Assembly (NCBI GenBank): GCA_964371595.1
Contig: CAYJNJ010000001.1
Location: forward strand, 46,408-110,407
DNA: 64,000 nucleotides
Origin: an uncultured Bacteroidales bacterium
GTDB lineage: Bacteria > Bacteroidota > Bacteroidia > Bacteroidales > JAGOPY01
Direction: 5' to 3'
Shown: piece after piece, positions 1-64,000 of the stretch
Layout of the letters: each line of letters starts with the position of its first letter
How positions within the stretch are numbered: position 1 is the first letter of the stretch
Program-made: the position numbers and the translations under genes
The notes under the pieces: model-generated
What the model saw: the letters and a program-made list of their open reading frames with translations, nothing else
What the model was told of the DNA's origin: nothing
Databases searched by the model: none

Positions 1-84
1 CCGGTATTGTTATTGTCGGCCTCTACAGCCCGATATATGAAATAATCAAGAGTTTGAGTTTCGGGATTTAATTTAGTTCAGATT

Positions 85-420
85 ATGTCATTGAGTAAAG
101 GAAAACATAATGTCGGCGAAGTGGACGGTGTCCGCTGTACGATTGTTGAAACCGGCATCAGCAAGGAAAGGGCAGATTTTCTCAAAGGACTGCTCCAGTT
201 CAACGGTTTTGAAGTCAGGATACAGGAAGAAGTGGCCGATCCGCCAGTTACCCCGAAAACATACACCCTTGGCGTTACAAACATCCTGTTTAACCCGGTA
301 ATAGCCGTTTATCAGAAGAGCCTTAAAACAAAAGAAGGCAGGAAAGTAACCCCGGCATACTGGAACCAGGCAGGAGATGAGGAAATGATACCGTACTGGC
401 TGGTCGGAAGGACAGATTAG
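85..420 (+). CDS. hypothetical protein (111 aa)
   Basis: It is the only long sense ORF in this interval, with an ATG start. The TAG stop at 418-420 abuts a heptamer array. I recognise no motif. Confidence 0.5.
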   Translation: MSLSKGKHNVGEVDGVRCTIVETGISKERADFLKGLLQFNGFEVRIQEEVADPPVTPKTYTLGVTNILFNPVIAVYQKSLKTKEGRKVTPAYWNQAGDEEMIPYWLVGRTD

Positions 421-468
421 CCACAAGCCACAAGCCGCAAGCCACAAGCCCTACGCCCTAAGCCGTCC
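420..468. repeat. 7-bp tandem array: GCCACAA GCCACAA GCCGCAA GCCACAA, decaying into GCCCTAC GCCCTAA GCCGTCC
   Basis: Read directly from the sequence. The array lies between two convergent genes and overlaps the last codons of the minus-strand flavoprotein gene. Confidence 0.85.
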
Positions 469-1677
469 AGTAATCCATCCCGTCGTCCAGGCTGCCTGGA
501 AATTAAATCCACCGGTGATAGCGTCGATATCCAGCACCTCTCCTGCAAAATAGAGATTTTTACAAACCCTGCTCTGCATCGTATTCATATCAATACTCTC
601 CAGGCTGACACCTCCGCAGGTCACGAATTCATCCTTAAACGTTGTCCTGCCGTTAACCGTGTAAATATCATTGCAAAGCACATTCACCAGCCTGTTTATC
701 CCTTTCTTCCCGATTTCTCCCCAGGCTTTATTCCCAGGTAGTTCGATTTTTTCAAGAAGAAATAACCAAAGCCTGGCAGGTAATGCAAATGGCCTGAAGT
801 TGCAAAGCAATTTATGCTGATGGTCACTTAAAATCTCATTTAATTGCCCTGAAACCAGTTCATTATTTATCTCATTCGCCCAGTTAACCTGGATTTTAAA
901 GTTGTAATTCATATCGCTCAAAATCCTGGCACCAAAGGAGGACAGTTTCAGGATTGCAGGTCCGCTCATGCCCCAATGGGTAATCAGTAAAGGGCCATCA
1001 GACTCGAGTTTGGTTCCCTGTATCTTTACCCTTGCATTCTCCACGGCGACTCCCATCAATCCTGTTACAGGGTCATCCGGCATATTGAATGAAAACAGCG
1101 AAGGCACCGGGTCCTCAATTTTATGCCCGAGCTTTTCCAGCCATGACAGGCCTGCTCTTTGTGGTGATCCGCCTGTAGTAACAATGATCTTATCGAATGT
1201 TTCAGGCCCAGGCATACCGTGGTTAAATCGGATTTCCAGCTTTTCATCCGCCGGCCTGATCGCTTTTACCTGCATACCGGTCTTTATCTCTATTCCAAGC
1301 CGGGAAGCTTCTGCAAGTAAGCAATCGATAATGCTCCGGGAATTGTTCGATGCGGGGAAGACGCGCAGGTCGTCCTGGACGATTAGCGGTACCCCCCGGG
1401 CTTCAAACCAGGCGATCGTATGCTTGTTATTGAAAACATGAAAGGCTTTTTTGAGGTTCCGGCCACCCCGTGGATAAGCGCTGCAGAGCTCAGAAATAGA
1501 ATTGCAACCGTTGGTAACGTTGCACCGCCCGCCACCGGATATTTTAACTTTAGCCAATACCTGGTCGGATTTTTCAAAGATCACAACCCTGGCAACTGGG
1601 TAATTCTCTTTTGCAGCAATGGCTGCAAAAAACCCGGCCGCTCCCCCACCGATGATTGCAATTTGCAAAGGAATCAC
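451..1677 (-). CDS. NAD(P)/FAD-dependent oxidoreductase, HI0933/BaiN-like flavoprotein
   Basis: The 408-aa product has an N-terminal dinucleotide-binding motif (IAIIGGGAAGFFAAIAA). Length and C-terminus (FAGEVLDIDAITGGFNFQAAWTTG) are typical of the HI0933 family. Confidence 0.85.
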   Translation of the reverse strand: MIPLQIAIIGGGAAGFFAAIAAKENYPVARVVIFEKSDQVLAKVKISGGGRCNVTNGCNSISELCSAYPRGGRNLKKAFHVFNNKHTIAWFEARGVPLIVQDDLRVFPASNNSRSIIDCLLAEASRLGIEIKTGMQVKAIRPADEKLEIRFNHGMPGPETFDKIIVTTGGSPQRAGLSWLEKLGHKIEDPVPSLFSFNMPDDPVTGLMGVAVENARVKIQGTKLESDGPLLITHWGMSGPAILKLSSFGARILSDMNYNFKIQVNWANEINNELVSGQLNEILSDHQHKLLCNFRPFALPARLWLFLLEKIELPGNKAWGEIGKKGINRLVNVLCNDIYTVNGRTTFKDEFVTCGGVSLESIDMNTMQSRVCKNLYFAGEVLDIDAITGGFNFQAAWTTGWITGRLRA

Positions 1678-2699
1678 TCAACAATAGTGCACCATCCGTG
1701 CGTATCCGGTTCCTCGCCATATTGAATGGCCCTGAGCTTATTGTAAAGTTTGGTGGACAACGGGCCGGCATTGCCGTCAGAGCAATAATTGTAAATAGTA
1801 CCGGTTTCCCTGTCGTGGATCTTTTTTATCGGGGAAATAATGGCTGCGGTACCGCAAGCGCCGACTTCATCAAATTCTGCCAGCTCTTCCACTGCCACTT
1901 TCCTTACTTCGACATTCATCCCCATTTCCTTTGCGAGGATCTGCAGGCATTTATTGGTGATGGAAGGAAGAATAGTATGAGATGCCGGCGTGATATAGGT
2001 ATTTCCTTTTATACCAAAAAAGTTTGCCGGGCCGGCCTCATCGATGTATTTCTTTTCTTTGGCATCGAGGAATAATACGGTCGAACAACCTTCCTCTTTT
2101 GCCCTGTTAGCCGGGAAAAGGCTGGCTGCGTAATTCCCGCCGACTTTAATATGGCCTGTGCCCAGCGGGGCAGCGCGGTCAAAGTCGCGCAGCAACTGCA
2201 CGCAAACAGGCTTGAAACCTTCTTTAAAGTAAGGTCCTACCGGGCCGACAAATACCATGAACATGTATTCTGTTGCCGGCTTCACCCCTACCTGCGGACC
2301 TGTCCCGATCAGCAAGGGCCTGAAATAGAGTGCTGCACCTGTTCCGTAAGGGGGAATATATTTTTCATTGAGCCTCAACGCGGTCATAATCGACTTTTCA
2401 AACAATTCGTCCGGAACCGGGGCCATCATCACTCCGTCGGCGGAGGTACGCATCCGCTTTGCATTGTCCTGCCAGCGGAATACCCTGATTTTCCCATCCT
2501 TGCCGCGGAAAGCCTTCATCCCTTCAAATGCCTCCTGGCCATAATGCAGGCAGGTCGCTGCAATATGAATACTAACATATTCTGAAGAAGAAATTTCAAT
2601 TTCTCCCCATTTTCCATCCCTGAAATAACACCTTACATTATAATCGGTCTTAAAGTACCCGAATGGCAGATTTCCCCAGTCAATTGTTTCCATGCTCAA
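1674..2699 (-). CDS. ilvE: branched-chain amino acid aminotransferase (class IV)
   Basis: The 341-aa product carries the FEGMKAFR and GGNYAASL motifs typical of IlvE. It overlaps the downstream gene by 4 nt. Confidence 0.9.
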   Translation of the reverse strand: MSMETIDWGNLPFGYFKTDYNVRCYFRDGKWGEIEISSSEYVSIHIAATCLHYGQEAFEGMKAFRGKDGKIRVFRWQDNAKRMRTSADGVMMAPVPDELFEKSIMTALRLNEKYIPPYGTGAALYFRPLLIGTGPQVGVKPATEYMFMVFVGPVGPYFKEGFKPVCVQLLRDFDRAAPLGTGHIKVGGNYAASLFPANRAKEEGCSTVLFLDAKEKKYIDEAGPANFFGIKGNTYITPASHTILPSITNKCLQILAKEMGMNVEVRKVAVEELAEFDEVGACGTAAIISPIKKIHDRETGTIYNYCSDGNAGPLSTKLYNKLRAIQYGEEPDTHGWCTIVE

Positions 2700-2928
2700 T
2701 ATATTTTTTAGTCAAAATCAGTTTGGTCATTTACGAGGCTAAATTAGGAATTTTTGGGGAAACCAAAGGATTCATGAAGCAAAATTCAATATTAATTAAA
2801 AGGCTACCTCCCTAATACCCGAACTGACGGATTTACCCGTCGGAAGCATTTTGTTGGCACGCCAAAATGTCAGCCCTGGTTTTCGGTATATACTTTGATC
2901 AATCATCCCGTCTAAAAAATTCCAAACT

Positions 2929-4833
2929 ATGCAAACCGGTAAGATAAACGTTCAAACGGAAAACATTTTTCCCATCATTAAAAAATTCCTTTATTCAGAT
3001 CATGAAATATTCCTCCGCGAACTGGTTTCCAATGCTGTAGATGCTACACAGAAACTGAAGACCCTTGCGTCCGTCGGCACTTTCAAAGATGAACTCGGGG
3101 ACCTGACCATTAAAGTGGTGCTCGATAAAAAAGCCGGGACTATCACAGTTAAAGACCGTGGTATAGGCATGTCGGCCGAGGAGGTGGATAAATATATTAA
3201 CCAGATCGCTTTTTCGAGCGCTGAAGAATTCGTCAAGAAATTTAAAACCAAGAGCGAAGCCGAGCGGAACGCCATTATCGGCCATTTCGGACTGGGATTT
3301 TATTCCTCATTCATGGTTTCGGATAAAGTCGAGATCTACACCAAAACCTATAAAAAAGGCGGGCAGTCGAAAGGAGTAAAATGGGAATGCGACGGCAGCC
3401 CTGATTATACCCTTTCAGAGACCGACAGGAAAGAACGCGGGACCGATATTATAGTTTATATCGACAAGGAAAACAAAGACTTCCTCGAGGAAAGCAAAAT
3501 CCTTGAAATCCTCAGGAAATATTCACGCTTCCTGCCGGTCCCCATAGAATTCGGAACAGAAAAAACCTGGGAGAAAGTTGAAGGTGAGAAGGATGAGCAC
3601 GGTCATGACAAGGAAGTATCTGTTGAAAAGCCGCGAATTATCAATAATACCGATCCGCTATGGAAGAAAAAGCCGACGGATTGCACGGATGAGGATTATA
3701 AAAATTTCTACCGTGAACTTTACCCGATGAATTTCGATGAACCCCTTTTCCAGATCCACCTGAATGTCGATTACCCTTTCAATCTTACCGGTATCCTTTA
3801 TTTTCCAAAGGTGAAAAGGAATGTCGAGATACAGAAAGACAAGATCCAGCTTTACTGCAACCAGGTATTTGTGACCGATTCCGTAGAAGGTATCGTACCC
3901 GAATTCCTTACTTTACTTCACGGGGTCATTGATTCACCGGATATTCCGCTGAATGTCTCCCGTTCATACCTGCAAAGCGATTCCAACGTGAAAAAGATCT
4001 CCGGCTATATCATGAAGAAAGTGTCGGAAAAGCTGGAAGACCTTTTCAAAAAAGACCGTCCCGGATTTGAAGCGAAGTGGGATGACATCAAAGTCTTTAT
4101 CGAATACGGTATGATCAGCGAAGAAAAATTTTATGAGAAGGCTGTGAAATTTACCCTGCTAAAGAATGTTGAAGGAAAATATTTCACCCTCGATGAATAT
4201 AAATCACATGTTGAAGCGACGAATAAAGACAAGAATAATAAGACCATCTACCTTTATGCTTCAAATAAAGATGAGCAGCACAGCTTTATCCAGGCTGCGA
4301 CTGAAAAGGGCTACGATGTCCTCATGATGGACGGGATCCTGGACAATCACTTCATCAACACCCTTGAGCATAAACTTACCGACGTAATGTTCCGCAGGGT
4401 AGATTCCGATACGATCGACAAACTCATCAATAAAGAGGAAAACACGGTCTCAAAACTGGATGAAACACAAAAGGAATCATTGAAGGGTATCATCGAAAGA
4501 AATATCGAAAAAGAAAAATTCACCGTTATATTTGAAAACCTGAGTGAGACGGAAGTTCCCTTCCTTGTTCTTCAGCCTGAATTCATGAGGAGGATGAAGG
4601 ATATGTCGGCGATGGGAGGCGGATACATGGGGATGGGTGCGATGCCGGAATTCTACAACCTGGTGGTGAATGCAAACCATCCGCTCATGCAGACCGTTCT
4701 GGAACAAGGTGAAGAAGCCGGCCAGGATAAACTGGTCCGCCAGTTATACGACCTGGCCCTGATATCCCAGAACCTTCTCAAAGGAGAGAAATTAACCGAC
4801 TTTGTAAAACGAAGCATTGAATTGATAAAGTAA
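2929..4833 (+). CDS. htpG: molecular chaperone HtpG (Hsp90 family)
   Basis: The 634-aa product has the GHKL ATPase N-terminus (FLRELVSNAVDA, GIGMS, GHFGLGFYS) and HtpG middle and C-terminal domains. Confidence 0.95.
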   Translation: MQTGKINVQTENIFPIIKKFLYSDHEIFLRELVSNAVDATQKLKTLASVGTFKDELGDLTIKVVLDKKAGTITVKDRGIGMSAEEVDKYINQIAFSSAEEFVKKFKTKSEAERNAIIGHFGLGFYSSFMVSDKVEIYTKTYKKGGQSKGVKWECDGSPDYTLSETDRKERGTDIIVYIDKENKDFLEESKILEILRKYSRFLPVPIEFGTEKTWEKVEGEKDEHGHDKEVSVEKPRIINNTDPLWKKKPTDCTDEDYKNFYRELYPMNFDEPLFQIHLNVDYPFNLTGILYFPKVKRNVEIQKDKIQLYCNQVFVTDSVEGIVPEFLTLLHGVIDSPDIPLNVSRSYLQSDSNVKKISGYIMKKVSEKLEDLFKKDRPGFEAKWDDIKVFIEYGMISEEKFYEKAVKFTLLKNVEGKYFTLDEYKSHVEATNKDKNNKTIYLYASNKDEQHSFIQAATEKGYDVLMMDGILDNHFINTLEHKLTDVMFRRVDSDTIDKLINKEENTVSKLDETQKESLKGIIERNIEKEKFTVIFENLSETEVPFLVLQPEFMRRMKDMSAMGGGYMGMGAMPEFYNLVVNANHPLMQTVLEQGEEAGQDKLVRQLYDLALISQNLLKGEKLTDFVKRSIELIK

Positions 4834-4879
4834 CGTAATAATCGTAATTTCGCATATTCACAAACAAAAAACGCAAATC

Positions 4880-5482
4880 ATGAAAAAGTCATTTTTGGTT
4901 TTAATCGGAGTTTTTGTATTCCTGGGGCTCATCGTTCTGATCGGCATCCTGACTTCAGTCAGGACTTACAATAAGATGGTCCAGTACGATGAAGCGGTAA
5001 CTTCATCCTGGTCGCAGGTGGAAAATGTTTACCAGCGCCGTGCCGACCTTATACCCAACCTGGTAAATACGGTTAAAGGATACGCTGATTTCGAGCAGGA
5101 AACGCTTACCCAGGTCATTGAAGCCCGTGCTAAAGCCACTTCCGTCAATATATCCGCCGAAAATCTCAACGACCAAACCCTTGCAAATTTCCAGCAGGCG
5201 CAGGACGGCCTTAGTTCGGCTCTGGCCAGGCTAATGGTAGTGGTGGAAAAGTATCCCGACCTTAAAGCCAACCAGAACTTCCTTGAACTGCAGTCGCAGC
5301 TTGAAGGGACTGAAAACAGGATTGCCAATGAGAGGATGAAATTCAATGATGCAACAAGGGCATACAATGTTTATATCCGGAAGTTCCCGGCAACAATTTT
5401 TGCAGGTATCTATGGTTTCGACCAGAAACCGTATTTCAAAGCGGCTGAAGGCGCCGACAAAGCCCCTGAAGTGAAATTCTGA
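4880..5482 (+). CDS. lemA: LemA family protein
   Basis: The 200-aa product has an N-terminal TM helix followed by the LemA signature (YNKMV..DE.V...WSQVEN.YQRRADLIPNLV). Confidence 0.9.
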   Translation: MKKSFLVLIGVFVFLGLIVLIGILTSVRTYNKMVQYDEAVTSSWSQVENVYQRRADLIPNLVNTVKGYADFEQETLTQVIEARAKATSVNISAENLNDQTLANFQQAQDGLSSALARLMVVVEKYPDLKANQNFLELQSQLEGTENRIANERMKFNDATRAYNVYIRKFPATIFAGIYGFDQKPYFKAAEGADKAPEVKF

Positions 5483-5512
5483 CAGACAAGCCATCTTTTA
5501 TAACAAAACAGC

Positions 5513-5956
5513 ATGTTCAAATCAGCAAAAGATTTCTTTTCCAAAGAGCAGCGTGAAGATATCCGGCAGGCGATTCTCAACGCCGAGCTGGATACTTCAG
5601 GCGAGATCAGGGTCCATATCGAATCAACCTGCAAGGGCGATGTCCTCGACCGGGCAGCTTTTATATTCGATAAGATGGGGATGCAAAAAACAGAAAAGCG
5701 GAACGGCGTCCTGTTTTATTTAGCTGTAAATAACAGGAGATTTGCCGTCATCGGCGATACAGCAATAAATGCAGTCGTCCCGGAAGATTTCTGGGATGAA
5801 CTGAAAAACATTCTGCTGAACCATTTCCGTGACGAAAAGTTTACTGATGGCCTGGTAGAAGGGATCACCAGGGTAGGCACATATCTCAAAAAACATTTCC
5901 CTTATGAAAAGGGAGATGTAAATGAATTATCCGACGAAATCAGTTTCGGGGAATAA
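5513..5956 (+). CDS. TPM domain-containing protein (TLP18.3/Psb32/MOLO-1-like phosphatase fold)
   Basis: 147 aa. The pattern GEIRVHIES...NGVLFYLAVNNRRFAVIGD and the position after lemA are typical of this family. Confidence 0.75.
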   Translation: MFKSAKDFFSKEQREDIRQAILNAELDTSGEIRVHIESTCKGDVLDRAAFIFDKMGMQKTEKRNGVLFYLAVNNRRFAVIGDTAINAVVPEDFWDELKNILLNHFRDEKFTDGLVEGITRVGTYLKKHFPYEKGDVNELSDEISFGE

Positions 5957-5967
5957 AGTCCACACCA

Positions 5968-6774
5968 ATGAAACCACTCAAAAACCTCCTTTTTACCGTA
6001 TTCATCCTCGCCGGCATTTCGGCGATCGGACAGGAAATCCCCGAGCCGATGTCGCCTCCGCGGCTTGTCAATGATTTTGCCGGAATTCTGACGCCAAACC
6101 AGCGCCAGCACCTTGAGCGAAAGCTGGTCAGCTTTAATGACAGTACTTCGACGCAGATCATGGTCATTCTTGTCAAATCATTGAATGGCCTGACTCCAGA
6201 AGAATTTGCAGACAGGATTGGCGAAAAGTGGGGCGTTGGCACTAAAGGCAAAAATAACGGGGTAGTTGTGCTGGTAAAGCCCAAATATAGCAATGAGAAG
6301 GGAGAAGCGAGGATCTCGACCGGTTACGGTGTGGAAGGTGCTATCACGGATGCCCTCAGTAAACGGATCATCGAAGTTGAGATGAAGCCTTATTTTATAC
6401 AAGGTGATTATTTCACCGGCCTCGACAAGGCGACCAATACGCTGATGGAACTGACAAAAGGGGAATACACTGCCGACCAATATCTTAAAGGAACTAAAGG
6501 AAACAAATGGGGGATTTTCATCCCTCTCATTATCATCATCATTATTATTCTTTTCATGAGAAACAATTCCGGTAACCATTATACGACCGGCAGCAAAGGC
6601 ACCTCCTTATGGACCGCGCTATGGCTGGCCTCGATGATGGGTAGCCGCGGCGGAAGCGGCTCCTGGGGCGATTTCCGGTCCGGCGGCGGAAGCTTCGGAG
6701 GTGGTGGCGGAGGCGGTTTTGGCGGCTTCGGCGGCGGATCTTTTGGTGGCGGTGGGGCAGGCGGAAGCTGGTAG
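5968..6774 (+). CDS. TPM domain-containing membrane protein (YgcG-like) with a glycine-rich C-terminus
   Basis: The product has a signal peptide, a TPM domain (FAGILTP..Q...LE.KL..F...TSTQI.V), a TM helix and a GGGSFGGGGGGGFGGFGGG tail. LemA-TPM-TPM is a common trio. Confidence 0.8.
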   Translation: MKPLKNLLFTVFILAGISAIGQEIPEPMSPPRLVNDFAGILTPNQRQHLERKLVSFNDSTSTQIMVILVKSLNGLTPEEFADRIGEKWGVGTKGKNNGVVVLVKPKYSNEKGEARISTGYGVEGAITDALSKRIIEVEMKPYFIQGDYFTGLDKATNTLMELTKGEYTADQYLKGTKGNKWGIFIPLIIIIIIILFMRNNSGNHYTTGSKGTSLWTALWLASMMGSRGGSGSWGDFRSGGGSFGGGGGGGFGGFGGGSFGGGGAGGSW

Positions 6775-6780
6775 AAGCTT

Positions 6781-6811
6781 AGTGTTAAGTGTTGGGTGTT
6801 GAGTGTTAAGT
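6781..6811. repeat. 7-bp tandem array: AGTGTTA AGTGTTG GGTGTTG AGTGTTA AGT
   Basis: Read directly. It starts 7 nt after the TAG stop of the YgcG-like gene. Confidence 0.8.
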
Positions 6812-6837
6812 TCGGGAATTTTTATGCTTATTAATAG

Positions 6838-6873
6838 CTGACGGGTCTTTTAGATTCCGTCAGTTTTATTTTT
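6838..6873 (+). terminator. rho-independent terminator candidate
   Basis: The stem CTGACGG (6838-6844) pairs with CCGTCAG (6857-6863) around a 12-nt loop. It is followed by TTTTATTTTT. Confidence 0.6.
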
Positions 6874-7057
6874 GACCTGACAGCGTCAAAAAGACAAAAT
6901 CAGAAAAAAAATTGTCCCTTTGTCAGGAGACAATTTATTTCTATTTTTATCCACCGATTAACATGACGGCTTTTTACATTTATCTAATTTACCAGCTTTT
7001 TGTAAATCAGTTTGTTATTGTTAATTTCTAGACCAGGATTTACTAAATAGTATATAT

Positions 7058-8239
7058 ATGCATAGATATTTACGCCGGACCATGAGTAAAATTCTGCCCG
7101 GGTTACTGCTCATGGCCATGCTATTTACAGATGGCATCTTTGCGGAAAGGACATTTTCCCAGGCCCCTGACGGTGCCCAGCTTTTTCAACCCTGTTCAGC
7201 CTGCCATAAGATCGGAGGAGGAAAACTGATCGGCCCCGACCTTAAAGGGGTCACAGAGCGGCGCGACAGGGAATGGCTGATCCGTTTCATCAAAAATTCG
7301 CAGGAGATGGTCCAGGCCGGCGATCCTATCGCAGTCAAACTATTCGAGGAACATAACAAGATCCCGATGCCGCCGGCCAACCTGACCGATGAGCAAATCA
7401 ATACCGTCCTGGAATATATTGAAAAGTATGATCCCAACCAGGCTGCAGCAGCCACTACTACACCGGAAGTTGCTGCCGGCGAGGAAAAACCTGGTGTGCA
7501 GGGTTTCTTCGAGGATACAAAAGATCATAAGCGCCAGTACGGGACATCTTTCATTATCACCCTGATCCTTTTACTGGTTGCCTGCCTCGATCTGTTCGTC
7601 ACAAAACTGATCAAGGCACGTTTCGTTCACGTTATCGTGATCCTGATCTCGGTGTTCATCATTTCAGAAATTACTTACGTGGAAGCCAAGAACCTGGGCC
7701 GCCAGCCCGGTTACGCCCCCGACCAACCCATCCTTTTTTCACATAAGGTGCATGCCGGCGATAATAAAATCGATTGTAAATACTGCCATACTTCCGTTAT
7801 GCAAAGTAAGCATGCCGGAATACCGTCGGTAAATGTGTGTATGAACTGCCATAATGTGGTAAGGCAGGGAAGGAACAGCGGCACGGTTGAGATAGATAAG
7901 ATCTATAAAGCCATTGAAACCGGCAAACCTATCGAATGGGTCAAAGTGCATAACCTGCCTGACCATACCTATTTTAACCATGCCCAGCATGTGAATGCCG
8001 GCAAGGTGGCCTGCGAGTCATGCCACGGCGATGTTAAAACCATGGACCGCGTCATGCAGGTTCAGATGCTTAGCATGGGCTGGTGTATCGATTGTCACCG
8101 GAAGACTGAAGTTCAGTTTACGGAAAATGCCTATTACCAGAAATTTACAAGACTGCATGAAGAGCTCAAATCCGGGAAGCGCACCCGCATCAGTGTCGAA
8201 GATGTCGGCGGGACAGAATGCTCGAAATGCCATTATTAA
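7058..8239 (+). CDS. actA: alternative complex III subunit ActA: multihaem cytochrome c with an extra N-terminal class-I cytochrome c domain
   Basis: The product has six CXXCH motifs. CSACH lies in the N-terminal soluble domain; CKYCH, CMNCH, CESCH, CIDCH and CSKCH lie in the C-terminal pentahaem part. Two predicted TM helices lie between them. It is the first gene of the actABCDEF order. Confidence 0.85.
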   Translation: MHRYLRRTMSKILPGLLLMAMLFTDGIFAERTFSQAPDGAQLFQPCSACHKIGGGKLIGPDLKGVTERRDREWLIRFIKNSQEMVQAGDPIAVKLFEEHNKIPMPPANLTDEQINTVLEYIEKYDPNQAAAATTTPEVAAGEEKPGVQGFFEDTKDHKRQYGTSFIITLILLLVACLDLFVTKLIKARFVHVIVILISVFIISEITYVEAKNLGRQPGYAPDQPILFSHKVHAGDNKIDCKYCHTSVMQSKHAGIPSVNVCMNCHNVVRQGRNSGTVEIDKIYKAIETGKPIEWVKVHNLPDHTYFNHAQHVNAGKVACESCHGDVKTMDRVMQVQMLSMGWCIDCHRKTEVQFTENAYYQKFTRLHEELKSGKRTRISVEDVGGTECSKCHY

Positions 8240-8264
8240 TATTTTCCCTAAGAATCAGTAAACC

Positions 8265-11200
8265 ATGGATGATATAAAACAATACTGGAGAAGCCTGGAA
8301 GAACACAAAATCATGGCATCGCGGGAACCTGCCGGGAAAAAAGCCATTCCTCTCGGGCATTCTCACAGCGAAGAAATTTCGGCTGATGATAAATCTTTAA
8401 GCCCCAGCCGCAGGGATTTCCTGAAAATGCTCGGTTTTACGGTAGGTTATGCAGCGCTGGCCAACAGTTGCGAAATGCCTGTCAGGAAGGCAATCCCTTA
8501 CCTCAGCCAGCCTGAAGAGATCACACCCGGCATCGCCAATTATTATGCTTCGACATTCTTCGACGGCCACGATTACTGCAGCATCGTGGTCAAAACCAGA
8601 GAAGGAAGGCCGATCAAGATCGAGGGCAACACGCTCTCGAAACTGACCATGGGCGGAACAAATGCCCGGGTGCAGGCTTCTGTGCTTAGCCTTTACGACC
8701 AGGCCAGGCTGAAAGTACCTTTGAAAGAAGGACAGGTCATCAGTTGGCAAAGCATCGACCAGGAAATTACGGACAAACTGAAATCTTTCGGAAGCGGCAG
8801 GATAGTTATCCTGAGCCCCACTGTCATCAGTCCTTCTACCCGTAAAGCAATAGAGGAATTTAAAGTTACCTATCCTTCTGCAGAATGGGTGGTTTATGAC
8901 ACGATTTCTGCGGCTGCGCTCCTTGATGCCAATGAAGCCAATTTCGGGACCAGGTCCCTTCCTTCCTATCATTTTGATAAAGCCTCGCTGATCGTAGGTT
9001 TTAATGCCGATTTCCTGGGCAACTGGCTCATGCCGGTGAAATACGCCAGGGATTACGCCAAAGGAAGAAAACTGATGGGCGCCAATTCTATGTCGAGGCA
9101 CATCCAGTTTGAGTCTTACATGTCACTGACCGGTTCGAACGCCGATACCAGGGTGCCGATGAAACCTTCGGAAGAGCTCGGGATCTTGCTGAACCTTTTC
9201 AATGAGCTGGCCTCCGAAAAAGGCCTGTCAAGAGTTAATGCCCCTGCTTCCCCGGTTGACGTTAAACCGGTTGCAGCCGAATTAAGGGCGAACAAAGGCA
9301 AATCGCTGGTATTATCAGGCACCAACGACTTTTATATCCAGGCGACAGTAAACGCGATCAATCATATCCTCGACAGCTATGGCTCTACGATAGATTTAAA
9401 CGAACACACTAATCTCCGCCAGGGAAGCGACCGTGAAATGAGCCGCATTGTGGATGAAATGAATGCGGGAAATGTCAAAGCCATTCTGCTTTATGGAGTT
9501 AACCCGGCTTACGATTATGCTGAATCAGATAAATTTATAAGCGGACTCACCAAATGCGAATTAAGCGTATCATTTTCTGAAACTCACGATGAAACAGCAA
9601 AGCTCTGCAAGTATGTTTGTCCTGATAATCATTACCTGGAATCGTGGAATGATGCCGAGCCGGTGAAGAATTGCTATAGTCTTGCGCAGCCGGTCATTAA
9701 CAGGATCTTCGACACCAGGCAGGCCCAGGAAAGCCTGTTGAAATGGGCAGGAAAAGAAACCGCTTTCTATGATTACATCCGGGCTTACTGGGAAACTGAA
9801 CTTTTCCCGAAACAAAACGAATTTCTTACGTTTGAACCATTCTGGAATAAAAGCCTGCACGATGGAGTCGCCATCATTGTCGATTCTGCATTGTCGGTTG
9901 TCGATTTTCGTGAGGTTGATCTGGGGCAGGCGAAGGCGGAAAATCCTGCCGGCCTTGAGTTAGTGCTTTATGAAAAGATAGGACTTGGAACCGGAAAGCA
10001 TGCCAACAACCCGTGGCTGCAGGAATTACCGGATCCCATAACCAAGGCAGTGTGGGATAATTACGTATGTGTTGCGCCATCCTATGCTAAAGAGCATGGC
10101 CTGGCGAATGAAGATGTTGTCATAATAAACGGGACCATTGAATTACCGGTACTTGTCCAGCCCGGCCAGCATAAAGATACAATCGGAATAGCGGTAGGTT
10201 ACGGCCGCAGCAGCGCAGGCAAAGTGGCCGACGGGATCGGTGAAAACCTTTTCCCGCTGGCAAATACGGTGAACGGCTACCGCCGGCTTTCCGGAAAAGT
10301 GGTGACCATTGAAAAGACTGGCGGTAAGACCTATCCTCTTGCCACCACTCAGACGCATCACACCATGGAAGGGCGTGCCATCATCAGGGAAACCACTCTG
10401 GCACAATGGCTTAAGGATCCGAAGTCAGGCAATGAAATGCATGATGACATCATGAAGCAGAACGAAACATTGTATACCAAGCCTGAGTATGACAGCTACC
10501 ACTGGAGCATGGCCATAAACCTGAATTCCTGCATCGGATGCGGAAACTGCGCCATTGCCTGCCAGGCTGAGAACAATGTTGCCGTGATAGGCAAGCAGGA
10601 AGTCAAGAACCGGAGGATCATGCACTGGATCAGGATCGACAGGTATTATTCCCAGGAGGTCGACAATCCGGAGGTAACGCATATGCCGGTTATGTGCCAG
10701 CACTGCGATAATGCGCCCTGCGAGAATGTATGCCCGGTTGCTGCGACCCCGCACAGCTCGGAAGGATTGAACCAGATGGCATATAACCGCTGCATCGGGA
10801 CCAGGTATTGCATGAACAACTGCCCGTACCGGGTCAGGAGGTTCAACTGGTTTGAATATTCCAATGAAAAGAGGTTCAACTATAATATGGGCAACGAGCA
10901 GGAAAAGATGGTACTGAATCCCGATGTTACAGTTCGTACCCGAGGTGTTGTCGAGAAATGCTCGATGTGCGTCCAGCGAATCCAGGAGCAGAAGCTGATT
11001 GCCAAGACTGAGAACCGCACTGTCCGCGAAGGCGATATCAAGACGGCCTGCCAGCAATCGTGCCCCGGAGATGCTATCGTTTTCGGCGACATCAACGATC
11101 CCAACAGTGAAATCGCAAAAGTTGTGCAGGACCCAAGGAGCTACCAGTTACTGGAACAACTCCACACACTGCCTTCGGTAAGTTATGTTACCAAAGTGCG

Positions 11201-11306
11201 GAATATGGACCCGAAAGATAAATGGAAGAATTACTCAAGCCATTATCCGACCTATTCTTCTGGTGAATCTACAATGGAAGAGCACATGGAAGAAACACAT
11301 GAATAA
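8265..11306 (+). CDS. actB: alternative complex III subunit ActB (molybdopterin-oxidoreductase-like domain fused to a 4Fe-4S ferredoxin domain, Tat signal)
   Basis: The 1013-aa product has the twin-arginine motif SRRDFLKMLG. Its cysteine clusters are CIGCGNCAIAC, CQHCDNAPCENVCP and CIGTRYCMNNCPY. Confidence 0.9.
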   Translation: MDDIKQYWRSLEEHKIMASREPAGKKAIPLGHSHSEEISADDKSLSPSRRDFLKMLGFTVGYAALANSCEMPVRKAIPYLSQPEEITPGIANYYASTFFDGHDYCSIVVKTREGRPIKIEGNTLSKLTMGGTNARVQASVLSLYDQARLKVPLKEGQVISWQSIDQEITDKLKSFGSGRIVILSPTVISPSTRKAIEEFKVTYPSAEWVVYDTISAAALLDANEANFGTRSLPSYHFDKASLIVGFNADFLGNWLMPVKYARDYAKGRKLMGANSMSRHIQFESYMSLTGSNADTRVPMKPSEELGILLNLFNELASEKGLSRVNAPASPVDVKPVAAELRANKGKSLVLSGTNDFYIQATVNAINHILDSYGSTIDLNEHTNLRQGSDREMSRIVDEMNAGNVKAILLYGVNPAYDYAESDKFISGLTKCELSVSFSETHDETAKLCKYVCPDNHYLESWNDAEPVKNCYSLAQPVINRIFDTRQAQESLLKWAGKETAFYDYIRAYWETELFPKQNEFLTFEPFWNKSLHDGVAIIVDSALSVVDFREVDLGQAKAENPAGLELVLYEKIGLGTGKHANNPWLQELPDPITKAVWDNYVCVAPSYAKEHGLANEDVVIINGTIELPVLVQPGQHKDTIGIAVGYGRSSAGKVADGIGENLFPLANTVNGYRRLSGKVVTIEKTGGKTYPLATTQTHHTMEGRAIIRETTLAQWLKDPKSGNEMHDDIMKQNETLYTKPEYDSYHWSMAINLNSCIGCGNCAIACQAENNVAVIGKQEVKNRRIMHWIRIDRYYSQEVDNPEVTHMPVMCQHCDNAPCENVCPVAATPHSSEGLNQMAYNRCIGTRYCMNNCPYRVRRFNWFEYSNEKRFNYNMGNEQEKMVLNPDVTVRTRGVVEKCSMCVQRIQEQKLIAKTENRTVREGDIKTACQQSCPGDAIVFGDINDPNSEIAKVVQDPRSYQLLEQLHTLPSVSYVTKVRNMDPKDKWKNYSSHYPTYSSGESTMEEHMEETHE

Positions 11307-11337
11307 AAAATTGACCGGCTAATAAAAGTTTAGTAAT

Positions 11338-12738
11338 ATGTACAAAGCAGAAATTAGGGGCGAGCTTATCAATGGCAACAAGACTTACGGGCAGATCACC
11401 CGTGAAGTCTTAAAGCCGTTTGAAGCCGAACGGCCGCCAAGGTGGTGGTATGTAGGAATATTCATCGGCATTTCCATGGTCCTCGTCGGCTTTTGGAGCG
11501 CTTATAACCTGGTATCCACAGGTATCGGGCTATGGGGGCTGAATAACAATGTCGGCTGGGGCTGGGATATTATCAATTTCGTATGGTGGATCGGGATTGG
11601 CCATGCCGGGACGGCATTTTCAATCTTTCTTCTGATCCTGCGCCAGCGCTGGAGAACGTCTATAAACCGCGCTGCCGAAGCGATGACGGTTTTTGCCGTG
11701 CTTTGTGCGGGCCTCTTTCCAATGCTGCATATGGGCCGGGTTTGGGACGCATTTTTCATTATGCCCTACCCTAATTCCCGCGGGCCGCTCTGGGTGAACT
11801 TCAACTCCCCCCTGTTCTGGGACGTAGTGGCTATCAGTACCTACTTGATGGCCTCCGGTGTGTTCTGGTATATGGGAATGATACCGGATTTTGCCTCCAT
11901 CAGGGAAAGAACAACTTCTAAACTTAAAAAAAATATTTACAGCATCCTGAGCTTTGGCTGGGTTGGAAGTGCCCGCGGATGGCTAAGGTTCGAAACGGCT
12001 GCGCTACTCCTTGGCGGTTTAACTGCCCCGCTCGTTGTCTCTGTCCACTCCATCGTTGCCATGGACTTTGCAACCTCTGTCATGCCGGGCTGGCATACGA
12101 CCATCTTTCCTCCCTATTTCGTGATTGGCGCAATATTTTCCGGATTCGGCATGGTGCTGACGCTCATGATCATAGTCAGGAAAGTCTTTAAATACGAGGA
12201 TTTTGTAACCCAGGGTCATCTCGATGCAATTACCAGGATCCTGACCTTCATCAGCCTCATTATGGGAACCGCATATATGACCGAATTATTCATTGCCTGG
12301 TACGGCGGTACTGAATATGAGATGTTTACTTTTATGAAGAACAGGATCACAGGCGATTACACCTTTGCATTCTGGGCGATGATTACCTGCAACGCGATCA
12401 TCCCGCAATTTTTCTGGTTTAAAAAAATCAGGAAAAATCTTACCCTTGTCTTCATCATCTCCCTGATTATCAACATCGGGATGTGGTTCGAACGTTATGT
12501 GATCGTAGTTACCTCACTTTCGAAGGACTTCCTGCCTTCAAGCTGGGCTTCCTATCATCCTACGATTTACGACAAAACCTTCTTCATCGGCACACTGGGC
12601 ATTTTCGTGCTCGGCCTGCTCTTCTTCTTCCGGTTCATCCCGATGATGGCTATTAGCGAACTTAAAGGGATACTGAAAGAAACCAGTTTAAAGAAAGATA
12701 AAGTTCAAGATAAAGCGCATGATCATGGAAAAAATTAA
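11338..12738 (+). CDS. actC: alternative complex III subunit ActC (NrfD/PsrC-like quinol-interacting membrane subunit)
   Basis: It is a 466-aa polytopic membrane protein of NrfD type, positioned after actB. Confidence 0.85.
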   Translation: MYKAEIRGELINGNKTYGQITREVLKPFEAERPPRWWYVGIFIGISMVLVGFWSAYNLVSTGIGLWGLNNNVGWGWDIINFVWWIGIGHAGTAFSIFLLILRQRWRTSINRAAEAMTVFAVLCAGLFPMLHMGRVWDAFFIMPYPNSRGPLWVNFNSPLFWDVVAISTYLMASGVFWYMGMIPDFASIRERTTSKLKKNIYSILSFGWVGSARGWLRFETAALLLGGLTAPLVVSVHSIVAMDFATSVMPGWHTTIFPPYFVIGAIFSGFGMVLTLMIIVRKVFKYEDFVTQGHLDAITRILTFISLIMGTAYMTELFIAWYGGTEYEMFTFMKNRITGDYTFAFWAMITCNAIIPQFFWFKKIRKNLTLVFIISLIINIGMWFERYVIVVTSLSKDFLPSSWASYHPTIYDKTFFIGTLGIFVLGLLFFFRFIPMMAISELKGILKETSLKKDKVQDKAHDHGKN

Positions 12739-13273
12739 TATTGTCGGGATCTATGACGATCCGGACGTTCTTGTGGCGGCAGCTAAAACGCTGAAAGAAA
12801 AGGATGTCCGAATAAAAAACATCTTCAGCCCCTTCCCTATCCATGAGTTGTGGGAAGTGCTGGGATTAAAAACCCGTCTGCCGGTTCTTACCTTTATCTA
12901 TGGTACCATAGGGCTGATTACAATCTATGCTTTCCTTTACTGGACATCGGTGGTAAACTACCCGCTGAAATTCGGTGGGAAGCCGCTTAATACGCTGTCA
13001 TTCATTATCATCATGTTTGTCGGCGTCATCTTTGTTGCAGTCCTTCTGACATTTACCACTTTCTTTATCCGGCAGAAAATCGGTCCGGGAAAAAAGGTCG
13101 TCATGATCGATCCCCGAACGACGGATGATAAATTCGCTATTGTCATCGAGAGGGCGACAGAATTTACCGACGATGATATCCGCCGGATTACTGCCATCCT
13201 GAAAGAAACCGGAGCTGTTGAAATTTCAGAAAGCGCCCAGCCCGATAATTATATTGAAGAAGAAAACGATTAA
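12719..13273 (+). CDS. actD: alternative complex III subunit ActD (DUF3341-like)
   Basis: 184 aa with a soluble N-terminus and two TM helices. It overlaps the actC stop. The start could instead be the ATG at 12725. Confidence 0.75.
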   Translation: MIMEKINIVGIYDDPDVLVAAAKTLKEKDVRIKNIFSPFPIHELWEVLGLKTRLPVLTFIYGTIGLITIYAFLYWTSVVNYPLKFGGKPLNTLSFIIIMFVGVIFVAVLLTFTTFFIRQKIGPGKKVVMIDPRTTDDKFAIVIERATEFTDDDIRRITAILKETGAVEISESAQPDNYIEEEND

Positions 13274-13286
13274 CATTTCGTTCATT

Positions 13287-13862
13287 ATGATAAAAAAATA
13301 CCTGAAATACCCTGTTATTCCGCTGGCAGCCATCATGATGCTCATGATGTCATGTAACCACGACCGGAATCATCCCGGGTATGCTTATATGCCCGATATG
13401 TATTATTCGGGATCATACGAAGCTTATACAAAAAATCCGCTGTTCCGCGACAGCCTTACGATGCAAACACCTGTAAAAGGCACTATTGCAAGGGGGCACC
13501 AACCGGCTTACACCTACAAAGCCAAATCATTCGATGACCAGGTAAGGGCCGGGCTTGAACTGGTAAACCCTGTTCCGGTTACCGCTGAATCAATAGCCAG
13601 GGGAAAAGAACGCTATTCCATTTTTTGTATTAGCTGTCATGGCGAACTGGGGGATGGAAAGGGATTCCTATTTACCAGTAAACGCTTTTCAGCCCAGCCG
13701 ACATCCCTGATCGGTGACCTTGTTAAAAACAAACCTGACGGGGAGCTATATCATGTCATTACCCTGGGTTCATTATCGGGGCTTATGGGCGCACATGGCT
13801 CTCAAATTGCACCGGAAGACCGCTGGATGATCGTTAATTACGTCCGGGAACTTGGTAAATAG
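13287..13862 (+). CDS. actE: alternative complex III subunit ActE (monohaem cytochrome c lipoprotein)
   Basis: There is a single CISCH motif and a lipobox-like MMSC. The ATG at 13287 is preferred over the TTG at 13218, which overlaps actD. Confidence 0.8.
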   Translation: MIKKYLKYPVIPLAAIMMLMMSCNHDRNHPGYAYMPDMYYSGSYEAYTKNPLFRDSLTMQTPVKGTIARGHQPAYTYKAKSFDDQVRAGLELVNPVPVTAESIARGKERYSIFCISCHGELGDGKGFLFTSKRFSAQPTSLIGDLVKNKPDGELYHVITLGSLSGLMGAHGSQIAPEDRWMIVNYVRELGK

Positions 13863-13888
13863 TTATTTGACGGAAGGAGATAATCACT

Positions 13889-15064
13889 ATGGAAAATTAT
13901 AATTTAGACAAACAACTCATCATCACAAAGAAATTCAACTACCTGGCCTATACCCTGATGGCTATCGGCCTGGTCACAATCATTGTTGGGTTCTTTGTCA
14001 ATCCCGCCAAGACCTGGGCCAATTACCTGATGAACAACTATTACTTCCTGTCGCTGGCCATAGGGGGGACTTTCTTTGTTGCGCTGCAATATATAACCCA
14101 GACCGGCTGGTCGAGCGGCTTTATCAGGATCCCGCAGGCTATGTCGAATGTCATCCCGGTTATTGCAATACTGATGCTCCCGATCATTATCTTCGGGTTA
14201 CCGGATATTTACCATTGGGCACACCACGGGGCAGCAGAGCACGATCCCATCATCGCCCATAAAACCCCTTACCTGAACCTGCCCTTCTTTATCTTCAGGT
14301 ATATCCTCTTTTTCACCGTATGGACTTTCCTTACCTTTTATTTAAAAAAATTATCACTGAAGGAAGACCAGGTTGGCGGGCTTGCAAATTTCCACCGCAG
14401 CGAGTTCTTTTCAAAGGTTTACATCTTCACTCTGGCAATAACATTTTCACTCGCCACCTTCGACTGGATCATGTCGATTGATGTGCACTGGTTCAGTACC
14501 ATTTTTGCCTTCAGGAATTTCGCCATGTCATTTTACCACGGAACCGTCGTGATCACCCTGATCGCCATTATCCTGAATAAACTTGGCTACCTGCCATTCA
14601 TGAACAAGTCGCACCTTAAGGATTTCTCGAAATACATCTTCATCCTCAGCATTATCTGGACTTACTTATGGTTCGCCCAGTATATCCTGATATGGTACGC
14701 CAATATCCCGGAAGAAACGGTTTATTACCTTCCCAGGACCAAGGGTGAGTTTACCCCGCTGTTTTACATGGAGCTTATAATCAACTTCGCCATTCCATTT
14801 GCCCTGTTGCTGTCGAATTACCTGGTAAGCCACAAGAACACCCTGTTAGCCATCTGCGCCATTATCATTTTCGGGCACTGGATCGACCTTTACCTCCAGG
14901 TAATTGTAGGGACCTACGGAAAGCTCCAGGTTGGATTCATCGAGATCGGTACTTTCCTTGGATTCGCCGGCATGTTCGCATTTGTTGTTGCACGCGCTTT
15001 GAAGTCGGCACCGCTTGTTGCAAAGAACCACCCTTACCTGGAAGAGAGCCTCAGGCATCATTGA
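13889..15064 (+). CDS. actF: alternative complex III subunit ActF (second NrfD-like membrane subunit)
   Basis: It is a 391-aa polytopic membrane protein and the last gene of the act cluster. Confidence 0.8.
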   Translation: MENYNLDKQLIITKKFNYLAYTLMAIGLVTIIVGFFVNPAKTWANYLMNNYYFLSLAIGGTFFVALQYITQTGWSSGFIRIPQAMSNVIPVIAILMLPIIIFGLPDIYHWAHHGAAEHDPIIAHKTPYLNLPFFIFRYILFFTVWTFLTFYLKKLSLKEDQVGGLANFHRSEFFSKVYIFTLAITFSLATFDWIMSIDVHWFSTIFAFRNFAMSFYHGTVVITLIAIILNKLGYLPFMNKSHLKDFSKYIFILSIIWTYLWFAQYILIWYANIPEETVYYLPRTKGEFTPLFYMELIINFAIPFALLLSNYLVSHKNTLLAICAIIIFGHWIDLYLQVIVGTYGKLQVGFIEIGTFLGFAGMFAFVVARALKSAPLVAKNHPYLEESLRHH

Positions 15065-15208
15065 TTGTGGTCGATTTATGGATATTTTTTACTATTGGTT
15101 AAAAAAAGACCAAAGCGACTTACTTTTTGTTTATTTCTATTAATTTAAAATCATTCTTTATAATGTAGCAGTTTTAAGTATTTTTGCCACCTGCCCCCTC
15201 CCCTCGAT

Positions 15209-15232
15209 CCCCTCCCCCAAACGGTGGAGGGG
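15209..15232 (+). other. GC-rich hairpin: CCCCTCC / GGAGGGG
   Basis: The 7-bp stem (15209-15215 with 15226-15232) encloses a 10-nt loop. It uses the same CCCCTCC word as the hairpin at 24409-24459. Confidence 0.5.
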
Positions 15233-15259
15233 AAGAAGGATCTAAGGCGCTCACTTATT

Positions 15260-15287
15260 GGAATTTGGAATTAGGAATTTGGAATTA
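15260..15287. repeat. 7-bp tandem array: GGAATTT GGAATTA GGAATTT GGAATTA
   Basis: Read directly. It ends 12 nt before the ccsBA ATG. The same word occurs at 26381-26409 and 33752-33780. Confidence 0.85.
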
Positions 15288-15299
15288 AAACCAACAGCT

Positions 15300-18200
15300 A
15301 TGCGTAAATTTTTCGACTTTATATTCTCCATGATGTTTGCAGGGACGCTGATGCTTGTCTTTGCCGCGGCGATCGGGACTGCAACATTTATTGAAAACGA
15401 CTATGGTACCCTGGCATCAAAATCTGTCGTTTATAATGCCTTGTGGTTTGAGGCCCTCCTGGTGCTCACTGCCATCAGCCTTATAGGAAGCGTTTTCAAA
15501 TACAAGCTCTATCAAAGGAACCGTTTTAGTGTCCTGTTCTTCCATCTTTCATTCGTGATCATTCTCATCGGCGCCGCAATCACCAGGTATATCAGCTATG
15601 AAGGGACGATGATGATCCGCGAAGGAAGTTCCTCCAATCTTGTCATATCAGAAAGCCCGTACATGCAGCTTTCGGTTACGAAAAACGGGCAAACCGCATA
15701 TTTCGACGATAGGTACCTGTTTACCGAATTTAAAAAGAACAAGTTCAAAGAAACTTATCATCTTAACGGCGAAGATATCCGGCTGGAATTCAGCACTTTT
15801 ATTCCAAATGCAGCGGAAGCTGTAGTAGAGGCGCCGAACGGGATCCCCATCATGACGTATGTAACGGTTGAAAACGGGGAAAGAAAAAGTGCAATGATCA
15901 AAGCGGGGGAAAATAAAAAAGTGGCGGGACTCAGCCTGAGTTTTAACGCCGAGCCCACTGATCCTGATGCTATTATCGTTAAATACACCCCAGAAGCGGG
16001 CCTTACATTCCTTGCCCCGGTTGACGCCGTGGTGATGAATATGACGGCTGGGACAACTGATTCGCTGAGCAGTGGCACTTCTCATGTCCTGAACACCATG
16101 CAGTTATATAGCTTCGGAAATACTCAGTTAGTTGTACGGCAGTTCTTTGCATCAGGGAAAACGCAAATGGTTTCGTCTCCCCATGAGAAAAGCGGCGTAT
16201 CTGCAATCATGATGAAACTTACTTACAATGGAAAAACGGAAGAGATCGGTGTTTTAGGCGGAAAAGACATGATGGGACAGCCTGTGAGCACAACTATCGG
16301 CGATACTGAATTTTCACTGTCATATGGTTCCAAAGCATTTGAGATCCCATTCTCTGTATATCTCAGGGATTTCCAGCTCGAAAGGTACCCCGGTTCAATG
16401 AGCCCCTCCTCCTTTGCAAGCGAAGTTACGGTGCTGGATCCGCTGAATAACAAGGAATTGCCTTACAGGATCTTCATGAATAATATCCTCAACTATGGCG
16501 GTTACCGCTTTTTCCAGTCATCCTATGATAAAGATGAAAAAGGCACTATTCTTTCGGTGAACCACGATGGATTGGGTACAACAGTTACTTACTTCGGGTA
16601 CTTTATTATGGCAGCAGGGCTCGTCTTCAATTTCTTCAGCAGGAACAGCAGGTTCAGGAAACTGGCAAAAATGAGTTCGGAATTAAAAAAGAAAAGCGCG
16701 CTTGCCGCTTTATTGCTTCTGCTTGGCTTAGGACTTACGGCACAGCACCAGGCTACAATCAATCCTTTGAATATCAGCGCTGACCATGCTAAAAAATTTG
16801 GAAAACTGATAGTCCAGGACCAGGACGGACGAATGAAGCCTGTGAATACGCTTTCATCGGAGCTGTTACGGAAAATTTACCGGAAAGATAATTTTGATGG
16901 CCTTACCAGCGACCAGGTATTCCTGGGTATGATGACCAACCCGGTGTACTGGCAGGATGTGCCCATGATCAAAGTGACTGACAGCGATTTGAAAAAATTG
17001 CTCGGAGTTAACGGGAAATACGCATCATTCAACGATTTTGTAGACCGGGAAATGGGTTTTTACAAATTAACCGAACAGGTGAATGAAGCTTATAATAAAA
17101 AACCTGTGGAGAGGAACAGTTTCGATAAGGATGTGATGAAGGTGGATGAAAGGGTTAACATATTTTATATGGCCGTTTCCGGCGATTTCCTTACTGCCTT
17201 CCCGGTTCCGGGCCATCCTAACAACAAATGGCATACAGCCGAAAATCCTTATGAGACCTTTGATTCAACAGATGCTCAGTTTGTCGGAAATATCCTTCCG
17301 GTCTATTACGGTTCCGTACTTGATGCCATGAGCACGAACAACTGGTCGCAGGCTGATTCCTCGCTGGGTTACCTGAAGACTTTCCAGGACCGTTATGGAA
17401 AGGAAGTGATGCCATCCACGATGAAATCAAACCTTGAAGTTTTCTACAACAACGCCAATATTTTCAAAAAGCTTTTCCCGCTATATGGTGCATTTGGCCT
17501 GATCTTCATCATCGTGCTCTTCGCACAGGTGCTGAACAGCAAGCTTAACCTGAAGTGGGTGATCCGGGTACTTATCGGGCTGATCATGGCGGCATTTGTC
17601 GTCCATACGATCGGACTGGCCATCAGGTGGTACGTCGCCGGCCACGCTCCCTGGAGCAACGGCTACGAAACCATGATCTACATCGCATGGGGCACTTTGC
17701 TTTCCGGGATCCTTTTCACCCGGACTTCGAAGATCACGCTGGCTACCACTGCCATCCTTGCATCAGTCACCCTTATGGTTGCCAACCTGAGCTGGCTCGA
17801 TCCGCAGGTGACCAACCTGGTCCCTGTGCTGAAATCCTACTGGCTGGTAATCCATGTGGCCATCATCACTGCAAGCTACAGTTTCCTGGGCGTCGGAGCC
17901 CTGTTAGGCTTCCTGAACCTTATCCTGATCAGCCTTCAGAATAAAAATAATTTTGCCAAGCTGAAAGGTACCATCGAAGAGTTGACCAATATCAACGAAA
18001 TGAACCTGATCATCGGGGTATTCCTGGTCACGATCGGGACTTTCCTCGGTGCCGTCTGGGCCAATGAATCCTGGGGCCGCTACTGGGGATGGGACCCGAA
18101 AGAGACCTGGGCCCTGGTCACCGTGCTGGTCTATTCGTTCATCATCCATATGAGGCTTATTCCCGGAATGAACGGCGTTTACGGCTTCAATTTCGCGGCG

Positions 18201-18392
18201 CTTATCGGGTTCAGCTCCGTGCTGATGACCTACTTCGGCGTAAACTATTACCTCTCCGGCATGCACTCTTACGCTGCCGGCGATCCGGTGCCGATACCAA
18301 CCTTCGTTTATTATTCAGTGGCTGTTGTTTTCCTGGTTTCGCTGCTTTCTTATCTGAATCATTTAAGGATGACAAAGTTTGCAAAGGGTTGA
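15300..18392 (+). CDS. ccsBA: cytochrome c biogenesis protein CcsBA (ResB-like domain fused to CcsA/ResC, System II)
   Basis: About 1030 aa. The N-terminal part is ResB-like and the C-terminal CcsA part carries the WWD motif WGRYWGWDPKETW. The ATG at 15300 is preferred because the upstream TTG lies inside the GGAATTT array. Confidence 0.9.
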   Translation: MRKFFDFIFSMMFAGTLMLVFAAAIGTATFIENDYGTLASKSVVYNALWFEALLVLTAISLIGSVFKYKLYQRNRFSVLFFHLSFVIILIGAAITRYISYEGTMMIREGSSSNLVISESPYMQLSVTKNGQTAYFDDRYLFTEFKKNKFKETYHLNGEDIRLEFSTFIPNAAEAVVEAPNGIPIMTYVTVENGERKSAMIKAGENKKVAGLSLSFNAEPTDPDAIIVKYTPEAGLTFLAPVDAVVMNMTAGTTDSLSSGTSHVLNTMQLYSFGNTQLVVRQFFASGKTQMVSSPHEKSGVSAIMMKLTYNGKTEEIGVLGGKDMMGQPVSTTIGDTEFSLSYGSKAFEIPFSVYLRDFQLERYPGSMSPSSFASEVTVLDPLNNKELPYRIFMNNILNYGGYRFFQSSYDKDEKGTILSVNHDGLGTTVTYFGYFIMAAGLVFNFFSRNSRFRKLAKMSSELKKKSALAALLLLLGLGLTAQHQATINPLNISADHAKKFGKLIVQDQDGRMKPVNTLSSELLRKIYRKDNFDGLTSDQVFLGMMTNPVYWQDVPMIKVTDSDLKKLLGVNGKYASFNDFVDREMGFYKLTEQVNEAYNKKPVERNSFDKDVMKVDERVNIFYMAVSGDFLTAFPVPGHPNNKWHTAENPYETFDSTDAQFVGNILPVYYGSVLDAMSTNNWSQADSSLGYLKTFQDRYGKEVMPSTMKSNLEVFYNNANIFKKLFPLYGAFGLIFIIVLFAQVLNSKLNLKWVIRVLIGLIMAAFVVHTIGLAIRWYVAGHAPWSNGYETMIYIAWGTLLSGILFTRTSKITLATTAILASVTLMVANLSWLDPQVTNLVPVLKSYWLVIHVAIITASYSFLGVGALLGFLNLILISLQNKNNFAKLKGTIEELTNINEMNLIIGVFLVTIGTFLGAVWANESWGRYWGWDPKETWALVTVLVYSFIIHMRLIPGMNGVYGFNFAALIGFSSVLMTYFGVNYYLSGMHSYAAGDPVPIPTFVYYSVAVVFLVSLLSYLNHLRMTKFAKG

Positions 18393-18400
18393 TTGAATTA

Positions 18401-18483
18401 CCACTTAGGCACTTAGAGCACTTAGAAACACTAAGGTTTAATACATATCTAAGTGTTCCTTAGTGCCCTTAGTGCCTAAGTGG
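18401..18483. repeat. inverted array of 8-nt words (CACTTAGN x4 / NCTAAGTG x4) forming a long imperfect hairpin; possible terminator
   Basis: The left arm is CCACTTAGGCACTTAGAGCACTTAGAAACACTAAG. The reverse complement of the right arm is CCACTTAGGCACTAAGGGCACTAAGGAACACTTAG, about 30/35 identical. The element starts 9 nt after the ccsBA stop. Confidence 0.75.
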
Positions 18484-18544
18484 TCATAATAAATCCCAGG
18501 CCAACAAATTCCATTAGATTTGCAGGGAAATTCTAAAAATCTTC

Positions 18545-20959
18545 TTGGAAAAAAATATTAAAATAAGTTGTTTTCATTGCGGTGAAGACTGCGGCAGCCA
18601 ACCTGTCCTATTTGATGAAAAACCCTTTTGCTGCCATGGTTGTAAGACGGTTTATGAGATCCTGAAAGAAAGCGGTTCCTGCGAGTATTACAATATCGAA
18701 GATCATCCCGGCATTAAAATCCGGGAAGCGGAGATCGGGCAGAAATATGCTTACCTTGACAATGAAGAGATCCGGAATGGGCTGTTGGAATTTTCAGATG
18801 GAGGGATAAGTAAAATCAGGCTTTTCATTCCATCGATCCATTGCAGTTCCTGCATCTGGCTGCTCGAAAACCTGGGCAGGCTGCATAAAGGGATCATCCA
18901 TTCAATGGTTAACTTCGTTAAAAAAGAGGTGACCATCACTTTTAAGGAAGATGTGCTTTCCCTTCGCAAACTTGTCGAATTGCTGGTTTCGCTCAATTAT
19001 ATACCGCGGATAACGCTGGATGACATGGACAGGCAGCAAACCAGGAAGCACCAGCGAAAAATCTATTACCAGCTTGGTGTGGCCGGGTTTTGTTTCGGGA
19101 ACATCATGCTATTCAGCTTCCCCGACTATCTTGCAGGAAGCAAGCCCATCGACCAGGGGTTTATACACAATTTCTCCTACTTCAGCCTGATACTGGCCAT
19201 TCCGGTCGTGTTCTACTCGGCGCAGGATTATTTTATTTCGGCCTTTAAAGGCTTAAGGCAGAAGGTGGTTAATATCGAAGTTCCCATCGCATTAGGTATA
19301 GCAGTCCTTTTCCTGAGAAGCGCTTATGATATTCTTTTCAGGATCGATTCGGGTTACCTGGATTCGATGGCAGGACTGGTCTTCTTCATGCTCATCGGTA
19401 AATGGTACCAGGGCAAAACCTACCAGGCCCTTTCGTTTGACAGGGACTATAAATCTTATTTTCCCGTTGCTGTCACTGTTATTAAGGAAGATGGCGCCGA
19501 ATCCACCATTCCCTTAAAAAACCTAAAGCCCGGCACCCGGATCATTGTCCGTAACCAGGAACTGATCCCGGCCGATTCCATCCTGGTCAGGGGTGAGGCC
19601 CATATCGATTACAGTTTTGTGAGCGGGGAATCGACCCCTGTCCATAAAAAGGAGAAAGACCGGATCTTTGCCGGTGGAAGGCAGATCGGAAGCGCAATTG
19701 AGCTGATTGTCGAGAAAGAAGTGATTCAGAGCTACCTGACGGAGCTTTGGAACCAGGACCTTCACGGCAAAGCCGGGTACAGGGGGCTGAATACGCTGAT
19801 CAACAAAGTCAGCCACTATTTTACCATCGTCATCATCAGCATCAGCCTGATTACGGCTGTCTTCTGGCTAACCAGGGACCCGTCGGTCGCAATGAATGCT
19901 TTTACCAGCATCCTGATCGTTGCCTGCCCCTGCGCACTGGCACTGACCATTCCCTTTGCATTTGGCAATACCATGCGCATTTTCGGTAAATCGGGCTTTT
20001 ACCTGAAAAAGACGGAAGTGCTGGAGGAGCTTTCGAAAATTAATACGATCGTCTTTGATAAAACCGGCACCATCACCCAAAATGATGAATACAACATTGA
20101 GCTTGACGACATTGAGCTTAATGAAGCTAACATCAGGTTAATAAGGTCGCTGGTACGGCATTCCTCTCACCCGCTGAGCCAGGCCTTGTATCATGGCCTG
20201 CCATCGGGGGCACTTTCAGAAGTCAGCAATTTTACGGAGATCCCTGCACTTGGAATAGAGGGAATTACAGAAGGAAAAACGGTCAGGGTCGGTTCAGAGG
20301 AATTTATTACCGGGAAAGTCAGCGGGTCCAAATCTTACACGACAAAAGTGTACATTTCCATAGACGGCCAGATCCCCGGCTGGATCCGGATCAGCAACCA
20401 GTACCGTCCCGGGATGGAAGGAGCAATCCGCAGCCTGCGGGAGGATTATGAGCTCCATCTTCTGTCGGGTGATAATGATGCCGAAAAAGGAAAGCTGCTG
20501 CCATTGTTCGGGGACGAAAACTCACTGCATTTCCGTCAATCCCCGAAGGATAAGCTCCTGTACATTGAAAATCTGAAAGCGGCGGGAAAGAAGATCCTCA
20601 TGGTGGGCGACGGGCTGAATGACGCCGGGGCGCTGAAGGAAAGCCATGTAGGGATCACGATCGCCGATAATGTCTATCACTTCTCTCCTGCCTGCGACGG
20701 CATCCTCGATTCCGACCGTTTCAGCCAACTGCCTAAATTTATCCGCTTCAGCCATACGGCAAAGCGCATCGTCATTGCAGGCTTTATCATTTCATTTCTC
20801 TATAATATCGTCGGAATCTCCTTTGCCGCATCCGGCATGCTGACCCCGATGTTGTCTGCCATCCTCATGCCGCTAAGTTCGGTCACGGCTGTGGCTTTTG
20901 CGACATTTACGACATTGATTTTTGCGAAACGCCGGCTCACCGCACCAACACACAATTGA
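18545..20959 (+). CDS. ccoI: copper-translocating P1B-type ATPase CcoI/FixI (cbb3 oxidase maturation)
   Basis: The 804-aa product has a Cys-rich N-terminus (CFHCGEDC, CCHGC), an HMA-like CSSC, the CPC motif, DKTGT and GDGLNDAGAL. It sits directly upstream of ccoS-ccoNO. It has a TTG start. Confidence 0.9.
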   Translation: MEKNIKISCFHCGEDCGSQPVLFDEKPFCCHGCKTVYEILKESGSCEYYNIEDHPGIKIREAEIGQKYAYLDNEEIRNGLLEFSDGGISKIRLFIPSIHCSSCIWLLENLGRLHKGIIHSMVNFVKKEVTITFKEDVLSLRKLVELLVSLNYIPRITLDDMDRQQTRKHQRKIYYQLGVAGFCFGNIMLFSFPDYLAGSKPIDQGFIHNFSYFSLILAIPVVFYSAQDYFISAFKGLRQKVVNIEVPIALGIAVLFLRSAYDILFRIDSGYLDSMAGLVFFMLIGKWYQGKTYQALSFDRDYKSYFPVAVTVIKEDGAESTIPLKNLKPGTRIIVRNQELIPADSILVRGEAHIDYSFVSGESTPVHKKEKDRIFAGGRQIGSAIELIVEKEVIQSYLTELWNQDLHGKAGYRGLNTLINKVSHYFTIVIISISLITAVFWLTRDPSVAMNAFTSILIVACPCALALTIPFAFGNTMRIFGKSGFYLKKTEVLEELSKINTIVFDKTGTITQNDEYNIELDDIELNEANIRLIRSLVRHSSHPLSQALYHGLPSGALSEVSNFTEIPALGIEGITEGKTVRVGSEEFITGKVSGSKSYTTKVYISIDGQIPGWIRISNQYRPGMEGAIRSLREDYELHLLSGDNDAEKGKLLPLFGDENSLHFRQSPKDKLLYIENLKAAGKKILMVGDGLNDAGALKESHVGITIADNVYHFSPACDGILDSDRFSQLPKFIRFSHTAKRIVIAGFIISFLYNIVGISFAASGMLTPMLSAILMPLSSVTAVAFATFTTLIFAKRRLTAPTHN

Positions 20960-21113
20960 TGGTTGGTCGGCGGTTCCCTCCTGCCGCACCGCCGTGATAT
21001 AATTTAGAACCCTTCTAAATATCAATAAAACTGGATATTTCAGTATGATCGTCTTTTACCTGATATATTTTAAAATTAAATTTGTTTTAGAATTATGATA
21101 TCACAATCTCTCA

Positions 21114-21428
21114 GTGAACGTCATCTTCATCCTCATAGCCGTTAGTCTGCTGGTAGCCATTGGTTTCCTCGTTTCTTTCATCTGGTCGATCCGGAATGGA
21201 CAGTTCGATGATGAATATACACCATCGGTGAGGATACTTTTTGAGGATGAAATACAGATTACCAGGCAAACACCAAGCACCAAGCACCAAATACCAAATA
21301 AATCCAAAACCCCAAAACCTCAAAACCCCAAAACCTCAAAACCTCAAAACCACAAAACCCCAAAACCCCAAAACCTCAAAACCTCAAAACCCCAAAACCT
21401 CAAAACCACAAAACCCACTAACCAATAA
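21114..21428 (+). CDS. ccoS: cbb3 oxidase assembly protein CcoS/FixS with a low-complexity tail encoded by a tandem repeat
   Basis: The first 46 aa or so (MNVIFILIAVSLLVAIGFLVSFIWSIRNGQFDDEYTPSVRILFEDE) match the CcoS core. The remainder (..KPQNPKTSKPQNHKTPKPQNLKTS..) is a translation of the CAAAACCY array. It has a GTG start. Confidence 0.75.
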   Translation: MNVIFILIAVSLLVAIGFLVSFIWSIRNGQFDDEYTPSVRILFEDEIQITRQTPSTKHQIPNKSKTPKPQNPKTSKPQNHKTPKPQNLKTSKPQNLKTTKPTNQ

Positions 21429-21437
21429 CCACTAACA
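21268..21437. repeat. C/A-rich, G-free tandem array: CACCAAG x2, ACCAAAT x2, then about 14 units of the 8-mer CAAAACCY, then CCACTAA / CCAATAA
   Basis: Read directly. It has no stop codon in any + frame. A closely related array lies at 39485-39625. Confidence 0.9.
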
Positions 21438-21451
21438 AATAAGCAAATTTT

Positions 21452-23578
21452 ATGGAACAGGAAAAATTCTTCTACGACAACAGGATCGTTAAGTACTTTG
21501 CCTACGCCACGCTCTTCTGGGCTGTCATAGGCATGGTGGTTGGACTGCTGGCCGCACTGCAGCTCGTCTTTCCTTCTCTTTCATTCGACCTGGCTTACCT
21601 AAGCTTTGGCCGTATCAGGCCTATCCATACCAATGCGGTGATCTTCGCATTCGTTGGAAACGGTATTTTTACCGGGGTTTATTATTCGTTGCAGCGGCTC
21701 TGCAAAGCCAGGATGTTTAACGATAAGCTCAGCTATATCCATTTCTGGGGATGGCAGCTTATCATCGTTTTCGCAGCCCTGTCATATATTTTCGGCGTTA
21801 CCACTGGAAAAGAATATGCAGAACTGGAATGGCCGATCGATATCCTGGTCGCCCTGATCTGGGTAATTTTCGGATGGAATATGTTCGGCACGATCATAAA
21901 AAGAAGGACAAGGCACATCTATGTTGCGATCTGGTTCTATATTGCCACCTTTGTTACTGTTGCCGTATTGCATATTGTGAATTCCATTGCAATCCCTGTT
22001 AATTTGCTGAAGAGCTACCCGATCTATGCCGGCGTGCAGGATGCGCTGGTACAGTGGTGGTACGGGCATAATGCCGTAGCATTTTTCCTGACAACGCCTT
22101 ACCTGGGGCTAATGTATTATTTCCTGCCCAAGGCAGCGAACAGGCCTATTTATTCATACCGACTTTCGATTATCCATTTCTGGGCGCTGATCTTCCTCTA
22201 TATCTGGGCAGGCCCTCATCATCTTCTTTATGCCGCCCTGCCTAATTGGGCGCAAACCCTTGGTGTAGTCTTTTCCATCATGCTCATCGCGCCATCATGG
22301 GGAGGGATGGTCAACGGCCTTCTCACCCTCCGCGGCGCCTGGGATAAAGTCCGCGAAGACCCGGTGCTTAAATTCTTCGTTGTCGCCGTGACTGCCTACG
22401 GTATGTCGACTCTCGAAGGCCCGCTGATGTCGGTGAAAAGCATCAACGCATTCACCCATTTTACCGACTGGACCGTAGCCCATGCCCATATCGGCGCTTT
22501 AGGCTGGAACGGCTTCCTCACCTTCGGCATGCTTTACTGGCTGATGCCCCGCCTGTTTAACACCCAACTCTTCTCCCGTAAACTGGCCAATATCCATTTC
22601 TGGCTTGGCACGCTCGGGATCATTTTCTACGCAATCCCGCTCTACTGGGGCGCTGTGGTACAGACTCTCATGTGGAAAGAATTCGACGACATGGGCTTCC
22701 TGAAATATCCGAATTTCCTCGAAACCGTTACCCAGCTCATTCCTATGTATGGGGCACGCGTTATTGGTGGAGCACTTTATATTACAGGCGCCATTATCGG
22801 GGTATGGAATATCATTAAAACCGTAAAAGCCGGGCAGTTCTCCAATGAAACCGAAGCTAATGCCCCGGCACTGGCACCGCTTGATTCAAAACGCGCTGAT
22901 GGCGAATCGCGCCACCGCTGGCTGGAAAGAAAACCGGTCCAGTTCCTGGTAGCTGCACTGATCGTAATCCTGATCGGGGGAGCCATCGAGATTATCCCGA
23001 TGTACCTCATCAAGAGCAATATCCCGACCATCTCCAGTGTGAAGCCGTATACTCCGCTGGAATTGGAGGGACGCGATATTTATGTCAGGGAAGGCTGCTA
23101 TACCTGCCATTCCCAGATGGTCAGGCCGTTCAGGTCGGAGACCGAACGTTACGGAGAGTATTCCAAAGCCGGCGAATTCGTTTATGACCATCCTTTCCAG
23201 TGGGGTTCCAAACGAAACGGGCCTGACCTGGCAAGGGAAGGCGTTGTGACCGGGAAGATGTACAAACCCGATTCATGGCATTACAACCATATGCTGGACC
23301 CGAGGAAGCTCAACCAGCAATCCATCATGCCGGCTTATCCGTGGCTGATCAAAAACCCGCTCGACGTCAGGTATACCGCGAAAAAGATCAGGATCATGCA
23401 ATCGCTTGGCGTGCCGTATGAAGAAGGCTATGACCTGAAGGCCGGCGCCGACCTGCAAAGCCAGGCACAACAGATCGCCAGCGGACTGAAAACATCAGGA
23501 ATTGATGTGGCAGCCGACAGGGAGATCATTGCGGTGATCGCATACCTGCAACGACTGGGTACCGATATTTCTAAATAA
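21452..23578 (+). CDS. ccoNO: cbb3-type cytochrome c oxidase, fused subunits I and II (CcoN-CcoO)
   Basis: The 708-aa product has an N-terminal 12-TM haem-copper oxidase domain. The C-terminal CcoO part has a TM anchor and the CYTCHSQMVRP haem c motif. Confidence 0.95.
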   Translation: MEQEKFFYDNRIVKYFAYATLFWAVIGMVVGLLAALQLVFPSLSFDLAYLSFGRIRPIHTNAVIFAFVGNGIFTGVYYSLQRLCKARMFNDKLSYIHFWGWQLIIVFAALSYIFGVTTGKEYAELEWPIDILVALIWVIFGWNMFGTIIKRRTRHIYVAIWFYIATFVTVAVLHIVNSIAIPVNLLKSYPIYAGVQDALVQWWYGHNAVAFFLTTPYLGLMYYFLPKAANRPIYSYRLSIIHFWALIFLYIWAGPHHLLYAALPNWAQTLGVVFSIMLIAPSWGGMVNGLLTLRGAWDKVREDPVLKFFVVAVTAYGMSTLEGPLMSVKSINAFTHFTDWTVAHAHIGALGWNGFLTFGMLYWLMPRLFNTQLFSRKLANIHFWLGTLGIIFYAIPLYWGAVVQTLMWKEFDDMGFLKYPNFLETVTQLIPMYGARVIGGALYITGAIIGVWNIIKTVKAGQFSNETEANAPALAPLDSKRADGESRHRWLERKPVQFLVAALIVILIGGAIEIIPMYLIKSNIPTISSVKPYTPLELEGRDIYVREGCYTCHSQMVRPFRSETERYGEYSKAGEFVYDHPFQWGSKRNGPDLAREGVVTGKMYKPDSWHYNHMLDPRKLNQQSIMPAYPWLIKNPLDVRYTAKKIRIMQSLGVPYEEGYDLKAGADLQSQAQQIASGLKTSGIDVAADREIIAVIAYLQRLGTDISK

Positions 23579-23586
23579 GGAACGCG

Positions 23587-23769
23587 ATGAACCTTGTAAA
23601 AGAATACCTGGCAACGATCGAAGGCGTGCACATCTACGCTATCCTTTCCATGCTGATTTTCCTGGTCACTTTCATCTACATGATTTATCAGACCTACCTG
23701 ATGCGCAAAGATGAAGCGAAGGAATACGGCAGGCTCCCGATAGAAGATGACGATTGCGGTCAAAACTGA
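23587..23769 (+). CDS. ccoQ: CcoQ/FixQ-like small subunit of cbb3 oxidase
   Basis: It is a 60-aa single-TM protein lying between ccoNO and ccoP. Confidence 0.7.
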   Translation: MNLVKEYLATIEGVHIYAILSMLIFLVTFIYMIYQTYLMRKDEAKEYGRLPIEDDDCGQN

Positions 23770-23805
23770 TTTTAACGGATTAATAACGAATTAAAAATAT
23801 GGTTT

Positions 23806-24402
23806 ATGGAACCAAACGAACATAACCTGATAGAAAAAGACGAGCTGACCGGCGACACCCTGATTTCCGGTCATGAGTACGATGGCATTAAAGAACTGGA
23901 TAATAAACTGCCAAAATGGTGGCTGTGGTTATTCTATATCACGATAATCTTTGCCTTCGTTTACTTCTTCCGCTTCCATATCCTGAAAACAGGAGATTTG
24001 CAGGAAGCTGAATATGATAAGGAAGTCGCGACTGCCATGATGGAATTCAAAGAGATCAGGGCAGCCAATACGATCGACGCCACTACCATCACCTTACTGA
24101 CCGACGCCAGCGGACTTGAGGCCGGTAAGGCCATCTTCGACAAAAGCTGTGTTGTGTGCCACCTTGCACAGGGCCAGGGGATTGTCGGGCCGAACCTGAC
24201 CGACGAATTCTGGATCCATGGCTGCTCGATCGGCGATATTTACAGCCTGATCGTAAAGGGCGTCCCGGAAAAAGGGATGATCTCCTGGAAAGACCAGCTG
24301 TCACCGGTACAGATACAGCAGGTTGCAAGCTATATCATCAGCCTGCAGGGCACCAACCCGCCCAACCCAAAAGCTCCCCAGGGAGAAATCTGTAAAATGT
24401 AA
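23806..24402 (+). CDS. ccoP: cbb3-type cytochrome c oxidase subunit III (CcoP), monohaem form
   Basis: The N-terminus is CcoP-like (HEYDGIKELDNKLPKWW) and is followed by a TM helix. There is one CVVCH motif. Confidence 0.85.
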   Translation: MEPNEHNLIEKDELTGDTLISGHEYDGIKELDNKLPKWWLWLFYITIIFAFVYFFRFHILKTGDLQEAEYDKEVATAMMEFKEIRAANTIDATTITLLTDASGLEAGKAIFDKSCVVCHLAQGQGIVGPNLTDEFWIHGCSIGDIYSLIVKGVPEKGMISWKDQLSPVQIQQVASYIISLQGTNPPNPKAPQGEICKM

Positions 24403-24408
24403 TTTATG

Positions 24409-24459
24409 AACCCACCCCTTCCCCTCCCTTCTCGAAGGGAGGGGGCCAGGGGGTGGGTT
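24409..24459 (+). terminator. strong GC-rich hairpin between ccoP and ccoG (terminator, attenuator or processing site)
   Basis: AACCCACCCC (24409-18) pairs with GGGGTGGGTT (24450-59). CCCCTCCC (24421-28) pairs with GGGAGGGG (24437-44). The following T-tract is weak (TATT). Confidence 0.5.
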
Positions 24460-24480
24460 TATTAAAATCGTCAAATCATT

Positions 24481-25899
24481 ATGGTTCAATTTAAAAAGGA
24501 AGAACAAGAGAAGACCGACTTCCGTGACCGGCTGGCAACGATTGATGAAAAAGGCAAAAGAGTGTGGGTTTTCGCAAAGAAGCCAAAAGGAAAGCTCACA
24601 TTCTGGAGAAATATCGTTGGTTTTGCACTGATGATATTCTTTTTCACTGCGCCATTTATTACGATACACGGCGAGCCCCTTCTCCTGCTGAACTTTATCA
24701 AACGGGAAATTGTGCTGCTCGGCGTACGTTTCTGGCCACAGGATTTTCACTTGTTCTTCCTTGCCATGATCTCACTGATGGTGTTCATCATCCTTTTCAC
24801 AGTCACTTTCGGCTGGATCTGGTGCGGATGGGGCTGTCCGCAGACAGTATTTATGGAGCTGGTATTCCGCCGGATAGAATACTGGATCGAAGGAGATGCC
24901 TACTATCAAAAACAACTTGATAAAGAACCATGGAAATCAAAAAAAATCTTTAAAAGGTCACTCAAGCACATCATATTCTTTGCAATAGCTTTTGTGATCG
25001 GGAACTTTTTCCTGATGTATATTATTGGTTCGAAAGATTGGGAACACCTGGTTTCAGATGACCCTTCAAATCATCTTGGAGGACTTGGCGCAATGCTGGT
25101 TTTCTCCGGGATATTCTACTTCATTTTCTCCTGGTTCCGTGAGCAGGTTTGCACGATAGTATGCCCGTACGGCAGGTTGCAGGGGGTTTTGCTCGACCGG
25201 AACTCGATCGTTATCTCTTACGATTATAAAAGAGGCGAACCAAGAGGTACATTTTTCAAGAGCGAAGACCGGGCAAAGGAAGGAAAGGGAAGCTGTATTA
25301 ACTGCACCCAGTGCGTCCAGGTCTGCCCTACAGGGATTGATATCCGTAACGGCACACAGCTCGAATGCATCAACTGCGCCTGTTGTATCGACGCCTGCAA
25401 TGCCATGATGAAAGCCACCAATCAGCCTGAAGGACTGATACGGTATGCGTCTGAAAAGATGATCACTGAAGGACGGAAACCTAAATTCAATGCCCGTACC
25501 ATCGCTTATTCGGCAGTACTGGTCATCCTTCTTGGGGTGTTCACATTCTCAATCACAGCCCGGAAACCGATTGAAGCCACCATCCTGAGGGCACCCGGTA
25601 TGCTTTACCAGGAGCCCGAACCAGGGAAGATCAGTAATCTATATAATATCAAGCTGGTGAATAAAACCGGGCATGATATCCCTGTGGAACTGAAAATTTT
25701 ATCACCGCAGGGTGTGATCCAGGTCATTGGAAGCGGGATCAACGTAAAAAAACAATCGCTTGGGGAATCCGTCTTTTTCCTCGTGCTTGATAGCCAGGAT
25801 GTTAAATCCGATAAAACACCGGTTAAATTCGGGGTGTACAGCAATGGTGTTATGATTGAAGAGATTGAATCTATTTTTGTCGGACCTAACACACCATGA
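24481..25899 (+). CDS. ccoG: cytochrome c oxidase accessory protein CcoG/FixG (4Fe-4S membrane ferredoxin)
   Basis: 472 aa. It has TM helices plus the motifs CINCTQCVQVCP and CINCACCIDAC. Confidence 0.9.
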   Translation: MVQFKKEEQEKTDFRDRLATIDEKGKRVWVFAKKPKGKLTFWRNIVGFALMIFFFTAPFITIHGEPLLLLNFIKREIVLLGVRFWPQDFHLFFLAMISLMVFIILFTVTFGWIWCGWGCPQTVFMELVFRRIEYWIEGDAYYQKQLDKEPWKSKKIFKRSLKHIIFFAIAFVIGNFFLMYIIGSKDWEHLVSDDPSNHLGGLGAMLVFSGIFYFIFSWFREQVCTIVCPYGRLQGVLLDRNSIVISYDYKRGEPRGTFFKSEDRAKEGKGSCINCTQCVQVCPTGIDIRNGTQLECINCACCIDACNAMMKATNQPEGLIRYASEKMITEGRKPKFNARTIAYSAVLVILLGVFTFSITARKPIEATILRAPGMLYQEPEPGKISNLYNIKLVNKTGHDIPVELKILSPQGVIQVIGSGINVKKQSLGESVFFLVLDSQDVKSDKTPVKFGVYSNGVMIEEIESIFVGPNTP

Positions 25900-26348
25900 A
25901 AATGAAATTTAACTGGGGAACCGGGATTTTTATCGTAATCGTATTATTTCTGTTGGCAGTTGTCGCATTCTTCATTTATATCAAAACCCTCGACATCAAT
26001 CTTGTAGAAGATAATTATTACGAAAAGGAACTGGCTTTCCAGCAACGGATCGACAAGATCAGCAATACGGCTCAACTTCCCGGGAAAATTAGCATCTCAC
26101 AGGGACCCGGAACCCTCATTATTCAATTCCCGGAAACCGATTCTTCCTGGATTCCAACAGGGAATGTTTTGCTGTACAGGCCTTCCGATCCGAAAAAAGA
26201 TGTTACCCTGCCCCTGCAGCTTGACAATTCGCAGCGCCAGGCCATTGACATTTCCGGTATTAGCAAAGGAAAATGGACCGTTAAACTGGAATGGAAAATG
26301 GGAGGAAAAGAATACTATTTTGAGGAAGGACTGATCATTGAACATTGA
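25896..26348 (+). CDS. ccoH: FixH/CcoH family protein
   Basis: 150 aa with an N-terminal TM helix. It overlaps the ccoG stop and sits in the canonical position. Confidence 0.75.
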   Translation: MKMKFNWGTGIFIVIVLFLLAVVAFFIYIKTLDINLVEDNYYEKELAFQQRIDKISNTAQLPGKISISQGPGTLIIQFPETDSSWIPTGNVLLYRPSDPKKDVTLPLQLDNSQRQAIDISGISKGKWTVKLEWKMGGKEYYFEEGLIIEH

Positions 26349-26354
26349 GCAATA

Positions 26355-26409
26355 AGATTTAGCATTTAACATTTCATTTAGAATTTGGAATTTGGAATTT
26401 GGAATTTGG
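26355..26409. repeat. 7-bp tandem array drifting AGATTT AGCATTT AACATTT CATTT AGAATTT GGAATTT GGAATTT GGAATTT
   Basis: Read directly. It occupies most of the ccoH-to-next-gene spacer and is followed by the palindrome CCGCCATATGGCGG. Confidence 0.85.
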
Positions 26410-26424
26410 TCCGCCATATGGCGG

Positions 26425-27141
26425 ATGGAATTTGTCGCAGCATTTATGCTCGGTTTGGTGGGTTCGCTGCATTGCGCCGGCATGTGCGGACCGATAGCCA
26501 TAGCATTGCCCCTTAACAACCAATCCTGGTTCAGCAGGATCAGCGGCGGGCTGCTGTATAATTTGGGCAGGACGCTGACTTACGGGCTGCTGGGTGCCAT
26601 CTTTGGGCTTGCCGGTATGGGGCTGGCCCTGGGTGGGCTGCAGCAATGGGTCTCGATCATCCTCGGCGCGCTTATGATCCTCGCGGTTCTTATTCCCAGG
26701 ATTGGCGGCGCCGGGAGAAAAATTGCAGGCACAACGGAAAAACTTACCGGCGTACTCAAAAAACCCTTCATTAAACTATTCAGGCTCAGGACCTATAAAT
26801 CGCTTTTTCTGATCGGGATATTAAACGGTTTTCTGCCCTGCGGTCTGGTTTATATTGCGGTGGCCGGGGCGCTTATCATGAGTGAATATTACCAGGGTGC
26901 CCTGTACATGGTATTTTTTGGATTGGGAACGATCCCCATGCTACTTGCAATTTCAATCACCGGGAATGTCATCTCCCAAAAACTCAGGAGAAAGCTTACC
27001 AAAGCCATACCTATCGTAATTATACTCCTTGGCCTGCTCTTTATTCTTCGCGGGCTTAATCTCGGCATCCCTTACCTGAGCCCTAAAATTGTCAGTGAGG
27101 GGGAAAAAGCCACAATGGAATGCTGCCATCCTAAAAAATAA
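26425..27141 (+). CDS. TauE/SafE- or DsbD_2-like membrane protein with Cys motifs
   Basis: It is polytopic, with the N-terminal motif SLHCAGMCGP and a C-terminal MECCHPKK. Proteins of this type commonly follow ccoGH in Bacteroidota. The ATG at 26425 is preferred because 26392 lies in the repeat. Confidence 0.7.
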   Translation: MEFVAAFMLGLVGSLHCAGMCGPIAIALPLNNQSWFSRISGGLLYNLGRTLTYGLLGAIFGLAGMGLALGGLQQWVSIILGALMILAVLIPRIGGAGRKIAGTTEKLTGVLKKPFIKLFRLRTYKSLFLIGILNGFLPCGLVYIAVAGALIMSEYYQGALYMVFFGLGTIPMLLAISITGNVISQKLRRKLTKAIPIVIILLGLLFILRGLNLGIPYLSPKIVSEGEKATMECCHPKK

Positions 27142-27222
27142 GCCACATATCCGTTTAAAAAGGATATTATGGTTACTTTTGCAGCCTCGTAACCAAGTAA
27201 AAACACTAAAAATAACACAACA

Positions 27223-27714
27223 ATGAAAAAATCAGCTCTTTTATTGGCTTTAGGAATGTTTGGAACTGCACTGGTGTTGAACTCCTGTTCATCGGGATCG
27301 GAACAGAAAGCGCAAAAACCGGAAACCACAGTCCAGAAAGAAACTCCGGCAGCAACCCCTGCCACCTCGAATGAAACTGCTGCCCAGATGGCCCGCGGCG
27401 AACAGATATATAAAGCCAAATGCATCGCCTGTCACCAGGCTAACGGACAGGGATTGCCCAATGTTTTCCCCACTTTGTTAGGTTCCCAGTTCCTTCTTAA
27501 TCAGAAAGCCCTTGCCGTTTCACAGGTGTTAAACGGATCTGCCAATGTCCAGGCTCAAAAAACGATAAAATATCCCGCACCTATGCCTCCGCAGGCCGAT
27601 ACCAAAGAAGATGCAGTGGCTGTTATTAATTACGTCCTGAACAACTTTGGAAACAATGGCGGTTATGTGACAATGGACGATGTGAAAGATATCCAGATCC
27701 TTCCAAGACAATAA
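27223..27714 (+). CDS. class I c-type cytochrome, lipoprotein
   Basis: It has a signal peptide with the lipobox LNSC, a single CIACH motif, and a distal Met in the PAPMPP region. Confidence 0.8.
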   Translation: MKKSALLLALGMFGTALVLNSCSSGSEQKAQKPETTVQKETPAATPATSNETAAQMARGEQIYKAKCIACHQANGQGLPNVFPTLLGSQFLLNQKALAVSQVLNGSANVQAQKTIKYPAPMPPQADTKEDAVAVINYVLNNFGNNGGYVTMDDVKDIQILPRQ

Positions 27715-27720
27715 CAACTC

Positions 27721-28212
27721 ATGAGATATCTTGTTTTTATTTTTATTGCACTGGCTAGTGTTTCCTGCCAGCAGGCACCTCAGAAGCCTGTGGCAGTTCA
27801 AAAAGAAAAAGCACAATCTCCAACCGGCAATTTCGGTGAGAAAGTAGCCACGGAAAATGCTGTATCGACCGCCCAGTTAGCAACATTATTCAATGGCAGC
27901 GACACTCTTGATTGCACCATTGCCGGCAAGATCAGCGCTTCCTGCAAACACTCCGGTTGCTGGATGGACCTTGATATGGGCAATGAGGAAAGCATCCACA
28001 TTACTTTCGCCGACGAATCATTCACCATCCCGCTTGACGCTGCCGGTAAAAATGCAGTAGCACAGGGAGTAGCCATCAGGGAGCTGATCCCTGTCGAAAA
28101 GCTGCAGAACTATGCAAGGGAAGACGGTAAAACCGAAGCGGAAGTGGCTGCAATTACCCAGCCCGTCTACGCTTATGAGTTTATTGCCAGCGGGGTGCTG
28201 ATAGAGGAATAA
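27721..28212 (+). CDS. DUF4920-like secreted protein
   Basis: It has a lipoprotein signal (LASVSC) and a CKHSGCWMDL motif, as I recall for DUF4920. This assignment is from memory only. Confidence 0.55.
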   Translation: MRYLVFIFIALASVSCQQAPQKPVAVQKEKAQSPTGNFGEKVATENAVSTAQLATLFNGSDTLDCTIAGKISASCKHSGCWMDLDMGNEESIHITFADESFTIPLDAAGKNAVAQGVAIRELIPVEKLQNYAREDGKTEAEVAAITQPVYAYEFIASGVLIEE

Positions 28213-28290
28213 TCAATTGGAAAACCTCTGTACTTTTCATATATTTGCGTGAAAGGAATATTTCCTTTTGATTAACCAAATTCCGAAAAG

Positions 28291-29880
28291 ATGTTTTCCG
28301 ATAATCCCCGGAAGGTATTCCGGACCGAACTAAGCCCTGCCAGTTTTCTGAAACGCTCTGCCATGGTTTACCCTGATAAAACTGCTATTATCCATGAAGA
28401 CCGCAGGTACAGTTATAAAGAATTCGAGTCCAGGGTTAACCGCCTGGCCTGGCATCTCCGTGAGTCAGGGCTTAAAAAGCACGACAGGGTAGCTTTCCTA
28501 TGCCCGAACATCCCGGCTTTACTGGAGGCGCACTTTGCCGTCCCCGCCGCCGGTGGCATCCTGGTACCTATTAATACCCGTCTGAATTCCGAAGATGTCG
28601 GCTATATACTGCAACATTCCGGCTCACGGATGCTCTTTGTCGACAGGGAACTGAAACCGCAGGTGGAGGGTCTGGACCTTGGCGGAATAAGGGTTATCGA
28701 GATACGGGATACGGGATTGGGTGATGATCCATACGAGATATATCTTGCTAATGGAAAGGATGAGTCCCTGGAAAGCCAGCTGGAAGATGAAGAAGAACCA
28801 ATCACGCTGAATTACACATCCGGGACTACAGGACGACCGAAAGGCGTTGTGTACAGCCATCGTGGTGCCTATCTTAATTCGCTCGGGGAAGCGATTGAAA
28901 CAAGGCTCTGCCCGGAAAGCGTTTACCTTTGGACGCTTCCTATGTTTCATTGCAATGGTTGGTGCTTTACCTGGGCCGTGACCGCCGTCGGCGGCACCCA
29001 TGTCTGTCTTCGTAAAACCGATCCCGGCCTGATCTGGGACCTGATTTACCGTGAAAATGTCACCCATTTCAACGGGGCACCTACCCTGCAGATCAACCTG
29101 CTGAACCATCCCAAGGCAAAACCGGTCCAGAACCCGATCACAGTGACCATTGCCGGGGCACCACCGTCCCCTACCCTTCTGGAGATGATCAAATCATTCA
29201 ATTTCAAACCGGTGCATGTTTACGGGCTCACCGAAACCTACGGCCCGATCACTGTTTGCGAGTGGCACCCGGAATGGGACAGGCTCCCGGCCGAGGAACA
29301 ATCGCAGCACCGCGCCCGGCAGGGACAGGCTTATCTTACCGCCGACATGGTCAGGGTGGTCGATGAAAACATGCTGGATGTCGCAAAAGACGGCAGCACG
29401 ATGGGGGAAGTGGTGATGAGGGGGAACAATGTGATGAAGGAATATTTCCTGCAACCCGAAGCCACAGCCAAAGCCTTCCTCGGCGGCTGGTTCCATTCCG
29501 GCGACCTGGCCGTCTGGCACGCCGATGGCTACATCGAACTGCGCGACCGGCTCAAGGATATCATTATTTCAGGAGGGGAAAATATCTCCACTATTGAGAT
29601 CGAACAGCTCGTAGCAAGGCACCCCGCCGTGCTTGAATGCGCTGTTGTGGCCATCCCCGATGAGAAATGGGGCGAACGGCCCAAAGCGTTTGTCGTTTTA
29701 AAAAGAGATGCAACTGCAAGCGAAGAAGATATCTTGAAATTCTGCCGTGAACATGCCGCTCACTTTAAATGCCCTGTAGCTGTCGAGTTTGGGGAACTGC
29801 CCAAAACATCCACCGGCAAGATCCAGAAGTATATTCTCAGGGAGAAGGAGTGGGCCGGGAGGATGAAGAGGATCAATTGA
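28291..29880 (+). CDS. acyl-CoA synthetase (AMP-binding enzyme family)
   Basis: 529 aa. It has the AMP-binding motif LNYTSGTTGRPKGV, plus GWFHSGD and the C-terminal PKTSTGKIQK. Confidence 0.9.
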   Translation: MFSDNPRKVFRTELSPASFLKRSAMVYPDKTAIIHEDRRYSYKEFESRVNRLAWHLRESGLKKHDRVAFLCPNIPALLEAHFAVPAAGGILVPINTRLNSEDVGYILQHSGSRMLFVDRELKPQVEGLDLGGIRVIEIRDTGLGDDPYEIYLANGKDESLESQLEDEEEPITLNYTSGTTGRPKGVVYSHRGAYLNSLGEAIETRLCPESVYLWTLPMFHCNGWCFTWAVTAVGGTHVCLRKTDPGLIWDLIYRENVTHFNGAPTLQINLLNHPKAKPVQNPITVTIAGAPPSPTLLEMIKSFNFKPVHVYGLTETYGPITVCEWHPEWDRLPAEEQSQHRARQGQAYLTADMVRVVDENMLDVAKDGSTMGEVVMRGNNVMKEYFLQPEATAKAFLGGWFHSGDLAVWHADGYIELRDRLKDIIISGGENISTIEIEQLVARHPAVLECAVVAIPDEKWGERPKAFVVLKRDATASEEDILKFCREHAAHFKCPVAVEFGELPKTSTGKIQKYILREKEWAGRMKRIN

Positions 29881-29912
29881 ATTGGACGATTGGACGATTG
29901 GGCGATTGGACG
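29881..29912. repeat. 8-bp tandem array: ATTGGACG ATTGGACG ATTGGGCG ATTGGACG
   Basis: Read directly. It starts at the first base after the TGA stop at 29878-29880. Confidence 0.85.
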
Positions 29913-29958
29913 GTTTAGTGCAGGGGGCAGGCAGAAGCAGAAAAGCACTGTGCTGAAT

Positions 29959-30119
29959 GCTGGCAGATCCCTCCTTCGTCGGGATGACGGCGCCGAGAGA
30001 AAAAATAAAGCGGCGTGGCATGCAGACAGTTTGCCAATAGTACTGTCCTTAGTTGCCGCGCCGCACTTTTCTTTCTCGTTTCCCGCGGTGTCATCCCGAC
30101 GAAGGAGGGAACTGCCGGC
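29959..30119. repeat. 161-bp imperfect palindrome (MITE-like or structured element) with a perfect 21-nt core in its terminal inverted repeats
   Basis: TCCCTCCTTCGTCGGGATGAC (29968-29988) pairs with GTCATCCCGACGAAGGAGGGA (30090-30110). The flanking GCTGGCAGA and ACTGCCGGC extend the arms. The interior is also partly self-complementary (GACAGT..ACTGTC at the centre). Confidence 0.8.
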
Positions 30120-30210
30120 ATCTTAATAAAAAAATTCTCAAAAATTTGCATCTTATTTAGAATAATTCTAAATTTGCCGCGTCTTCCTGTTCTAATTAAA
30201 ACCAAATCAA

Positions 30211-30993
30211 ATGTTGAAGATCAAAGTTTTACACTTTATGGCCTTCATTTTCTTCCTGAACCCTTTGATATCAAAGGCACAAGAAGAGTTAGGCATCTAT
30301 GAGCACCTCGATCAGACGATCCCGGCCGACCTGGTGTTCGTCACCGAAAATTATGATACGGTAAATCTCCTCGAACAAATTAACAAGCCAACTGTCATCG
30401 TTCCCGTCTATTATGAATGCCCGGGGTTATGCAGCCCGCTGCTCGAAGGCGTTGCCGATGTGATTTCAAAGGCTGATATCGAACCGGGAATTGATTACCA
30501 GGTATTTACGATCAGCTTTAATCCTAACGAAAAAACGAAACTGGCAAAAGAAAAGAAGGAGAACTACCTGAAACTTGTAAAAAATGGCAAAGATGCCACA
30601 AACGGGTGGATTTTCCACACCGGCGACAGCGCCAATATCAGCCGGCTCCTGAATAGCCTGGGATACAAAGTCAAGCAAGAAGGAAAGGACTGGATACACC
30701 CGGGGGCCATAATCGTCCTGAGCCCGGAAGGAAAGATCACACGCTACCTTCATGGAACCTATTTCCTGCCGTTCGATCTCAAAATGGCCGTTGTCGAGGC
30801 ATCACAGGGCAAGTCGGGACCGACGATCAATAAAATGCTGAAATTCTGCTTCAGCTATGATGCAGCAGGCAAAAAATACGTGTTTAATGTAACCAAAGTT
30901 TCCGGCAGCATTATCATCCTTGTTGCCCTCGGATTCTTCATTTCCTTAGTAGCAAAAACCAAAAGAAACAAAAAACCATCTGTAGAAAATTGA
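30211..30993 (+). CDS. sco: SCO1/SenC family copper chaperone
   Basis: It has a thioredoxin-like fold with the CPGLC (CXXXC) motif, a signal peptide and a C-terminal TM helix. It lies directly upstream of coxI. Confidence 0.8.
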   Translation: MLKIKVLHFMAFIFFLNPLISKAQEELGIYEHLDQTIPADLVFVTENYDTVNLLEQINKPTVIVPVYYECPGLCSPLLEGVADVISKADIEPGIDYQVFTISFNPNEKTKLAKEKKENYLKLVKNGKDATNGWIFHTGDSANISRLLNSLGYKVKQEGKDWIHPGAIIVLSPEGKITRYLHGTYFLPFDLKMAVVEASQGKSGPTINKMLKFCFSYDAAGKKYVFNVTKVSGSIIILVALGFFISLVAKTKRNKKPSVEN

Positions 30994-30997
30994 TGAT

Positions 30998-32596
30998 ATG
31001 TCAGCACACGCCTCAAGTTCAGATCAAACATTTTTCCAGGGAGCTACAGGATTTAGGTCGTGGATTTTTACCCTCGACCATAAACGGATAGCCCTGCTCT
31101 ACTTCTACTCCATTGTGGCTTTCTTCATTGTGGGTGTCATCCTGGGTTTCCTGATGCGCCTCGAACTCATAGCCCCCGGGAAAACCATCGTTGAGCCTCA
31201 TACTTACAACCAGCTTTTCACCCTGCACGGTGTAATTATGATCTTTCTTTTCATCATCCCGGTAGTCCCGGCGATTTTCGGTAATTTCTTTCTACCTATC
31301 ATGCTGGGGACCGATGATGTGTCTTTTCCCCGGGTCAACCTATCGTGGTATCTGTACATCCTGGGTGGAATCCTTGCCCTGCTGACCCTGGTTGTCGGCG
31401 ACGGGCCACCAGATACCGGTTGGACTTTTTACGCACCTTACAGTGTTAAAACCGGCACCAACGTGTCGATTGCAGTGCTTGCCGCCTTTATCCTGGGCTT
31501 TTCTTCCATTCTGACCGGTTTGAACTTCATAGTCACCATTCACCGGCTCCGTTACCCGGGAATGGGTTTTTTCCAGATGCCGCTTTTCGCCTGGGCATTG
31601 TATGCAACTGCCTGGATACAGGTACTTGCAACACCTATTGTCGGTATTACCTTATTAATGATCGTTGCTGAAAGGGTATTCGGAGTTGGGCTGTTTGATC
31701 CAAGCATCGGAGGCGACCCCATCCTTTACCAGCATTTATTCTGGATATATTCCCACCCGGCGGTTTATATTATGGTCCTCCCTGCAATGGGTATAATTTC
31801 TGAAATTATCCCAACGTTTTCACAACGCACAATTTTTGGGTATAAAGCCATCGCTTACTCCAGCTTAGCTATCGCTTTCGTGGGCTATTTCGTCTGGGGG
31901 CACCATATGTTCACTTCAGGCATGAGCGGCCCAGCACGAATTGTCTTCTCGATCCTTACATTTCTTGTGGCTATCCCATCAGCCGTTAAGGTATTCAACT
32001 GGGTGGCAACCATGTATAAAGGATCCATCGACATGAAACCGCCGATGCTTTATGCTATGGCCTTCATTTTCCAGTTCCTCATCGGCGGCCTTACCGGGCT
32101 GGTCATTGGTGCACTGGCTACTGATGTGCACCTGCATGATACCTACTTCGTTGTCGGCCATTTCCATTACGTTATGTTCGGGGGAACGGGTTTTGCCTTT
32201 TTTGGCGGCATACATTATTGGTTTCCAAAGATATGGGGCAGAATGTATAACATCCGATGGGCAAATATCGCCTTTACCTTCCTATTCATTGGTTTCAATT
32301 TCCTGTATTTCCCTATGATTATTTTAGGGATGATGGGCATGCCGAGACGTTATTATGATTATCTTCCTGAATTCCAGCCATTAAATGTAATTTCAACAGT
32401 AGGTTCCTGGATACTGATCCTTGGACTGATCATCATGATAGTGAACCTGGTCATTGGCTACCGAAAAGGGGCCATCGCCCCAAGGAACCCCTGGGGAGGA
32501 GTTACTCTCGAATGGCAGACCAAATCTCCGCCGCCGCTTCAAAACTTCGATTCAGCACCGGTAGTTTCTGAACACGGACCCTACGATTTTAAATAA
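30998..32596 (+). CDS. ctaD: cytochrome c oxidase subunit I (A-type haem-copper oxidase)
   Basis: 532 aa and 12 TM helices. It has the motifs LFWIYSHPAVYIMVLP and HHMF, plus the HFHYV region. Confidence 0.95.
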   Translation: MSAHASSSDQTFFQGATGFRSWIFTLDHKRIALLYFYSIVAFFIVGVILGFLMRLELIAPGKTIVEPHTYNQLFTLHGVIMIFLFIIPVVPAIFGNFFLPIMLGTDDVSFPRVNLSWYLYILGGILALLTLVVGDGPPDTGWTFYAPYSVKTGTNVSIAVLAAFILGFSSILTGLNFIVTIHRLRYPGMGFFQMPLFAWALYATAWIQVLATPIVGITLLMIVAERVFGVGLFDPSIGGDPILYQHLFWIYSHPAVYIMVLPAMGIISEIIPTFSQRTIFGYKAIAYSSLAIAFVGYFVWGHHMFTSGMSGPARIVFSILTFLVAIPSAVKVFNWVATMYKGSIDMKPPMLYAMAFIFQFLIGGLTGLVIGALATDVHLHDTYFVVGHFHYVMFGGTGFAFFGGIHYWFPKIWGRMYNIRWANIAFTFLFIGFNFLYFPMIILGMMGMPRRYYDYLPEFQPLNVISTVGSWILILGLIIMIVNLVIGYRKGAIAPRNPWGGVTLEWQTKSPPPLQNFDSAPVVSEHGPYDFK

Positions 32597-32615
32597 GATT
32601 TATTAGCAGATAAAT

Positions 32616-33239
32616 ATGGATACAACTTTCGCTCTTCCAAATTCGGGGCATAACCGCGATGATGCTTCCTCCAAAATGGGGATGTGGTTATTTCTGTTCA
32701 CCGAACTCCTTCTTTTCGGGGGCCTTTTCCTGGTTTACATGATCTACCGCTTCATTTATCATGAGGACTTCCTGGAAGCTTCCTATAACCTGAATGTTTT
32801 AATGGGAACTGTGAATACGATTGTCCTGCTTACCAGCAGTATGACCGTCGCCATGTCGATTACTGCCATGCAGAAGGGAAATGCTAAACTGGCAGTGAGG
32901 CTGATCTGGGTGACCATTTTCGCTGCGGGTATCTTCCTTGTTATAAAATATTTCGAATGGTCGGCAAAAATAGAGCATGGATTGCTTCCCGGAATGGAGC
33001 ATTACAGTTCGCTGGCAAACGGCGAAAGATTGTTCTTTTTCCTTTACTTTTTTATGACAGGACTGCACGGGCTCCATGTCATCATTGGCGGTATCTTCCT
33101 TCTGTATGTGATCCGACGGATTCAAAAGCAGGAGATCACGAAGGATAAATATATGCTCCTCGAGAACTCAGGCCTTTACTGGCATCTCGTCGACCTGATC
33201 TGGATTTACCTGTTTCCGCTTTTTTACCTTATTCATTAA
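32616..33239 (+). CDS. ctaE: cytochrome c oxidase subunit III
   Basis: It is a 207-aa, 5-TM Cox3-family protein (WHLVDLIWIYLFPLFY). Confidence 0.85.
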   Translation: MDTTFALPNSGHNRDDASSKMGMWLFLFTELLLFGGLFLVYMIYRFIYHEDFLEASYNLNVLMGTVNTIVLLTSSMTVAMSITAMQKGNAKLAVRLIWVTIFAAGIFLVIKYFEWSAKIEHGLLPGMEHYSSLANGERLFFFLYFFMTGLHGLHVIIGGIFLLYVIRRIQKQEITKDKYMLLENSGLYWHLVDLIWIYLFPLFYLIH

Positions 33240-33240
33240 G

Positions 33241-33290
33241 AAGACAGAAGACAGAAGACAGAATAACAATAGAACAATAGAACAATAGAA
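33241..33290. repeat. tandem array: AAGACAG x3 (7 bp), then AATAACAAT AGAACAAT AGAACAAT AGAATT (8-9 bp)
   Basis: Read directly. It starts 2 nt after the coxIII stop and ends 5 nt before the coxIV ATG. Confidence 0.85.
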
Positions 33291-33295
33291 TTCCA

Positions 33296-33619
33296 ATGAG
33301 CACAAATCATCAACATCCAAGGTCAAATCATGAAGGCAATGTCCATATCGTAAGTTACAAGGAGCACGCCAGTACGTTTCTCAGCCTGATCCTGCTCACG
33401 ATCATGACGGTGACCGTTTCGGTTTTCGGAGCTGACCTGTATACGCTTACAGTCCTTACAGCGCTTGTCATTGCGTCGACAAAAGCTATTGTCGTCGCCC
33501 TCTACTTCATGCACCTGAAGCACGATCCCAGGATTTACCGTTATATGATCGGGGTTGTAATGTTATTGTTCGGGGTATTTTCAGCATTAACACTGATCGA
33601 TTATTTAATAAGACCATAA
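33296..33619 (+). CDS. prokaryotic cytochrome c oxidase subunit IV family protein
   Basis: 107 aa with three TM helices. The motif VVALYFMHLKHD is typical of the COX4_pro/CyoD-like family. Confidence 0.75.
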   Translation: MSTNHQHPRSNHEGNVHIVSYKEHASTFLSLILLTIMTVTVSVFGADLYTLTVLTALVIASTKAIVVALYFMHLKHDPRIYRYMIGVVMLLFGVFSALTLIDYLIRP

Positions 33620-33643
33620 AGCAGTTTGAAAAATAATTAAGGT

Positions 33644-33780
33644 GGAATTTTAGAACAATGGAACAATGGAACTTTGGAACAATGGAACAATGGAACCCTG
33701 GAACAATGGAACTCTGGAACAATGGAACTTTGGAACAATGGAACTTTTAATCTGGAATTTGGAATCTGGAATTTGGAATT
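33644..33780. repeat. about 13 units of an 8-mer (GGAACAAT / GGAACTTT / GGAACCCT / GGAACTCT) followed by 7-mers (GGAATTT / GGAATCT)
   Basis: Read directly. It fills most of the 194-bp coxIV-coxII spacer. Confidence 0.9.
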
Positions 33781-33813
33781 AAAATAAATTAACCAACAAA
33801 TAAACATCAATCT

Positions 33814-34722
33814 ATGCCTGGTGCATCAAATTTTGTTGAAGGAGTAGACCTGACCTTTATTATTATCCTGGGTGCCTCTGTCTTTTTCCTGGTCGGGATT
33901 ACAGCGGTGATGATCTACTTTGCCATCCGTTACCGGAGGAAAAAGAATCCCAAAGCCTCCCAGATCGAAGGGAATAATACCCTGGAAGTAGTGTGGACGG
34001 TGATTCCGACCATACTGGTACTGATCATGTTTTATTTTGGATGGCTTGGATACAGCCCGATGCGGAAAGTCCCTTCAAACGCAATTCCTATAAAAGCCTA
34101 CGGCCAGATGTGGAGCTGGAGTTTCGAGTACCCGAACGGTAAAAAATCAACGGAGCTTTTCGTTCCGCTCAATTTGCCGGTAAAACTCGACCTTATTTCA
34201 CGCGATGTGATCCACAGCCTTTATATTCCTGCTTTTCGTATTAAGGAAGATGTGGTCCCCGGTAAAAACAATTATATGTGGTTCACTGCCCAGGTCGAAG
34301 GCGAATATGACCTGTTCTGCGCGGAGTATTGCGGCGACAGGCACAGCTATATGCTCAGCAAAGTGAAGGTTTTGCCGGAAGCAGAGTACAATTCATGGCT
34401 GGCCCAGTCTGATATTCCCGCCGGTGAGCACCCAGGACTGACCGTGATGAAGCAAAACGGCTGTATTGCCTGCCATTCCCTGGATGGAGTTAAGATCGTC
34501 GGCCCTTCTTTCAAAGGAATTTACGGGCATGAGGTTGATGTAGTGACCAATGGACAGGAACGTAAGGTTGTTGTTGATGATGAATACATTAAAAATTCCA
34601 TTTACGAGCCAAATGCCGATGTGGTGAAAGGCTTTAATCCGGGTTTGATGATTTCGTATAAGCAGACGATAAAGGAAGAGGATGTCGCGAAGATAATTGA
34701 TTATATCAGGGAACTGAAGTGA
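33814..34722 (+). CDS. ctaC: cytochrome c oxidase subunit II with a C-terminal cytochrome c domain (caa3 type)
   Basis: It has two TM helices, the CuA motif CAEYCGDRHSYM with upstream HS, and a C-terminal CIACHS haem c motif. Confidence 0.9.
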   Translation: MPGASNFVEGVDLTFIIILGASVFFLVGITAVMIYFAIRYRRKKNPKASQIEGNNTLEVVWTVIPTILVLIMFYFGWLGYSPMRKVPSNAIPIKAYGQMWSWSFEYPNGKKSTELFVPLNLPVKLDLISRDVIHSLYIPAFRIKEDVVPGKNNYMWFTAQVEGEYDLFCAEYCGDRHSYMLSKVKVLPEAEYNSWLAQSDIPAGEHPGLTVMKQNGCIACHSLDGVKIVGPSFKGIYGHEVDVVTNGQERKVVVDDEYIKNSIYEPNADVVKGFNPGLMISYKQTIKEEDVAKIIDYIRELK

Positions 34723-34788
34723 CAGTTGGACAGTTGGACAATTGGACAATTTAACAATTTAACAATTTAACAATTTAACAGTTTAACA
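34721..34788. repeat. 8-bp array filling the whole coxII-ctaB spacer: GACAGTTG x2, GACAATTG, GACAATTT, AACAATTT x3, AACAGTTT, AACA(ATG)
   Basis: The first unit overlaps the TGA stop (34720-22). The last unit supplies the ctaB ATG (34789). Confidence 0.9.
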
Positions 34789-35646
34789 ATGAAGATTCTC
34801 CTGATCTTCCTCGAACTTAGCAAAGTAAAGATAACCTTTGCCGTCGCCCTGACGACCATCACGGGGTATCTCCTGGCAGGAGGCTCTTTTGATGCGGGGC
34901 TGATCTTGCCGACTATCGGGATTTTCCTGCTGGCCTGCGGATCTTCGGCAATAAACCATTTCCAGGAACGTGACAAGGATGCACTCATGGAAAGGACAAA
35001 GAAAAGACCCATTCCTTCCGGAAGAATCTCTCCGATGGGTGCATTACTGTTTGCTTTCCTGCTGTCTGCCGCCGGGTCTGCTATCCTTTATTACAGTTCG
35101 GGAATGCTCGGGATGCAGTTGGGTATCCTGGCGCTGATATGGTACAACCTCATTTATACACCGTTAAAAAAGAAGACAGCCTTCGCCGTAGTGCCCGGAG
35201 CCGTCATCGGTTCGATACCGCCATTGGTCGGCTGGGTTTCTGCAGGTGGCCAGCTGTCCGATCCAAGGGCGCTATTCATGGCCTTTTTCTTCTTTATCTG
35301 GCAGGTGCCTCATTTCTGGCTGCTCATGCTGAAATATGGCGAAGAATATACCGCTGCCGGTTTCCCTTCCATCACAAGCGTTTATACCTCACGGCAAATC
35401 AAAAAGATAACCTTTATCTGGATACTGGCAACGGCAGTATCCGCCCTTATGCTGCCGGCATTTAATGTGGTTGAATCCTGGCTGGTGATTATCGGCCTGC
35501 TCCTTTCCTCCGCCTGGCTCGTCGGGCAGTTTACCAGGCTGCTTGCAGTCCGTGATATCGCCTTCAGCCCGATTAAATACTTCATGAAAATCAATTATTT
35601 CGTGCTGGCCGTGATTATTTTCCTTTCCCTCGACAGGTTTATCTGA
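34789..35646 (+). CDS. ctaB: protohaem IX farnesyltransferase (haem O synthase)
   Basis: It is a 285-aa polytopic protein of the UbiA prenyltransferase family, sited next to the cox genes. Confidence 0.85.
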   Translation: MKILLIFLELSKVKITFAVALTTITGYLLAGGSFDAGLILPTIGIFLLACGSSAINHFQERDKDALMERTKKRPIPSGRISPMGALLFAFLLSAAGSAILYYSSGMLGMQLGILALIWYNLIYTPLKKKTAFAVVPGAVIGSIPPLVGWVSAGGQLSDPRALFMAFFFFIWQVPHFWLLMLKYGEEYTAAGFPSITSVYTSRQIKKITFIWILATAVSALMLPAFNVVESWLVIIGLLLSSAWLVGQFTRLLAVRDIAFSPIKYFMKINYFVLAVIIFLSLDRFI

Positions 35647-35721
35647 GGTTTCTTGTTTTAAAAAATTATAATTCGTATTTATATTTTATATTTATGCATT
35701 ATATTTGCGGAAAATATTCCA

Positions 35722-35964
35722 ATGAAAAACTCAACTGTTTTTACTACCTCATTGCCAAATGATCTTGTTGGCACACTCAGTCAATATGCTGACAAATTCA
35801 AGGTGCCTAAAAATAAAATCCTGGAGGAGGCATTGCAGCTTTATTTCGATAAACTTAAGAAAGCCGAGTATACCCGTTCATTCAGGAAAGCAGCTCAGAA
35901 TGAAGAAATGCAAAGTCTTGCCGAAGAAGGGCTGGCCGATTACCTGAAAATTCTTGATGAATGA
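35722..35964 (+). CDS. ribbon-helix-helix (CopG-like) antitoxin
   Basis: 80 aa. It overlaps the downstream PemK/MazF gene by 4 nt, the typical arrangement of a type II toxin-antitoxin pair. Confidence 0.65.
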   Translation: MKNSTVFTTSLPNDLVGTLSQYADKFKVPKNKILEEALQLYFDKLKKAEYTRSFRKAAQNEEMQSLAEEGLADYLKILDE

Positions 35965-36293
35965 AGCAGCGTGATATTTGCCTTGCCGACCATAACCCGG
36001 TCCAGGGCAGTGAACAAAGCGGGATCAGGCCTGTCGTTATTATCAGCGGAAATGCTATGAATGATAATCTTAACATTTGCATCGTCTGCCCGCTTTCATC
36101 AAATATAAAAAATTATACAGGATGCCTCGTTTTACAAAAAGATGAAGTAAACCACCTCGACCAGGATTCAGAAGTACTTACATTTCAAATCCGTACCATT
36201 GCAAAATCAAGGCTTAATAAAAAGATCGGGACAATTTCAGAATCCCAATTAAATATTATCCTCAACGGTCTCAGGGATGTACTTACTTATTAG
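35961..36293 (+). CDS. mazF: type II toxin PemK/MazF family endoribonuclease
   Basis: 110 aa. The N-terminal pattern (DICLADHNPVQGSEQSGIRPVVIIS) matches the MazF/PemK fold signature. Confidence 0.8.
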   Translation: MKQRDICLADHNPVQGSEQSGIRPVVIISGNAMNDNLNICIVCPLSSNIKNYTGCLVLQKDEVNHLDQDSEVLTFQIRTIAKSRLNKKIGTISESQLNIILNGLRDVLTY

Positions 36294-36397
36294 CCACAAA
36301 TCATCATTTTGCTTCTTTTTTAAATTAGTCCTTCAAAACATCTTTATCTTTATTTTTTAATTTTGAGTCTACTCAGAGGGTCACATTTTTAACATAT

Positions 36398-36487
36398 GCC
36401 ACAAAAACACCAAGACACGGAATTCCACAAAAATTGTATAATAAACCATTGATATAGTGAATTTTAGTGCTTTCGTGATTTAGTGGC
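36398..36487. repeat. inverted word element of the GCCAC-N5-CAC-N5-CAC-N7-CAC family
   Basis: The left arm is GCCACAAAAACACCAAGACACGGAATTCCAC. The reverse complement of the right arm is GCCACTAAATCACGAAAGCACTAAAATTCAC. The same family occurs at 60620-60711. The element is flanked by CTACTCAGA direct repeats. Confidence 0.7.
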
Positions 36488-36530
36488 AATTTTTGGCTAC
36501 TCAGAAAGGATTCAATTGTAACAATTTTGA

Positions 36531-36767
36531 ATGAGTGGAAGAAAAATGAATATTGCCCACAGGATTTTCCTCTTCTATTATGAAGGGTTCCGCTCAATGA
36601 CATGGGGAAGGAAACTCTGGATCATTATCCTTCTCAAGCTTTTCATTATGTTTGCAATCCTGAGGATCTTCTTCTTCCAGGATCATCTTGACAGCCGTTT
36701 TTCTTCAGACCATGAAAAAAGTGATTATGTGATTGATGAACTAACTAACCGCACCCTTAATGATTGA
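36531..36767 (+). CDS. DUF4492 domain-containing small membrane protein (cyd-associated)
   Basis: 78 aa. It lies directly upstream of cydA and overlaps it, as is usual in Bacteroidota. Confidence 0.75.
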   Translation: MSGRKMNIAHRIFLFYYEGFRSMTWGRKLWIIILLKLFIMFAILRIFFFQDHLDSRFSSDHEKSDYVIDELTNRTLND

Positions 36768-38325
36768 AAATATAGACTATACACTGGTCGACTGGTCGAG
36801 GGCACAGTTTGCACTGACCGCTATGTATCATTGGCTGTTTGTCCCGCTGACACTCGGACTCTCCTTTCTCCTCGCCATCATGGAATCAATTTACGTCAGG
36901 ACCGGCGATCCGCATTGGAAAAAGGTGACCAAATTCTGGATGAAACTGTTCGGGATTAATTTCGCCATTGGCGTAGCAACCGGCATTATCCTTGAATTTG
37001 AATTCGGGACCAACTGGTCGAATTATTCCTGGTTTGTCGGGGATATTTTCGGGGCCCCGCTGGCAGTGGAAGGCATCATGGCTTTCTTTCTCGAATCGAC
37101 TTTCGTTGCCGTGATGTTTTTTGGATGGGATAAGGTCAGCCAGCGGTTCCACCTGGTATCTACCTGGCTGGTTGCCGTAGGCGCCAGCCTTTCTGCCCTG
37201 TGGATTCTGGTTGCAAATGCCTGGATGCAGAACCCGGTCGGCATGCGTTTCAATCCTGATACGGCAAGGAACGAGATGGCCGATTTCTGGGCCGTACTCT
37301 TCTCCCCTACCGCCATCAACAAATTCCTGCATACCGTAACTTCCGGCTATGTCCTGGCCGCCATTTTCGTAATCGGCATCAGCGCCTGGTTCATGCTGCA
37401 TAAGCGGGATTTGCTATTCGCGAAAAGAAGCATGCTGGTTGCATCGGTCTTTGGCTTATTTACCGGCACTTTCCTCATTTTTACCGGGGATGAGTCGGCG
37501 AGGGAAATGGCACGGGTGCAACCGATGAAGTTTGCCGCTATGGAAGGGCTTTATGAAGGAAGGCGGAATGCCCCGCTGGTAGCCGTTGGCCTGTTCGCCA
37601 AGCCAAAGCCCCCGCAGGATCCGCATGAACAGGAATTCCTGGTCAAGATCGAAATACCGAACATGCTGTCCTATATGGCTTTCCTTGACCCGCATGCCTT
37701 TGTCCCCGGCATCCGCGATTTGCTCAGGGGGAATGAAGCTGAAGGGATCATGTCTTATTCTGATAGAATCGAAAGAGGCAAAGTTGCCATCCAGACTTTA
37801 AAAGATTATAAACAGGCAGTTGATGACAAAGACCTTGAGAAAAGCAGCGTCCTCAGGGCCAAATTCGATGATGCAGGCTTTCTTGAGAATTATTTCCGTT
37901 ATTTCGGGTACGGGTATTATGATGACCCGGCAGATATTGTCCCCAGCGTACCCATCAGTTTTTATTCTTTTCATATTATGGTCATTCTTGGTGCCCATTT
38001 TATGCTCCTCTTCCTGGTGGTCTTCTTTTTACTTTATAAAGATGTCCTTCACCATAAAAAATGGATACTTTTCACGGCCATATTCACCATCCCGCTGGTT
38101 TACCTTGCTTCTATGGCGGGCTGGATGCTAGCCGAATTCGGACGCCAACCCTGGGTGATCCAGGACCTGCTGCCCACTATCGCCGCTGTTTCACGGATCG
38201 ACAGTTCTTCCGTGATAATCACATTCTGGCTCTTCGCCATCTTATTCACCACCCTGCTGATCGCAGAGATTAAGATCATGGCAGGCCAGGTGAAAAAAGG
38301 ACCTGAAAACGATGGAGGACACTGA
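36760..38325 (+). CDS. cydA: cytochrome bd ubiquinol oxidase subunit I
   Basis: The 521-aa product has the conserved CydA N-terminus (ARAQFALTAMYHWLFVPLTLG) and the GRQPW motif near the C-terminus. Confidence 0.95.
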   Translation: MIENIDYTLVDWSRAQFALTAMYHWLFVPLTLGLSFLLAIMESIYVRTGDPHWKKVTKFWMKLFGINFAIGVATGIILEFEFGTNWSNYSWFVGDIFGAPLAVEGIMAFFLESTFVAVMFFGWDKVSQRFHLVSTWLVAVGASLSALWILVANAWMQNPVGMRFNPDTARNEMADFWAVLFSPTAINKFLHTVTSGYVLAAIFVIGISAWFMLHKRDLLFAKRSMLVASVFGLFTGTFLIFTGDESAREMARVQPMKFAAMEGLYEGRRNAPLVAVGLFAKPKPPQDPHEQEFLVKIEIPNMLSYMAFLDPHAFVPGIRDLLRGNEAEGIMSYSDRIERGKVAIQTLKDYKQAVDDKDLEKSSVLRAKFDDAGFLENYFRYFGYGYYDDPADIVPSVPISFYSFHIMVILGAHFMLLFLVVFFLLYKDVLHHKKWILFTAIFTIPLVYLASMAGWMLAEFGRQPWVIQDLLPTIAAVSRIDSSSVIITFWLFAILFTTLLIAEIKIMAGQVKKGPENDGGH

Positions 38326-39484
38326 TATGTTTGAAAACCTTTCATTCCTGGCTTTACAGCAATACTGGTGGATAATTATCTCCCTGCTGGCATCTTTACT
38401 GGTCTTTTTATTTTTCGTCCAGGGGGGCCAGACACTGATCTACAAATTAGGCCGGACCGAGCAGGAACGGACAATGATCGTGAATGCCCTAGGTCGTAAA
38501 TGGGAATTCACTTTCACCACCCTGGTCACTTTTGGAGGCGCCTTTTTTGCTTCTTTCCCTCTTTTTTATGCAACCAGTTTCGGTGGGGCTTACTGGGCCT
38601 GGATGCTGATCCTTTTCGCCTTCGTTGTACAGGCCGTTGCATACGAATACCGGTCAAAACCACATAACTTCCTCGGACAGAGAACATTTGAAATTTTCCT
38701 GTATGTGAACGGGGCCGTTGGTACCATACTGACCGGAATTGCAGTCGCCTCCTTTTTTACCGGTTCATCCTTCTATGTGAGCAATATGAACCTGCCTGAG
38801 TGGAAAAGCCCATTTAACGGACTGGAGCTGGCTTTCGACCTTGGCAGGTATGGTACTTTTATCAACCTCTCCCTCGGACTTGCCATCTTTTTTCTCTCCA
38901 GGGTCCTGGGAAATCTTTACCTGCTGAATTCTGTAGAACACAGCATCATCATCAAACGCGGCTATTACCAGCTTCTGAAAGATGCGGTACCTTTCCTGTT
39001 CTTCTTCCTGTTTTTCCTGGTCAACATCCTGCTGCGTAAGGGTTTTGCTTATTCACCGGATACAGGGCTTGTCAGTGAAGAGCCCTTCAAATACCTCCAT
39101 AACCTGCTACAGATGCCGGTAGTACTGGTTTGCCTGTTAGCCGGAGTCGGCCTTGTGCTTTACGGCCTGTTCAAAAGCTGGAAAACTTTCGATGCCTTCC
39201 ATTCCAAAGCAATCTGGTTTGTCGGGCCCGGAACCGTACTGGCCGTATTCGCCCTGTTCCTGCTTGCCGGTTTCAACCAGACTGCATTCTATCCTTCTGT
39301 CTATGACCCGCAAAGCTCATTGACCATCGAAAACGCATCCTCTTCAAAATACACCCTCACCGCCATGAGTTATGTTTCCCTGATGGTGCCCTTTGTATTT
39401 GCTTACATATGGTACGCCTGGCGGGCCCTTAATAAAAAGAAGATCAGTGCTGAAGAAATTGAAGGCGAAGGACACAAATACTGA
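38312..39484 (+). CDS. cydB: cytochrome bd ubiquinol oxidase subunit II
   Basis: It is a polytopic CydB-family protein. The start is either the ATG at 38312 (overlapping cydA) or the ATG at 38327, one nt after the cydA stop. Confidence 0.9.
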   Translation: MEDTDMFENLSFLALQQYWWIIISLLASLLVFLFFVQGGQTLIYKLGRTEQERTMIVNALGRKWEFTFTTLVTFGGAFFASFPLFYATSFGGAYWAWMLILFAFVVQAVAYEYRSKPHNFLGQRTFEIFLYVNGAVGTILTGIAVASFFTGSSFYVSNMNLPEWKSPFNGLELAFDLGRYGTFINLSLGLAIFFLSRVLGNLYLLNSVEHSIIIKRGYYQLLKDAVPFLFFFLFFLVNILLRKGFAYSPDTGLVSEEPFKYLHNLLQMPVVLVCLLAGVGLVLYGLFKSWKTFDAFHSKAIWFVGPGTVLAVFALFLLAGFNQTAFYPSVYDPQSSLTIENASSSKYTLTAMSYVSLMVPFVFAYIWYAWRALNKKKISAEEIEGEGHKY

Positions 39485-39625
39485 AACCAAAATACCAAAT
39501 ACCAAGCACCAAATACCAAACAACTTCCAAACTCCAAAACCCCAAAACCTCAAAACCCCAAAACCTCAAAACCTCAAAACCTCAAAACCTCAAAACCTCA
39601 AAACCCCAAAACCTCAAAACCTCAA
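39485..39625. repeat. C/A-rich, G-poor array related to 21268-21437: ACCAAAT / ACCAAGC words, then about 10 units of the 8-mer CAAAACCY
   Basis: Read directly. It begins at the first base after the cydB TGA. Confidence 0.9.
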
Positions 39626-39629
39626 TTCC

Positions 39630-39770
39630 ATGCATACAGCACAAATCCTCTGGCTAATCTCCCTTCCTGTACTGATTTTTATCACTTACAGGGTGGTACT
39701 TATCGTCATTAAAAAATACGAAAAGAAATTTCCTTCGGATGTTGAAAGAAATTCCGGGAATATTTCATGA
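39630..39770 (+). CDS. possible 46-aa single-TM protein downstream of cydAB
   Basis: The ATG lies just after the repeat. The product is MHTAQILWLISLPVLIFITYRVVLIVIKKYEKKF.., with one hydrophobic helix followed by basic residues. I recognise no homology. Confidence 0.3.
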   Translation: MHTAQILWLISLPVLIFITYRVVLIVIKKYEKKFPSDVERNSGNIS

Positions 39771-39822
39771 AAATGTTTTATTTTTGAAAATTCATAATTT
39801 ATTGATTTTAAGTTATCTAATA

Positions 39823-42800
39823 ATGAAGATACGAAGATTTTTACTCATCACGCTACTCAGTTCTGCACTAACATTCTCGACTTTAGCTCAAAACAATGAT
39901 CCGGTGGCGCCTGATACGGCTGATTATCCTTACTGGATCGAGATGATGGCAGACCCTTCTATAAATTTTTACCATGTCCAGAGGGCTTTCAATATTTATT
40001 ATGAAAACAAGGACATGACAAAGGTTAAAGGCTGGAAACCATTTAAAAGATGGGAGTACCGAATGCTGGAAGGACGGATCTTCCCTGACGGCACCCGCAG
40101 ACCCGAAGACCACATTGTAAAAGCCTATGACAGCTATATGCAGTCCCATCCCGGCGCCCGTTCCACAACCGGCGACTGGACGAACCTCGGCCCGTTTAAC
40201 GTTCCGGAAGGCAGGGGCTATAAAGGCCTGGGCCGGCTCAATGCCATTGCCTTCGACCCTGATGACCCGAACATTGTCTGGGTAGGCTCACCGGCCGGCG
40301 GATTATGGAAAACCACTTCCAATGGAGGAAACTGGATCTCATCAACACAGGACCTGCCTTCCCTCGGCGTATCTTCTATCCTGATTGACCATAGCAATCC
40401 TGATGTGATGTATATCGGGACAGGCGACAGGGATGCAGGCGATGCAGCAGGTATCGGTGTTTATCGCTCAACCGATGGCGGCGAAACCTGGGCCCCCTGG
40501 AATACCGGCATCAGCGACCATATTGTCGGCAGATTATTAATGCACCCGACAAACAACATGATCATTTTTGCTGCCACCAACGGCGGCCTTTACCGCTCAG
40601 CCAACGGCGGCGCTACCTGGACACGGGTGGAGAACGGCGATTTCAAGGATGTTGCCTTCAAACCCGGTGATCCGAACATCGTGTACGGTGCGGGTAACGG
40701 CAATTTCTACCGCTCCACAAATGGCGGGCTGTCATTTACCCAGATCTCCAGCGGGCTGCCCTCAAGCTCCCGTTCCGCACTTGCGGTCACACCCGATAAT
40801 CCTGCTTATGTTTACGTCATCCTTACCAATGGCGATTCTTTTAAAGGCCTTTATCGTTCCACCGATTCCGGCATGAATTTTTCCGTTAAATCCACCACCC
40901 CTAACATAATGAGCTGGGGATGCAACGGCGGCGACGGCGGCCAGGCCTGGTACGACCTTGATATCGCCTGCGACCCGAATAACTCCGACGTGATCTTCGC
41001 CGGCGGCGTCAACTGCTTCAAATCAGCCAGCGGCGGCACAACCTGGAATATCAGCTCACACTGGTGGGGCGACTGTGGCGTTCCTTCCGTCCATGCCGAC
41101 CTGCACGTACTGGAATACAACCCGCTGAAGGACTGGCTGTATGCCGGGAACGACGGCGGGGTTTATTATTCTGCCGACCAGGGAATCACATGGTCTGAAA
41201 TCACCAACGGCCTTCCTATCGGGCAAGTATACAAGATCGGGCAAAGCGCAACGATCAGGAACAAAACCGTGAACGGCTACCAGGATAACGGCACATCGAC
41301 TTACATGGGCAACTACTGGCAGAACATTATGGGCGGCGATGGCATGGAATGCGCTGTTGACCCGGTTGACGGCAATTACAGCTATGGCACGGTCTACTAT
41401 GGTTATATAGAAAGACAATACCAGAATTCAAGCAACGGAACAGTTGCCAATAACGGATTTAACGGGATCAATGAATCGGGTGCCTGGGTTACGCCTTTCA
41501 TCCTAGATGAAAGAAATCCCAATATCATGTTCGTTGGCTATAAGAACGTCTGGCGTTCGACTAATGTAAAGGCCCCTTCCAGCCAGATCGTCTGGCAAAA
41601 GATCTCCGACAACCTCGCCGGCAGCAACAGCCAGGATATGAGGGTGCTTGAGCAATCTCCCGCTAATTCAGATATCCTCTACGCTGCAAGGTACGATAAT
41701 AAGTTTTTCTATACAGGGAACTGTATGTCGACAACCCCTGTATGGACCGAACTGACAGGCTTCCTGCCTGAAAACGGCGGTATTAACGATGTGGAATGTG
41801 ACCCTTTCAACCCTGATGTGGTTTATATTTCACAGAATAATAACGTATTCAGATCAACCGACCGCGGCATGACCTGGGAAGATATTTCAGGGACACTTCC
41901 GGATGTTGCTTATTCCAGCATTGCCACCTATAAAAACAGCCATGAAGGAGTTTACCTGAGCTCTGATATCGGTGTTTTTTATAAAGATAAATTCATGACC
42001 GACTGGATCATGTTTTCTGATGGATTGCCTGTCGATGCTTCCGTTACCGAGATTGAAATTTATTATGATGCCGATCCTTCAGGCGACATCCTTCGCGCAG
42101 GCACTTACGGTCGTGGCTTATGGGAATCAGATGTTTTCCATACCTCGCCGGTTGCTGATTTCGAAGCAAACGAAACGCTGATCCCACCCGGTTGCGGCAT
42201 TGAATTTAAAGACCTTTCCGCTGGTATCCCTACAGCCTGGAACTGGGAATTCACAGGGGCCAACCCCTCTGCTTCCACAGAAAGAAACCCCTCCGGCATC
42301 ATATATGATACCCCCGGGACATTCCAGGTTAAACTGGTCGTTACCAACGAAGCCGGCACCGATTCAACGATTATTACCGACTATATCACGGTAGATGAAA
42401 CCATTCTGCCGCTTGTCGATTTTTCGGCCGATCAAACTGTTGTCTGTACCAATGGAGTGGTTAATTTCACCGATCTTTCACAGTATTGCCCCGGCACCTG
42501 GCTATGGTCATTCAATCCCAATACCGTTGATTTCAAGGAAGGAACCACCGAAAATTCGCAGAACCCTGTCGTAGAATTCAGGCAGTCGGGCAATTACGAA
42601 GTGACCCTGACCGTCACCAACAATAATGGGGAGGCATCAGTCACCAGGCCTGATTATGTTAAAGCCGGTGGCTACGACCTTCCTTTTGAAGAGGATTTTG
42701 AGACAGGCTCCCTGGCCGACCGCAACTGGGCAGTCCGCAATCCGGATATGGGGTACACCTGGATCGATTACCTCATTGAATCGACCGGAAACCATACCGC

Positions 42801-43491
42801 ACAGATGAAATTTTACGGCTATTTCAAGATGGCCGAGCGCGACCAGCTTATCTCCCCTTACCTGAATTTCAGCGAGCTGAGCAATGTTTACCTGACTTTT
42901 GACCATGCCTATGCACAGCGATTCAGCCAGAAAGACTCGCTGGTGGTCTATGTTTCCAGCGGTTGCGATGAGAGCTGGACACGGGTCTGGGCCAATGGCC
43001 CCGACGGGAACGGCGTTTTCGAGACTTCCTCCCCTACCGCTTATGAATTTACCCCACTTGTCAACGACGACTGGTGCGGATTAGGCTGGGGCGCCACCTG
43101 CTTCACCATTGACCTGACCCAGTGGGCCGGTCTGAAAAATGTGAAGATCATGTTCGAATCGTACAACAACATGGGGAATAATCTTTACCTTGATAATATT
43201 ACCGTTTCGAACACCACAGGTAATGTGAACATCATCCCGGCACAGGGCAGTTTCACCATTTATCCCAACCCCGGGACAGGTTATTTCACAATGCTTTCCG
43301 CGGGAATTACCGGGCAAATGCAGCTTGAGGTATTCAATGCCCAGGGACAAGCAGTAATGACGGATAACTTCAATAATTCCCATGATGCATACCAGCAAAC
43401 AATCAACCTGACCGGATTGCCAAAGGGCGTTTATTTGGTACGGCTTACGACAGGAGAGAATGTCCTTGTCAGGAAGTTGATGCTGGAATAG
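39823..43491 (+). CDS. secreted multidomain protein: BNR/Asp-box (sortilin/Ycf48-like) beta-propeller repeats, two PKD domains, an additional beta-sandwich domain and a T9SS C-terminal sorting domain
   Basis: The signal peptide is MKIRRFLLITLLSSALTFSTLAQ. S.DGG.TW-type Asp-box motifs recur. PKD-like segments include TFQVKLVVTNEAGTD and NYEVTLTVTNNNGEA. The C-terminus (FTIYPNPGTGYFT...GVYLVRL) is a T9SS tail. The ATG at 39823 is preferred. Confidence 0.8.
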   Translation: MKIRRFLLITLLSSALTFSTLAQNNDPVAPDTADYPYWIEMMADPSINFYHVQRAFNIYYENKDMTKVKGWKPFKRWEYRMLEGRIFPDGTRRPEDHIVKAYDSYMQSHPGARSTTGDWTNLGPFNVPEGRGYKGLGRLNAIAFDPDDPNIVWVGSPAGGLWKTTSNGGNWISSTQDLPSLGVSSILIDHSNPDVMYIGTGDRDAGDAAGIGVYRSTDGGETWAPWNTGISDHIVGRLLMHPTNNMIIFAATNGGLYRSANGGATWTRVENGDFKDVAFKPGDPNIVYGAGNGNFYRSTNGGLSFTQISSGLPSSSRSALAVTPDNPAYVYVILTNGDSFKGLYRSTDSGMNFSVKSTTPNIMSWGCNGGDGGQAWYDLDIACDPNNSDVIFAGGVNCFKSASGGTTWNISSHWWGDCGVPSVHADLHVLEYNPLKDWLYAGNDGGVYYSADQGITWSEITNGLPIGQVYKIGQSATIRNKTVNGYQDNGTSTYMGNYWQNIMGGDGMECAVDPVDGNYSYGTVYYGYIERQYQNSSNGTVANNGFNGINESGAWVTPFILDERNPNIMFVGYKNVWRSTNVKAPSSQIVWQKISDNLAGSNSQDMRVLEQSPANSDILYAARYDNKFFYTGNCMSTTPVWTELTGFLPENGGINDVECDPFNPDVVYISQNNNVFRSTDRGMTWEDISGTLPDVAYSSIATYKNSHEGVYLSSDIGVFYKDKFMTDWIMFSDGLPVDASVTEIEIYYDADPSGDILRAGTYGRGLWESDVFHTSPVADFEANETLIPPGCGIEFKDLSAGIPTAWNWEFTGANPSASTERNPSGIIYDTPGTFQVKLVVTNEAGTDSTIITDYITVDETILPLVDFSADQTVVCTNGVVNFTDLSQYCPGTWLWSFNPNTVDFKEGTTENSQNPVVEFRQSGNYEVTLTVTNNNGEASVTRPDYVKAGGYDLPFEEDFETGSLADRNWAVRNPDMGYTWIDYLIESTGNHTAQMKFYGYFKMAERDQLISPYLNFSELSNVYLTFDHAYAQRFSQKDSLVVYVSSGCDESWTRVWANGPDGNGVFETSSPTAYEFTPLVNDDWCGLGWGATCFTIDLTQWAGLKNVKIMFESYNNMGNNLYLDNITVSNTTGNVNIIPAQGSFTIYPNPGTGYFTMLSAGITGQMQLEVFNAQGQAVMTDNFNNSHDAYQQTINLTGLPKGVYLVRLTTGENVLVRKLMLE

Positions 43492-43527
43492 TTTTCACGC
43501 AAAGAATACCAAGATTTTATATAAGAG

Positions 43528-43565
43528 CGCAAAGATTGAAAAGGTCTTTGCGTTCTTTTTTATTT
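43528..43565 (+). terminator. rho-independent terminator
   Basis: The stem CGCAAAGA (43528-35) pairs with TCTTTGCG (43545-52) around a 9-nt loop. It is followed by TTCTTTTTTATTT. Confidence 0.7.
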
Positions 43566-43594
43566 ATTTGCGACCTTTGCGTGAACCTGTCGAA

Positions 43595-44296
43595 ATGAAT
43601 CTTTTTTATACGCCGGATATATCAAGCAATTTTTATTCCCTGAACGAGGAAGAATCCCGTCATTGTCAGAAAGTTTTACGCTTACATGAAGGCGATGTGA
43701 TCCAGCTGACCGATGGCCGGGGAACGCTATACCAGGCGCAGATCGTTGACTCACGAGGCAGGCAGGTAGCTGTGGAAGTTATTTCCAGCCTGGAAAAATA
43801 CGGCAAACGGAATTACCGTCTTCACCTGGCCGTTGCCCCTACCAAGAATATCGACCGCTTCGAGTGGTTCCTGGAAAAGGCGACCGAGATTGGTGTCGAT
43901 GAGATCACCCCGCTGATCTGCGAGCATTCCGAGCGCCGGCAGTTACGTCTAGACAGGCTTGAGAAGATCATCACCTCTGCGGTCAAGCAATCGCTGAAGG
44001 CATATCATCCTGTATTGCACCCGATGGCTCATTACAAAATTTTCATTGCGCAAAAGCGTGAAGGACAGCTATTCATCGCCCATCTGGAAGAAAGCAACCC
44101 CGTTTTACTTCAGAAACTGTATCTGAAAGGATCCGGTGCAACCATAATGATCGGCCCGGAAGGCGATTTCAGCGATATAGAGATCGCTGCTGCAATAAAA
44201 GCATCCTATCAATGCGTCTCATTGGGCAACAGCAGGCTCAGGACGGAAACTGCGGCGGTAGTAGCATGCCATGCGGTGTCTATGGTTAATGCTTAA
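43595..44296 (+). CDS. rsmE: 16S rRNA (uracil1498-N3)-methyltransferase
   Basis: About 233 aa. It has the RsmE N-terminus (MNLFYTPDI...EE.RH...VLRL..GD) and the C-terminal SPOUT motif (IGPEGDFS..E). Confidence 0.85.
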   Translation: MNLFYTPDISSNFYSLNEEESRHCQKVLRLHEGDVIQLTDGRGTLYQAQIVDSRGRQVAVEVISSLEKYGKRNYRLHLAVAPTKNIDRFEWFLEKATEIGVDEITPLICEHSERRQLRLDRLEKIITSAVKQSLKAYHPVLHPMAHYKIFIAQKREGQLFIAHLEESNPVLLQKLYLKGSGATIMIGPEGDFSDIEIAAAIKASYQCVSLGNSRLRTETAAVVACHAVSMVNA

Positions 44297-44437
44297 TGTT
44301 TAATTATCAATGCTTAATTATTAGTACTTTAATTCATAATTAGATAATTATTCTTACAGTCTTACCGTCCTACAGTCTTACCGTCCTACAGTCCTGCAGT
44401 CCTAGCGACGCTTTGCGACTTCTTTGCGAAACTTTGC
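44286..44437. repeat. composite word arrays: TTAAT-rich words, then the 8-mers CTTACAGT / CTTACCGT / CCTACAGT (7 units), then three CTTTGCG-containing words
   Basis: Read directly. The composite starts at the rsmE stop codon. Confidence 0.8.
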
Positions 44438-44491
44438 GTTACAACCGGCCGGTGAGGATGTATAACAAAAAAACTTGTTTTTAATTGAAAT

Positions 44492-44514
44492 AGTATATAC
44501 TTTTGTTATATACT
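44492..44514 (+). promoter_or_regulatory. candidate operator for the RHH antitoxin: inverted repeat AGTATATA-N7-TATATACT
   Basis: It is a perfect 8-bp inverted repeat lying 12 nt upstream of the antitoxin ATG. Type II antitoxins usually autoregulate through palindromes of this kind. Confidence 0.4.
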
Positions 44515-44525
44515 GAAGATATATC

Positions 44526-44765
44526 ATGAAAACACTCTCCTTAAAACTTGACGACAATATATTCCAGGAAACCGAGCAGGTAACCGGATACATGAAAAAG
44601 TCGCGGAACAGGTATATAAATGACGCACTTGATCATTACAACAAGATACAGCGGCGAAAGATGCTGTCGGCTCAACTGGCCAGGGAGTCGGAGCTGGTAG
44701 CAGGAGAATCCATGGAAATGTTGAACGATTTTGAGCAGATAGAAGATGAAGGTCAAACAATTTGA
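44526..44765 (+). CDS. ribbon-helix-helix antitoxin
   Basis: 79 aa. The N-terminal beta-strand MKTLSLKLDDN and the pattern YINDAL fit an RHH antitoxin. It overlaps the toxin gene. Confidence 0.65.
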   Translation: MKTLSLKLDDNIFQETEQVTGYMKKSRNRYINDALDHYNKIQRRKMLSAQLARESELVAGESMEMLNDFEQIEDEGQTI

Positions 44766-45090
44766 AATATGGATAGCCGATCTGAACCCACGGATTGGAA
44801 CGGAGCCTGGCAAGGTGCGGCCGGTTGTTATTGTTCAGACTGACTTACTGAATAAACATCATCCATCAACAATTATTTGTCCGGTAACTACGAAAGTTCA
44901 GCCGGGCAGCGAGATATTGCGGGTACATTTAGCCATAGGCAGTTGCGGGCTGGACGAAGCCTGCGATATTATGATCGACCAGGTCAGGGCGATTGACAAT
45001 GCGAGGCTTCTCAGAAAGCTCGGAAAGGTCCCCGCTACTTCAATTGAAAAGGTCAAACAAAATCTCAAGGTCATTCTTGACCTGGATTGA
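44746..45090 (+). CDS. mazF: type II toxin PemK/MazF family endoribonuclease
   Basis: 114 aa. The sequence FEIWIADLNPRIGTEPGKVRPVVIVQTD is a classical MazF/PemK signature. Confidence 0.85.
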   Translation: MKVKQFEIWIADLNPRIGTEPGKVRPVVIVQTDLLNKHHPSTIICPVTTKVQPGSEILRVHLAIGSCGLDEACDIMIDQVRAIDNARLLRKLGKVPATSIEKVKQNLKVILDLD

Positions 45091-45149
45091 TCCGTTTCCT
45101 TTCACCATTTAGGCACATCAGGCACATAGATATCACATTAGGACGATCA

Positions 45150-45335
45150 GTCCCGTCAGGGACGACAGTATGGTAGGGAAAGGAATCGAAATTACCATTA
45201 AGTCCCATCAGGGACGACAGTATGGTAGGAAAAGAATCGAAATTACCATTAAGTCCCATCAGGGACGACAGTACGGTAGGATAGAAATCGAAGTTACCAT
45301 TAAGTCCCGTCAGGGACGACAGTAAGGTAGGAAAG
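45150..45335. repeat. 3.6 tandem copies of a 51-52 bp unit, each containing two small hairpins
   Basis: Units begin at 45150, 45202, 45253 and 45304. The unit is GTCCC(A/G)TCAGGGACGACAGTATGGTAGGAAAAGAATCGAAATTACCATTAA. The hairpins are GTCCC/GGGAC and ATGGTA/TACCAT. The array is flanked by GACGATCAG direct repeats (45142 and 45352). Confidence 0.9.
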
Positions 45336-45371
45336 GAAAATCGGGCGATATGACGATCAGGCGAGGTATCA

Positions 45372-45560
45372 TTGAACCATGATGTCAGGCTGGATCTTGT
45401 TCCTGTTGAATTTATCAAAACCATGACCCTGAAGAATTTCAGCCCGAACACCATCAGGACTTACAAGTCGACGAGTTCAAAGACCATGGAAAATTATACA
45501 CACATTACACAAAGGGGATCGTGGAAAATAAAACGTCCGCCGGATAATTTTGATATTTAA
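45372..45560 (+). pseudogene. tyrosine recombinase (integrase) remnant with an internal deletion
   Basis: The 62-aa ORF joins an N-terminal SAM-like segment (FIKTMTLKNFSPNTIRTYKS) directly to the extreme C-terminal catalytic-Tyr segment (SSKTMENYTHITQ...IKRPPDNF). The roughly 250 aa that normally separate them are missing. Confidence 0.65.
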
Positions 45561-45694
45561 TTTTATTATATTTGAGGTAGGTAACCAAATCGATTTTCCA
45601 GTGAATGCTCTTCACTTATCATTTTCCATTCCAGTATACAATACCATCCAAAATGGAGGCGTTTATGCCATTGGTAAGTCGATTTATCAAAAAT

Positions 45695-45736
45695 AAATGC
45701 ACTGCATTTGCACAATCGTTGGCACCAATTGTGCGC
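45695..45736 (+). mobile_element. attI-like junction: two small palindromes around the first GTT crossover core
   Basis: The first palindrome is AAATGCA-C-TGCATTT (45695-45709). The second, GCACAAT..ATTGTGC (45710-16 and 45728-34), encloses GTTGGCACC (45718-26). That core is complementary to the 5' end of the first attC-like site. Confidence 0.45.
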
Positions 45737-45785
45737 AACCAGACAGGTAGTTTAAACATCTTAGAGTAAAAAAAACAATAAAAAT

Positions 45786-46436
45786 ATGAAAACAATAAAA
45801 TTCTTAGGATTACCATTATTATTCATAATGTATTTGATGATTACACTTCCATTTCAGAGTTGCAAGCCTGATGATGAAGATTGTAATTCCAGCACGGCTG
45901 ATAAACCTAACATTTATATATATCCAAATGAAAAAATCCAATTGACAGTAAAACTTGATTTTCCAATGGGCGGCAAAATTGTAAAATCAATCCCTGAATA
46001 TGGAACAGGTTGGAATGTTTTGGTTGATACAACTGGATTGATGGATAACACTTATTCCTATTTATTTTATGAAAGCATTCAACCTGATATTTGGCAACGA
46101 AACTATGGCTGGAGTATTGAAACTGATGATTTAGATTTATTTTTTAGAAATAATTTGACAGAGTATGGATTTAAAGGTGGAGAAATTGAAGATTTTGTTG
46201 ACTATTGGATTCCTCGACTTAAATATTCCCCATATTATTTAATTTATCCACAAACAAAAAATTTAATTGACAATGTTATAAAATTCGATTTTTCACAGCA
46301 ACCTGATAATTTGTTGAGACTTTTTTATCTCATTAAAGGAAGCAATCAATTACAAGAGAGTTTAATAGAACCGAAAATAGATAATTTTAAAAGAGAAGGA
46401 TATGTTGTGACAGAATGGGGAGTGATTCTGAAATAA
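45786..46436 (+). CDS. hypothetical lipoprotein (cassette 1)
   Basis: 216 aa. It has a signal peptide with Cys (FQSC), is AT-rich, and has no recognisable domain. Confidence 0.7.
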   Translation: MKTIKFLGLPLLFIMYLMITLPFQSCKPDDEDCNSSTADKPNIYIYPNEKIQLTVKLDFPMGGKIVKSIPEYGTGWNVLVDTTGLMDNTYSYLFYESIQPDIWQRNYGWSIETDDLDLFFRNNLTEYGFKGGEIEDFVDYWIPRLKYSPYYLIYPQTKNLIDNVIKFDFSQQPDNLLRLFYLIKGSNQLQESLIEPKIDNFKREGYVVTEWGVILK

Positions 46437-46605
46437 CAACTGGTGCCAACGAACGCGCAGCGCCCAGCCCGGACCTCAAATTGTCCGTCCAGGCCGGCGC
46501 TTATTAAGTAAAAAATGAAAAGTGAAAAATGAAAAATGAAGAAGCGCCTTCCGCCAAATGGCGGACAAATAACCCGGCCCAATGCGCTGCGCTCGCACGT
46601 TACAG
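46437..46605 (+). mobile_element. attC-like recombination site 1 (long imperfect palindrome)
   Basis: The 5' end is CAACTGGTGCCAAC and the 3' end is GTTACAG. The internal stem GCGCAGCGC (46455-63) pairs with GCGCTGCGC (46584-92). The inner arms ATTGTCCGTC..GGCGCTT and AAGCGCC..GGCGGACAAAT also pair. Confidence 0.6.
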
Positions 46606-46631
46606 GGCATTTTAAAAGTAAAATAATTCCA

Positions 46632-47639
46632 ATGAAGAGTTTTTATATTCTAATAAGCTTAATTTTTATATTCATTATGGGAAGGACACAAGATTGTCCA
46701 TATGAAATACATTTTACAACTCAATCGCAAATAGATAGTTTTCAAATCCGATATCCAAATTGTACTGAGATTGATGGACATATTCATATAGGCGGATCTG
46801 ATGATATAACCAATTTGAATGGACTCAGTCAAATTACTTCAATTGGTGGATGGCTTAGAATTGAATTTAATGTTGCTCTTACCAATTTATCGGGACTTGA
46901 AGGAATTACCACAGCCAATTGGTTACATATCAACAACAATGGATCTCTACTTGACTTGACAGGATTGAATAATCTAACTTCGTTAGAAGGCTGGGTAGTA
47001 TTGTATGCAAACCAAAATTTAACAAGCCTGAATGGTTTAAATAGTTTAACTTCTATAGGAGGAAACTTATATATTGGAGAAGATATTGATGGTGGCGGAA
47101 ATCCAGCACTGGCAAATATTGAAGCACTGGGAAATTTGACTTCGATTAATGGTGGAATTCGAATAATAAATAATGTAGCTCTTAACAGCCTAGATGGAAT
47201 AGAAAATATTGATGCAAGTTCAATTTATGGATTAATAATTTATAATAACTCATCATTATCAACCTGTGAAGTACAAAGTGTTTGTTCATATTTGGCCAGT
47301 CCAAATGGAGCCATAGAAATTCATGACAACAACTCTGGATGCCTCAGCCAAAACGAAGTTGAAACAGCTTGTGGAGTTGGATTTGATGAGAAAGGAACAT
47401 TTGGAGGACCAATCAATATTTATCCTAATCCAACCTCTGAACAATTCACAATTGAATCCAAAGTACCAATACATCAGGGTGTTATTGGTATTTTCAGCGT
47501 AGATGGTCATGAGATTAAACATTACCAAATCACTGAATCAAAAATGAATATTGATATAAGATATTTGCCCTCTGGAGTTTATTTTGTGAGAGTTACGTGT
47601 GAAAATGTAGTAAGAATGTTCAAAATAGTAAAGTATTAA
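46632..47639 (+). CDS. leucine-rich / receptor-L-domain-like repeat protein with a T9SS C-terminal sorting domain (cassette 2)
   Basis: It has a signal peptide and repeated LTSLxGLxxLTSIGGxLxI motifs. The C-terminus (INIYPNPTSEQFTIES...GVYFVRV) is a T9SS tail. The ATG at 46632 is preferred because the upstream part of the ORF lies in the attC-like repeat. Confidence 0.75.
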   Translation: MKSFYILISLIFIFIMGRTQDCPYEIHFTTQSQIDSFQIRYPNCTEIDGHIHIGGSDDITNLNGLSQITSIGGWLRIEFNVALTNLSGLEGITTANWLHINNNGSLLDLTGLNNLTSLEGWVVLYANQNLTSLNGLNSLTSIGGNLYIGEDIDGGGNPALANIEALGNLTSINGGIRIINNVALNSLDGIENIDASSIYGLIIYNNSSLSTCEVQSVCSYLASPNGAIEIHDNNSGCLSQNEVETACGVGFDEKGTFGGPINIYPNPTSEQFTIESKVPIHQGVIGIFSVDGHEIKHYQITESKMNIDIRYLPSGVYFVRVTCENVVRMFKIVKY

Positions 47640-47642
47640 GGA

Positions 47643-47712
47643 TTTAAAACGCCCTGTAACAAAACGCAATTGCCAGCCGAAAAAAGCCCGGCAGTTGCGC
47701 CAATCGTTAGGT
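47643..47712 (+). mobile_element. attC-like recombination site 2 (70 bp)
   Basis: The sequence runs TTTAAAACGCCCTGTAAC...CGCAATTGCC (47665-74), which pairs with GGCAGTTGCG (47690-99), then ...GTTAGGT (47706-12). GTTAGGT fits the GTTRRRY consensus. Confidence 0.65.
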
Positions 47713-47939
47713 TTAATTGGTAATGAACACTGGATAATAAACCGTAAAAATATGAAAGCAAATATTTTCATTCTGAATTTCTGGATTCTATTATGCACTT
47801 GTATAGCTCTACCATCTTGTAAGGAAGACAATGACGGATTATATATGCTATGATATGGAAACTAATCTTGTCAAAATTACAGCGATACAAAAACCTGACT
47901 AATATATAATTAATTTCAATCGAGAAAAAATCTCAGTCC

Positions 47940-48395
47940 ATGAATAGATTTAAAATTTTGTCAATCCTGTTAATTAGTATTTTAATAGGTTCATGTGAGA
48001 ATGACTCAAATAATGAAAATAACGTAAATGACTTAAAAGATGTCAAATGGATGTTAATAGGGTTTCAATCACAGGACACTCACAAAGTGGAATTCAAACC
48101 AGAAAACCTGAAAGAAATGGATATTGAGTTTAATGATGGTCACTGGATACATGCAATAAGCTCGTGCAATTGGTTTGATGGTTATTACTCAGTTGCAAAC
48201 CCGGATAAAATACAGATTGATAGTTTATATTCAACGATGATGAATTGTGAAAATGATACAATTCGAAACTGGGAAGAAAGATACTATAATGAATTAAAAA
48301 ATGCTACGAATTATCGCATAGCTGGAGATAACTTATTCATTACAACGAAATTAAATACTGAAATCATCTTTCTCGCAGAATATATAACCAATTAA
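47940..48395 (+). CDS. META domain-containing lipoprotein (HslJ-like) (cassette 3)
   Basis: It has the lipobox LIGSC. The pattern DVKWMLIGF...CNWFDGYY...D.LYSTMMNC is typical of META domains. Confidence 0.75.
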   Translation: MNRFKILSILLISILIGSCENDSNNENNVNDLKDVKWMLIGFQSQDTHKVEFKPENLKEMDIEFNDGHWIHAISSCNWFDGYYSVANPDKIQIDSLYSTMMNCENDTIRNWEERYYNELKNATNYRIAGDNLFITTKLNTEIIFLAEYITN

Positions 48396-48440
48396 AGCTA
48401 ACGAACGAACAGCGCCCAGGCGTCAGGCACTATTGCGGAT
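48388..48440 (+). mobile_element. attC-like site 3, apparently truncated (5' arm only)
   Basis: CCAATTAAAGCTAAC is followed by GAACGAACAGCGCCCAGG, which matches the 5' arm of site 1. I found no convincing 3' arm or GTT core. Confidence 0.4.
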
Positions 48441-48447
48441 ATTAAAA

Positions 48448-49017
48448 ATGGAATTTTCTACAACACTGTTATCCGGACAAGAAAAAATGACTGATTCTGA
48501 ATTAAAAATTATTCAGAAAGAAAAATGGCGTCAAATATTTCCAGCTTCAATGATTTTTCTGTTCCTCTTCCTAATTTTATTCATTTATTCAAGCTTGAAG
48601 AATGAATATGGAACTATGTTCCTTGTTTTATTAAGTTTCTCATTAGTAATAAGTATCATTTCATTTTTAATGCTCGTTAGAAAGTATAATGAGGATCTTA
48701 AAATTCAAAAAGTCGACTTAATTGAGAAAATAGTTGAAGACAAGGTATATAAAGTCGATTATGAACCAGGCAGTGCTTCAATTCCAGTCAATCTACTATC
48801 GTTGTTCTTTATTAAATCTTTGCTTAAAAGAAAAATGAAAGAGGTCCATCTATACTATCTAGTGATCGAAGGTGAAAAACTATATATCGATCAAAACCAA
48901 TTTGAAAAAGCTGAAGTAAGCAAACCCATAATCATAAGACAAACATCAATTGCAAAAGTATTTACAGGACTTCAAATCCAAATAAATAAGTTATCTGATG
49001 AGAAAATTATTTTTTAA
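48448..49017 (+). CDS. hypothetical membrane protein (cassette 4, first ORF)
   Basis: It has an ATG start, two predicted TM helices and very low GC. No domain is recognised. Confidence 0.6.
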   Translation: MEFSTTLLSGQEKMTDSELKIIQKEKWRQIFPASMIFLFLFLILFIYSSLKNEYGTMFLVLLSFSLVISIISFLMLVRKYNEDLKIQKVDLIEKIVEDKVYKVDYEPGSASIPVNLLSLFFIKSLLKRKMKEVHLYYLVIEGEKLYIDQNQFEKAEVSKPIIIRQTSIAKVFTGLQIQINKLSDEKIIF

Positions 49018-49519
49018 TACTCTTGTTTTGCTTTCATTGATATTAATAATTGGCGCTTGTAATAAAAATCCAAGTGAAGCAGATCCTAATAATATAGATT
49101 TTGAAGGAATAACCTCAAGAGACATCTTTGGTCAATCTACAGGTTTCTACGATTCAACAGACTGGCGACTAGACGATATTTGGCAAGGCAAAGAAATTGA
49201 GTTATTTGCTGACTATGAGCTATATAATTATAATTCTCCAATTAATTTAACTAATCAAATTGTCGGTTACCCTAACCCAATTGTTGATTCCATGTTTCTA
49301 CTGCACATCGAAAAAGACTCATCAACAAGAATAGATTTTCGGATTGTAAACCAAAATTTTGAGAAATTGATTTCCATTGATTCTTTGTATGTTCAACAAA
49401 TTGCAATGACTTTCAAAGATATTTTGACTGAAAATGATAACATGCTTAGAATATATTATCGATTTGTTCAATCAGATAATAGTGGATTTATTGGGCATGG
49501 AGACATTTTAATTAAATAA
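48998..49519 (+). CDS. hypothetical lipoprotein (cassette 4, second ORF)
   Basis: 173 aa with the lipobox IIGAC. It overlaps the previous ORF by 20 nt. Confidence 0.65.
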   Translation: MRKLFFNTLVLLSLILIIGACNKNPSEADPNNIDFEGITSRDIFGQSTGFYDSTDWRLDDIWQGKEIELFADYELYNYNSPINLTNQIVGYPNPIVDSMFLLHIEKDSSTRIDFRIVNQNFEKLISIDSLYVQQIAMTFKDILTENDNMLRIYYRFVQSDNSGFIGHGDILIK

Positions 49520-49696
49520 CGCCCTACCACGGACATGCAAAGGCCAGGCCGGATCTCAAATTGTCCGTCAAGGCAGGCGCTTATTAAGTGAGAAATGAAA
49601 AACGAAAAATGAAAAACGAAGAAGCGCCCTCCGCCAACCGGCGGACAAATAACCCGGGCCAGGGCGCTGCTCAGAGCGCAGCACACCAAGTGGCTA
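49511..49696 (+). mobile_element. attC-like site 4: long form homologous to site 1, with a degenerate 3' core
   Basis: The central 110 nt or so are close to identical to 46465-46590, including the AAATGAAAA loop words. At the 3' end, GCAGCACACCAAGTGG stands where GTTACACACCTGGTGG would be expected. Confidence 0.5.
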
Positions 49697-49750
49697 TAAG
49701 TCGAGCTTATTTCGTTCAATTTTTCGTATTTTTGTATAAAATGTCATCAT

Positions 49751-49993
49751 ATGGACCTGCAAACTAGAAAATTGAATTTCATTCAGGAGTTCCTTCGTTT
49801 GAACAACGAAAAGCTTATTAATAAGCTGGAGAATCTCTTGAAATCGGAAAAAGCTAAATCCTACGAACAACACCTATCTCCTTTAAGCGAAGAGGAATTA
49901 AATAGAATAATTGATGAAGCTGAAAAGGATTCTAAAGAAGGAAGATTAACATCGGCAGTTGAGCTTAAAAAAGAAATTGATTCATGGAGCTAA
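49751..49993 (+). CDS. putative antitoxin / addiction-module component (cassette 5)
   Basis: It is an 80-aa helical protein. Its stop overlaps the ATG of a RelE/ParE-like reading frame. Confidence 0.55.
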   Translation: MDLQTRKLNFIQEFLRLNNEKLINKLENLLKSEKAKSYEQHLSPLSEEELNRIIDEAEKDSKEGRLTSAVELKKEIDSWS

Positions 49994-50307
49994 GAGTCTT
50001 TTGGACTGATACGGCCCTTAATCAGCTCAAAGATATTTTTCATTATTATAAAGTCAAGACCAACCAGAAGGTCGCAAATGATATTGCCAGTAAGTTAGTT
50101 AACCGAACCATTCAATTAGAGTAAAATCCCAGAAGTGGGCAAAAAGAGCCTCTCCTAGCCAACCGAAAGTTTGAATATCGATACCTTGTTGAAGGAAATT
50201 ACAAAATCATTTATTGGATAGAAGACAATTATGTCAAGATAGCGACCGTGTTTGATTCCAGGCAAAATCCCAAGAAATTAGCCAAGTTGAATCCACCAGG
50301 TGTGTAA
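49984..50307 (+). pseudogene. RelE/ParE family toxin gene interrupted by an in-frame TAA
   Basis: The reading frame gives MELRVFWTDTALNQLKDIFHYY...IQLE, then TAA at 50122-50124, then NPRSGQKEPLLANRKFEYRYLVEGNYKIIYWIEDNYVKIATVFDSRQNP. Read through the stop, this is a full-length ParE/RelE-like protein of about 107 aa. Confidence 0.7.
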
Positions 50308-50339
50308 CAAACGCGCACCGCCCAGGTCGAACGTTATAG
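50293..50339 (+). mobile_element. attC-like site 5 (short form)
   Basis: The sequence is CCACCAGGTGTGTAAC, then AAACGCGCACCGCCCAGG (the family 5' arm), then TCGAAC-GTTATAG. Confidence 0.45.
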
Positions 50340-50412
50340 GCTATGTCAAACGACTGCTAAGTATGACGGAAAATAACAACCCGAAAGGTTAATTTAAACA
50401 AATATTAATATT

Positions 50413-50871
50413 ATGAAAAAGTTACAATTCACTATAAGCATCAATGCTCCTGTGACCAAGATCTACGATTTTATGCTTGGTATCACCAGTAAATCAACTT
50501 ATGAGCAATGGACTTCTTTGTTTAACCCGACATCGACCTATGAAGGAAGTTGGAACAAGGGAAATAAAATTCTATTTATTGGAGTAGATGAGAAAGGAGA
50601 AAAGGGAGGGATGGTTTCCAGGATAGCAGAAAACATCCCCAACCGATTTGTTTCGATTCAACATTATGGTCTTTATAAAGCTGACAAGGAAATCACAGAA
50701 GGACCAGAAGTGGAAAAATGGGCAAACGGATTTGAAAACTATACCTTCGAAGAAAACAATGGAACTACAACCGTTACTGTTGACTTAGACACCATTGAAG
50801 ATTTTTTAGATTATATGAACCAGACCTACCCAAAAGCACTCGATAAGTTGAAAGAACTTTGTGAAAAATAA
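50413..50871 (+). CDS. SRPBCC / AHSA1-like domain protein
   Basis: 152 aa. Its size and pattern are typical of the Activator-of-Hsp90-ATPase-homologue-like SRPBCC family. Confidence 0.65.
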   Translation: MKKLQFTISINAPVTKIYDFMLGITSKSTYEQWTSLFNPTSTYEGSWNKGNKILFIGVDEKGEKGGMVSRIAENIPNRFVSIQHYGLYKADKEITEGPEVEKWANGFENYTFEENNGTTTVTVDLDTIEDFLDYMNQTYPKALDKLKELCEK

Positions 50872-51230
50872 CAATTTATCCTTAGTGGTTATTGAGGTTG
50901 TACCGGTGGAATAGAATAGCGTGATGTTGGGATAATAGTCAAGCGTATAGCTTGTCGCGGGCGGATCCATCGGGTTAAAAGGAACATCATCCTGTTCCGC
51001 GGTACGCGAACAGTTTGAATTCGTATCCATCGTAGGCCTTATTAAATATGCCATCAATAAAGGTTTGATAGGATAGACACTACCCACACAATCCACAATC
51101 AGAACAATTATTAGATTCATCTGTTAATTTCGGGATGAATTTTAATATATAACAAAATGAGAAAATAAATTTGCGCAATCAAATAGTTGCGCTTATATTT
51201 GCAACCAGATAATTGCACGATCACCATAGC

Positions 51231-51563
51231 ATGAAAACAAGACGAGATGCATTTCAGGCAATAGCCGACCCAACACGAAGGGCAATCTTGTTATTGATTG
51301 CTGCACAGTCAATGACACCGAATGCAATTGCAGAAGAATTTCACACCAGCAGACAAGCGGTTTCAAAGCATATTCAAATACTTACCGAATGTGAATTGGT
51401 GAAGCAAGAGCAAAAAGGAAGAGAAATATATTACCACATCAATGCAAACAAAATAAATGAGATCGATAAATGGGTTGAGCAATTCAAAAATATTTTGGAA
51501 ACTCAGTTCACTCAACTCGACAATGTATTACTAAAACTAAAAAACATAAAAAATGAAAAATAA
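51231..51563 (+). CDS. ArsR/SmtB family transcriptional regulator
   Basis: [17 protein letters not shown] forms the start of a winged helix-turn-helix domain. It overlaps the following SRPBCC gene. The ATG at 51231 is preferred to the TTG at 51213. Confidence 0.85.
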
Positions 51564-52044
51564 TTTGCTATTTGATTTTACCGTTGACAAAGCATCAAAA
51601 ACGGTATTTATAACCAGAGAATTTGATGCCGGCCTATCACTGGTATGGGATGCTTTTACCAAACCAGAAATTCTTGACCAATGGGTGGCACCTAAACCAT
51701 GGGTGTCAAAGACCAAATTTATGGACTTCAGGGTTGGCGGACGAAGATTTTATGCGATGGTAAGCCCTGAAGGACAAGAGCGTTGGGCAATTCAGAAATA
51801 CACTTCCATTAGCCCAAAAACCAATTTCAAAATGTTTAATGCTTTTGCGGACAAAGATGAAAACCCTGAATTACCTGGTTCTGACTGGGATTACACATTT
51901 AGCGAAGAGAACGGGAAGACAACAGTGCATATTACTATTTATAATGAATCACTTGCCCGTATGGAGAAGATGATTGAAATGGGCTTTAAGGAAGGATTCA
52001 CTATGAGCATGACCAACCTGGAAAATCTATTGGCAACTTTATGA
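51553..52044 (+). CDS. SRPBCC (AHSA1-like) domain protein
   Basis: 163 aa. Pairing with ArsR is a common arrangement. Confidence 0.7.
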
Positions 52045-52093
52045 CATACTTAGCCCAAACGTACTGGAAGCATAGCTAATTGAAACATTCTGA

Positions 52094-52603
52094 ATGAAAA
52101 AGACTATAAAAAATCAAATTTTCTTTATTGGACTATTAACCGGATTATTAGTAAATTTAGGTTGCTCCAATAGATCAAGTGACACTACATTACAAGTGCA
52201 AAGCAATCAACAAGATATGAAAGCCACAAAAGAAACTTTAGTACAAATCCTTGATGCATTCAATCGGCATGACCTTGATGCGATCATGGAATTCTTCTCC
52301 GATGATTGCTCATTTGATTTTCCGAGGGGACCTGAATCCTGGGGACAACGCTACATTGGCAAAGCACAGGTACGAGAGGCACTTGCAGGCCGTTTCAAAG
52401 GAATTCCAGATGTTCATTATGGCGAAGACCGTCATTGGATTTCATCAGATGGAAATATGGGAGTATCAGAATGGACGCTTACCGGAACCACAACTTCAGG
52501 CCTCAGTTTAAAATTGAGAGGTTGTGACCTCTGGGAGTTTCGAAATGGCAAAATTATCCGAAAGGATTCATACTGGAAAATAGTTGAGCCAACATCGAAA
52601 TAA
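52094..52603 (+). CDS. SnoaL-like / NTF2 family lipoprotein
   Basis: It has the lipobox NLGC. The pattern AFNRHDLDAIMEFFSDDC...W.FRNGKI is typical of SnoaL-like polyketide-cyclase folds. Confidence 0.65.
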   Translation: MKKTIKNQIFFIGLLTGLLVNLGCSNRSSDTTLQVQSNQQDMKATKETLVQILDAFNRHDLDAIMEFFSDDCSFDFPRGPESWGQRYIGKAQVREALAGRFKGIPDVHYGEDRHWISSDGNMGVSEWTLTGTTTSGLSLKLRGCDLWEFRNGKIIRKDSYWKIVEPTSK

Positions 52604-52646
52604 GTATAGAATAAATTCACATCGGCGTATTGAAACAAAAACTACA

Positions 52647-53219
52647 ATGATGATACTCCACATAAAAAATATGGTCTGTAACCGCTGTAAGATGGTTGTG
52701 AAATCGGAACTGGAAAAACTCGGATACCACCCGGTTTATATTTCTTTAGGTGAGGTTACTCTGGAAAAGGAACTCACAAATCATGAAAAAGCGACAATAG
52801 ATACGACGCTAAAACAGGTTGGGTTTTCAGTTATAGACGATAGGAAAAGCAGATTGATAGAGAAGATTAAAACATTGATTGTTGAGCTTGTGCATCAAAA
52901 TAATAATGAACTCAAGACTAATCTTTCTGACTATCTGAGCAGTCAGTTAAACAACGACTACAAATACATCACTACCCTGTTTACAGAGGTGGAAGGAACC
53001 ACTATTGAAAAATATTTTATTGCACAGAAAATTGAGCGGGTGAAAGAACTGCTTGTTTACGATGAACTTTCACTTGGCGAAATTGCTTATCAACTAAATT
53101 ATTCCAGTGTAGCGTATCTAAGCGCTCAGTTTAAAAGGGTTACAGGATTAACTCCAAGTCATTTCAAAGAAATCCGCACTGAAAAAAGGAAATCTTTAGA
53201 TGAGCTGAAATTCTCATAA
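52647..53219 (+). CDS. AraC family transcriptional regulator with an N-terminal heavy-metal-associated (HMA-like) domain
   Basis: The N-terminus is MMILHIKNMVCNRCKMVV, containing the MxCxxC metal motif. The C-terminus is an AraC-type HTH (LNYSSVAYLSAQFKRVTGLTPS). It lies directly upstream of copA. Confidence 0.8.
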   Translation: MMILHIKNMVCNRCKMVVKSELEKLGYHPVYISLGEVTLEKELTNHEKATIDTTLKQVGFSVIDDRKSRLIEKIKTLIVELVHQNNNELKTNLSDYLSSQLNNDYKYITTLFTEVEGTTIEKYFIAQKIERVKELLVYDELSLGEIAYQLNYSSVAYLSAQFKRVTGLTPSHFKEIRTEKRKSLDELKFS

Positions 53220-53293
53220 CTCTTTCAGAAAATAGTGTAACGATTTAGCGGCCGGTTGTTGCCATTTTTGCAGTGTAATTAAAAACAAAAAAT

Positions 53294-55546
53294 ATGACAA
53301 CAAAAATCCAAACACCGCTATACATTCCGCTGGAAGGAGTTACTTCAGTAAAGAAAACATTTCCTGTATTGCAAATGACCTGTGCTTCATGTGCAGTAAG
53401 TGTAGAGAGCATCATAAAATCACAAAATGGTGTTATTAATGCTGCTGTGAATTTTGCTACGGCAACAGTACTGGTAGAGTATCTCCCAAATATGATTCAA
53501 CCTGACGATTTGCGCAAAGCGGTTCAATCTATTGGTTATGACTTGCTCATCGAAAACGATTCTAAAGGATCAGAAACACTTGAAGCCATTCATGAGACAA
53601 AATTCAAGGAACTGAAATGGAAAACCATTTTGGCTTCTGTTCTTGCTATTCCTGTAGTTATTATTGGAATGTTTTTTATGGACATTCCCTATGCGAATGA
53701 GATCATGTGGTTGTTATCAACGCCTGTTATTCTATGGTTCGGAAGGGATTTCTTTATAAATGCCTGGAAACAGGCAACCCATCGCTCTGCCAATATGGAT
53801 ACACTTGTTGCATTAAGCACCGGTGTTGCTTATCTGTTTAGTGTATTCAATACTTTGTTTCCACACTTCTGGCAAGAGAGAGATTTGCACGGACATGTGT
53901 ATTTTGAGGCAGCCGCAGTGATAGTTGCATTCATCTTATTAGGAAAACTGCTGGAAGAAAAAGCAAAAGGCAATACTGCTTCTGCTATCAAAAAATTGAT
54001 GGGCCTGCAGCCAAAAACAGTAACTGTAATTCACCATGGTAATCAAGAAATGGAAATGCCGATTGAAAAGGTAAATGCAGGTGACATCATACTTGTAAAA
54101 CCGGGCGAAAAAATAGCGGTGGATGGAATTGTGACTAATGGCAGTTCTTATGTGGACGAGAGTATGCTAAGCGGAGAACCTGTTCCCCTCTTGAAAAAAG
54201 AAGACGAAAAAGTATTTGCAGGGACCATCAATCAAAAAGGCAGTTTTCAGTTTCGTGCCGTGAGAGTGGGCAGCGAAACCATGCTTGCGCAAATTATTCG
54301 CATGGTTCAGGATGCCCAGGGTAGTAAAGCCCCTGTTCAAAAATTGGTCGACAAGGTTGCCGGAATATTTGTGCCTGTGGTTATCTTAATTGCCATCCTT
54401 TCCCTGGCAGTATGGTGGATCTTTGGTGGTGAAAATGGCTTCACGCAAGGATTAATGGCATTAGTAACTGTGTTAGTGATTGCCTGCCCCTGTGCCCTTG
54501 GCTTGGCAACACCCACCGCTATAATGGTAGGTGTTGGTAAGGCAGCCGAAAATGGAATTCTCATCAAAGATGCAGAGAGTTTGGAATTGGCTAAAAATAT
54601 AAATGCCATAGTCCTGGACAAAACAGGAACCATCACAGAAGGCAAGCCTGTTGTAACTGATATTATGTGGCTGAAGAATGATGATTTGGCTAAGCAAATT
54701 TTATTCAGCATTGAAAAGCAATCTGAGCATCCTTTAGCCGATGCTGTGGTCAGTCATTTTGAAAAGCTTGCTCCGGTTAGCATTTCAGATTTTCAAAGTA
54801 TTACCGGAAAAGGAGCAAAAGCGGTTGTTTCAGGACAAACCTATTTTGTGGGAAACAAAAAACTGTTGCTTGAAAACAACATTGAGATTTCAGAACAATT
54901 ATTGGTGAAAGCCAAATCATGGAGCGATGCCTCTGTAACTGTCATTTGGTTTGCAGACCAAATCAATGCATTGGCAGTATTAGCCATATCAGACAAAATC
55001 AAATCAACATCTGTTGAAGCTGTCCAACATCTGCATCAACTGGGAATAGAAGTATATATGCTTACCGGTGATAATGAAGCAACTGCTGAATTTATTGCAG
55101 GACAAACGGGTATCAAGCATTTTAAAGCAGAATTGTTGCCGCAGCAAAAAGCAGAATTTATAAAAAACCTGCAGGCAAATGGAAAAACCGTTGCAATGGT
55201 AGGCGATGGGATAAACGACAGCACAGCATTAGCGCAGGCTGATGTGAGCATTGCGATGGGCAAGGGAAGCGATATTGCTATGGACGTTGCAAAAATGACC
55301 ATCATCTCATCCGACCTGAATAGAATCCCTCTTGCAATTAAGCTTTCTAAGCAAACAGTCGCCACTATTCATCAGAATTTATTTTGGGCATTCATTTACA
55401 ATATCATCGGCATTCCAATTGCCGCAGGCGTATTATTTCCATTCACCGGCTTCCTGCTTAACCCCATGATTGCTGGCGCAGCTATGGCGCTTAGCAGTGT
55501 TAGCGTAGTGGGTAACAGTCTACGGCTGAAATGGAAGAAAGTCTAA
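53294..55546 (+). CDS. copA: copper-translocating P1B-type ATPase
   Basis: 750 aa. It has an HMA domain (MTCASCAVSVE), the CPCALGLATP motif, DKTGTIT and GDGINDSTALA. Confidence 0.95.
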   Translation: MTTKIQTPLYIPLEGVTSVKKTFPVLQMTCASCAVSVESIIKSQNGVINAAVNFATATVLVEYLPNMIQPDDLRKAVQSIGYDLLIENDSKGSETLEAIHETKFKELKWKTILASVLAIPVVIIGMFFMDIPYANEIMWLLSTPVILWFGRDFFINAWKQATHRSANMDTLVALSTGVAYLFSVFNTLFPHFWQERDLHGHVYFEAAAVIVAFILLGKLLEEKAKGNTASAIKKLMGLQPKTVTVIHHGNQEMEMPIEKVNAGDIILVKPGEKIAVDGIVTNGSSYVDESMLSGEPVPLLKKEDEKVFAGTINQKGSFQFRAVRVGSETMLAQIIRMVQDAQGSKAPVQKLVDKVAGIFVPVVILIAILSLAVWWIFGGENGFTQGLMALVTVLVIACPCALGLATPTAIMVGVGKAAENGILIKDAESLELAKNINAIVLDKTGTITEGKPVVTDIMWLKNDDLAKQILFSIEKQSEHPLADAVVSHFEKLAPVSISDFQSITGKGAKAVVSGQTYFVGNKKLLLENNIEISEQLLVKAKSWSDASVTVIWFADQINALAVLAISDKIKSTSVEAVQHLHQLGIEVYMLTGDNEATAEFIAGQTGIKHFKAELLPQQKAEFIKNLQANGKTVAMVGDGINDSTALAQADVSIAMGKGSDIAMDVAKMTIISSDLNRIPLAIKLSKQTVATIHQNLFWAFIYNIIGIPIAAGVLFPFTGFLLNPMIAGAAMALSSVSVVGNSLRLKWKKV

Positions 55547-55719
55547 CAGACACCTTATGCGGGTATAGGTAAACCTGAAGCACTTATATATACTACTGAT
55601 AGTTGTTAAATAACTACTAAAAGTAGCGTAATTACAACTATAAGTGTTGGTATTTTTATTATTCCGGAATTGAATCCGAATAACTTTGCAGCATCGCAAA
55701 ACTAAAATAAATAACACTT

Positions 55720-56643
55720 ATGGAAACTACAAAAAAGATTGGCAATAAAATTGCCGATGCCCGAAAGAAAACAAATATTTCTCAGGCGCAGCTTGCCCAG
55801 CGCTTATTCATCAGTTCACAGGCAGTCGGAAAATGGGAACGCGGAGAATCAATGCCAGATATCATTACGTTAAACCGTCTGGCGGAAATTCTGGGTGTTG
55901 ACCTTAACTACTTTTCAGAAAACTTCCAATCCGTGACCAATGGAATTGCATCAGTAGAATCGCCGGATAAGGAATCGTCTGAATTGCCATCCGGAAAGCA
56001 AAGCGTGGCAGGGAAAAAGTTAAACTGGGATATGTCTCGCGGGAATTGGGTAGGCGCTGACTTTTCAGGATTGAAAAATCTTCATGAAAAATTCAGTTCC
56101 TCCAACATGCAGCGTTGTAAGTTTATCGGTTCGGATTTATCGGGACTTCTTTTAAAAAACAATAATGTAGATGCTTGTGAATTCTCTGGTTCCGACATCA
56201 GCAACAGCCATATTCAAGGTTCCAACTTAGGAAATATTATATTTAAGGACTGTTCCCTGAAAGAAACTGAATTTTCAGACAGCAACATCAACAGCTGCGA
56301 TTTCACCGGAGCCAATTTTACCGGGGCGACACTTAAATCAAGCAACTTCCTGAAAAACAAAATGGTTAATGCAGTGTGGAATCGCACTTCCTTTATTGGA
56401 ATGGCGATTGATGATATAATTTTCGATGGTACTATGGAGGACTGTTATTTTGAAAACTGTTCCTTTTACAGAGTGACATTCCGGAATGCAACGCTTATTA
56501 ACACCTTCTTTAAAAACAAGAGTTTGAAACGGATCCGGTTTATTGACTGCGAGGCCGACCGGATGACCTATGAATTCCTCAAAGCCGGGAAAGCTGATTT
56601 AACCGGCATCACGTTGTTAACGCCAAAAGGAGGAGATGAATAA
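55720..56643 (+). CDS. XRE-family HTH domain fused to a pentapeptide-repeat domain
   Basis: The N-terminus is an XRE-type HTH (ISQAQLAQRLFISSQAVGKWERGESMPD). The C-terminal half consists of A(D/N)LXX-type pentapeptide repeats. Confidence 0.8.
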   Translation: METTKKIGNKIADARKKTNISQAQLAQRLFISSQAVGKWERGESMPDIITLNRLAEILGVDLNYFSENFQSVTNGIASVESPDKESSELPSGKQSVAGKKLNWDMSRGNWVGADFSGLKNLHEKFSSSNMQRCKFIGSDLSGLLLKNNNVDACEFSGSDISNSHIQGSNLGNIIFKDCSLKETEFSDSNINSCDFTGANFTGATLKSSNFLKNKMVNAVWNRTSFIGMAIDDIIFDGTMEDCYFENCSFYRVTFRNATLINTFFKNKSLKRIRFIDCEADRMTYEFLKAGKADLTGITLLTPKGGDE

Positions 56644-56759
56644 TGCCGCAAAATGTAATTGTTTACTATGCATATACCAGGATAGTATTGAAAATGAGAA
56701 TCTCCTCCTTAAGTTTTATGAGATTTAAATTATAATTGTAAATTTACATTGACAGTCGA

Positions 56760-56830
56760 TCCGCCAGCTGGCGGACCTAATCGGGTAATCCTTCTGGCCA
56801 GGGCGCTATACTTGAGTGCTTGAGTTCATT
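56760..56830 (+). repeat. half-copy of the long attC-like element (3' arm only)
   Basis: TCCGCCAGCTGGCGGAC...GGCCAGGGCGCT aligns with 49630-49668 and 46549-46590. It ends at GTTCATT (56824-30). Confidence 0.45.
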
Positions 56831-56876
56831 GGAATAAAAGGTGACGCAAACAATTAAAGAAAATAAATCTTTAATA

Positions 56877-58148
56877 ATGAATATTATGAAAAAATCTGTC
56901 ATTTTCATTTTCTTAGTTCTTGCTATACTGAAAATTCAGGCACAGGACTATCTGATCAGTTTCGCAGGTTCAGGCGAAACTACTGAAGTTACCACCGTAA
57001 TAGTTGAAAACTTGACCAGCGGAGCTATTGTTTCCCTGAACGGGGGAGATATTCTACACTTGATCCCGGCATTGGGAATTAGCACCCCTGATTCCGACAA
57101 CGGGTTACTGCAGCTTTATCCGAATCCGATGGCAGAGCAGTCGATGTTCACATTTGTTGCACCGGAGGCTGGCACTGCAGTGATATACATCGCTGATCTA
57201 ACCGGAAAAACCATTTGCCGGGTCAGCACACCGCTTTCATCGGGAACACACGGTTTTCGCATTTCAGGGATAACCCGGGGTATATATTTTTTAAGAATCA
57301 CCGGGGAAAACTATGACTATTCCACAAAACTGGTAAGTCAAAGCAGACTGCAAAGCGAGGCAAGGATTGAATATGTTTTTTCTGTAAAAAATTCCGCCGA
57401 AAACCGCCCCAAAAGTACCTCAGCCACTATTGATATGGCCTATACCGATGGCAATACCTTAATTTACAAAGGTATTTCGGGAGAATACAGTGCCATTGTT
57501 ACCGATGTGCCAACCGGAAGTAAAACAACAACTTTTCCATTTTATTCCTGCACGGACAGCGATGGTAACCATTATGCGACAGTACAGATAGGTACCGGAA
57601 GATTCGCCCAGACCTGGATGGCAGAAACCCTGAAAGTCGGAATCGGGATCGACAGCACCCAGGTTCCAACCGATAATGGCATCATCGAATATTATTGTTA
57701 TCGGGACAATTTAGACCTATGCGGCGAATATGGTGGTTTATATACATGGAATGAGTTGATGGATTATACAGGGGTAGAGGGCTCCCGGGGTATTTGCCCA
57801 AACGGCTGGCATATTCCGACCCATCAGGAATTTTATGACCTTGAAAATTTCCTTGGCGGGCTATCCATCGCAGGAGGGCCACTAAAAGAGACCGGAACAG
57901 CCCATTGGATTGCAAATAATGTAGGTGCAACAAATGAAACCGGCTTCACTGCTCTTCCTGGTGGTGAAAGAGAAGCATGGGGTGGAAGTTACAATCGACT
58001 TGGCACGTATGCATATTTCTGGTCTTCTTCACCAGCTATTACCGGAGGATATTTCTGGTACCTGTCAATTAACAACTTCGAAGCAAGAACCTATAGGAAT
58101 GATGATATTCCTGAAAATGCTTTTTCTTGCCGGTGTATCCATGACTGA
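56877..58148 (+). CDS. FISUMP (Fibrobacter succinogenes major paralogous) domain protein with an internal T9SS-tail-like segment
   Basis: The C-terminal half (YGGLYTWNE...CPNGWHIPT..EF..L...AGG.LKE...W....GATNETGFTALPGG..) matches the FISUMP signature. Residues around 90-168 (LQLYPNPMAEQSMF...GIYFLRI) resemble a T9SS sorting domain. The start is uncertain (56841, 56877 or 56886). Confidence 0.7.
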   Translation: MNIMKKSVIFIFLVLAILKIQAQDYLISFAGSGETTEVTTVIVENLTSGAIVSLNGGDILHLIPALGISTPDSDNGLLQLYPNPMAEQSMFTFVAPEAGTAVIYIADLTGKTICRVSTPLSSGTHGFRISGITRGIYFLRITGENYDYSTKLVSQSRLQSEARIEYVFSVKNSAENRPKSTSATIDMAYTDGNTLIYKGISGEYSAIVTDVPTGSKTTTFPFYSCTDSDGNHYATVQIGTGRFAQTWMAETLKVGIGIDSTQVPTDNGIIEYYCYRDNLDLCGEYGGLYTWNELMDYTGVEGSRGICPNGWHIPTHQEFYDLENFLGGLSIAGGPLKETGTAHWIANNVGATNETGFTALPGGEREAWGGSYNRLGTYAYFWSSSPAITGGYFWYLSINNFEARTYRNDDIPENAFSCRCIHD

Positions 58149-58308
58149 GTCGCGCCGGAATTCAAAGAGGGCCAGGCGCTTTCGTCCAGGACAGGGCCTG
58201 GCCAATACCCGAGCGTGGCAATAAATTAGCTTAAATCAAATTTTTATCCACTTCCAAGCAACCTATTTTTTTAATTTAGGCCCTTCATTTGTTTTCAATC
58301 GCTGATCT

Positions 58309-59724
58309 ATGGCTAATCAAAGGAATTTGATCAGGACACTGGGCTTAAGTTATGTGATCATTTTTGTGGTTGCAAATATCATCGGATCTGGTGTTTACAA
58401 AAAGATTGCCCCGATGGCAGCAGAGCTGCATTCATCGGTCTGGATACTCATGGCATGGATCGTCGCAGGGATCATCACAATATTCGGAGCCTTGAGCAAC
58501 GCCGAAGTAGCAGGATTGCTGGCCGATACAGGCGGAGAGTATGTTTACTTCAAGAAAATTTACAATCGCTTTTTCTCCTTCTTATATGGCTGGTCGCTAT
58601 TTGCCGTCATCCAGACTGCAACGATCTCCTCCCTTGCCTATGTTTTTGCCCAGTCGTTGAACAGCATCATCCCAATTCCTGAAATTTTCCCCTCCCTGCA
58701 AACATTCACCATAGGTGGCGTATTCTTTCCATTCCAGGATTCCGGGGTAAAGTTGACAGCCATTATCCTTATCCTGCTTCTAACATTTTTAAATATCACC
58801 GGACTGAAAAGTGGTGCCAGGGCCAGCAAATTCATCTTATTGCTGGTATTCACAGGCTTGTTCGTGATCGTTGCCTTTGGATTGAGCCATGTCGAAACCA
58901 AACCTGCAAACTTCATGAATATCAGGGATCTGACAGGCGGAACCGTTACGATCTCTTCCTTTTTCACAGCCATGCTTGCCGCTTTCTGGGCCTACCAGGG
59001 ATGGGTTTCTGTCGGGTTTATCGGCGGTGAAGTTAAAGATGCAACCCGCAACATCCCGAAAGGGATCGTGATCGGCGTTTTTATTGTGATCTTTATTTAC
59101 CTTTTGGTGAATGTAAATTATCTCGCGCTTTTGTCTATTCCACAACTGGAGCAAATTTATGCATCAGGCAACCAGATTGCGGCGGTTGAAGCGGTCAGGA
59201 GTTTCTGGGGAACCGGGGGTGTGATGTTCATTTCCCTGCTGATCCTGCTGACCACGCTGGGATGCACCAATGCCAGTATCCTTACCGGCGCCCGCCCGTA
59301 TTATGCAATGGCCCGCGACCGGCTGTTCTTCCCGGCCATCGGGAAGCTGAACAGGACCAGTGTCCCTGGTAATTCATTGTTATGGCAGGGGATCTGGGCT
59401 TCGGTGCTGGTGCTGTCAGGAACATTCGACCAGCTGACCGATATGATCATTTTTGCTGTTTTTATCTTTTATGGCGCTACATCGCTGGGCGTATTCATTC
59501 TGCGCCGAAAGATGCCCAACGCATCCCGTCCTTACAAAGTCTGGGGGTACCCGGTGGTGCCGGCAATTTTCATTTTATTTTGCATATTTTTGTTTTTTAA
59601 TACCATTGTTACCCGGCCACGCGAAGCAGCCATAGGGACGATCCTCATTTTAGCCGGTATTCCGGTCTATCTTTTGCTGCAAAGAAAATATTCAAAAAAA
59701 GGGAAAGAGAATTCTGATGGTTGA
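58309..59724 (+). CDS. APC family amino acid permease
   Basis: It is a 471-aa, 12-TM protein. The N-terminal motif IGSGVYKKIA is typical of amino acid/polyamine/organocation transporters. Confidence 0.85.
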   Translation: MANQRNLIRTLGLSYVIIFVVANIIGSGVYKKIAPMAAELHSSVWILMAWIVAGIITIFGALSNAEVAGLLADTGGEYVYFKKIYNRFFSFLYGWSLFAVIQTATISSLAYVFAQSLNSIIPIPEIFPSLQTFTIGGVFFPFQDSGVKLTAIILILLLTFLNITGLKSGARASKFILLLVFTGLFVIVAFGLSHVETKPANFMNIRDLTGGTVTISSFFTAMLAAFWAYQGWVSVGFIGGEVKDATRNIPKGIVIGVFIVIFIYLLVNVNYLALLSIPQLEQIYASGNQIAAVEAVRSFWGTGGVMFISLLILLTTLGCTNASILTGARPYYAMARDRLFFPAIGKLNRTSVPGNSLLWQGIWASVLVLSGTFDQLTDMIIFAVFIFYGATSLGVFILRRKMPNASRPYKVWGYPVVPAIFILFCIFLFFNTIVTRPREAAIGTILILAGIPVYLLLQRKYSKKGKENSDG

Positions 59725-60610
59725 TTCATTGACATATAAACCCTGGGCATTAGCTACATTATCAGTTTCGAACATGCGCGCCTGGCCTGATGATACTTCC
59801 GAACTGGTTTCACAGGCCCTGATGGGGACCCCATTAAAGGTGCAGGACCAGAACGGCAAATGGTACCAGGTCCAAACGCCCGAAGGTTACACCGGCTGGA
59901 TGGATACCGGCGGCTTGCACCTTTGCACGGCAAAAGAACTGGATTCATGGAAGAAATCTGGCCGCTACTTTTTTAATCATCTTTCAGGATATGCTTATGA
60001 TACCCCATCATTAAAGGGCAATATTGTTACCGATCTCGTTCTTGGCGACATTTTCGAAGCCGAACCGGTAGAGAAGGAATTTTTGAAAATAAGAATTCCG
60101 GATGGCCGAAGCGGCTATGTTCAAATCGCCGACTGCATTTCTTTTGAAGTTTGGAGTAGCCTGGAACCAAGTGTACAGCCGGTGTTATCGTTCGCCAGGC
60201 AGATGATGGGCTCTCCTTATTTGTGGGGAGGGGCCTCAAGCAAAGGTTCCGATTGTTCGGGCTTCGTGAAGCTGGTTTACTATTCCCAGGGGATAATACT
60301 TGCCCGTGATGCTTCACAGCAAGCCAGGTATGGCGAACCGGTTGACATCAGCAAAATTGGCAGCTTGCTGCCGGGCGATCTGCTCTTTTTCGGATCCTCA
60401 CCACCACGGGTCGGCCATGTGGGTATTTACCTGGGAAATGGAGATTTCATAAATTCTTCAGGCAGGGTGCATATCAGCAGTATTATTCCCGGCGATCCGA
60501 AACATGTCCCGGCACGGATCCTTATAGCGGCGCAAAGGATCATGAATTCACCTGACACGGAAGGTATTACTTGCGTGAAGAGCCATCCATGGTACGTGAG
60601 TTATAATTAG
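59717..60610 (+). CDS. SH3b domain plus NlpC/P60 (C40) cysteine peptidase
   Basis: The SH3-like N-terminus is ATLSVSNMRAWPD...GTPLKV...GKWYQVQTPEGYTGWM. The catalytic region is YLWGGASSKGSDCSGFV...GHVGIYLGNGDFINS. It overlaps the permease stop. Confidence 0.85.
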   Translation: MVDSLTYKPWALATLSVSNMRAWPDDTSELVSQALMGTPLKVQDQNGKWYQVQTPEGYTGWMDTGGLHLCTAKELDSWKKSGRYFFNHLSGYAYDTPSLKGNIVTDLVLGDIFEAEPVEKEFLKIRIPDGRSGYVQIADCISFEVWSSLEPSVQPVLSFARQMMGSPYLWGGASSKGSDCSGFVKLVYYSQGIILARDASQQARYGEPVDISKIGSLLPGDLLFFGSSPPRVGHVGIYLGNGDFINSSGRVHISSIIPGDPKHVPARILIAAQRIMNSPDTEGITCVKSHPWYVSYN

Positions 60611-60619
60611 CCAGCATAT

Positions 60620-60711
60620 GCCACTAAATCACCAAATCACGGATTATCACAAAAGCGGCTTTTCAAGCTGGTTTCTTTTTGTGAATATTTGTGTTTTAGT
60701 GTTTTTGTGGC
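60620..60711. repeat. inverted word element of the GCCAC-N5-CAC-N5-CAC-N7-CAC family
   Basis: The left arm is GCCACTAAATCACCAAATCACGGATTATCACAAAAG. The reverse complement of the right arm is GCCACAAAAACACTAAAACACAAATATTCACAAAAAG. It belongs to the same family as 36398-36487. Confidence 0.7.
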
Positions 60712-62585
60712 TAAAAAATACTGTAAGAAATAAACTCATCAGTCTCGTTTTCCTGCTTTCAATAATAACCTGTAGCTTCATCTCCTGCAACAGCAACCAA
60801 CCCGGCCAGAGTCCGTCGATTGGAGAAAGATTAGGACTTGAAAGGGAAGAAAAGGACCTTTACAGCCCGGTGAATGCGATGCTCGTCCTTCCCGGGACTC
60901 CATCTCCCGGCGCAAGTTTCCGTATCCTGGCCACAGGGGGAAGGAACATCCGTAAGGCGAAGATCATTGTCAGCGGTCCTTCCGGTAACCTGGAATCCAC
61001 AGGTAGCACAACCGGCGAGGAATTACCCTGCTGGCGGATAGATGAATTTGCCGGAAGCCCTGAAGGTAAATATAAAGCCACCCTGGTTGTGGATAAAAAT
61101 GAGGTTTGCACCCTGGAATTTGAAATTTTATCCCCGCAGGGTATCCTTAACAAAGGTGTGGTTTGGAAAACGATAAAGGGCTGGGACAGCGGCATGGAGA
61201 CCATCTTTTCGGCCTGGGTTAATGCTCTATTCAAAGGTTGCAACGAACAGACCTCATGGTCTGCCCTTCATGAAGTGACGCAGGATAAAAGCCGTAATTT
61301 CCTTTATAACTATCTTTCCCTGGGAGAAGATGATCCTAACGGAAAAAACAGGGTGATCATGGAACCTGACTGTGCTGATAATCCGTATTTCCTGAGGGCC
61401 TATTTTGCATGGAAACTGGGGCTTCCATTTGGTTATCACCTGAGTGACCGGGGTTGGGTCGGAAGGAGCCCCAAAACAGGCCAATGGATCACCAATGAAG
61501 CTTCCTCTTCGAAAAGTAACCCGGTTATGGCGTTCAATTCCTTTGTCAGAAGAATTATGGATGGCGTCCATTCAGGCACGGCCCGTACTGCCCTCGATAA
61601 TGAGAATTCCGATTATTATCCTGTTGCACTTGACCGGGAAGGCCTGCGCCCTGGCACAATTTACGCCGATCCTTACGGGCACACGCTGATCCTGGTAAGC
61701 TGGGTGCCGCAAACCAAAGATCATCCCGGGTTGCTCCTTGCAGTTGATGCCCAACCTGATAATACGATAGCTATCAAACGTTTCTGGAAAGGGAATTTCC
61801 TTTTTAACACTTCCGAGGTTATCGGGGAACCGGGATTTAAGGCTTTCCGTCCTGTTTCATATGATAATGGTAAGCTAAGCCTTATGAAGAACGAAACGCT
61901 GAAGGCCGGAGCCGGTTTCGCCCCCTTTTCGCTTCAGCAGCGAAAGATGCAAAGCGATGTTTTCTATCTCGCTATGGAACGATTGATCAACCCGGATCCG
62001 CTTGACCCGGAAGAGGCACTGGCAGACCTGGTCCAGGCACTGCATGAGCAGTTGCTGGTCCGGATTAAATCGGTGGCTAATGGCGAAGCTTACCTCAAAT
62101 CACACCCCGGGACAGTGATCCCAATGCCTTCCAGTGCCAACGGCGTTTTTCAGGCCGGTGGGCTCTGGGAAGATTTTTCGACGCCCAACCGTGATCTAAG
62201 GCTCCTGATCGCAATGGATGCGGTGCTGGGTTTCCCTGACCGGGTTGCCGGTTCGCCTCAAGACTTTAAGATCTCAAAATCAAGCACTCTGGAAGAAATA
62301 AAGAACAATCTCCAGGCACTCCTGGATAGAAAGGTTACCGAACTTCAAATCAGTTATACCCGTTCGGATGGTTCATTGCAGGAATTAACCGTAGCTGAAG
62401 TCCTAACAAGAAGGGATGCTTTTGAAATGGCTTATAATCCTAACGATGGAATTGAAATACGCTGGGGGGCGCCGGGAAACAGCGTCGAAATGTCGACATG
62501 CCATCGCAAAGCCCCTCCATACCAGCAGAACACAATGCAATCGGTCCGGAAATGGTTCACCCAGCGGCTGCATCCGCCGACATAA
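60699..62585 (+). CDS. hypothetical lipoprotein, unknown function (about 630-655 aa)
   Basis: It is a long ORF with a lipoprotein-like signal (KLISLVFLLSIITCSFISC). The ATG at 60618 lies inside the repeat element, so the GTG at 60699 or TTG at 60705 seems more plausible. I recognise no domain. Confidence 0.6.
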   Translation: MFLWLKNTVRNKLISLVFLLSIITCSFISCNSNQPGQSPSIGERLGLEREEKDLYSPVNAMLVLPGTPSPGASFRILATGGRNIRKAKIIVSGPSGNLESTGSTTGEELPCWRIDEFAGSPEGKYKATLVVDKNEVCTLEFEILSPQGILNKGVVWKTIKGWDSGMETIFSAWVNALFKGCNEQTSWSALHEVTQDKSRNFLYNYLSLGEDDPNGKNRVIMEPDCADNPYFLRAYFAWKLGLPFGYHLSDRGWVGRSPKTGQWITNEASSSKSNPVMAFNSFVRRIMDGVHSGTARTALDNENSDYYPVALDREGLRPGTIYADPYGHTLILVSWVPQTKDHPGLLLAVDAQPDNTIAIKRFWKGNFLFNTSEVIGEPGFKAFRPVSYDNGKLSLMKNETLKAGAGFAPFSLQQRKMQSDVFYLAMERLINPDPLDPEEALADLVQALHEQLLVRIKSVANGEAYLKSHPGTVIPMPSSANGVFQAGGLWEDFSTPNRDLRLLIAMDAVLGFPDRVAGSPQDFKISKSSTLEEIKNNLQALLDRKVTELQISYTRSDGSLQELTVAEVLTRRDAFEMAYNPNDGIEIRWGAPGNSVEMSTCHRKAPPYQQNTMQSVRKWFTQRLHPPT

Positions 62586-62649
62586 AACCGCAATAAAAGA
62601 GAATCTTGTTTTTATATTACCTTTGCTTTTTTTTTACAGAAACTCACCT

Positions 62650-63486
62650 ATGTTAAATCCTTTCAAGAAATCATATCCTTTCAATGAGGATTTAAAGCAT
62701 AATTCCAAAATAATATTTTTCATCAGCCTTGGTGTCCCACTGTTTTTATGGCTGTTGCAGCCGTTCGACATTGGCCTGCTTCCCGAGCGCGATAAATACT
62801 ATCTCATCATCGGATTCGGGGTCATTACATTTTTAGCATTAAGCCTGCATTTGCTATTCATTTCCAGCATGTTCCCGAAGGTCTTCACCTCTTCAAAATG
62901 GAATGTCTCCAAGGAAATATTCTGGAACTTATGGATACTGTTCACCATTTTAACAGGCTATTTCCTTTACACTAAATTCCTGGGTGTCCTTAAATTTGAT
63001 TTCAATATGGTGATCAAGCTGAGCCTGACTGCCGTCATACCTCTTACAGCCCTGATCATTATCAACCAGAACCGTATGCTCCGTTTCCGCCTGAAACGCG
63101 CTGACGAAATCAACAAAAAAATAAAGGACCACAGGCTTAGGCAGGAAGAAATCATCAATTTCCTTTCCGATTACCAGAAAGACAGCCTCGCGATAAAAGT
63201 CAGCCTGATACTGTTTATCCGCTCCGCTAATAATTATATAGATGTTTTCTGGAAGGAAGGTGATTCCGTTAAAAACCAGATGGTCAGGTGCAGTATGGCA
63301 TCGGCGGAAGATCTTTTGAAAGAGTATAAATTCATTGTTAAATGCCACCGGTCGTATATCGTAAATATCAGTCATATAGACCGTTTCGAGGGAAACTTGC
63401 AAGGCTATAAGCTTTACTATGATAAGATTGACTTCCCTATTCCCGTTTCAAAGAGTTTTGCAAGCCGTTTACAGGAATTGATATAA
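62650..63486 (+). CDS. membrane-anchored LytTR family DNA-binding protein
   Basis: It has four N-terminal TM helices and a C-terminal LytTR domain (IKVSLILFIRSANNYIDVFW...VKCHRSYIVNISHI). There is no receiver domain. Confidence 0.8.
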   Translation: MLNPFKKSYPFNEDLKHNSKIIFFISLGVPLFLWLLQPFDIGLLPERDKYYLIIGFGVITFLALSLHLLFISSMFPKVFTSSKWNVSKEIFWNLWILFTILTGYFLYTKFLGVLKFDFNMVIKLSLTAVIPLTALIIINQNRMLRFRLKRADEINKKIKDHRLRQEEIINFLSDYQKDSLAIKVSLILFIRSANNYIDVFWKEGDSVKNQMVRCSMASAEDLLKEYKFIVKCHRSYIVNISHIDRFEGNLQGYKLYYDKIDFPIPVSKSFASRLQELI

Positions 63487-63509
63487 AAGATCCGTTCCCC
63501 TCCTTTTCT

Positions 63510-63580
63510 TTCGTCCCTGAAAAGACGCTATTCGTCCCTAAAATCATTTTTCGTACCTAAATATTCTCCTTTAACCCTAA
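63510..63580 (+). promoter_or_regulatory. four phased direct repeats (TTCGTCCCT-like, 19-21 bp spacing); candidate LytTR binding array
   Basis: The copies are TTCGTCCCT at 63510, TTCGTCCCT at 63531, TTCGTACCT at 63550 and TTTAACCCT at 63570, each followed by an A-rich stretch. They lie between the LytTR gene and the next gene. Confidence 0.4.
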
Positions 63581-63634
63581 TATCCAAAAAAGGGGAAAGT
63601 AAGAGATAGTTTTGCGCAAAATTTATCATAAGAG

Positions 63635-64000
63635 ATGCAAAATTTGCAAATAGGCGACCTTACTGTTAAGCTTCCGATCATCCAGGGAGGAATGGGAGTA
63701 GCCGTATCATTATCAGGATTGGCCTCCGCCGTTGCCAATGCAGGGGGAATAGGTGTAATTTCAGCCGCCGGGATCGGAATGGGTGAGCCTGATTACATGA
63801 AGAATTTCCTCGAAGCCAACAAAAGGGCTTTGCGCTACCAGATCAGGAGGGCAAAGAGCCTGACCCATGGGGTACTTGGAGTGAATATCATGATGGCGCT
63901 GACTGATCATGAAGCCTTGATAAAGCTTGCTATTGAAGAAAGAATTGACATTATTATCATGGGCGCCGGCCTTCCAATGAATATCCCGGCATTGGTGGCC
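63635..64000 (+). CDS. nitronate monooxygenase / FabK-like enoyl-ACP reductase family protein (5' partial; continues beyond the window)
   Basis: The frame is open from the ATG at 63635 to the window end. The sequence LPIIQGGMGVAVSLSGLASAVANAGGIGVISAAG is typical of the NPD/FabK family. Confidence 0.75.
   Translation, partial: MQNLQIGDLTVKLPIIQGGMGVAVSLSGLASAVANAGGIGVISAAGIGMGEPDYMKNFLEANKRALRYQIRRAKSLTHGVLGVNIMMALTDHEALIKLAIEERIDIIIMGAGLPMNIPALVA

Follow-up and report, generated by a model that had tools for sequence, protein, structure and literature searches.

An excess of heptamer repeats, their intergenic position and their variation among close relatives are already on record (PMC4679880; PMC4692102). 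By the summaries of Mrazek (2007) in PMC4679880 and PMC4692102, long simple-sequence repeats most commonly have heptamer units, the units found most often within genes have lengths divisible by three, and slippage was put forward as the explanation. The cyanobacterial STRR also occur within operons, between hupS and hupL (PMC2670836), TAACTGA repeats of Beggiatoaceae, Cyanobacteria and five Bacteroidetes lie just 5' of start codons (PMC4679880), and GGGAATC and GGGGAYT arrays are found closest to the end of the nearest neighbouring ORF and differ among close relatives (PMC4692102). The arrays described here, from a 64-kb window (the whole stretch of DNA analysed), are of the same kind as the STRR, the TAACTGA repeats, including those of Bacteroidetes, and the GGGAATC arrays of Xanthomonas. 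They fall within the heptamer/octamer class of long simple-sequence repeats, in an uncultured Bacteroidales lineage unusually prone to arrays, and the statement in the earlier note that no described class matches them does not stand beside these documented intergenic heptamer arrays.

Arrays were called with TRF on the window and with an independent detector scanning periods of 4-12 (Table 1). TRF found a period-7 or period-8 array at each position named in the earlier note, and the independent detector returned 12 strong arrays, split evenly between periods 7 and 8 (six each), in agreement with the claim that unit length is always 7 or 8. All 12 are non-coding, with non-coding DNA making up 11.4% of the window; 100 dinucleotide-preserving shuffles gave a mean of 0.03 arrays and a maximum of one. 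In related loci (1.33 Mb), intergenic arrays had periods of 7 (14 arrays), 8 (eight), 9 (two) and 10 (one), and arrays in coding sequence were mainly of period 9 or 12. Among the non-query arrays of 777 kb of metagenome loci, approximately 112 were of period 7 or 8 vs. 21 of period 6 or 9 (p = 3e-16), and there the bias toward 7/8 is present even without reading-frame constraint. Array purity was high (80-100% by TRF in the window), and at least 17 distinct words were present in the 64 kb. The same arrays were recovered in independent assemblies from other samples (L081, L082, L204, L205) and are not assembly artefacts, a possibility that had been raised. On balance, the arrays probably arise by slippage and copying at the DNA level in a lineage prone to them, with selection filtering them into unconstrained transcribed spacers.

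Table 1. Tandem arrays and an associated terminator-like element in the 64-kb window.
Position	Strand	Feature	Context
419-464	.	AGCCACA x4.6 then AAGCCCT x2.7 (TRF)	overlaps stop; fills 30-nt gap between convergent genes, stop of 85-420 (+) facing stop of 451-1677 (-)
6781-6811	+	AGTGTTA x4.4	6 nt past stop of TPM-domain gene (5968-6774)
~6838-6873		hairpin + T-run, CTGACGG..CCGTCAG TTTTATTTTT	downstream of 6781-6811 array
15258-15286	+	GGAATTT x4.1	13 nt 5' of ResB/CcsA-fusion start (15300)
21267-21446	+	CACCAAR x4.6, CAAAACCY x14, CCACTAA-type words	CcoS domain to CcoNO start (21452)
26353-26409	+	AGCATTT/AACATTT words then GGAATTT x4.9	FixH stop (26348) to DsbD_2 start (26425)
29881-29912	+	ATTGGACG x4	first base after acyl-CoA synthetase stop (29878-29880)
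33239-33290	+	AGAAGAC x3.6 then AACAATAG x3.2	CoxIII stop (33237-33239) to CoxIV start (33296)
33643-33780	+	GGAACAAT-type octamers x11.5 then GGAATYT x4.6	CoxIV>CoxII spacer, 194 nt
34721-34790	+	drift GACAGTTG to GACAATTG to GACAATTT to AACAATTT	CoxII stop (34720-34722) exactly to CyoE start (34789)
39485-39625 (TRF 39490-39625)	+	AAATACC x4.4 then CAAAACCY x11.4	from CydB stop (39482-39484) onward; ends at start (39630) of conserved 46-aa membrane ORF
44282-44321	+	ATGCTTA-type heptamers x5.3	overlaps RsmE stop (44294-44296)
44352-44404	+	TACAGTCY octamers x6.2	shares spacer with 44282-44321 array; TAnnTTTG downstream at 44498
45772		further array (TRF)	outside range of earlier note
46506-46540	+	AAAAATG-type heptamers x4.3	adjoins start of ORF 46536-47639; outside range of earlier note
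49589-49620	+	TGAAAAA-type heptamers x4.6	long spacer; outside range of earlier note
51533		further array (TRF)	outside range of earlier note

The adjacency of arrays to stop codons reported earlier was confirmed, with overlap at 419, 33239, 34721 and 44282 and gaps of 0 nt at 29881 and 5-6 nt at 39490 and 6781, as was the filling of spacers from stop to start, which holds for CoxIII>CoxIV, CoxII>CyoE, CcoS>CcoNO and CydB>46-aa ORF. The description of the spacers as co-directional fails for the array at 420, which lies between convergent genes. In 34% of arrays no more than 10 nt separate the upstream stop from the first unit, vs. 21% expected under uniform placement; this stop-proximal enrichment, suggested in the earlier note, counts against the slippage and copying reading. 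TAnnTTTG is the Bacteroidota promoter motif, and 19 of its 31 occurrences in the window are intergenic. It is missing from all seven spacers that are 70-100% array, which are therefore probably junctions within operons (cco, cox, cyd). Three arrays (6781, 29881, 44282) occupy 3' regions of spacers that also carry the promoter motif. The first of these lies upstream of a hairpin and T-run, read directly off the sequence since its 12-nt loop exceeds the limits of the terminator scan, and is thus probably in a 3' UTR; the 15258-15286 array, with TAnnTTTG upstream at 15179, is probably in a 5' leader. The array at 21267-21446 holds hardly any stop codons on the + strand, and because the CcoS ORF stays open to a stop at 21428, it may be partly coding. 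Array density per kb of spacer is highest between co-directional genes (1.0), lower between convergent (0.66) and lowest between divergent ones (0.40). With the motif-free junctions, these densities indicate avoidance of constrained DNA, in support of slippage and copying. Some arrays follow terminal genes, separate convergent genes or run antisense.

Among three perfectly syntenic relatives (L001-L003), array turnover is rapid. The CoxIV>CoxII spacer, of 194 nt with arrays in the window, measures 10 and 16 nt in L001 and L002, respectively; its L003 counterpart has 124 nt with a different word (GAAACCA x9). At CcoP>CcoG, a GC hairpin in the window corresponds to AATTAAA + AAATCGSC in L001, more than 20 copies of TCATAGCA in L002 and 13 nt in L003. 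The FixH>DsbD_2 spacer (26353 array) carries a homologous TGGAATY array in L001, is 11 nt in L002, and is replaced by overlapping genes in L003, and the 29881-29912 array has no counterpart in L001-L003. At CoxIII>CoxIV, L001 carries TAAGACTG + AACAATAG, L002 just two units, and L003 none. At CoxII>CyoE, L001 and L002 each carry a CAGT-core heptamer array plus a AACAATTT array, and the spacer in L003 is 10 nt. Three species with CoxI identities of only 88-95% have the AACAATTT array at this junction, and its persistence counts against slippage and copying. Apart from its 124-nt CoxIV>CoxII spacer, L003 has the same operons with junctions of 5-13 nt, which argues that the arrays are dispensable.

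Copy number also differs at the level of strains and samples, as a comparison proposed in the earlier note has revealed. The CoxIV>CoxII array is shorter by 56 nt (seven units) in L083, on a 1.6x-coverage contig where assembly collapse could be responsible, and in strain X4 this spacer is shorter by 8 nt and 20 nt and CoxII>CyoE is longer by 16 nt (two units). Together with the large length differences between species and a purity that suggests recent turnover, these values speak for tunable or contingency spacers, in which frequent gain and loss of units would alter cistron spacing or UTR length to give heritable expression variants under selection. Known phase-variable repeats act in promoter spacers or reading frames. 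The arrays here, however, lie outside both, their neighbours are core respiratory genes, the organism is environmental (sediment or groundwater), and the 419-464 array has the same copy number in three samples (the window, L204 and L205). The slippage-prone character proposed earlier thus agrees with the strain differences, but a contingency function is decidedly unlikely.

Words are dispersed as well as amplified. The recurrences claimed earlier were counted in the window (GGAATTT three times, CAAAACCY twice, AACAAT-type words three times), and the stepwise drift was verified, as in the passage from GACAGTTG to AACAATTT at 34721-34790. The composites at 21267-21446 and 39478-39635 (ACCAARY+CAAAACCY) align with 82% identity, and another (GGAAC..)n(GGAATTT)n array lies immediately upstream of the window, at the nuoM>nuoN junction. 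The same words turn up at many further loci in the source metagenomes. Array bins reach 15-170 times the depth of unique sequence, and the contigs, with many different flanks, number 66-149 for each of the runs X1-X3 and 541 for the related-strain run X4. Coding strands carry both GGAATTT and AAATTCC, and likewise both CAGTCTTA and TAAGACTG, the former (44352-44404) being the reverse complement of the TAAGACTG array in L001; in co-directional spacers, AACAATTT arrays are sense in 42 cases and antisense in 24. Occurrence in both orientations indicates that identity resides at the DNA rather than the RNA level. This bears upon the proposal that the arrays are a platform on which a single-strand RNA-binding protein, oligomeric or with several domains, would assemble (a cold-shock or S1-like protein, or a TRAP/HutP-like one reading one word per subunit). 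The period of 7-8 nt would fit the approximately heptameric footprint of a cold-shock domain (PMC4679880), words recur at many loci, and the arrays are single-stranded as predicted RNA. The multiplicity of words in the window, most 'other' words occurring only 1-3 times in 777 kb, the use of one word in both orientations, and orthologous spacers with unrelated words or none all argue against such a platform; neither a TRAP-like (G/U)AG-spaced run nor a candidate binding protein was found in the window. The proposal is accordingly disfavoured, and we regard it as very unlikely.

Most arrays are poor in either G or C and nearly structure-free as RNA. Minimum free energies were 0.0 kcal for 33239-33290, 0.0 kcal over 136 nt for 39490-39625, and -0.7 kcal over 180 nt for 21267-21446, vs. 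-33 to -46 kcal for genic controls (-46 for the control of the last); shuffled arrays fold just as weakly, and hence the weak folding is mostly a matter of composition. The two longer arrays contain 38% C and 1-2% G (39490-39625, 1% G), and that at 419-464 has 46% C. For these three C-rich, G-poor arrays only, the earlier suggestion of Rho loading (rut-like) sites that give polarity when upstream translation fails may be entertained. Most arrays contain G and are C-poor (e.g., GGAATTT, AGTGTTA, ATTGGACG, AGAAGAC), however, the orthologous spacers of relatives lack C-rich arrays, and the 419 array sits between convergent genes, all of which make this role extremely improbable.

To our knowledge, Bacteroidia do not use Shine-Dalgarno pairing. 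Initiation in Bacteroidia is adjusted through the structure of the mRNA and through adenines upstream (PMC6847099; PMC13000457), such that the arrays might be selected intercistronic linkers, unstructured A-rich RNA for ribosome landing or scanning that sets the stoichiometry of respiratory-complex subunits. Low RNA structure is also expected of a selected linker, and to that extent counts against slippage and copying, as does a modest strand bias, with 105 of 160 arrays richer in A than in T on the coding strand (p = 1e-4; A/(A+T) of 0.509 in non-array spacers). Arrays directly adjoining a start codon contain no ATG, and the A-rich bias and the probable intra-operon position of the seven array-dominated spacers are likewise in keeping with linkers. 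Nevertheless, a neighbouring array leaves start regions no more open than other starts (mean ensemble energy -7.2 vs. -6.7 kcal, p = 0.32) or than the array-free orthologues of L003, where energies are similar. The short L003 junctions, the compositional origin of the low structure, the arrays that follow terminal genes, separate convergent ones or run antisense, and the seven ATGs within the 33643-33780 array also speak against linkers. The unstructured RNA of the linker proposal in the earlier note stands, with no gain in access to the start; selection for such linkers is unlikely.

Also in favour of linkers is a recurrent composite, comprising a stop, CAGT-core heptamers, transition words, (AACAATTT)n and a start, which occurs in the window, L001 and L002 and at loci that are unrelated and differ in their flanking genes (L087, L108, L146, L157, L160, L162, L188, L190). 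A GC-to-AT gradient from stop toward start, judged by eye in approximately 8 of 11 composite spacers, likewise favours linkers. The order of stop, GC-containing heptamers, AACAATTT octamers and start is not predicted by slippage alone and counts against slippage and copying.

We infer that slippage and copying generate the arrays, and that these are transcribed and nearly neutral. Replication slippage would preferentially duplicate or delete units of 7-8 nt, allowing short seeds to grow into arrays and keeping them homogeneous, and amplification of mutated units would leave a stepwise drift. Arrays, or parts of them, would then be copied into other spacers, likely by ectopic template switching or gene conversion between similar arrays, giving word families throughout the genome. 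Selection would purge those disrupting reading frames, promoters or terminators, or adding strong RNA structure, and the survivors would pile up at intra-operon junctions, in the first bases after stops, and in 5' leaders. The stop-to-start geometry would follow because ancestral junctions were just 5-20 nt, such that the present spacer is nearly all array. The likely consequence is that cistrons are set apart by 30-190 nt of RNA with little structure, in lengths that vary by strain; this inserted RNA could modulate translational coupling but would not be required for expression. The arrays resemble rapidly changing side products of DNA copying rather than a necessary regulatory device.

TRF reported a period of 7 or 8 at every array that an earlier note on this DNA had listed, and each was confirmed by reading of the sequence; four further period-7/8 arrays were found past 44.4 kb, and scores reach up to 173. 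An independent detector, applying a strict score to periods 4-12 across the window, identified 12 strong arrays, split evenly between period 7 and period 8 (six each) with no other period represented, in agreement with the claim that the unit is always of one of these two lengths. By chance, a mean of 0.03 arrays would be expected (100 dinucleotide-preserving shuffles). All 12 fall in non-coding DNA, which makes up 11.4% of the window, and the period-7/8 arrays of the window are non-coding without exception. Arrays account for 904 of 6577 intergenic bases (13.7%), and seven spacers consist of array over 71-100% of their length. Both the adjacency to stop codons and the filling of spacers from stop to start are as first described, and some arrays lie at the edge next to the stop, or next to the start, in spacers that bear a promoter too; the placement between co-directional genes fails for the array at 420, whose flanking genes are convergent. 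An assembly artefact was ruled out, since the same arrays are present in independent assemblies. In 1.33 Mb of sequence from 80 Bacteroidota cox loci, most intergenic arrays have period 7 (14) or period 8 (8), coding arrays mostly have periods of 9 or 12, and the density of arrays is approximately ten-fold below that of the window, which marks the window lineage as array-prone.

The gene content of the window is that of Bacteroidota respiratory machinery. In addition to the operon for alternative complex III (ACIII), it encodes a ResB/CcsA fusion, a cbb3 oxidase cluster (CcoI, CcoS, a CcoN-CcoO fusion, CcoP, CcoG, FixH and DsbD_2), a caa3-type cox cluster (CoxI, III, IV, II and CyoE), cytochrome bd, T9SS-tailed proteins and two RHH/PemK pairs. 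A search limited to one genome per species placed the nearest relatives of CoxI in uncultured Bacteroidales MAGs, with amino-acid identities to the window of 95% (L001, CAVPBC01), 88% (L002) and 89% (L003), all others being at most 80%; the window and these three relatives are perfectly syntenic from CcoS through the T9SS protein. The nearest record to the window is likewise an uncultured Bacteroidales MAG, and a 212-kb contig from a sediment metagenome (L081, ERZ13693045 NODE_312) includes a stretch that matches the window at 99.98% identity. Several further features were observed (see table). The 46-residue, single-helix ORF (MHTAQILWLISLPVLIFITYRVVLIVIKKYEKKFP...) directly after cydB has no NCBIfam match and may encode a candidate small subunit of cytochrome bd. 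The spacer that follows the gene for acyl-CoA synthetase contains an inverted repeat, two 37-nt arms with 89% complementarity and 91 nt between them, which looks like a MITE-like insertion. Just 3' of the second RHH/PemK pair lie 3.7 copies of a 51-bp unit (91% matches), each with two small hairpins (RNA fold z-score -3.67); Rfam gave no match to this repeat, and neither strand has an obvious gene there. In the low-GC segment (33-38% GC vs 44-52% elsewhere), the encoded proteins are T9SS-tailed or small and unannotated; the segment bears A-rich heptamer arrays at 46506, 49589 and 51533, and may be a horizontally acquired island.

Features of the window with their positions, and their state in the window and in the syntenic relatives L001, L002 and L003 (A>B denotes the spacer between genes A and B)
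Feature	Position	Window	L001	L002	L003
ACIII operon	7058-15064				
CcoS reading frame	21114-21428				
CcoP>CcoG	24403-24465	GC-rich hairpin	AATTAAA + AAATCGSC	TCATAGCA x>20, with assembly gap	13 nt
Palindrome at DsbD_2 start	26410-26425				
Inverted repeat, 37-nt arms	29957-29993, 30085-30121	present	not found	not found	not found
CoxIV>CoxII		194 nt, arrays	10 nt	16 nt	124 nt, GAAACCA x9
CoxII>CyoE		CAGT-core array, then AACAATTT	same pattern	same pattern	10 nt
RHH antitoxin/PemK toxin pair	35725-36293	between cyoE and DUF4492-cydAB operon	missing	missing	missing
CydB>small ORF		AAATACC + CAAAACCY	AAATTCC	AATTCAA	5 nt
46-aa ORF after cydB	39630-39770	conserved	conserved	conserved	conserved
Second RHH/PemK toxin-antitoxin pair	44526-45090				
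51-bp repeat	45149-45338				
Low-GC segment	~45700-53000				

Compared junction by junction, the differences among the window and L001-L003 indicate that, over the time in which species diverge, arrays arise, disappear and give way to others, and that the operons work without them. The CcoP>CcoG junction appears to be a repeatedly invaded site. Its hairpin in the window holds CCCCTCCCTTC/GAAGGGAGGGG within a longer stem, and a run of N (a scaffold gap, 3424-3531) lies inside the TCATAGCA array of L002. A comparison of unit number between strains, proposed in the earlier note, revealed whole-unit differences on contigs: 56 nt, or seven units, are missing from one sample (L083), on a contig whose 1.6x coverage makes this only suggestive. 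A groundwater strain (~95% identical; run X4) differs from the window by +16, -8 and -20 nt, as measured on contigs.

Scanned for sigma-70-type promoters and for terminators, the cox junctions gave nothing above chance; this model being unsuited to Bacteroidota, the -7 promoter motif of the phylum, TAnnTTTG, was used for the promoter search. It occurs 31 times in the window, with 19 of the occurrences intergenic, and is present in operon-separating spacers, where it is conserved in L001-L003. None of the seven array-dominated spacers of the window contains it, and because of this absence we infer them to be junctions inside operons. Of the other arrays, those at 6781, 29881 and 44282 lie directly 3' of stop codons and that at 15258 in a start-adjacent leader. 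The arrays are predicted to be transcribed; a search for RNA-seq runs with the cox region listed none. As to reading frames, the first stop in that of CcoS comes only after a CAAAACCY array; a read-through tail would be proline/lysine/glutamine-rich (PKPQN-type) and of low complexity, and its length and frame would shift with unit number. Other gene calls that fall within arrays are TTG starts (15258 and 26392) and a 38-aa ORF (33669-33785). The start codon of DsbD_2 is overlapped by a perfect 16-nt palindrome, TCCGCCATATGGCGGA, on account of which this start region is the most structured in the window (-20.3 kcal/mol vs about -6 to -7 in relatives).

Two proposed roles bear on these positions, and each fits only part of the data. 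Phase-variable (contingency) repeats of host-adapted bacteria have units of 1-5(-7) nt and are found in surface or virulence genes, either within the ORF or between promoter elements. The unit differences between strains, as read from contigs, would be like the slippage-driven changes of such switches, but the window arrays occupy operon junctions and UTRs of housekeeping respiratory genes, and those that dominate their spacers are not accompanied by TAnnTTTG. Rho is loaded at rut sites, which are C-rich, G-poor, unstructured stretches of RNA of ~70 nt or more. The suggestion that C-rich arrays are Rho-loading sites would be compatible with the composition of 21267-21446 and 39490-39625, and partly with that of 419-464, but not with that of the other nine arrays.

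The words are widely dispersed. Contigs of the source metagenomes placed on the window have a depth of 3-8 over unique sequence and of 100-1000 or more in array bins, the latter amounting to 15-170 times unique depth with many distinct flanks. Per run, 66-149 contigs were placed in the source-metagenome runs (X1-X3) and 541 in X4, with individual depths similar to that of the genome. Given the high array depth, the many flanks and the genome-like depth of the contigs, the same words recur at many other loci, probably of this same genome. GGAATTT is present at three loci of the window and at the nuoM>nuoN junction just upstream of it, where TAA is followed by four copies of GTGGTGAA, 2.8 of TGGAACAC and four of TGGAATT; this array ends 'GGAATTAAA', like the CoxIV>CoxII and ResB-leader arrays. 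Two composites of ACCAARY and CAAAACCY, 18 kb apart, align at 82% over ~155 nt. An exact search of public metagenomes for three copies of AACAATTT returned at least 120 stretches; 123 of the 127 arrays among the matches listed lie outside ORFs. Besides these, and again among the matches listed, the loci contain 159 arrays built from other words, at a density of 2.0 per 10 kb; most have period 7 (77) or 8 (~35), and period 6 or 9 is far rarer.

Composite spacers follow a recurrent order, namely a stop codon, CAGT-core heptamers (GCAGTCR, GCAGTTG), transition words (AACAATAG, GACAATTT), (AACAATTT)n, a few bases and ATG. This order was found at CoxII>CyoE in three species and, among the matches listed, at unrelated loci with different neighbours (L087, L108, L146, L157, L160, L162, L188 and L190). 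In addition, 34 AACAATTT arrays among the matches listed are paired with an inverted (AAATTGYT)n array, located 5' in 33 cases and 3' in one. Composite order and inverted-pair polarity point to either whole-module copying or selection on a bipartite element. A more far-reaching reading, which we regard as quite improbable, is that the arrays are modular, polar intercistronic elements and not mere slippage debris, comprising a stop-anchored, GC-containing block of CAGT-core heptamers and a start-anchored, AT-rich block of AACAATTT-type octamers; these would have spread among operon junctions of a Bacteroidales clade by copying and been kept for setting ribosome hand-over between cistrons. If true, it would provide a function for the long-unexplained STRR/LSSR class. 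The inverted pairs are laid out as (AAATTGYT)n, a loop of 12-20 nt and (AACAATTT)n (for example L090, L091, L097, L130 and L168, among the matches listed), and a core 'CGCAAGCGAAAC...TGCATGCA' flanked by inverted arrays is another recurrent context (L168, L089, L154 and L183, likewise).

With regard to strand, AACAATTT in co-directional spacers is sense 42 times and antisense 24 times among the matches listed. GGAATTT of the window and AAATTCC of L001 are reverse complements, as are CAGTCTTA of the window and TAAGACTG of L001, each on the coding strand. The use of both orientations on coding strands indicates that word identity is a property of the DNA, which speaks against a sequence-specific RNA-binding protein. 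TRAP and HutP recognize (G/U)AG or UAG triplets that recur in runs at fixed spacings of 2-4 nt. The proposal that the arrays form a platform for a protein of this type, which fits only part of the data, is disfavoured: the window contains no run of five or more (G/T)AG-N2-3, the periods are 7-8, the words are heterogeneous and the same word appears in both orientations. A modest filter acts at the RNA or transcription level; on the coding strand, A outnumbers T in 105 arrays out of 160, the beginning of the array lies within 10 nt of a stop in 34% of cases (21% expected), and the number of arrays per kb of spacer is 1.0 between co-directional, 0.66 between convergent and 0.40 between divergent genes. 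Most arrays lack G or lack C and fold very weakly, an effect of composition, as shuffled arrays fold equally weakly. A functional intercistronic linker would fit both this low RNA structure and the A-richness, but the arrays are dispensable and a test of start accessibility showed no gain, leaving such a function unlikely. Array-adjacent starts (-7.2 kcal/mol) are not more open than other starts (-6.7 kcal/mol; p = 0.32), nor more open than their array-free orthologues in L003, and an opening of the translation start region by arrays was rejected on this lack of difference in folding.

The earlier interpretation is supported in part: whereas its description of the arrays stands, its statement that no described element class matches them does not, the class having been described already as long simple-sequence repeats (LSSR), short tandemly repeated repetitive sequences (STRR), TAACTGA repeats and GGGAATC/GGGGAYT arrays. 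According to the accounts of LSSR in two papers, their units are of 5-11 nt with heptamers predominating, multiple-of-three units occur most often in coding sequence, and polymerase slippage was proposed as the cause (Mrazek, 2007, in PMC4679880 and PMC4692102). As far as these accounts extend, the window arrays resemble LSSR in being head-to-tail tandem, far beyond chance length and of 5-11-nt units, in that non-multiple-of-three units are confined to non-coding DNA and the heptamer is most frequent in relatives and metagenome loci, and in their sporadic, lineage-specific abundance. They differ, on the same accounts, in that octamers are as common as heptamers in the window, in a very high density (~14% of intergenic bases) and in their host, an uncultured environmental Bacteroidales outside the genomes surveyed (Mrazek, 2007). 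Cyanobacterial STRR have ~7-bp units and are intergenic, including within operons (hupS-hupL), with transcript stability or translational coupling as suggested roles (PMC2670836). The window shares with STRR the dispersal of one word over many loci and the predicted presence of arrays inside operons; half of its strong arrays have a heptanucleotide unit, as STRR do, and half a unit of 8 nt. It differs in that there are many more word families per genome, its arrays are mostly non-hairpin, and its content (ACIII, CcoNO fusion, T9SS C-terminal tails) is that of Bacteroidota and not of heterocystous cyanobacteria. TAACTGA repeats, known from Beggiatoaceae, Cyanobacteria and five Bacteroidetes, lie just 5' of start codons in genomes poor in ribosome-binding sites; their spacers also hold 'other heptamer direct repeats' and those of close relatives are shorter and repeat-free (MacGregor, 2015; PMC4679880). 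The window arrays are similarly intergenic, often a few nt from the start codon, with shorter repeat-free spacers in relatives, but they have no single dominant word and are anchored at the upstream stop as often as at the start; TAACTGA itself occurs in the window as five singletons with no doublet on either strand. Arrays of GGGAATC (Xanthomonas) and GGGGA(C/T)T (Nostoc) are ~90% intergenic, closest to the nearest neighbouring ORF end, mostly between co-directional genes (one inside an operon, pecE-pecF) and present on either strand, and vary extensively in length and sequence among close relatives (Rehm, 2015; PMC4692102). The window arrays are alike in their intergenic position near ORF ends, mostly co-directional setting, occurrence on either strand and variability between relatives, but those arrays are G-rich and quadruplex-forming, whereas these are mostly A/T-rich or G-poor without G-runs. 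The window contains no tandem repeat of GGGAATC and no doublet of GGGGAYT or of the STRR words CAACAGT and TTGGTCA. With the known words TAACTGA, GGGAATC and GGGGAYT not in tandem, the window appears to contain new words of a known kind; in this lineage of uncultured Bacteroidales, the class is represented densely, by many words, and by octamers as well as heptamers. CRISPR, REP and MITE elements were ruled out, the units being contiguous head-to-tail without spacers and the arrays not palindromic; Rfam gave no match for the whole window at the gathering threshold or for 44250-45800 at E<=1, and a tRNA/tmRNA scan found none.

The best-supported account of the arrays, to which we give slightly better than even credence, is mutational. 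Slippage with a 7-8-nt bias would expand and homogenise words, arrays would be copied from spacer to spacer, and selection would confine the survivors to unconstrained transcribed DNA. Since the ancestral junctions would have measured just 5-20 nt, arrays now seem to span the whole distance between stop and start.

Intergenic heptamer arrays have reportedly been known since 1990 (STRR) and were surveyed in 2007 (LSSR); to our knowledge, they still have no established function or dispersal mechanism. On the practical side, ~14% of intergenic bases are in arrays; the arrays break short-read assemblies, as at the scaffold gap of L002, making array lengths in MAGs unreliable, and mislead gene callers (TTG starts, the 38-aa ORF and the extended CcoS ORF). 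Across four genomes with perfect synteny, the same junctions are variously free of arrays, filled by them or filled with different words; this constitutes an unusually clean natural experiment, and strain-level unit variation adds to the value of this lineage as a comparative system for an old open question. Translation in the phylum of the Bacteroidales proceeds without Shine-Dalgarno pairing, and hence the sequence of the junctions is especially relevant. Neutral arrays would serve to mark an unusual mutational regime, and a composite pattern with a function would represent a new layer of operon control.

Follow-up and report, generated by a model that had tools for sequence, protein, structure and literature searches.

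A decayed co-directional cassette array, probably the relic of an integron-like platform with an atypical recombinase, in a Bacteroidales bacterium

Architecture of the array

The window, as the whole 64-kb stretch of DNA analysed is called here, contains between 45.1 and 56.8 kb a low-GC island (GC 0.37–0.42, against 0.45–0.55 in its flanks). This island holds a decayed co-directional cassette array, and its signal is real and far above chance. The array comprises the gutted gene of a tyrosine recombinase, an attI-like site, five attC-like sites and a terminal half-site at 56.74 kb:

45125–45338, + strand: linker repeats, four tandem copies of a 51–52-nt unit
45372–45560, + strand: recombinase pseudogene of 62 codons (BLASTP against P0055; tblastn against L228, L167 and L236)
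45583–45720, + strand: attI-like region, 78% identical to L247:11558–11696
45718–46601, + strand: cassette 1, lipoprotein-like ORF (45786–46436) and long intact attC A1
46599–47708, + strand: cassette 2, T9SS-sorted Recep_L/LRR-like protein (46632–47639) and short intact attC A2
47706–48424, + strand: cassette 3, truncated lipoprotein start (47753–47853), META-domain lipoprotein (47940–48395; Pfam META) and collapsed attC A3
48422–49680, + strand: cassette 4, membrane protein (48445–49017), lipoprotein (48998–49519) and long attC A4
49678–50335, + strand: cassette 5, antitoxin (49751–49993), ParE-family toxin pseudogene (49984–50308; Pfam ParE_toxin) and collapsed attC A5
50333–50900, + strand: sixth unit, SRPBCC/AHSA1-like protein (50413–50871; weak Pfam AHSA1)
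50900–56738, + strand: remainder of the low-GC island, co-directional genes (Pfam labels from the called genes of L001 and L004)
56739–56832, + strand: degenerate attC 3' half (…TTCTGGCCAGGGCGCTATACTTGAGTGCT…), weak covariance-model match of 8.2 bits

The repeats at the proximal end are the stretch of the platform recombinase gene that encodes the linker, expanded and no longer in frame. Their translation (SPIRDDSMVGKE) is similar to the linkers of intact homologues (L228, ISPIRDVIMVEKEG; P0023, PVRDDSMVAVRDDS), blastn matches occur in L228, L033 and L231, and contigs L001 and L002, of the same species, carry different numbers of copies. In the adjoining pseudogene, the start of the SAM-like domain is fused in frame to a C-terminal YTH...KIK.P.DN tail, with residues 2–34 aligning by BLASTP to residues 84–116 of P0055 and residues 35–62 to 339–366. 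The first-pass annotation rightly described the recombinase gene as co-directional, but its term "decayed" understates the loss: residues 117–338 of the intact protein are deleted in frame, the catalytic R, K, HxxR and H are gone, and the N-terminal domain is missing as well. A second recombinase copy was not found in the 64-kb window. The attI-like region carries the core TTTGCACAATC|GTT at 45707–45720, with the crossover G at 45718, and its match in L247 (11558–11696) sits 3' of the intact recombinase of that locus. The core TTTGCACAWWC|GTT is also located 3' of the recombinase in L228, L231, L245, L246, L250 and L251.

The attC-like sites survive in different states: A1 and A2 are intact, A4 is degenerate in its core triplets, and A3 and A5 are collapsed. 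A covariance model trained on 40 sites, all from outside the window, recovers A1, A4 and A2, in keeping with the first reading of the palindromes as attC-like. Specifically, A1 (AAC 46448–50, GTT 46599–601) is matched at 46436–46613 with 88.8 bits (E 2e-23), and A2 (AAC 47658–60, GTT 47706–08) at 47646–47720 (E 5.6e-6). A4, which is 85% identical to A1 across 142 nt, is matched at 49516–49692 (51.9 bits, E 3.9e-13) and has CAC in R'' (49528–30) and GCA instead of GTT in R' (49678–80); the L068 boundary homologous to its end reads GTTACACACC. In A3 (48388–48436) and A5 (50294–50347) the hairpin apex and L' are gone. A3, identified by its 5' arm pattern and a weak covariance-model match at 48388–48436, retains R''-GAAC-GAACAGCGC-CCAG and then passes straight into GCGTCAGG, a collapsed form that L061 also carries, and A5 (AAC 50306–08, GTT 50333–35) has lost the VTS and L'. 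In six loci, the strong matches of the model all lie 3' of the recombinase and share one direction. An Rfam search returned no match. The 150-nt site unit is highly conserved and abundant across many metagenomes.

The cargo described at first sight is confirmed by Pfam and signal-peptide searches, which detect a protein with Por_Secre_tail and Recep_L_domain (cassette 2), a META protein, a ParE toxin with its antitoxin, and lipoprotein-type signal peptides; the cassette 1 ORF (45786–46436) has no match in Pfam. The ParE pseudogene contains an in-frame TAA at 50122, and T50122A is present in other metagenomes. The array does not end at 50339, where it had been placed, but continues with the island to about 56.8 kb. 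The covariance model finds no recognisable attC downstream of the sixth unit, at which contig L002 stops, and has no match between the genes of 50900–56738. These genes (ArsR-type regulator, AHSA1, SnoaL, AraC/HMA regulator, heavy-metal P-type ATPase and XRE-pentapeptide protein) probably represent either former cassettes that have fused or an insertion, and what ties 50.9–56.7 kb to the former array is GC content and one degenerate half-site. This half-site (56739–56832), matched by eye to the 3' half of L174 and L054-type sites, falls where the low-GC island stops and marks the far boundary of the former array. The window copy of the platform is inactive: the catalytic core of its recombinase is lost, two attCs are collapsed and the core triplets of a third are mutated, a stop codon interrupts the ParE toxin, and no attC is left among the distal genes.

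Own-start complementarity and strand bias

The sequence strings quoted in the first-pass annotation were all found in place, and its cassette logic, in which each palindrome refers back to the start of its own unit and boundaries fall at G/TT, is upheld in the window as well as in 20 independent cassettes outside it. The 3' arm of each cassette is complementary to its own first 14–17 bases. For example, a repeat search pairs 45709–32 with 46436–59 (24 nt, 83%), 46599–616 with 47643–60 (18 nt, 94%) and 47704–24 with 48384–404 (21 nt, 90%). Counted over positions 4–17, with the AAC/GTT triplet left out, own-start matches reach 11, 13, 12 and 10 of 14 in cassettes 1, 2, 3 and 5, respectively. Among 11,489 GTT...AAC pairs elsewhere in the window, spaced 400–1500 nt apart, the best scores 10/14 and none attains the 11 or more of cassettes 1 to 3, leaving these complementarities unmatched.

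The same pairing extends to 20 cassettes of other arrays, where own-start complementarity averages 10.9/14 against 4.8 for random pairs. In these cassettes 88.9% of cells are paired, compared with 56.8% in shuffles (0/500 shuffles reach 88.9%), and compensatory changes are present at 13 of the 17 pairs. At position 11 the arm pairing has a conserved C×A mismatch, also seen in cassette 1; it corresponds to G·T on the bottom strand, where G:T enrichment is a known property of attC (PMC5027507). The internal paired boxes GCGCAGCGC/GCGCTGCGC and CGCAATTGCC/GGCAGTTGCG are present, and the R stem measures 17 bp as against 7 bp in classical integrons, in agreement with the earlier remark that complementarity exceeds 7 nt.

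Folding of reconstructed hairpins gives −47.5 kcal/mol for the bottom strand of A1 against −43.2 for its top strand, and −27.3 against −23.0 kcal/mol for A2. In 16/16 reconstructed sites the bottom strand is the stabler, on average by 8.2 kcal/mol, and that of one L251 site folds with z = −9.25. The attC-like folding anticipated for the window is seen in the strand preference of A1 and A2, but not in extrahelical bases: a search of the L'' arm for bulges found none. This absence fits a recombinase without the domain that contacts such bulges.

A strong hairpin in a 150-nt unit so conserved and so abundant in many metagenomes might suggest self-spreading intergenic repeats, such as REP- or MITE-like elements or terminators, lying between gene units that are not mobile cassettes. 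This explanation is scarcely credible, since the outer arms are cassette-specific and complementary to the start of their own unit, gene units and site travel together between genomes with GTT boundaries, the strand bias is towards the antisense sequence rather than the mRNA, and copies 3' of the recombinase all have one orientation.

Cassette exchange among related arrays

Cassette 5, the toxin–antitoxin unit, is 92% identical to L068:253–917, and the homology stops at the attC GTT points. In L068, another Bacteroidales array, this cassette has a full attC, an intact toxin and neighbours that differ from those in the window. Additionally, the 3' part of cassette 2 with A2 is 83% identical to L247:15825–16216, and in a groundwater contig the cassette 1 homologue directly adjoins the cassette 3 homologue, without cassette 2. 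L251 is syntenic with the window (cytochrome bd genes, T9SS protein, rsmE) and has an intact recombinase after rsmE at the same spot, followed by a completely different array, so that gene order varies as the initial cassette reading predicted. L245, L246 and L228 are 100% identical over the 900 nt that end at the attI GTT, beyond which identity falls to about 27%. First-cassette turnover falls exactly at the attI GTT, and G|TT is shown to be the recombination point. The reshuffling foreseen in the first-pass annotation is found across contigs, but not in reads of the window's own population, which display no cassette polymorphism at the boundaries.

The platform recombinase and competing explanations

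The platform recombinase of the relatives has IntI and XerA as its kin and as its closest folds, with XerA (5hxy) as the best PDB match. Its catalytic residues are invariant, and an extra N-terminal domain of ~70 aa precedes the rest of the protein. Alignment to VchIntIA covers residues 13–205 and 248–319, leaving 206–247 without counterpart. The protein fails TIGR02249, with scores of 219–225 below the cut-off of 265 and an alignment that breaks at model position 178/179 in 6/6 proteins, and passes the XerA model NF040815. The family lacks the I2 helix, the additional domain specific to IntI, which is considered the innovation behind single-strand recombination (PMC4792948, PMC7790495). Together with the extra N-terminal domain, the 17-bp R stem and the unbulged L'' arm, this lack supports the earlier suspicion that the locus is a divergent Bacteroidota system and no classical integron. 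The literature searched contained no description of an integron-like platform with such a recombinase. A conserved attI directly follows the recombinase or its remnant in the window, L228, L231, L245, L246, L250, L251 and L247, and among family members at 51–52% identity (L248, L252) the array is absent or doubtful.

The pass with NF040815, the best PDB match to XerA and the missing I2 helix (PMC4792948, PMC7790495) would suit an Xer-type enzyme acting on double-stranded Xer/dif-like sites, comparable to the pdif modules of Acinetobacter plasmids, with no single-strand folding. Such sites are very unlikely here: the arms lie ~150 nt apart, which makes a 28-bp double-stranded core impossible, and they vary freely among cassettes while complementarity holds, which implies that structure rather than sequence is recognised. 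Moreover, the G·T positions consistently give the advantage to one strand, and exchange takes place at the GTT end alone, as in integrons. The likeness to XerA/XerC/XerD resolvases and pdif modules resides in the catalytic and SAM-like domains, which are nearest XerA, and in the absent helix; unlike those systems, the platform has no dif-like 28-bp site, its gene is tied to attI and a cassette array, and its protein combines an IntI-like C-terminal tail (G..KIKSPLDNL) with the added N-terminal domain.

The window copy resembles a CALIN in having multiple attC-type sites but no functional integrase, and IntegronFinder would probably class it as one, a class that is silent on which enzyme served an array; unlike a plain CALIN, it retains a recombinase remnant and attI. 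An ordinary integron remnant of this type, in which a canonical IntI with the additional domain, encoded elsewhere or since lost, mobilised the cassettes and the adjacent XerD-like recombinase is unrelated, would account for a site design that follows the classical attC in its AAC/GTT triplets, L boxes, unpaired spacers and 3' spacer TCGAGC-GTT (PMC5027507), and CALINs can be served in trans (PMC9668308). It is nonetheless an unlikely origin, given the recombinase or remnant directly 5' of the conserved attI in the window and seven loci, the cassette turnover at attI beside identical intact recombinase copies in three contigs, the failure to see any canonical intI among ~250 loci examined, and the absent L''-arm bulges, which suit a protein without the bulge-contacting domain.

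Proposed platform and its relation to known integrons

The 45.1–56.8 kb region is best read, with a probability of roughly 85%, as a fossil chromosomal integron-like cassette platform of a Bacteroidales-type bacterium from sediment, the living form of which would be run by an atypical recombinase. In that living form, as seen in relatives, a tyrosine recombinase gene lies just 5' of the array in the same direction, followed by attI (TTTGCACAWWC|GTT) and then the cassettes. Each cassette ends in an attC-like imperfect palindrome consisting of a cassette-specific arm, AAC, ~4 nt, L'', a long hairpin, L', 5–6 nt and GTT, and recombination at G|TT leaves TT plus its own arm at the 5' end of each cassette. 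Exchange between attC sites would excise cassettes as circles and insertion would occur at attI in integron fashion, with the folded bottom strand as the presumed recombining form; we infer the activity of the recombinase, the strand it uses and the circular intermediates.

The platform is like inverted-integrase chromosomal integrons (e.g. Treponema denticola; PMC4889954) in its recombinase gene, attI, co-directional array and chromosomal location, and as such integrons are already known, co-directionality is not new in itself. Its gene order also matches that of archaeal integrons, in which attI is immediately 3' of intI (PMC9668308), and it shares with both groups the G|TT crossover, the R''/L''/VTS/L'/R' layout of attC and a cargo of toxin–antitoxin and secreted proteins. 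It differs from them in a recombinase that lacks the IntI-specific domain, fails TIGR02249 and bears both an extra N-terminal domain and a hypervariable repeat linker, and in the toxin–antitoxin pair that often separates the recombinase gene from attI. As in the VCRs of the Vibrio cholerae superintegron, and unlike the diverse short attC sites of mobile integrons, the platform sites are long (>120 nt), highly conserved within the lineage and biased to the bottom strand. Unlike VCRs, they form another sequence family with a 17-bp R stem, a fixed mismatch at position 11 and no L''-arm extrahelical bases, and their AAC-to-GTT distance of 150–160 nt exceeds the 57–141 bp range given for attC (PMC5027507). 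The platform is integron-like in its build, yet the intact recombinase of its relatives is without the domain thought essential for integron function.

Recombinase-bearing loci and cassette turnover at attI

Intact recombinase genes adjoin cassette arrays in contigs L228, L245, L247, L250 and L251, all following the order recombinase, often a toxin-antitoxin pair, the core TTTGCACAWWC|GTT and the array. Within these platform arrays, all covariance-model matches lie on the same strand. As a sequence, the attI core reads TTTGCACAWWCGTT.

Platform loci and identity of their recombinases to that of L228
L228, reference recombinase, then a co-directional array
L245, 84% identity, then a co-directional array
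L250, 74% identity, then a co-directional array
L247, 63% identity, then a co-directional array
L251, 63% identity, then a co-directional array

Recombinase members at 51-52% identity (L248, L252) have an absent or doubtful array. L251 is syntenic with the window through the cytochrome bd genes, the gene of a 1223-aa T9SS protein and rsmE, and carries an intact recombinase directly after rsmE, followed by cassettes wholly different from those of the window (Gp49/HTH, PIN, TIR, Phd/YoeB).

L245, L246 and L228 supply the strongest result: derived from three different samples, they are 100% identical over 900 nt through ...TTTGCACATACGTT, with identity falling beyond the attI GTT to about 27%, equal to random. 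Different cassettes have therefore entered there recently, beside an intact recombinase, placing attI next to the integrase gene as the entry point of new cassettes. This recombinase presumably catalyses the cassette exchanges.

The attC site family

The 5' arm AACRAACGNNCANCGCCCAG occurs in three copies in the window against 0.01 expected. In the genome collection it yields mainly chance matches in GC-rich genomes and is real only in four Bacteroidales MAGs (L050, L061, L068, L108), a Bdellovibrio MAG (L054) and a MAG labelled Woesearchaeota (L033), all of which hold true relatives of the sites; the metagenome collection likewise yields many chance matches, and more than 100 of its contigs carry further true relatives. 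The sites are palindromes of 50-160 nt with cassette-specific arms and a common plan. Specifically, the arm, often TTTAAAACGSNCCNNY, is followed by AAC and 4 nt, then by GCGCAKCGC, CCAG, SCCGGAC and a hairpin of about 100 nt, and the 3' part comprises CCCGGSCC-AGG, GCGCTGCGC, 5-6 nt and GTT. Sequence, folds and covariance model agree on the attC architecture of R''-AAC, spacer, L'', variable hairpin, L', spacer and GTT-R', with spacers of 4 nt and 5-6 nt.

A covariance model built from 40 sites, with those of the window left out, returns the window's own sites as follows.

Attachment sites of the window in the covariance model
46436-46613, A1, E 2e-23, intact, long
47646-47720, A2, E 5.6e-6, intact, short
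48388-48436, A3, E 1.2, collapsed
49516-49692, A4, E 3.9e-13, core triplets mutated
50294-50347, A5, E 0.12, collapsed
56739-56832, distal half-site, E 0.58, 3' half only

By eye, the distal half-site is the 3' half of a site of the L174 type, and its position coincides exactly with the end of the low-GC island. Rfam 15, searched at the gathering threshold and up to E 10, gives nothing relevant for the window's sites. A generic detector (AAC, spacer, 8-nt box ... complementary box, spacer, GTT) was rejected, matching shuffled sequence as often as real sequence, and was applied only together with a GC filter and the family signature.

Hairpin-less junctions recur in unrelated arrays (window 48388-48436 and 50294-50347; L061:5139-5186; the joint 46453->47710 in sequencing run X5), taking the form AAC-spacer-L''-CCAG joined directly to (C)GTT, or even AAC-GAAA-GTTAGG. 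Such collapsed junctions may represent palindrome deletions that permanently fuse adjacent cassettes.

The long hairpins carry a conserved apex, aTTG-N21-TAACTTTG (columns ~85-125 of the site alignment; e.g. L251:13075-13110). This apex resembles the Bacteroidota promoter consensus, -33 TTTG and -7 TAnnTTTG, and faces the following cassette, whose expression each site could drive if the apex were a genuine promoter. Sites A1 and A4 of the window have a different, A-rich apex.

Complementarity of each site to the start of its own cassette

The first-pass annotation proposed that the palindrome closing each cassette begins with the reverse complement of that cassette's own first bases. The strings it quoted are present at their coordinates, and three of its four complementarities are recovered independently by a repeat search.

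Start/end complementarities from the repeat search
45709-32 with 46436-59, 24 nt, 83%
46599-616 with 47643-60, 18 nt, 94%
47704-24 with 48384-404, 21 nt, 90%

With each comparison anchored on the AAC of the site and the starting GTT of the same cassette, and positions 4-17 scored, cassettes 1, 2, 3 and 5 reach 11/14, 13/14, 12/14 and 10/14 complementary positions, respectively; a first guess at the start of cassette 4 gives 3/14, its boundary being too decayed for scoring. The complementarity is real and not due to chance, because 11,489 control pairs of GTT...AAC spaced 400-1500 nt apart in the rest of the window attain a maximum of 10/14, none reaching 11.

The same logic extends to other arrays. 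In 20 of their cassettes with both ends known, the 5' arm matches its own cassette's start at 10.9/14 positions on average; the match to the next cassette's start is 5.5/14, and random pairings give 4.8 ± 2.1. An arm alignment of 19 cassettes, including three of the window's own, has 88.9% paired cells against 56.8% in shuffles (0 of 500 as high), pairing drops to 28-36% when the partner is shifted by 1-3 columns, and 13 of the 17 pairs display two-sided changes. Position 11 is left unpaired, with C in the 5' arm of 20/20 cassettes and A opposite, at the cassette start, in 18/20, so that the top strand carries a C×A mismatch where the bottom strand has a G·T wobble. Classical attC sites are likewise enriched for G:T on the bottom strand (PMC5027507). 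Pairing of the R'' arm with the cassette's own first bases goes together with crossover at G|TT, with which the boundaries of shared cassettes agree.

Folding and strand bias

The bottom strand is the more stable in 16/16 reconstructed circular-form sites, by a mean of 8.2 kcal/mol (Wilcoxon p = 3e-5), and by 4.3 kcal/mol in both intact window sites, A1 and A2, so that the preference holds for 18/18 sites. For example, the bottom strand of one L251 site folds at -61.5 kcal/mol (z = -9.25). Structure in the mRNA provides no explanation, since the preference is for the strand antisense to the genes. The bottom strand is the likely recombination substrate.

Extrahelical bases, which the first-pass annotation had named as the mark of attC in folded bottom strands, are absent from the L'' arm in the predicted folds. 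The L stems are predicted to be perfect or to contain one 1×1 mismatch, with the arm asymmetry on the L' side. In VchIntIA, the additional domain contacts the bulged bases of the L'' arm (PMC5027507); the missing L'' bulge would fit a recombinase without a bulge-contacting domain.

The recombinase family

The intact homologues, of 360-420 aa, belong to a large family annotated as XerD. Aligned with VchIntIA through the PDB sequences, residues 150-343 correspond to 13-205 and 345-416 to 248-319, leaving VchIntIA residues 206-247, the IntI-specific domain, without a counterpart in the platform recombinase. The integron integrase model TIGR02249 gives the same picture in 6/6 proteins, which score 219-225 bits against a cut-off of 265 and match in two stretches with a break at model position 178/179; both comparisons show the additional domain near patch III to be lacking. 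The XerA-type model NF040815, named 'tyrosine recombinase/integron integrase', gives 232-236 bits against a cut-off of 220 in five of six proteins, the homologue P0111 scoring 219.8.

The platform recombinases share the catalytic R, K, HxxR, H and Y without exception, and the C-terminal tail, G..KIKSPLDNL, is similar to that of IntI. An AlphaFold model (mean pLDDT 80.6) has XerA (5hxy) and IntI (2a3v) as its closest folds and displays, in about 70 extra residues at the N-terminus, a β-β-α-β-β-α-β domain for which Pfam returns no match and a whole-protein fold search no identification.

The linker between this domain and the core consists of hypervariable tandem repeats, e.g. (GREDxKTV)n (homologues P0016, P0023 and P0001; columns 85-230 of the protein alignment). 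Its length differs by more than 100 aa among homologues, and its region by about 246 bp between L001 and L002, two contigs of the window's own species.

A recombinase of L174 and L223 (38% identity) was a candidate platform integrase of the classical, divergently oriented kind; it was rejected because it partners an IS91-type Y2 transposase that has inserted beside attC. The corresponding two-gene module pairs a gene for a 278-311-aa tyrosine recombinase with a downstream gene for an IS91-family Y2 transposase (Zn_Tnp_IS91 + Y2_Tnp), and directly adjoins attC at L174:9507-11584 and L223:722-2799 and three times in one array (L250:12199-14225, 16929-18733 and 20021-21092). It looks like an insertion element targeting this attC family, and in this is reminiscent of two associates of classical integrons, ISCR elements and group IIC-attC introns.

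Movement of cassettes between arrays

The toxin-antitoxin cassette at 49663-50326 of the window is 92% identical to L068:253-917, with different neighbours on both sides and with the start GTTACACACC in L068 against GCAGCACACC in the window. The L068 copy retains an intact ParE toxin and a full-length attC at its end, and the comparison shows that A5 lost its hairpin apex and L' through an internal deletion and that the R' of A4 is mutated. Additionally, the 3' part of cassette 2 together with A2 is 83% identical to a cassette of L247, and several cassettes have homologues on contigs of one groundwater metagenome, one of which joins the homologue of cassette 1 to that of cassette 3, with cassette 2 absent (joint 46453->47710). 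Circular cassettes would be the intermediates. In reads of the window's own population, a joint 46540->49642 was rejected as a deletion because 30 unmatched letters separate its sides, and is read as an attC copy from a different genome.

Gene order is unchanged in L001, L002 and the sediment runs of the window's species, and reads of its own population (X1-X4) contain no excision or circle junctions, as expected of a dead copy.

State of the window's copy

The window's island is set apart by a GC content of 0.31-0.42 at about 45-57 kb, against 0.45-0.55 outside, with every gene on the + strand.

Features of the island
45125-45338, 51-nt tandem repeats, expanded linker region of the same recombinase gene as the remnant
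45372-45560, + strand, recombinase remnant of 62 codons, an in-frame fusion of residues 84-116 to residues 339-366 of an intact homologue
45707-45720, attI-like core TTTGCACAWWC|GTT, the same as in related loci
50900-56738, distal block within the former array, low in GC, its genes co-directional and not separated by any attC

The remnant lacks the catalytic core, and this gutted pseudogene is the sole recombinase copy in the whole window. The ParE toxin gene is broken, and two of the five recognisable attC sites are intact, in addition to the distal half-site. The window copy is a dead relic, its importance limited to being the lead.

The distal block, of metal-resistance and regulator genes, encodes an ArsR regulator, AHSA1 and SnoaL proteins, an AraC/HMA regulator, a heavy-metal P-type ATPase and an XRE-pentapeptide protein. 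Another freshwater metagenome (X9) contains segments of this block at very high abundance, up to 150x, and contig L002 breaks at about 50880.

Between rsmE and the recombinase remnant, an antitoxin and PemK/MazF toxin pair (44526-45090) occupies the expected place of the recombinase N-terminal domain. The syntenic L251 has no such pair between rsmE and recombinase, and another pair, of the RHH/PemK type, is encoded some 9 kb upstream (L001:2128-2699). Directly after rsmE, at 44352-44395, the window carries 8-nt simple repeats (TCTTACAG/TCTTACCG...), a segment of very high depth (26-182x) in unrelated metagenomes; a different simple repeat holds the equivalent position in L251 (9620-9760).

Comparison with known systems

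The overall design is that of sedentary chromosomal integrons with a co-directional integrase, a known type (PMC4889954, PMC9668308). Shared features are the recombinase, attI and co-directional cassettes, exchange at G|TT, toxin-antitoxin cargo, and attC sites that fold with a strand bias and contain R and L boxes as well as unpaired spacers. In their length and their conservation within the lineage, the sites resemble the Vibrio VCRs. The Xer/dif (pdif) arrangement, in which genes lie between 28-bp XerC/XerD sites with a 6-bp central region, does not describe these loci. The definition of a CALIN, at least two attC sites with a functional integron integrase absent nearby, does describe the window, with three significant and three remnant sites.

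The difference from an integron lies in a recombinase without the additional domain, the feature used to define IntI. In practice, integrons are defined by an integrase with this domain. The integron-like interpretation of the first-pass annotation is borne out by the site family, arm covariation, cassette sharing and attI turnover, and its caveat that the locus is not a textbook integron by the recombinase without the IntI-specific domain. Experiments by Messier and Roy (2001), as cited in PMC4889954, present the additional domain as the innovation allowing folded single-strand recombination. The Mazel and Escudero groups likewise trace single-strand recombination to the acquisition of its I2 helix (PMC4792948, PMC7790495). 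I2 or the additional domain is considered indispensable for attC recombination. IntegronFinder 2 placed the only complete integron of Bacteroidetes in Salinibacter ruber (PMC9024848). The literature searched, which covers the field in part, holds no description of this recombinase in association with an array, though an earlier one may exist.

The relatives of the window appear to expose an active, widespread Bacteroidales integron variant whose recombinase lacks the IntI-specific domain. With a probability of roughly one half, a widespread Bacteroidales platform lineage captures cassettes at folded single-stranded attC sites with a recombinase that lost or never had I2; to choose the strand and recognise the site it would rely instead on an extended 17-bp R stem whose position 11 is a fixed G·T, with the N-terminal domain perhaps contributing.

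Wider occurrence and meaning

Nine sites of the window's attC family occur at L033:1-8000 (CAYJQB010000003.1, labelled Candidatus Woesearchaeota), where positions 91-277 share homology with the repeat linker of the Bacteroidales recombinase and the cassette proteins bear Bacteroidota-style signal peptides. This occurrence reflects either mis-binning or cross-domain transfer and bears on claims about archaeal integrons. Cargo at L245:14151-14957 and L252:16406-17749 comprises Pterin_bind (dihydropteroate synthase-like, sul-like) and Beta-lactamase-family proteins.

If capture without I2 is true, these platforms would represent a natural intermediate or alternative between Xer and IntI, and the origin of integron recombination from Xer would become testable with a natural pair of protein and site. 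IntegronFinder would be filing such platforms as integrase-less CALINs, so that integrons are under-counted in a major phylum. Cassette traffic among sediment, groundwater and digester Bacteroidales, with toxin-antitoxin pairs and TIR, PIN, beta-lactamase-family and DHPS-like proteins as cargo, would gain a mechanism.
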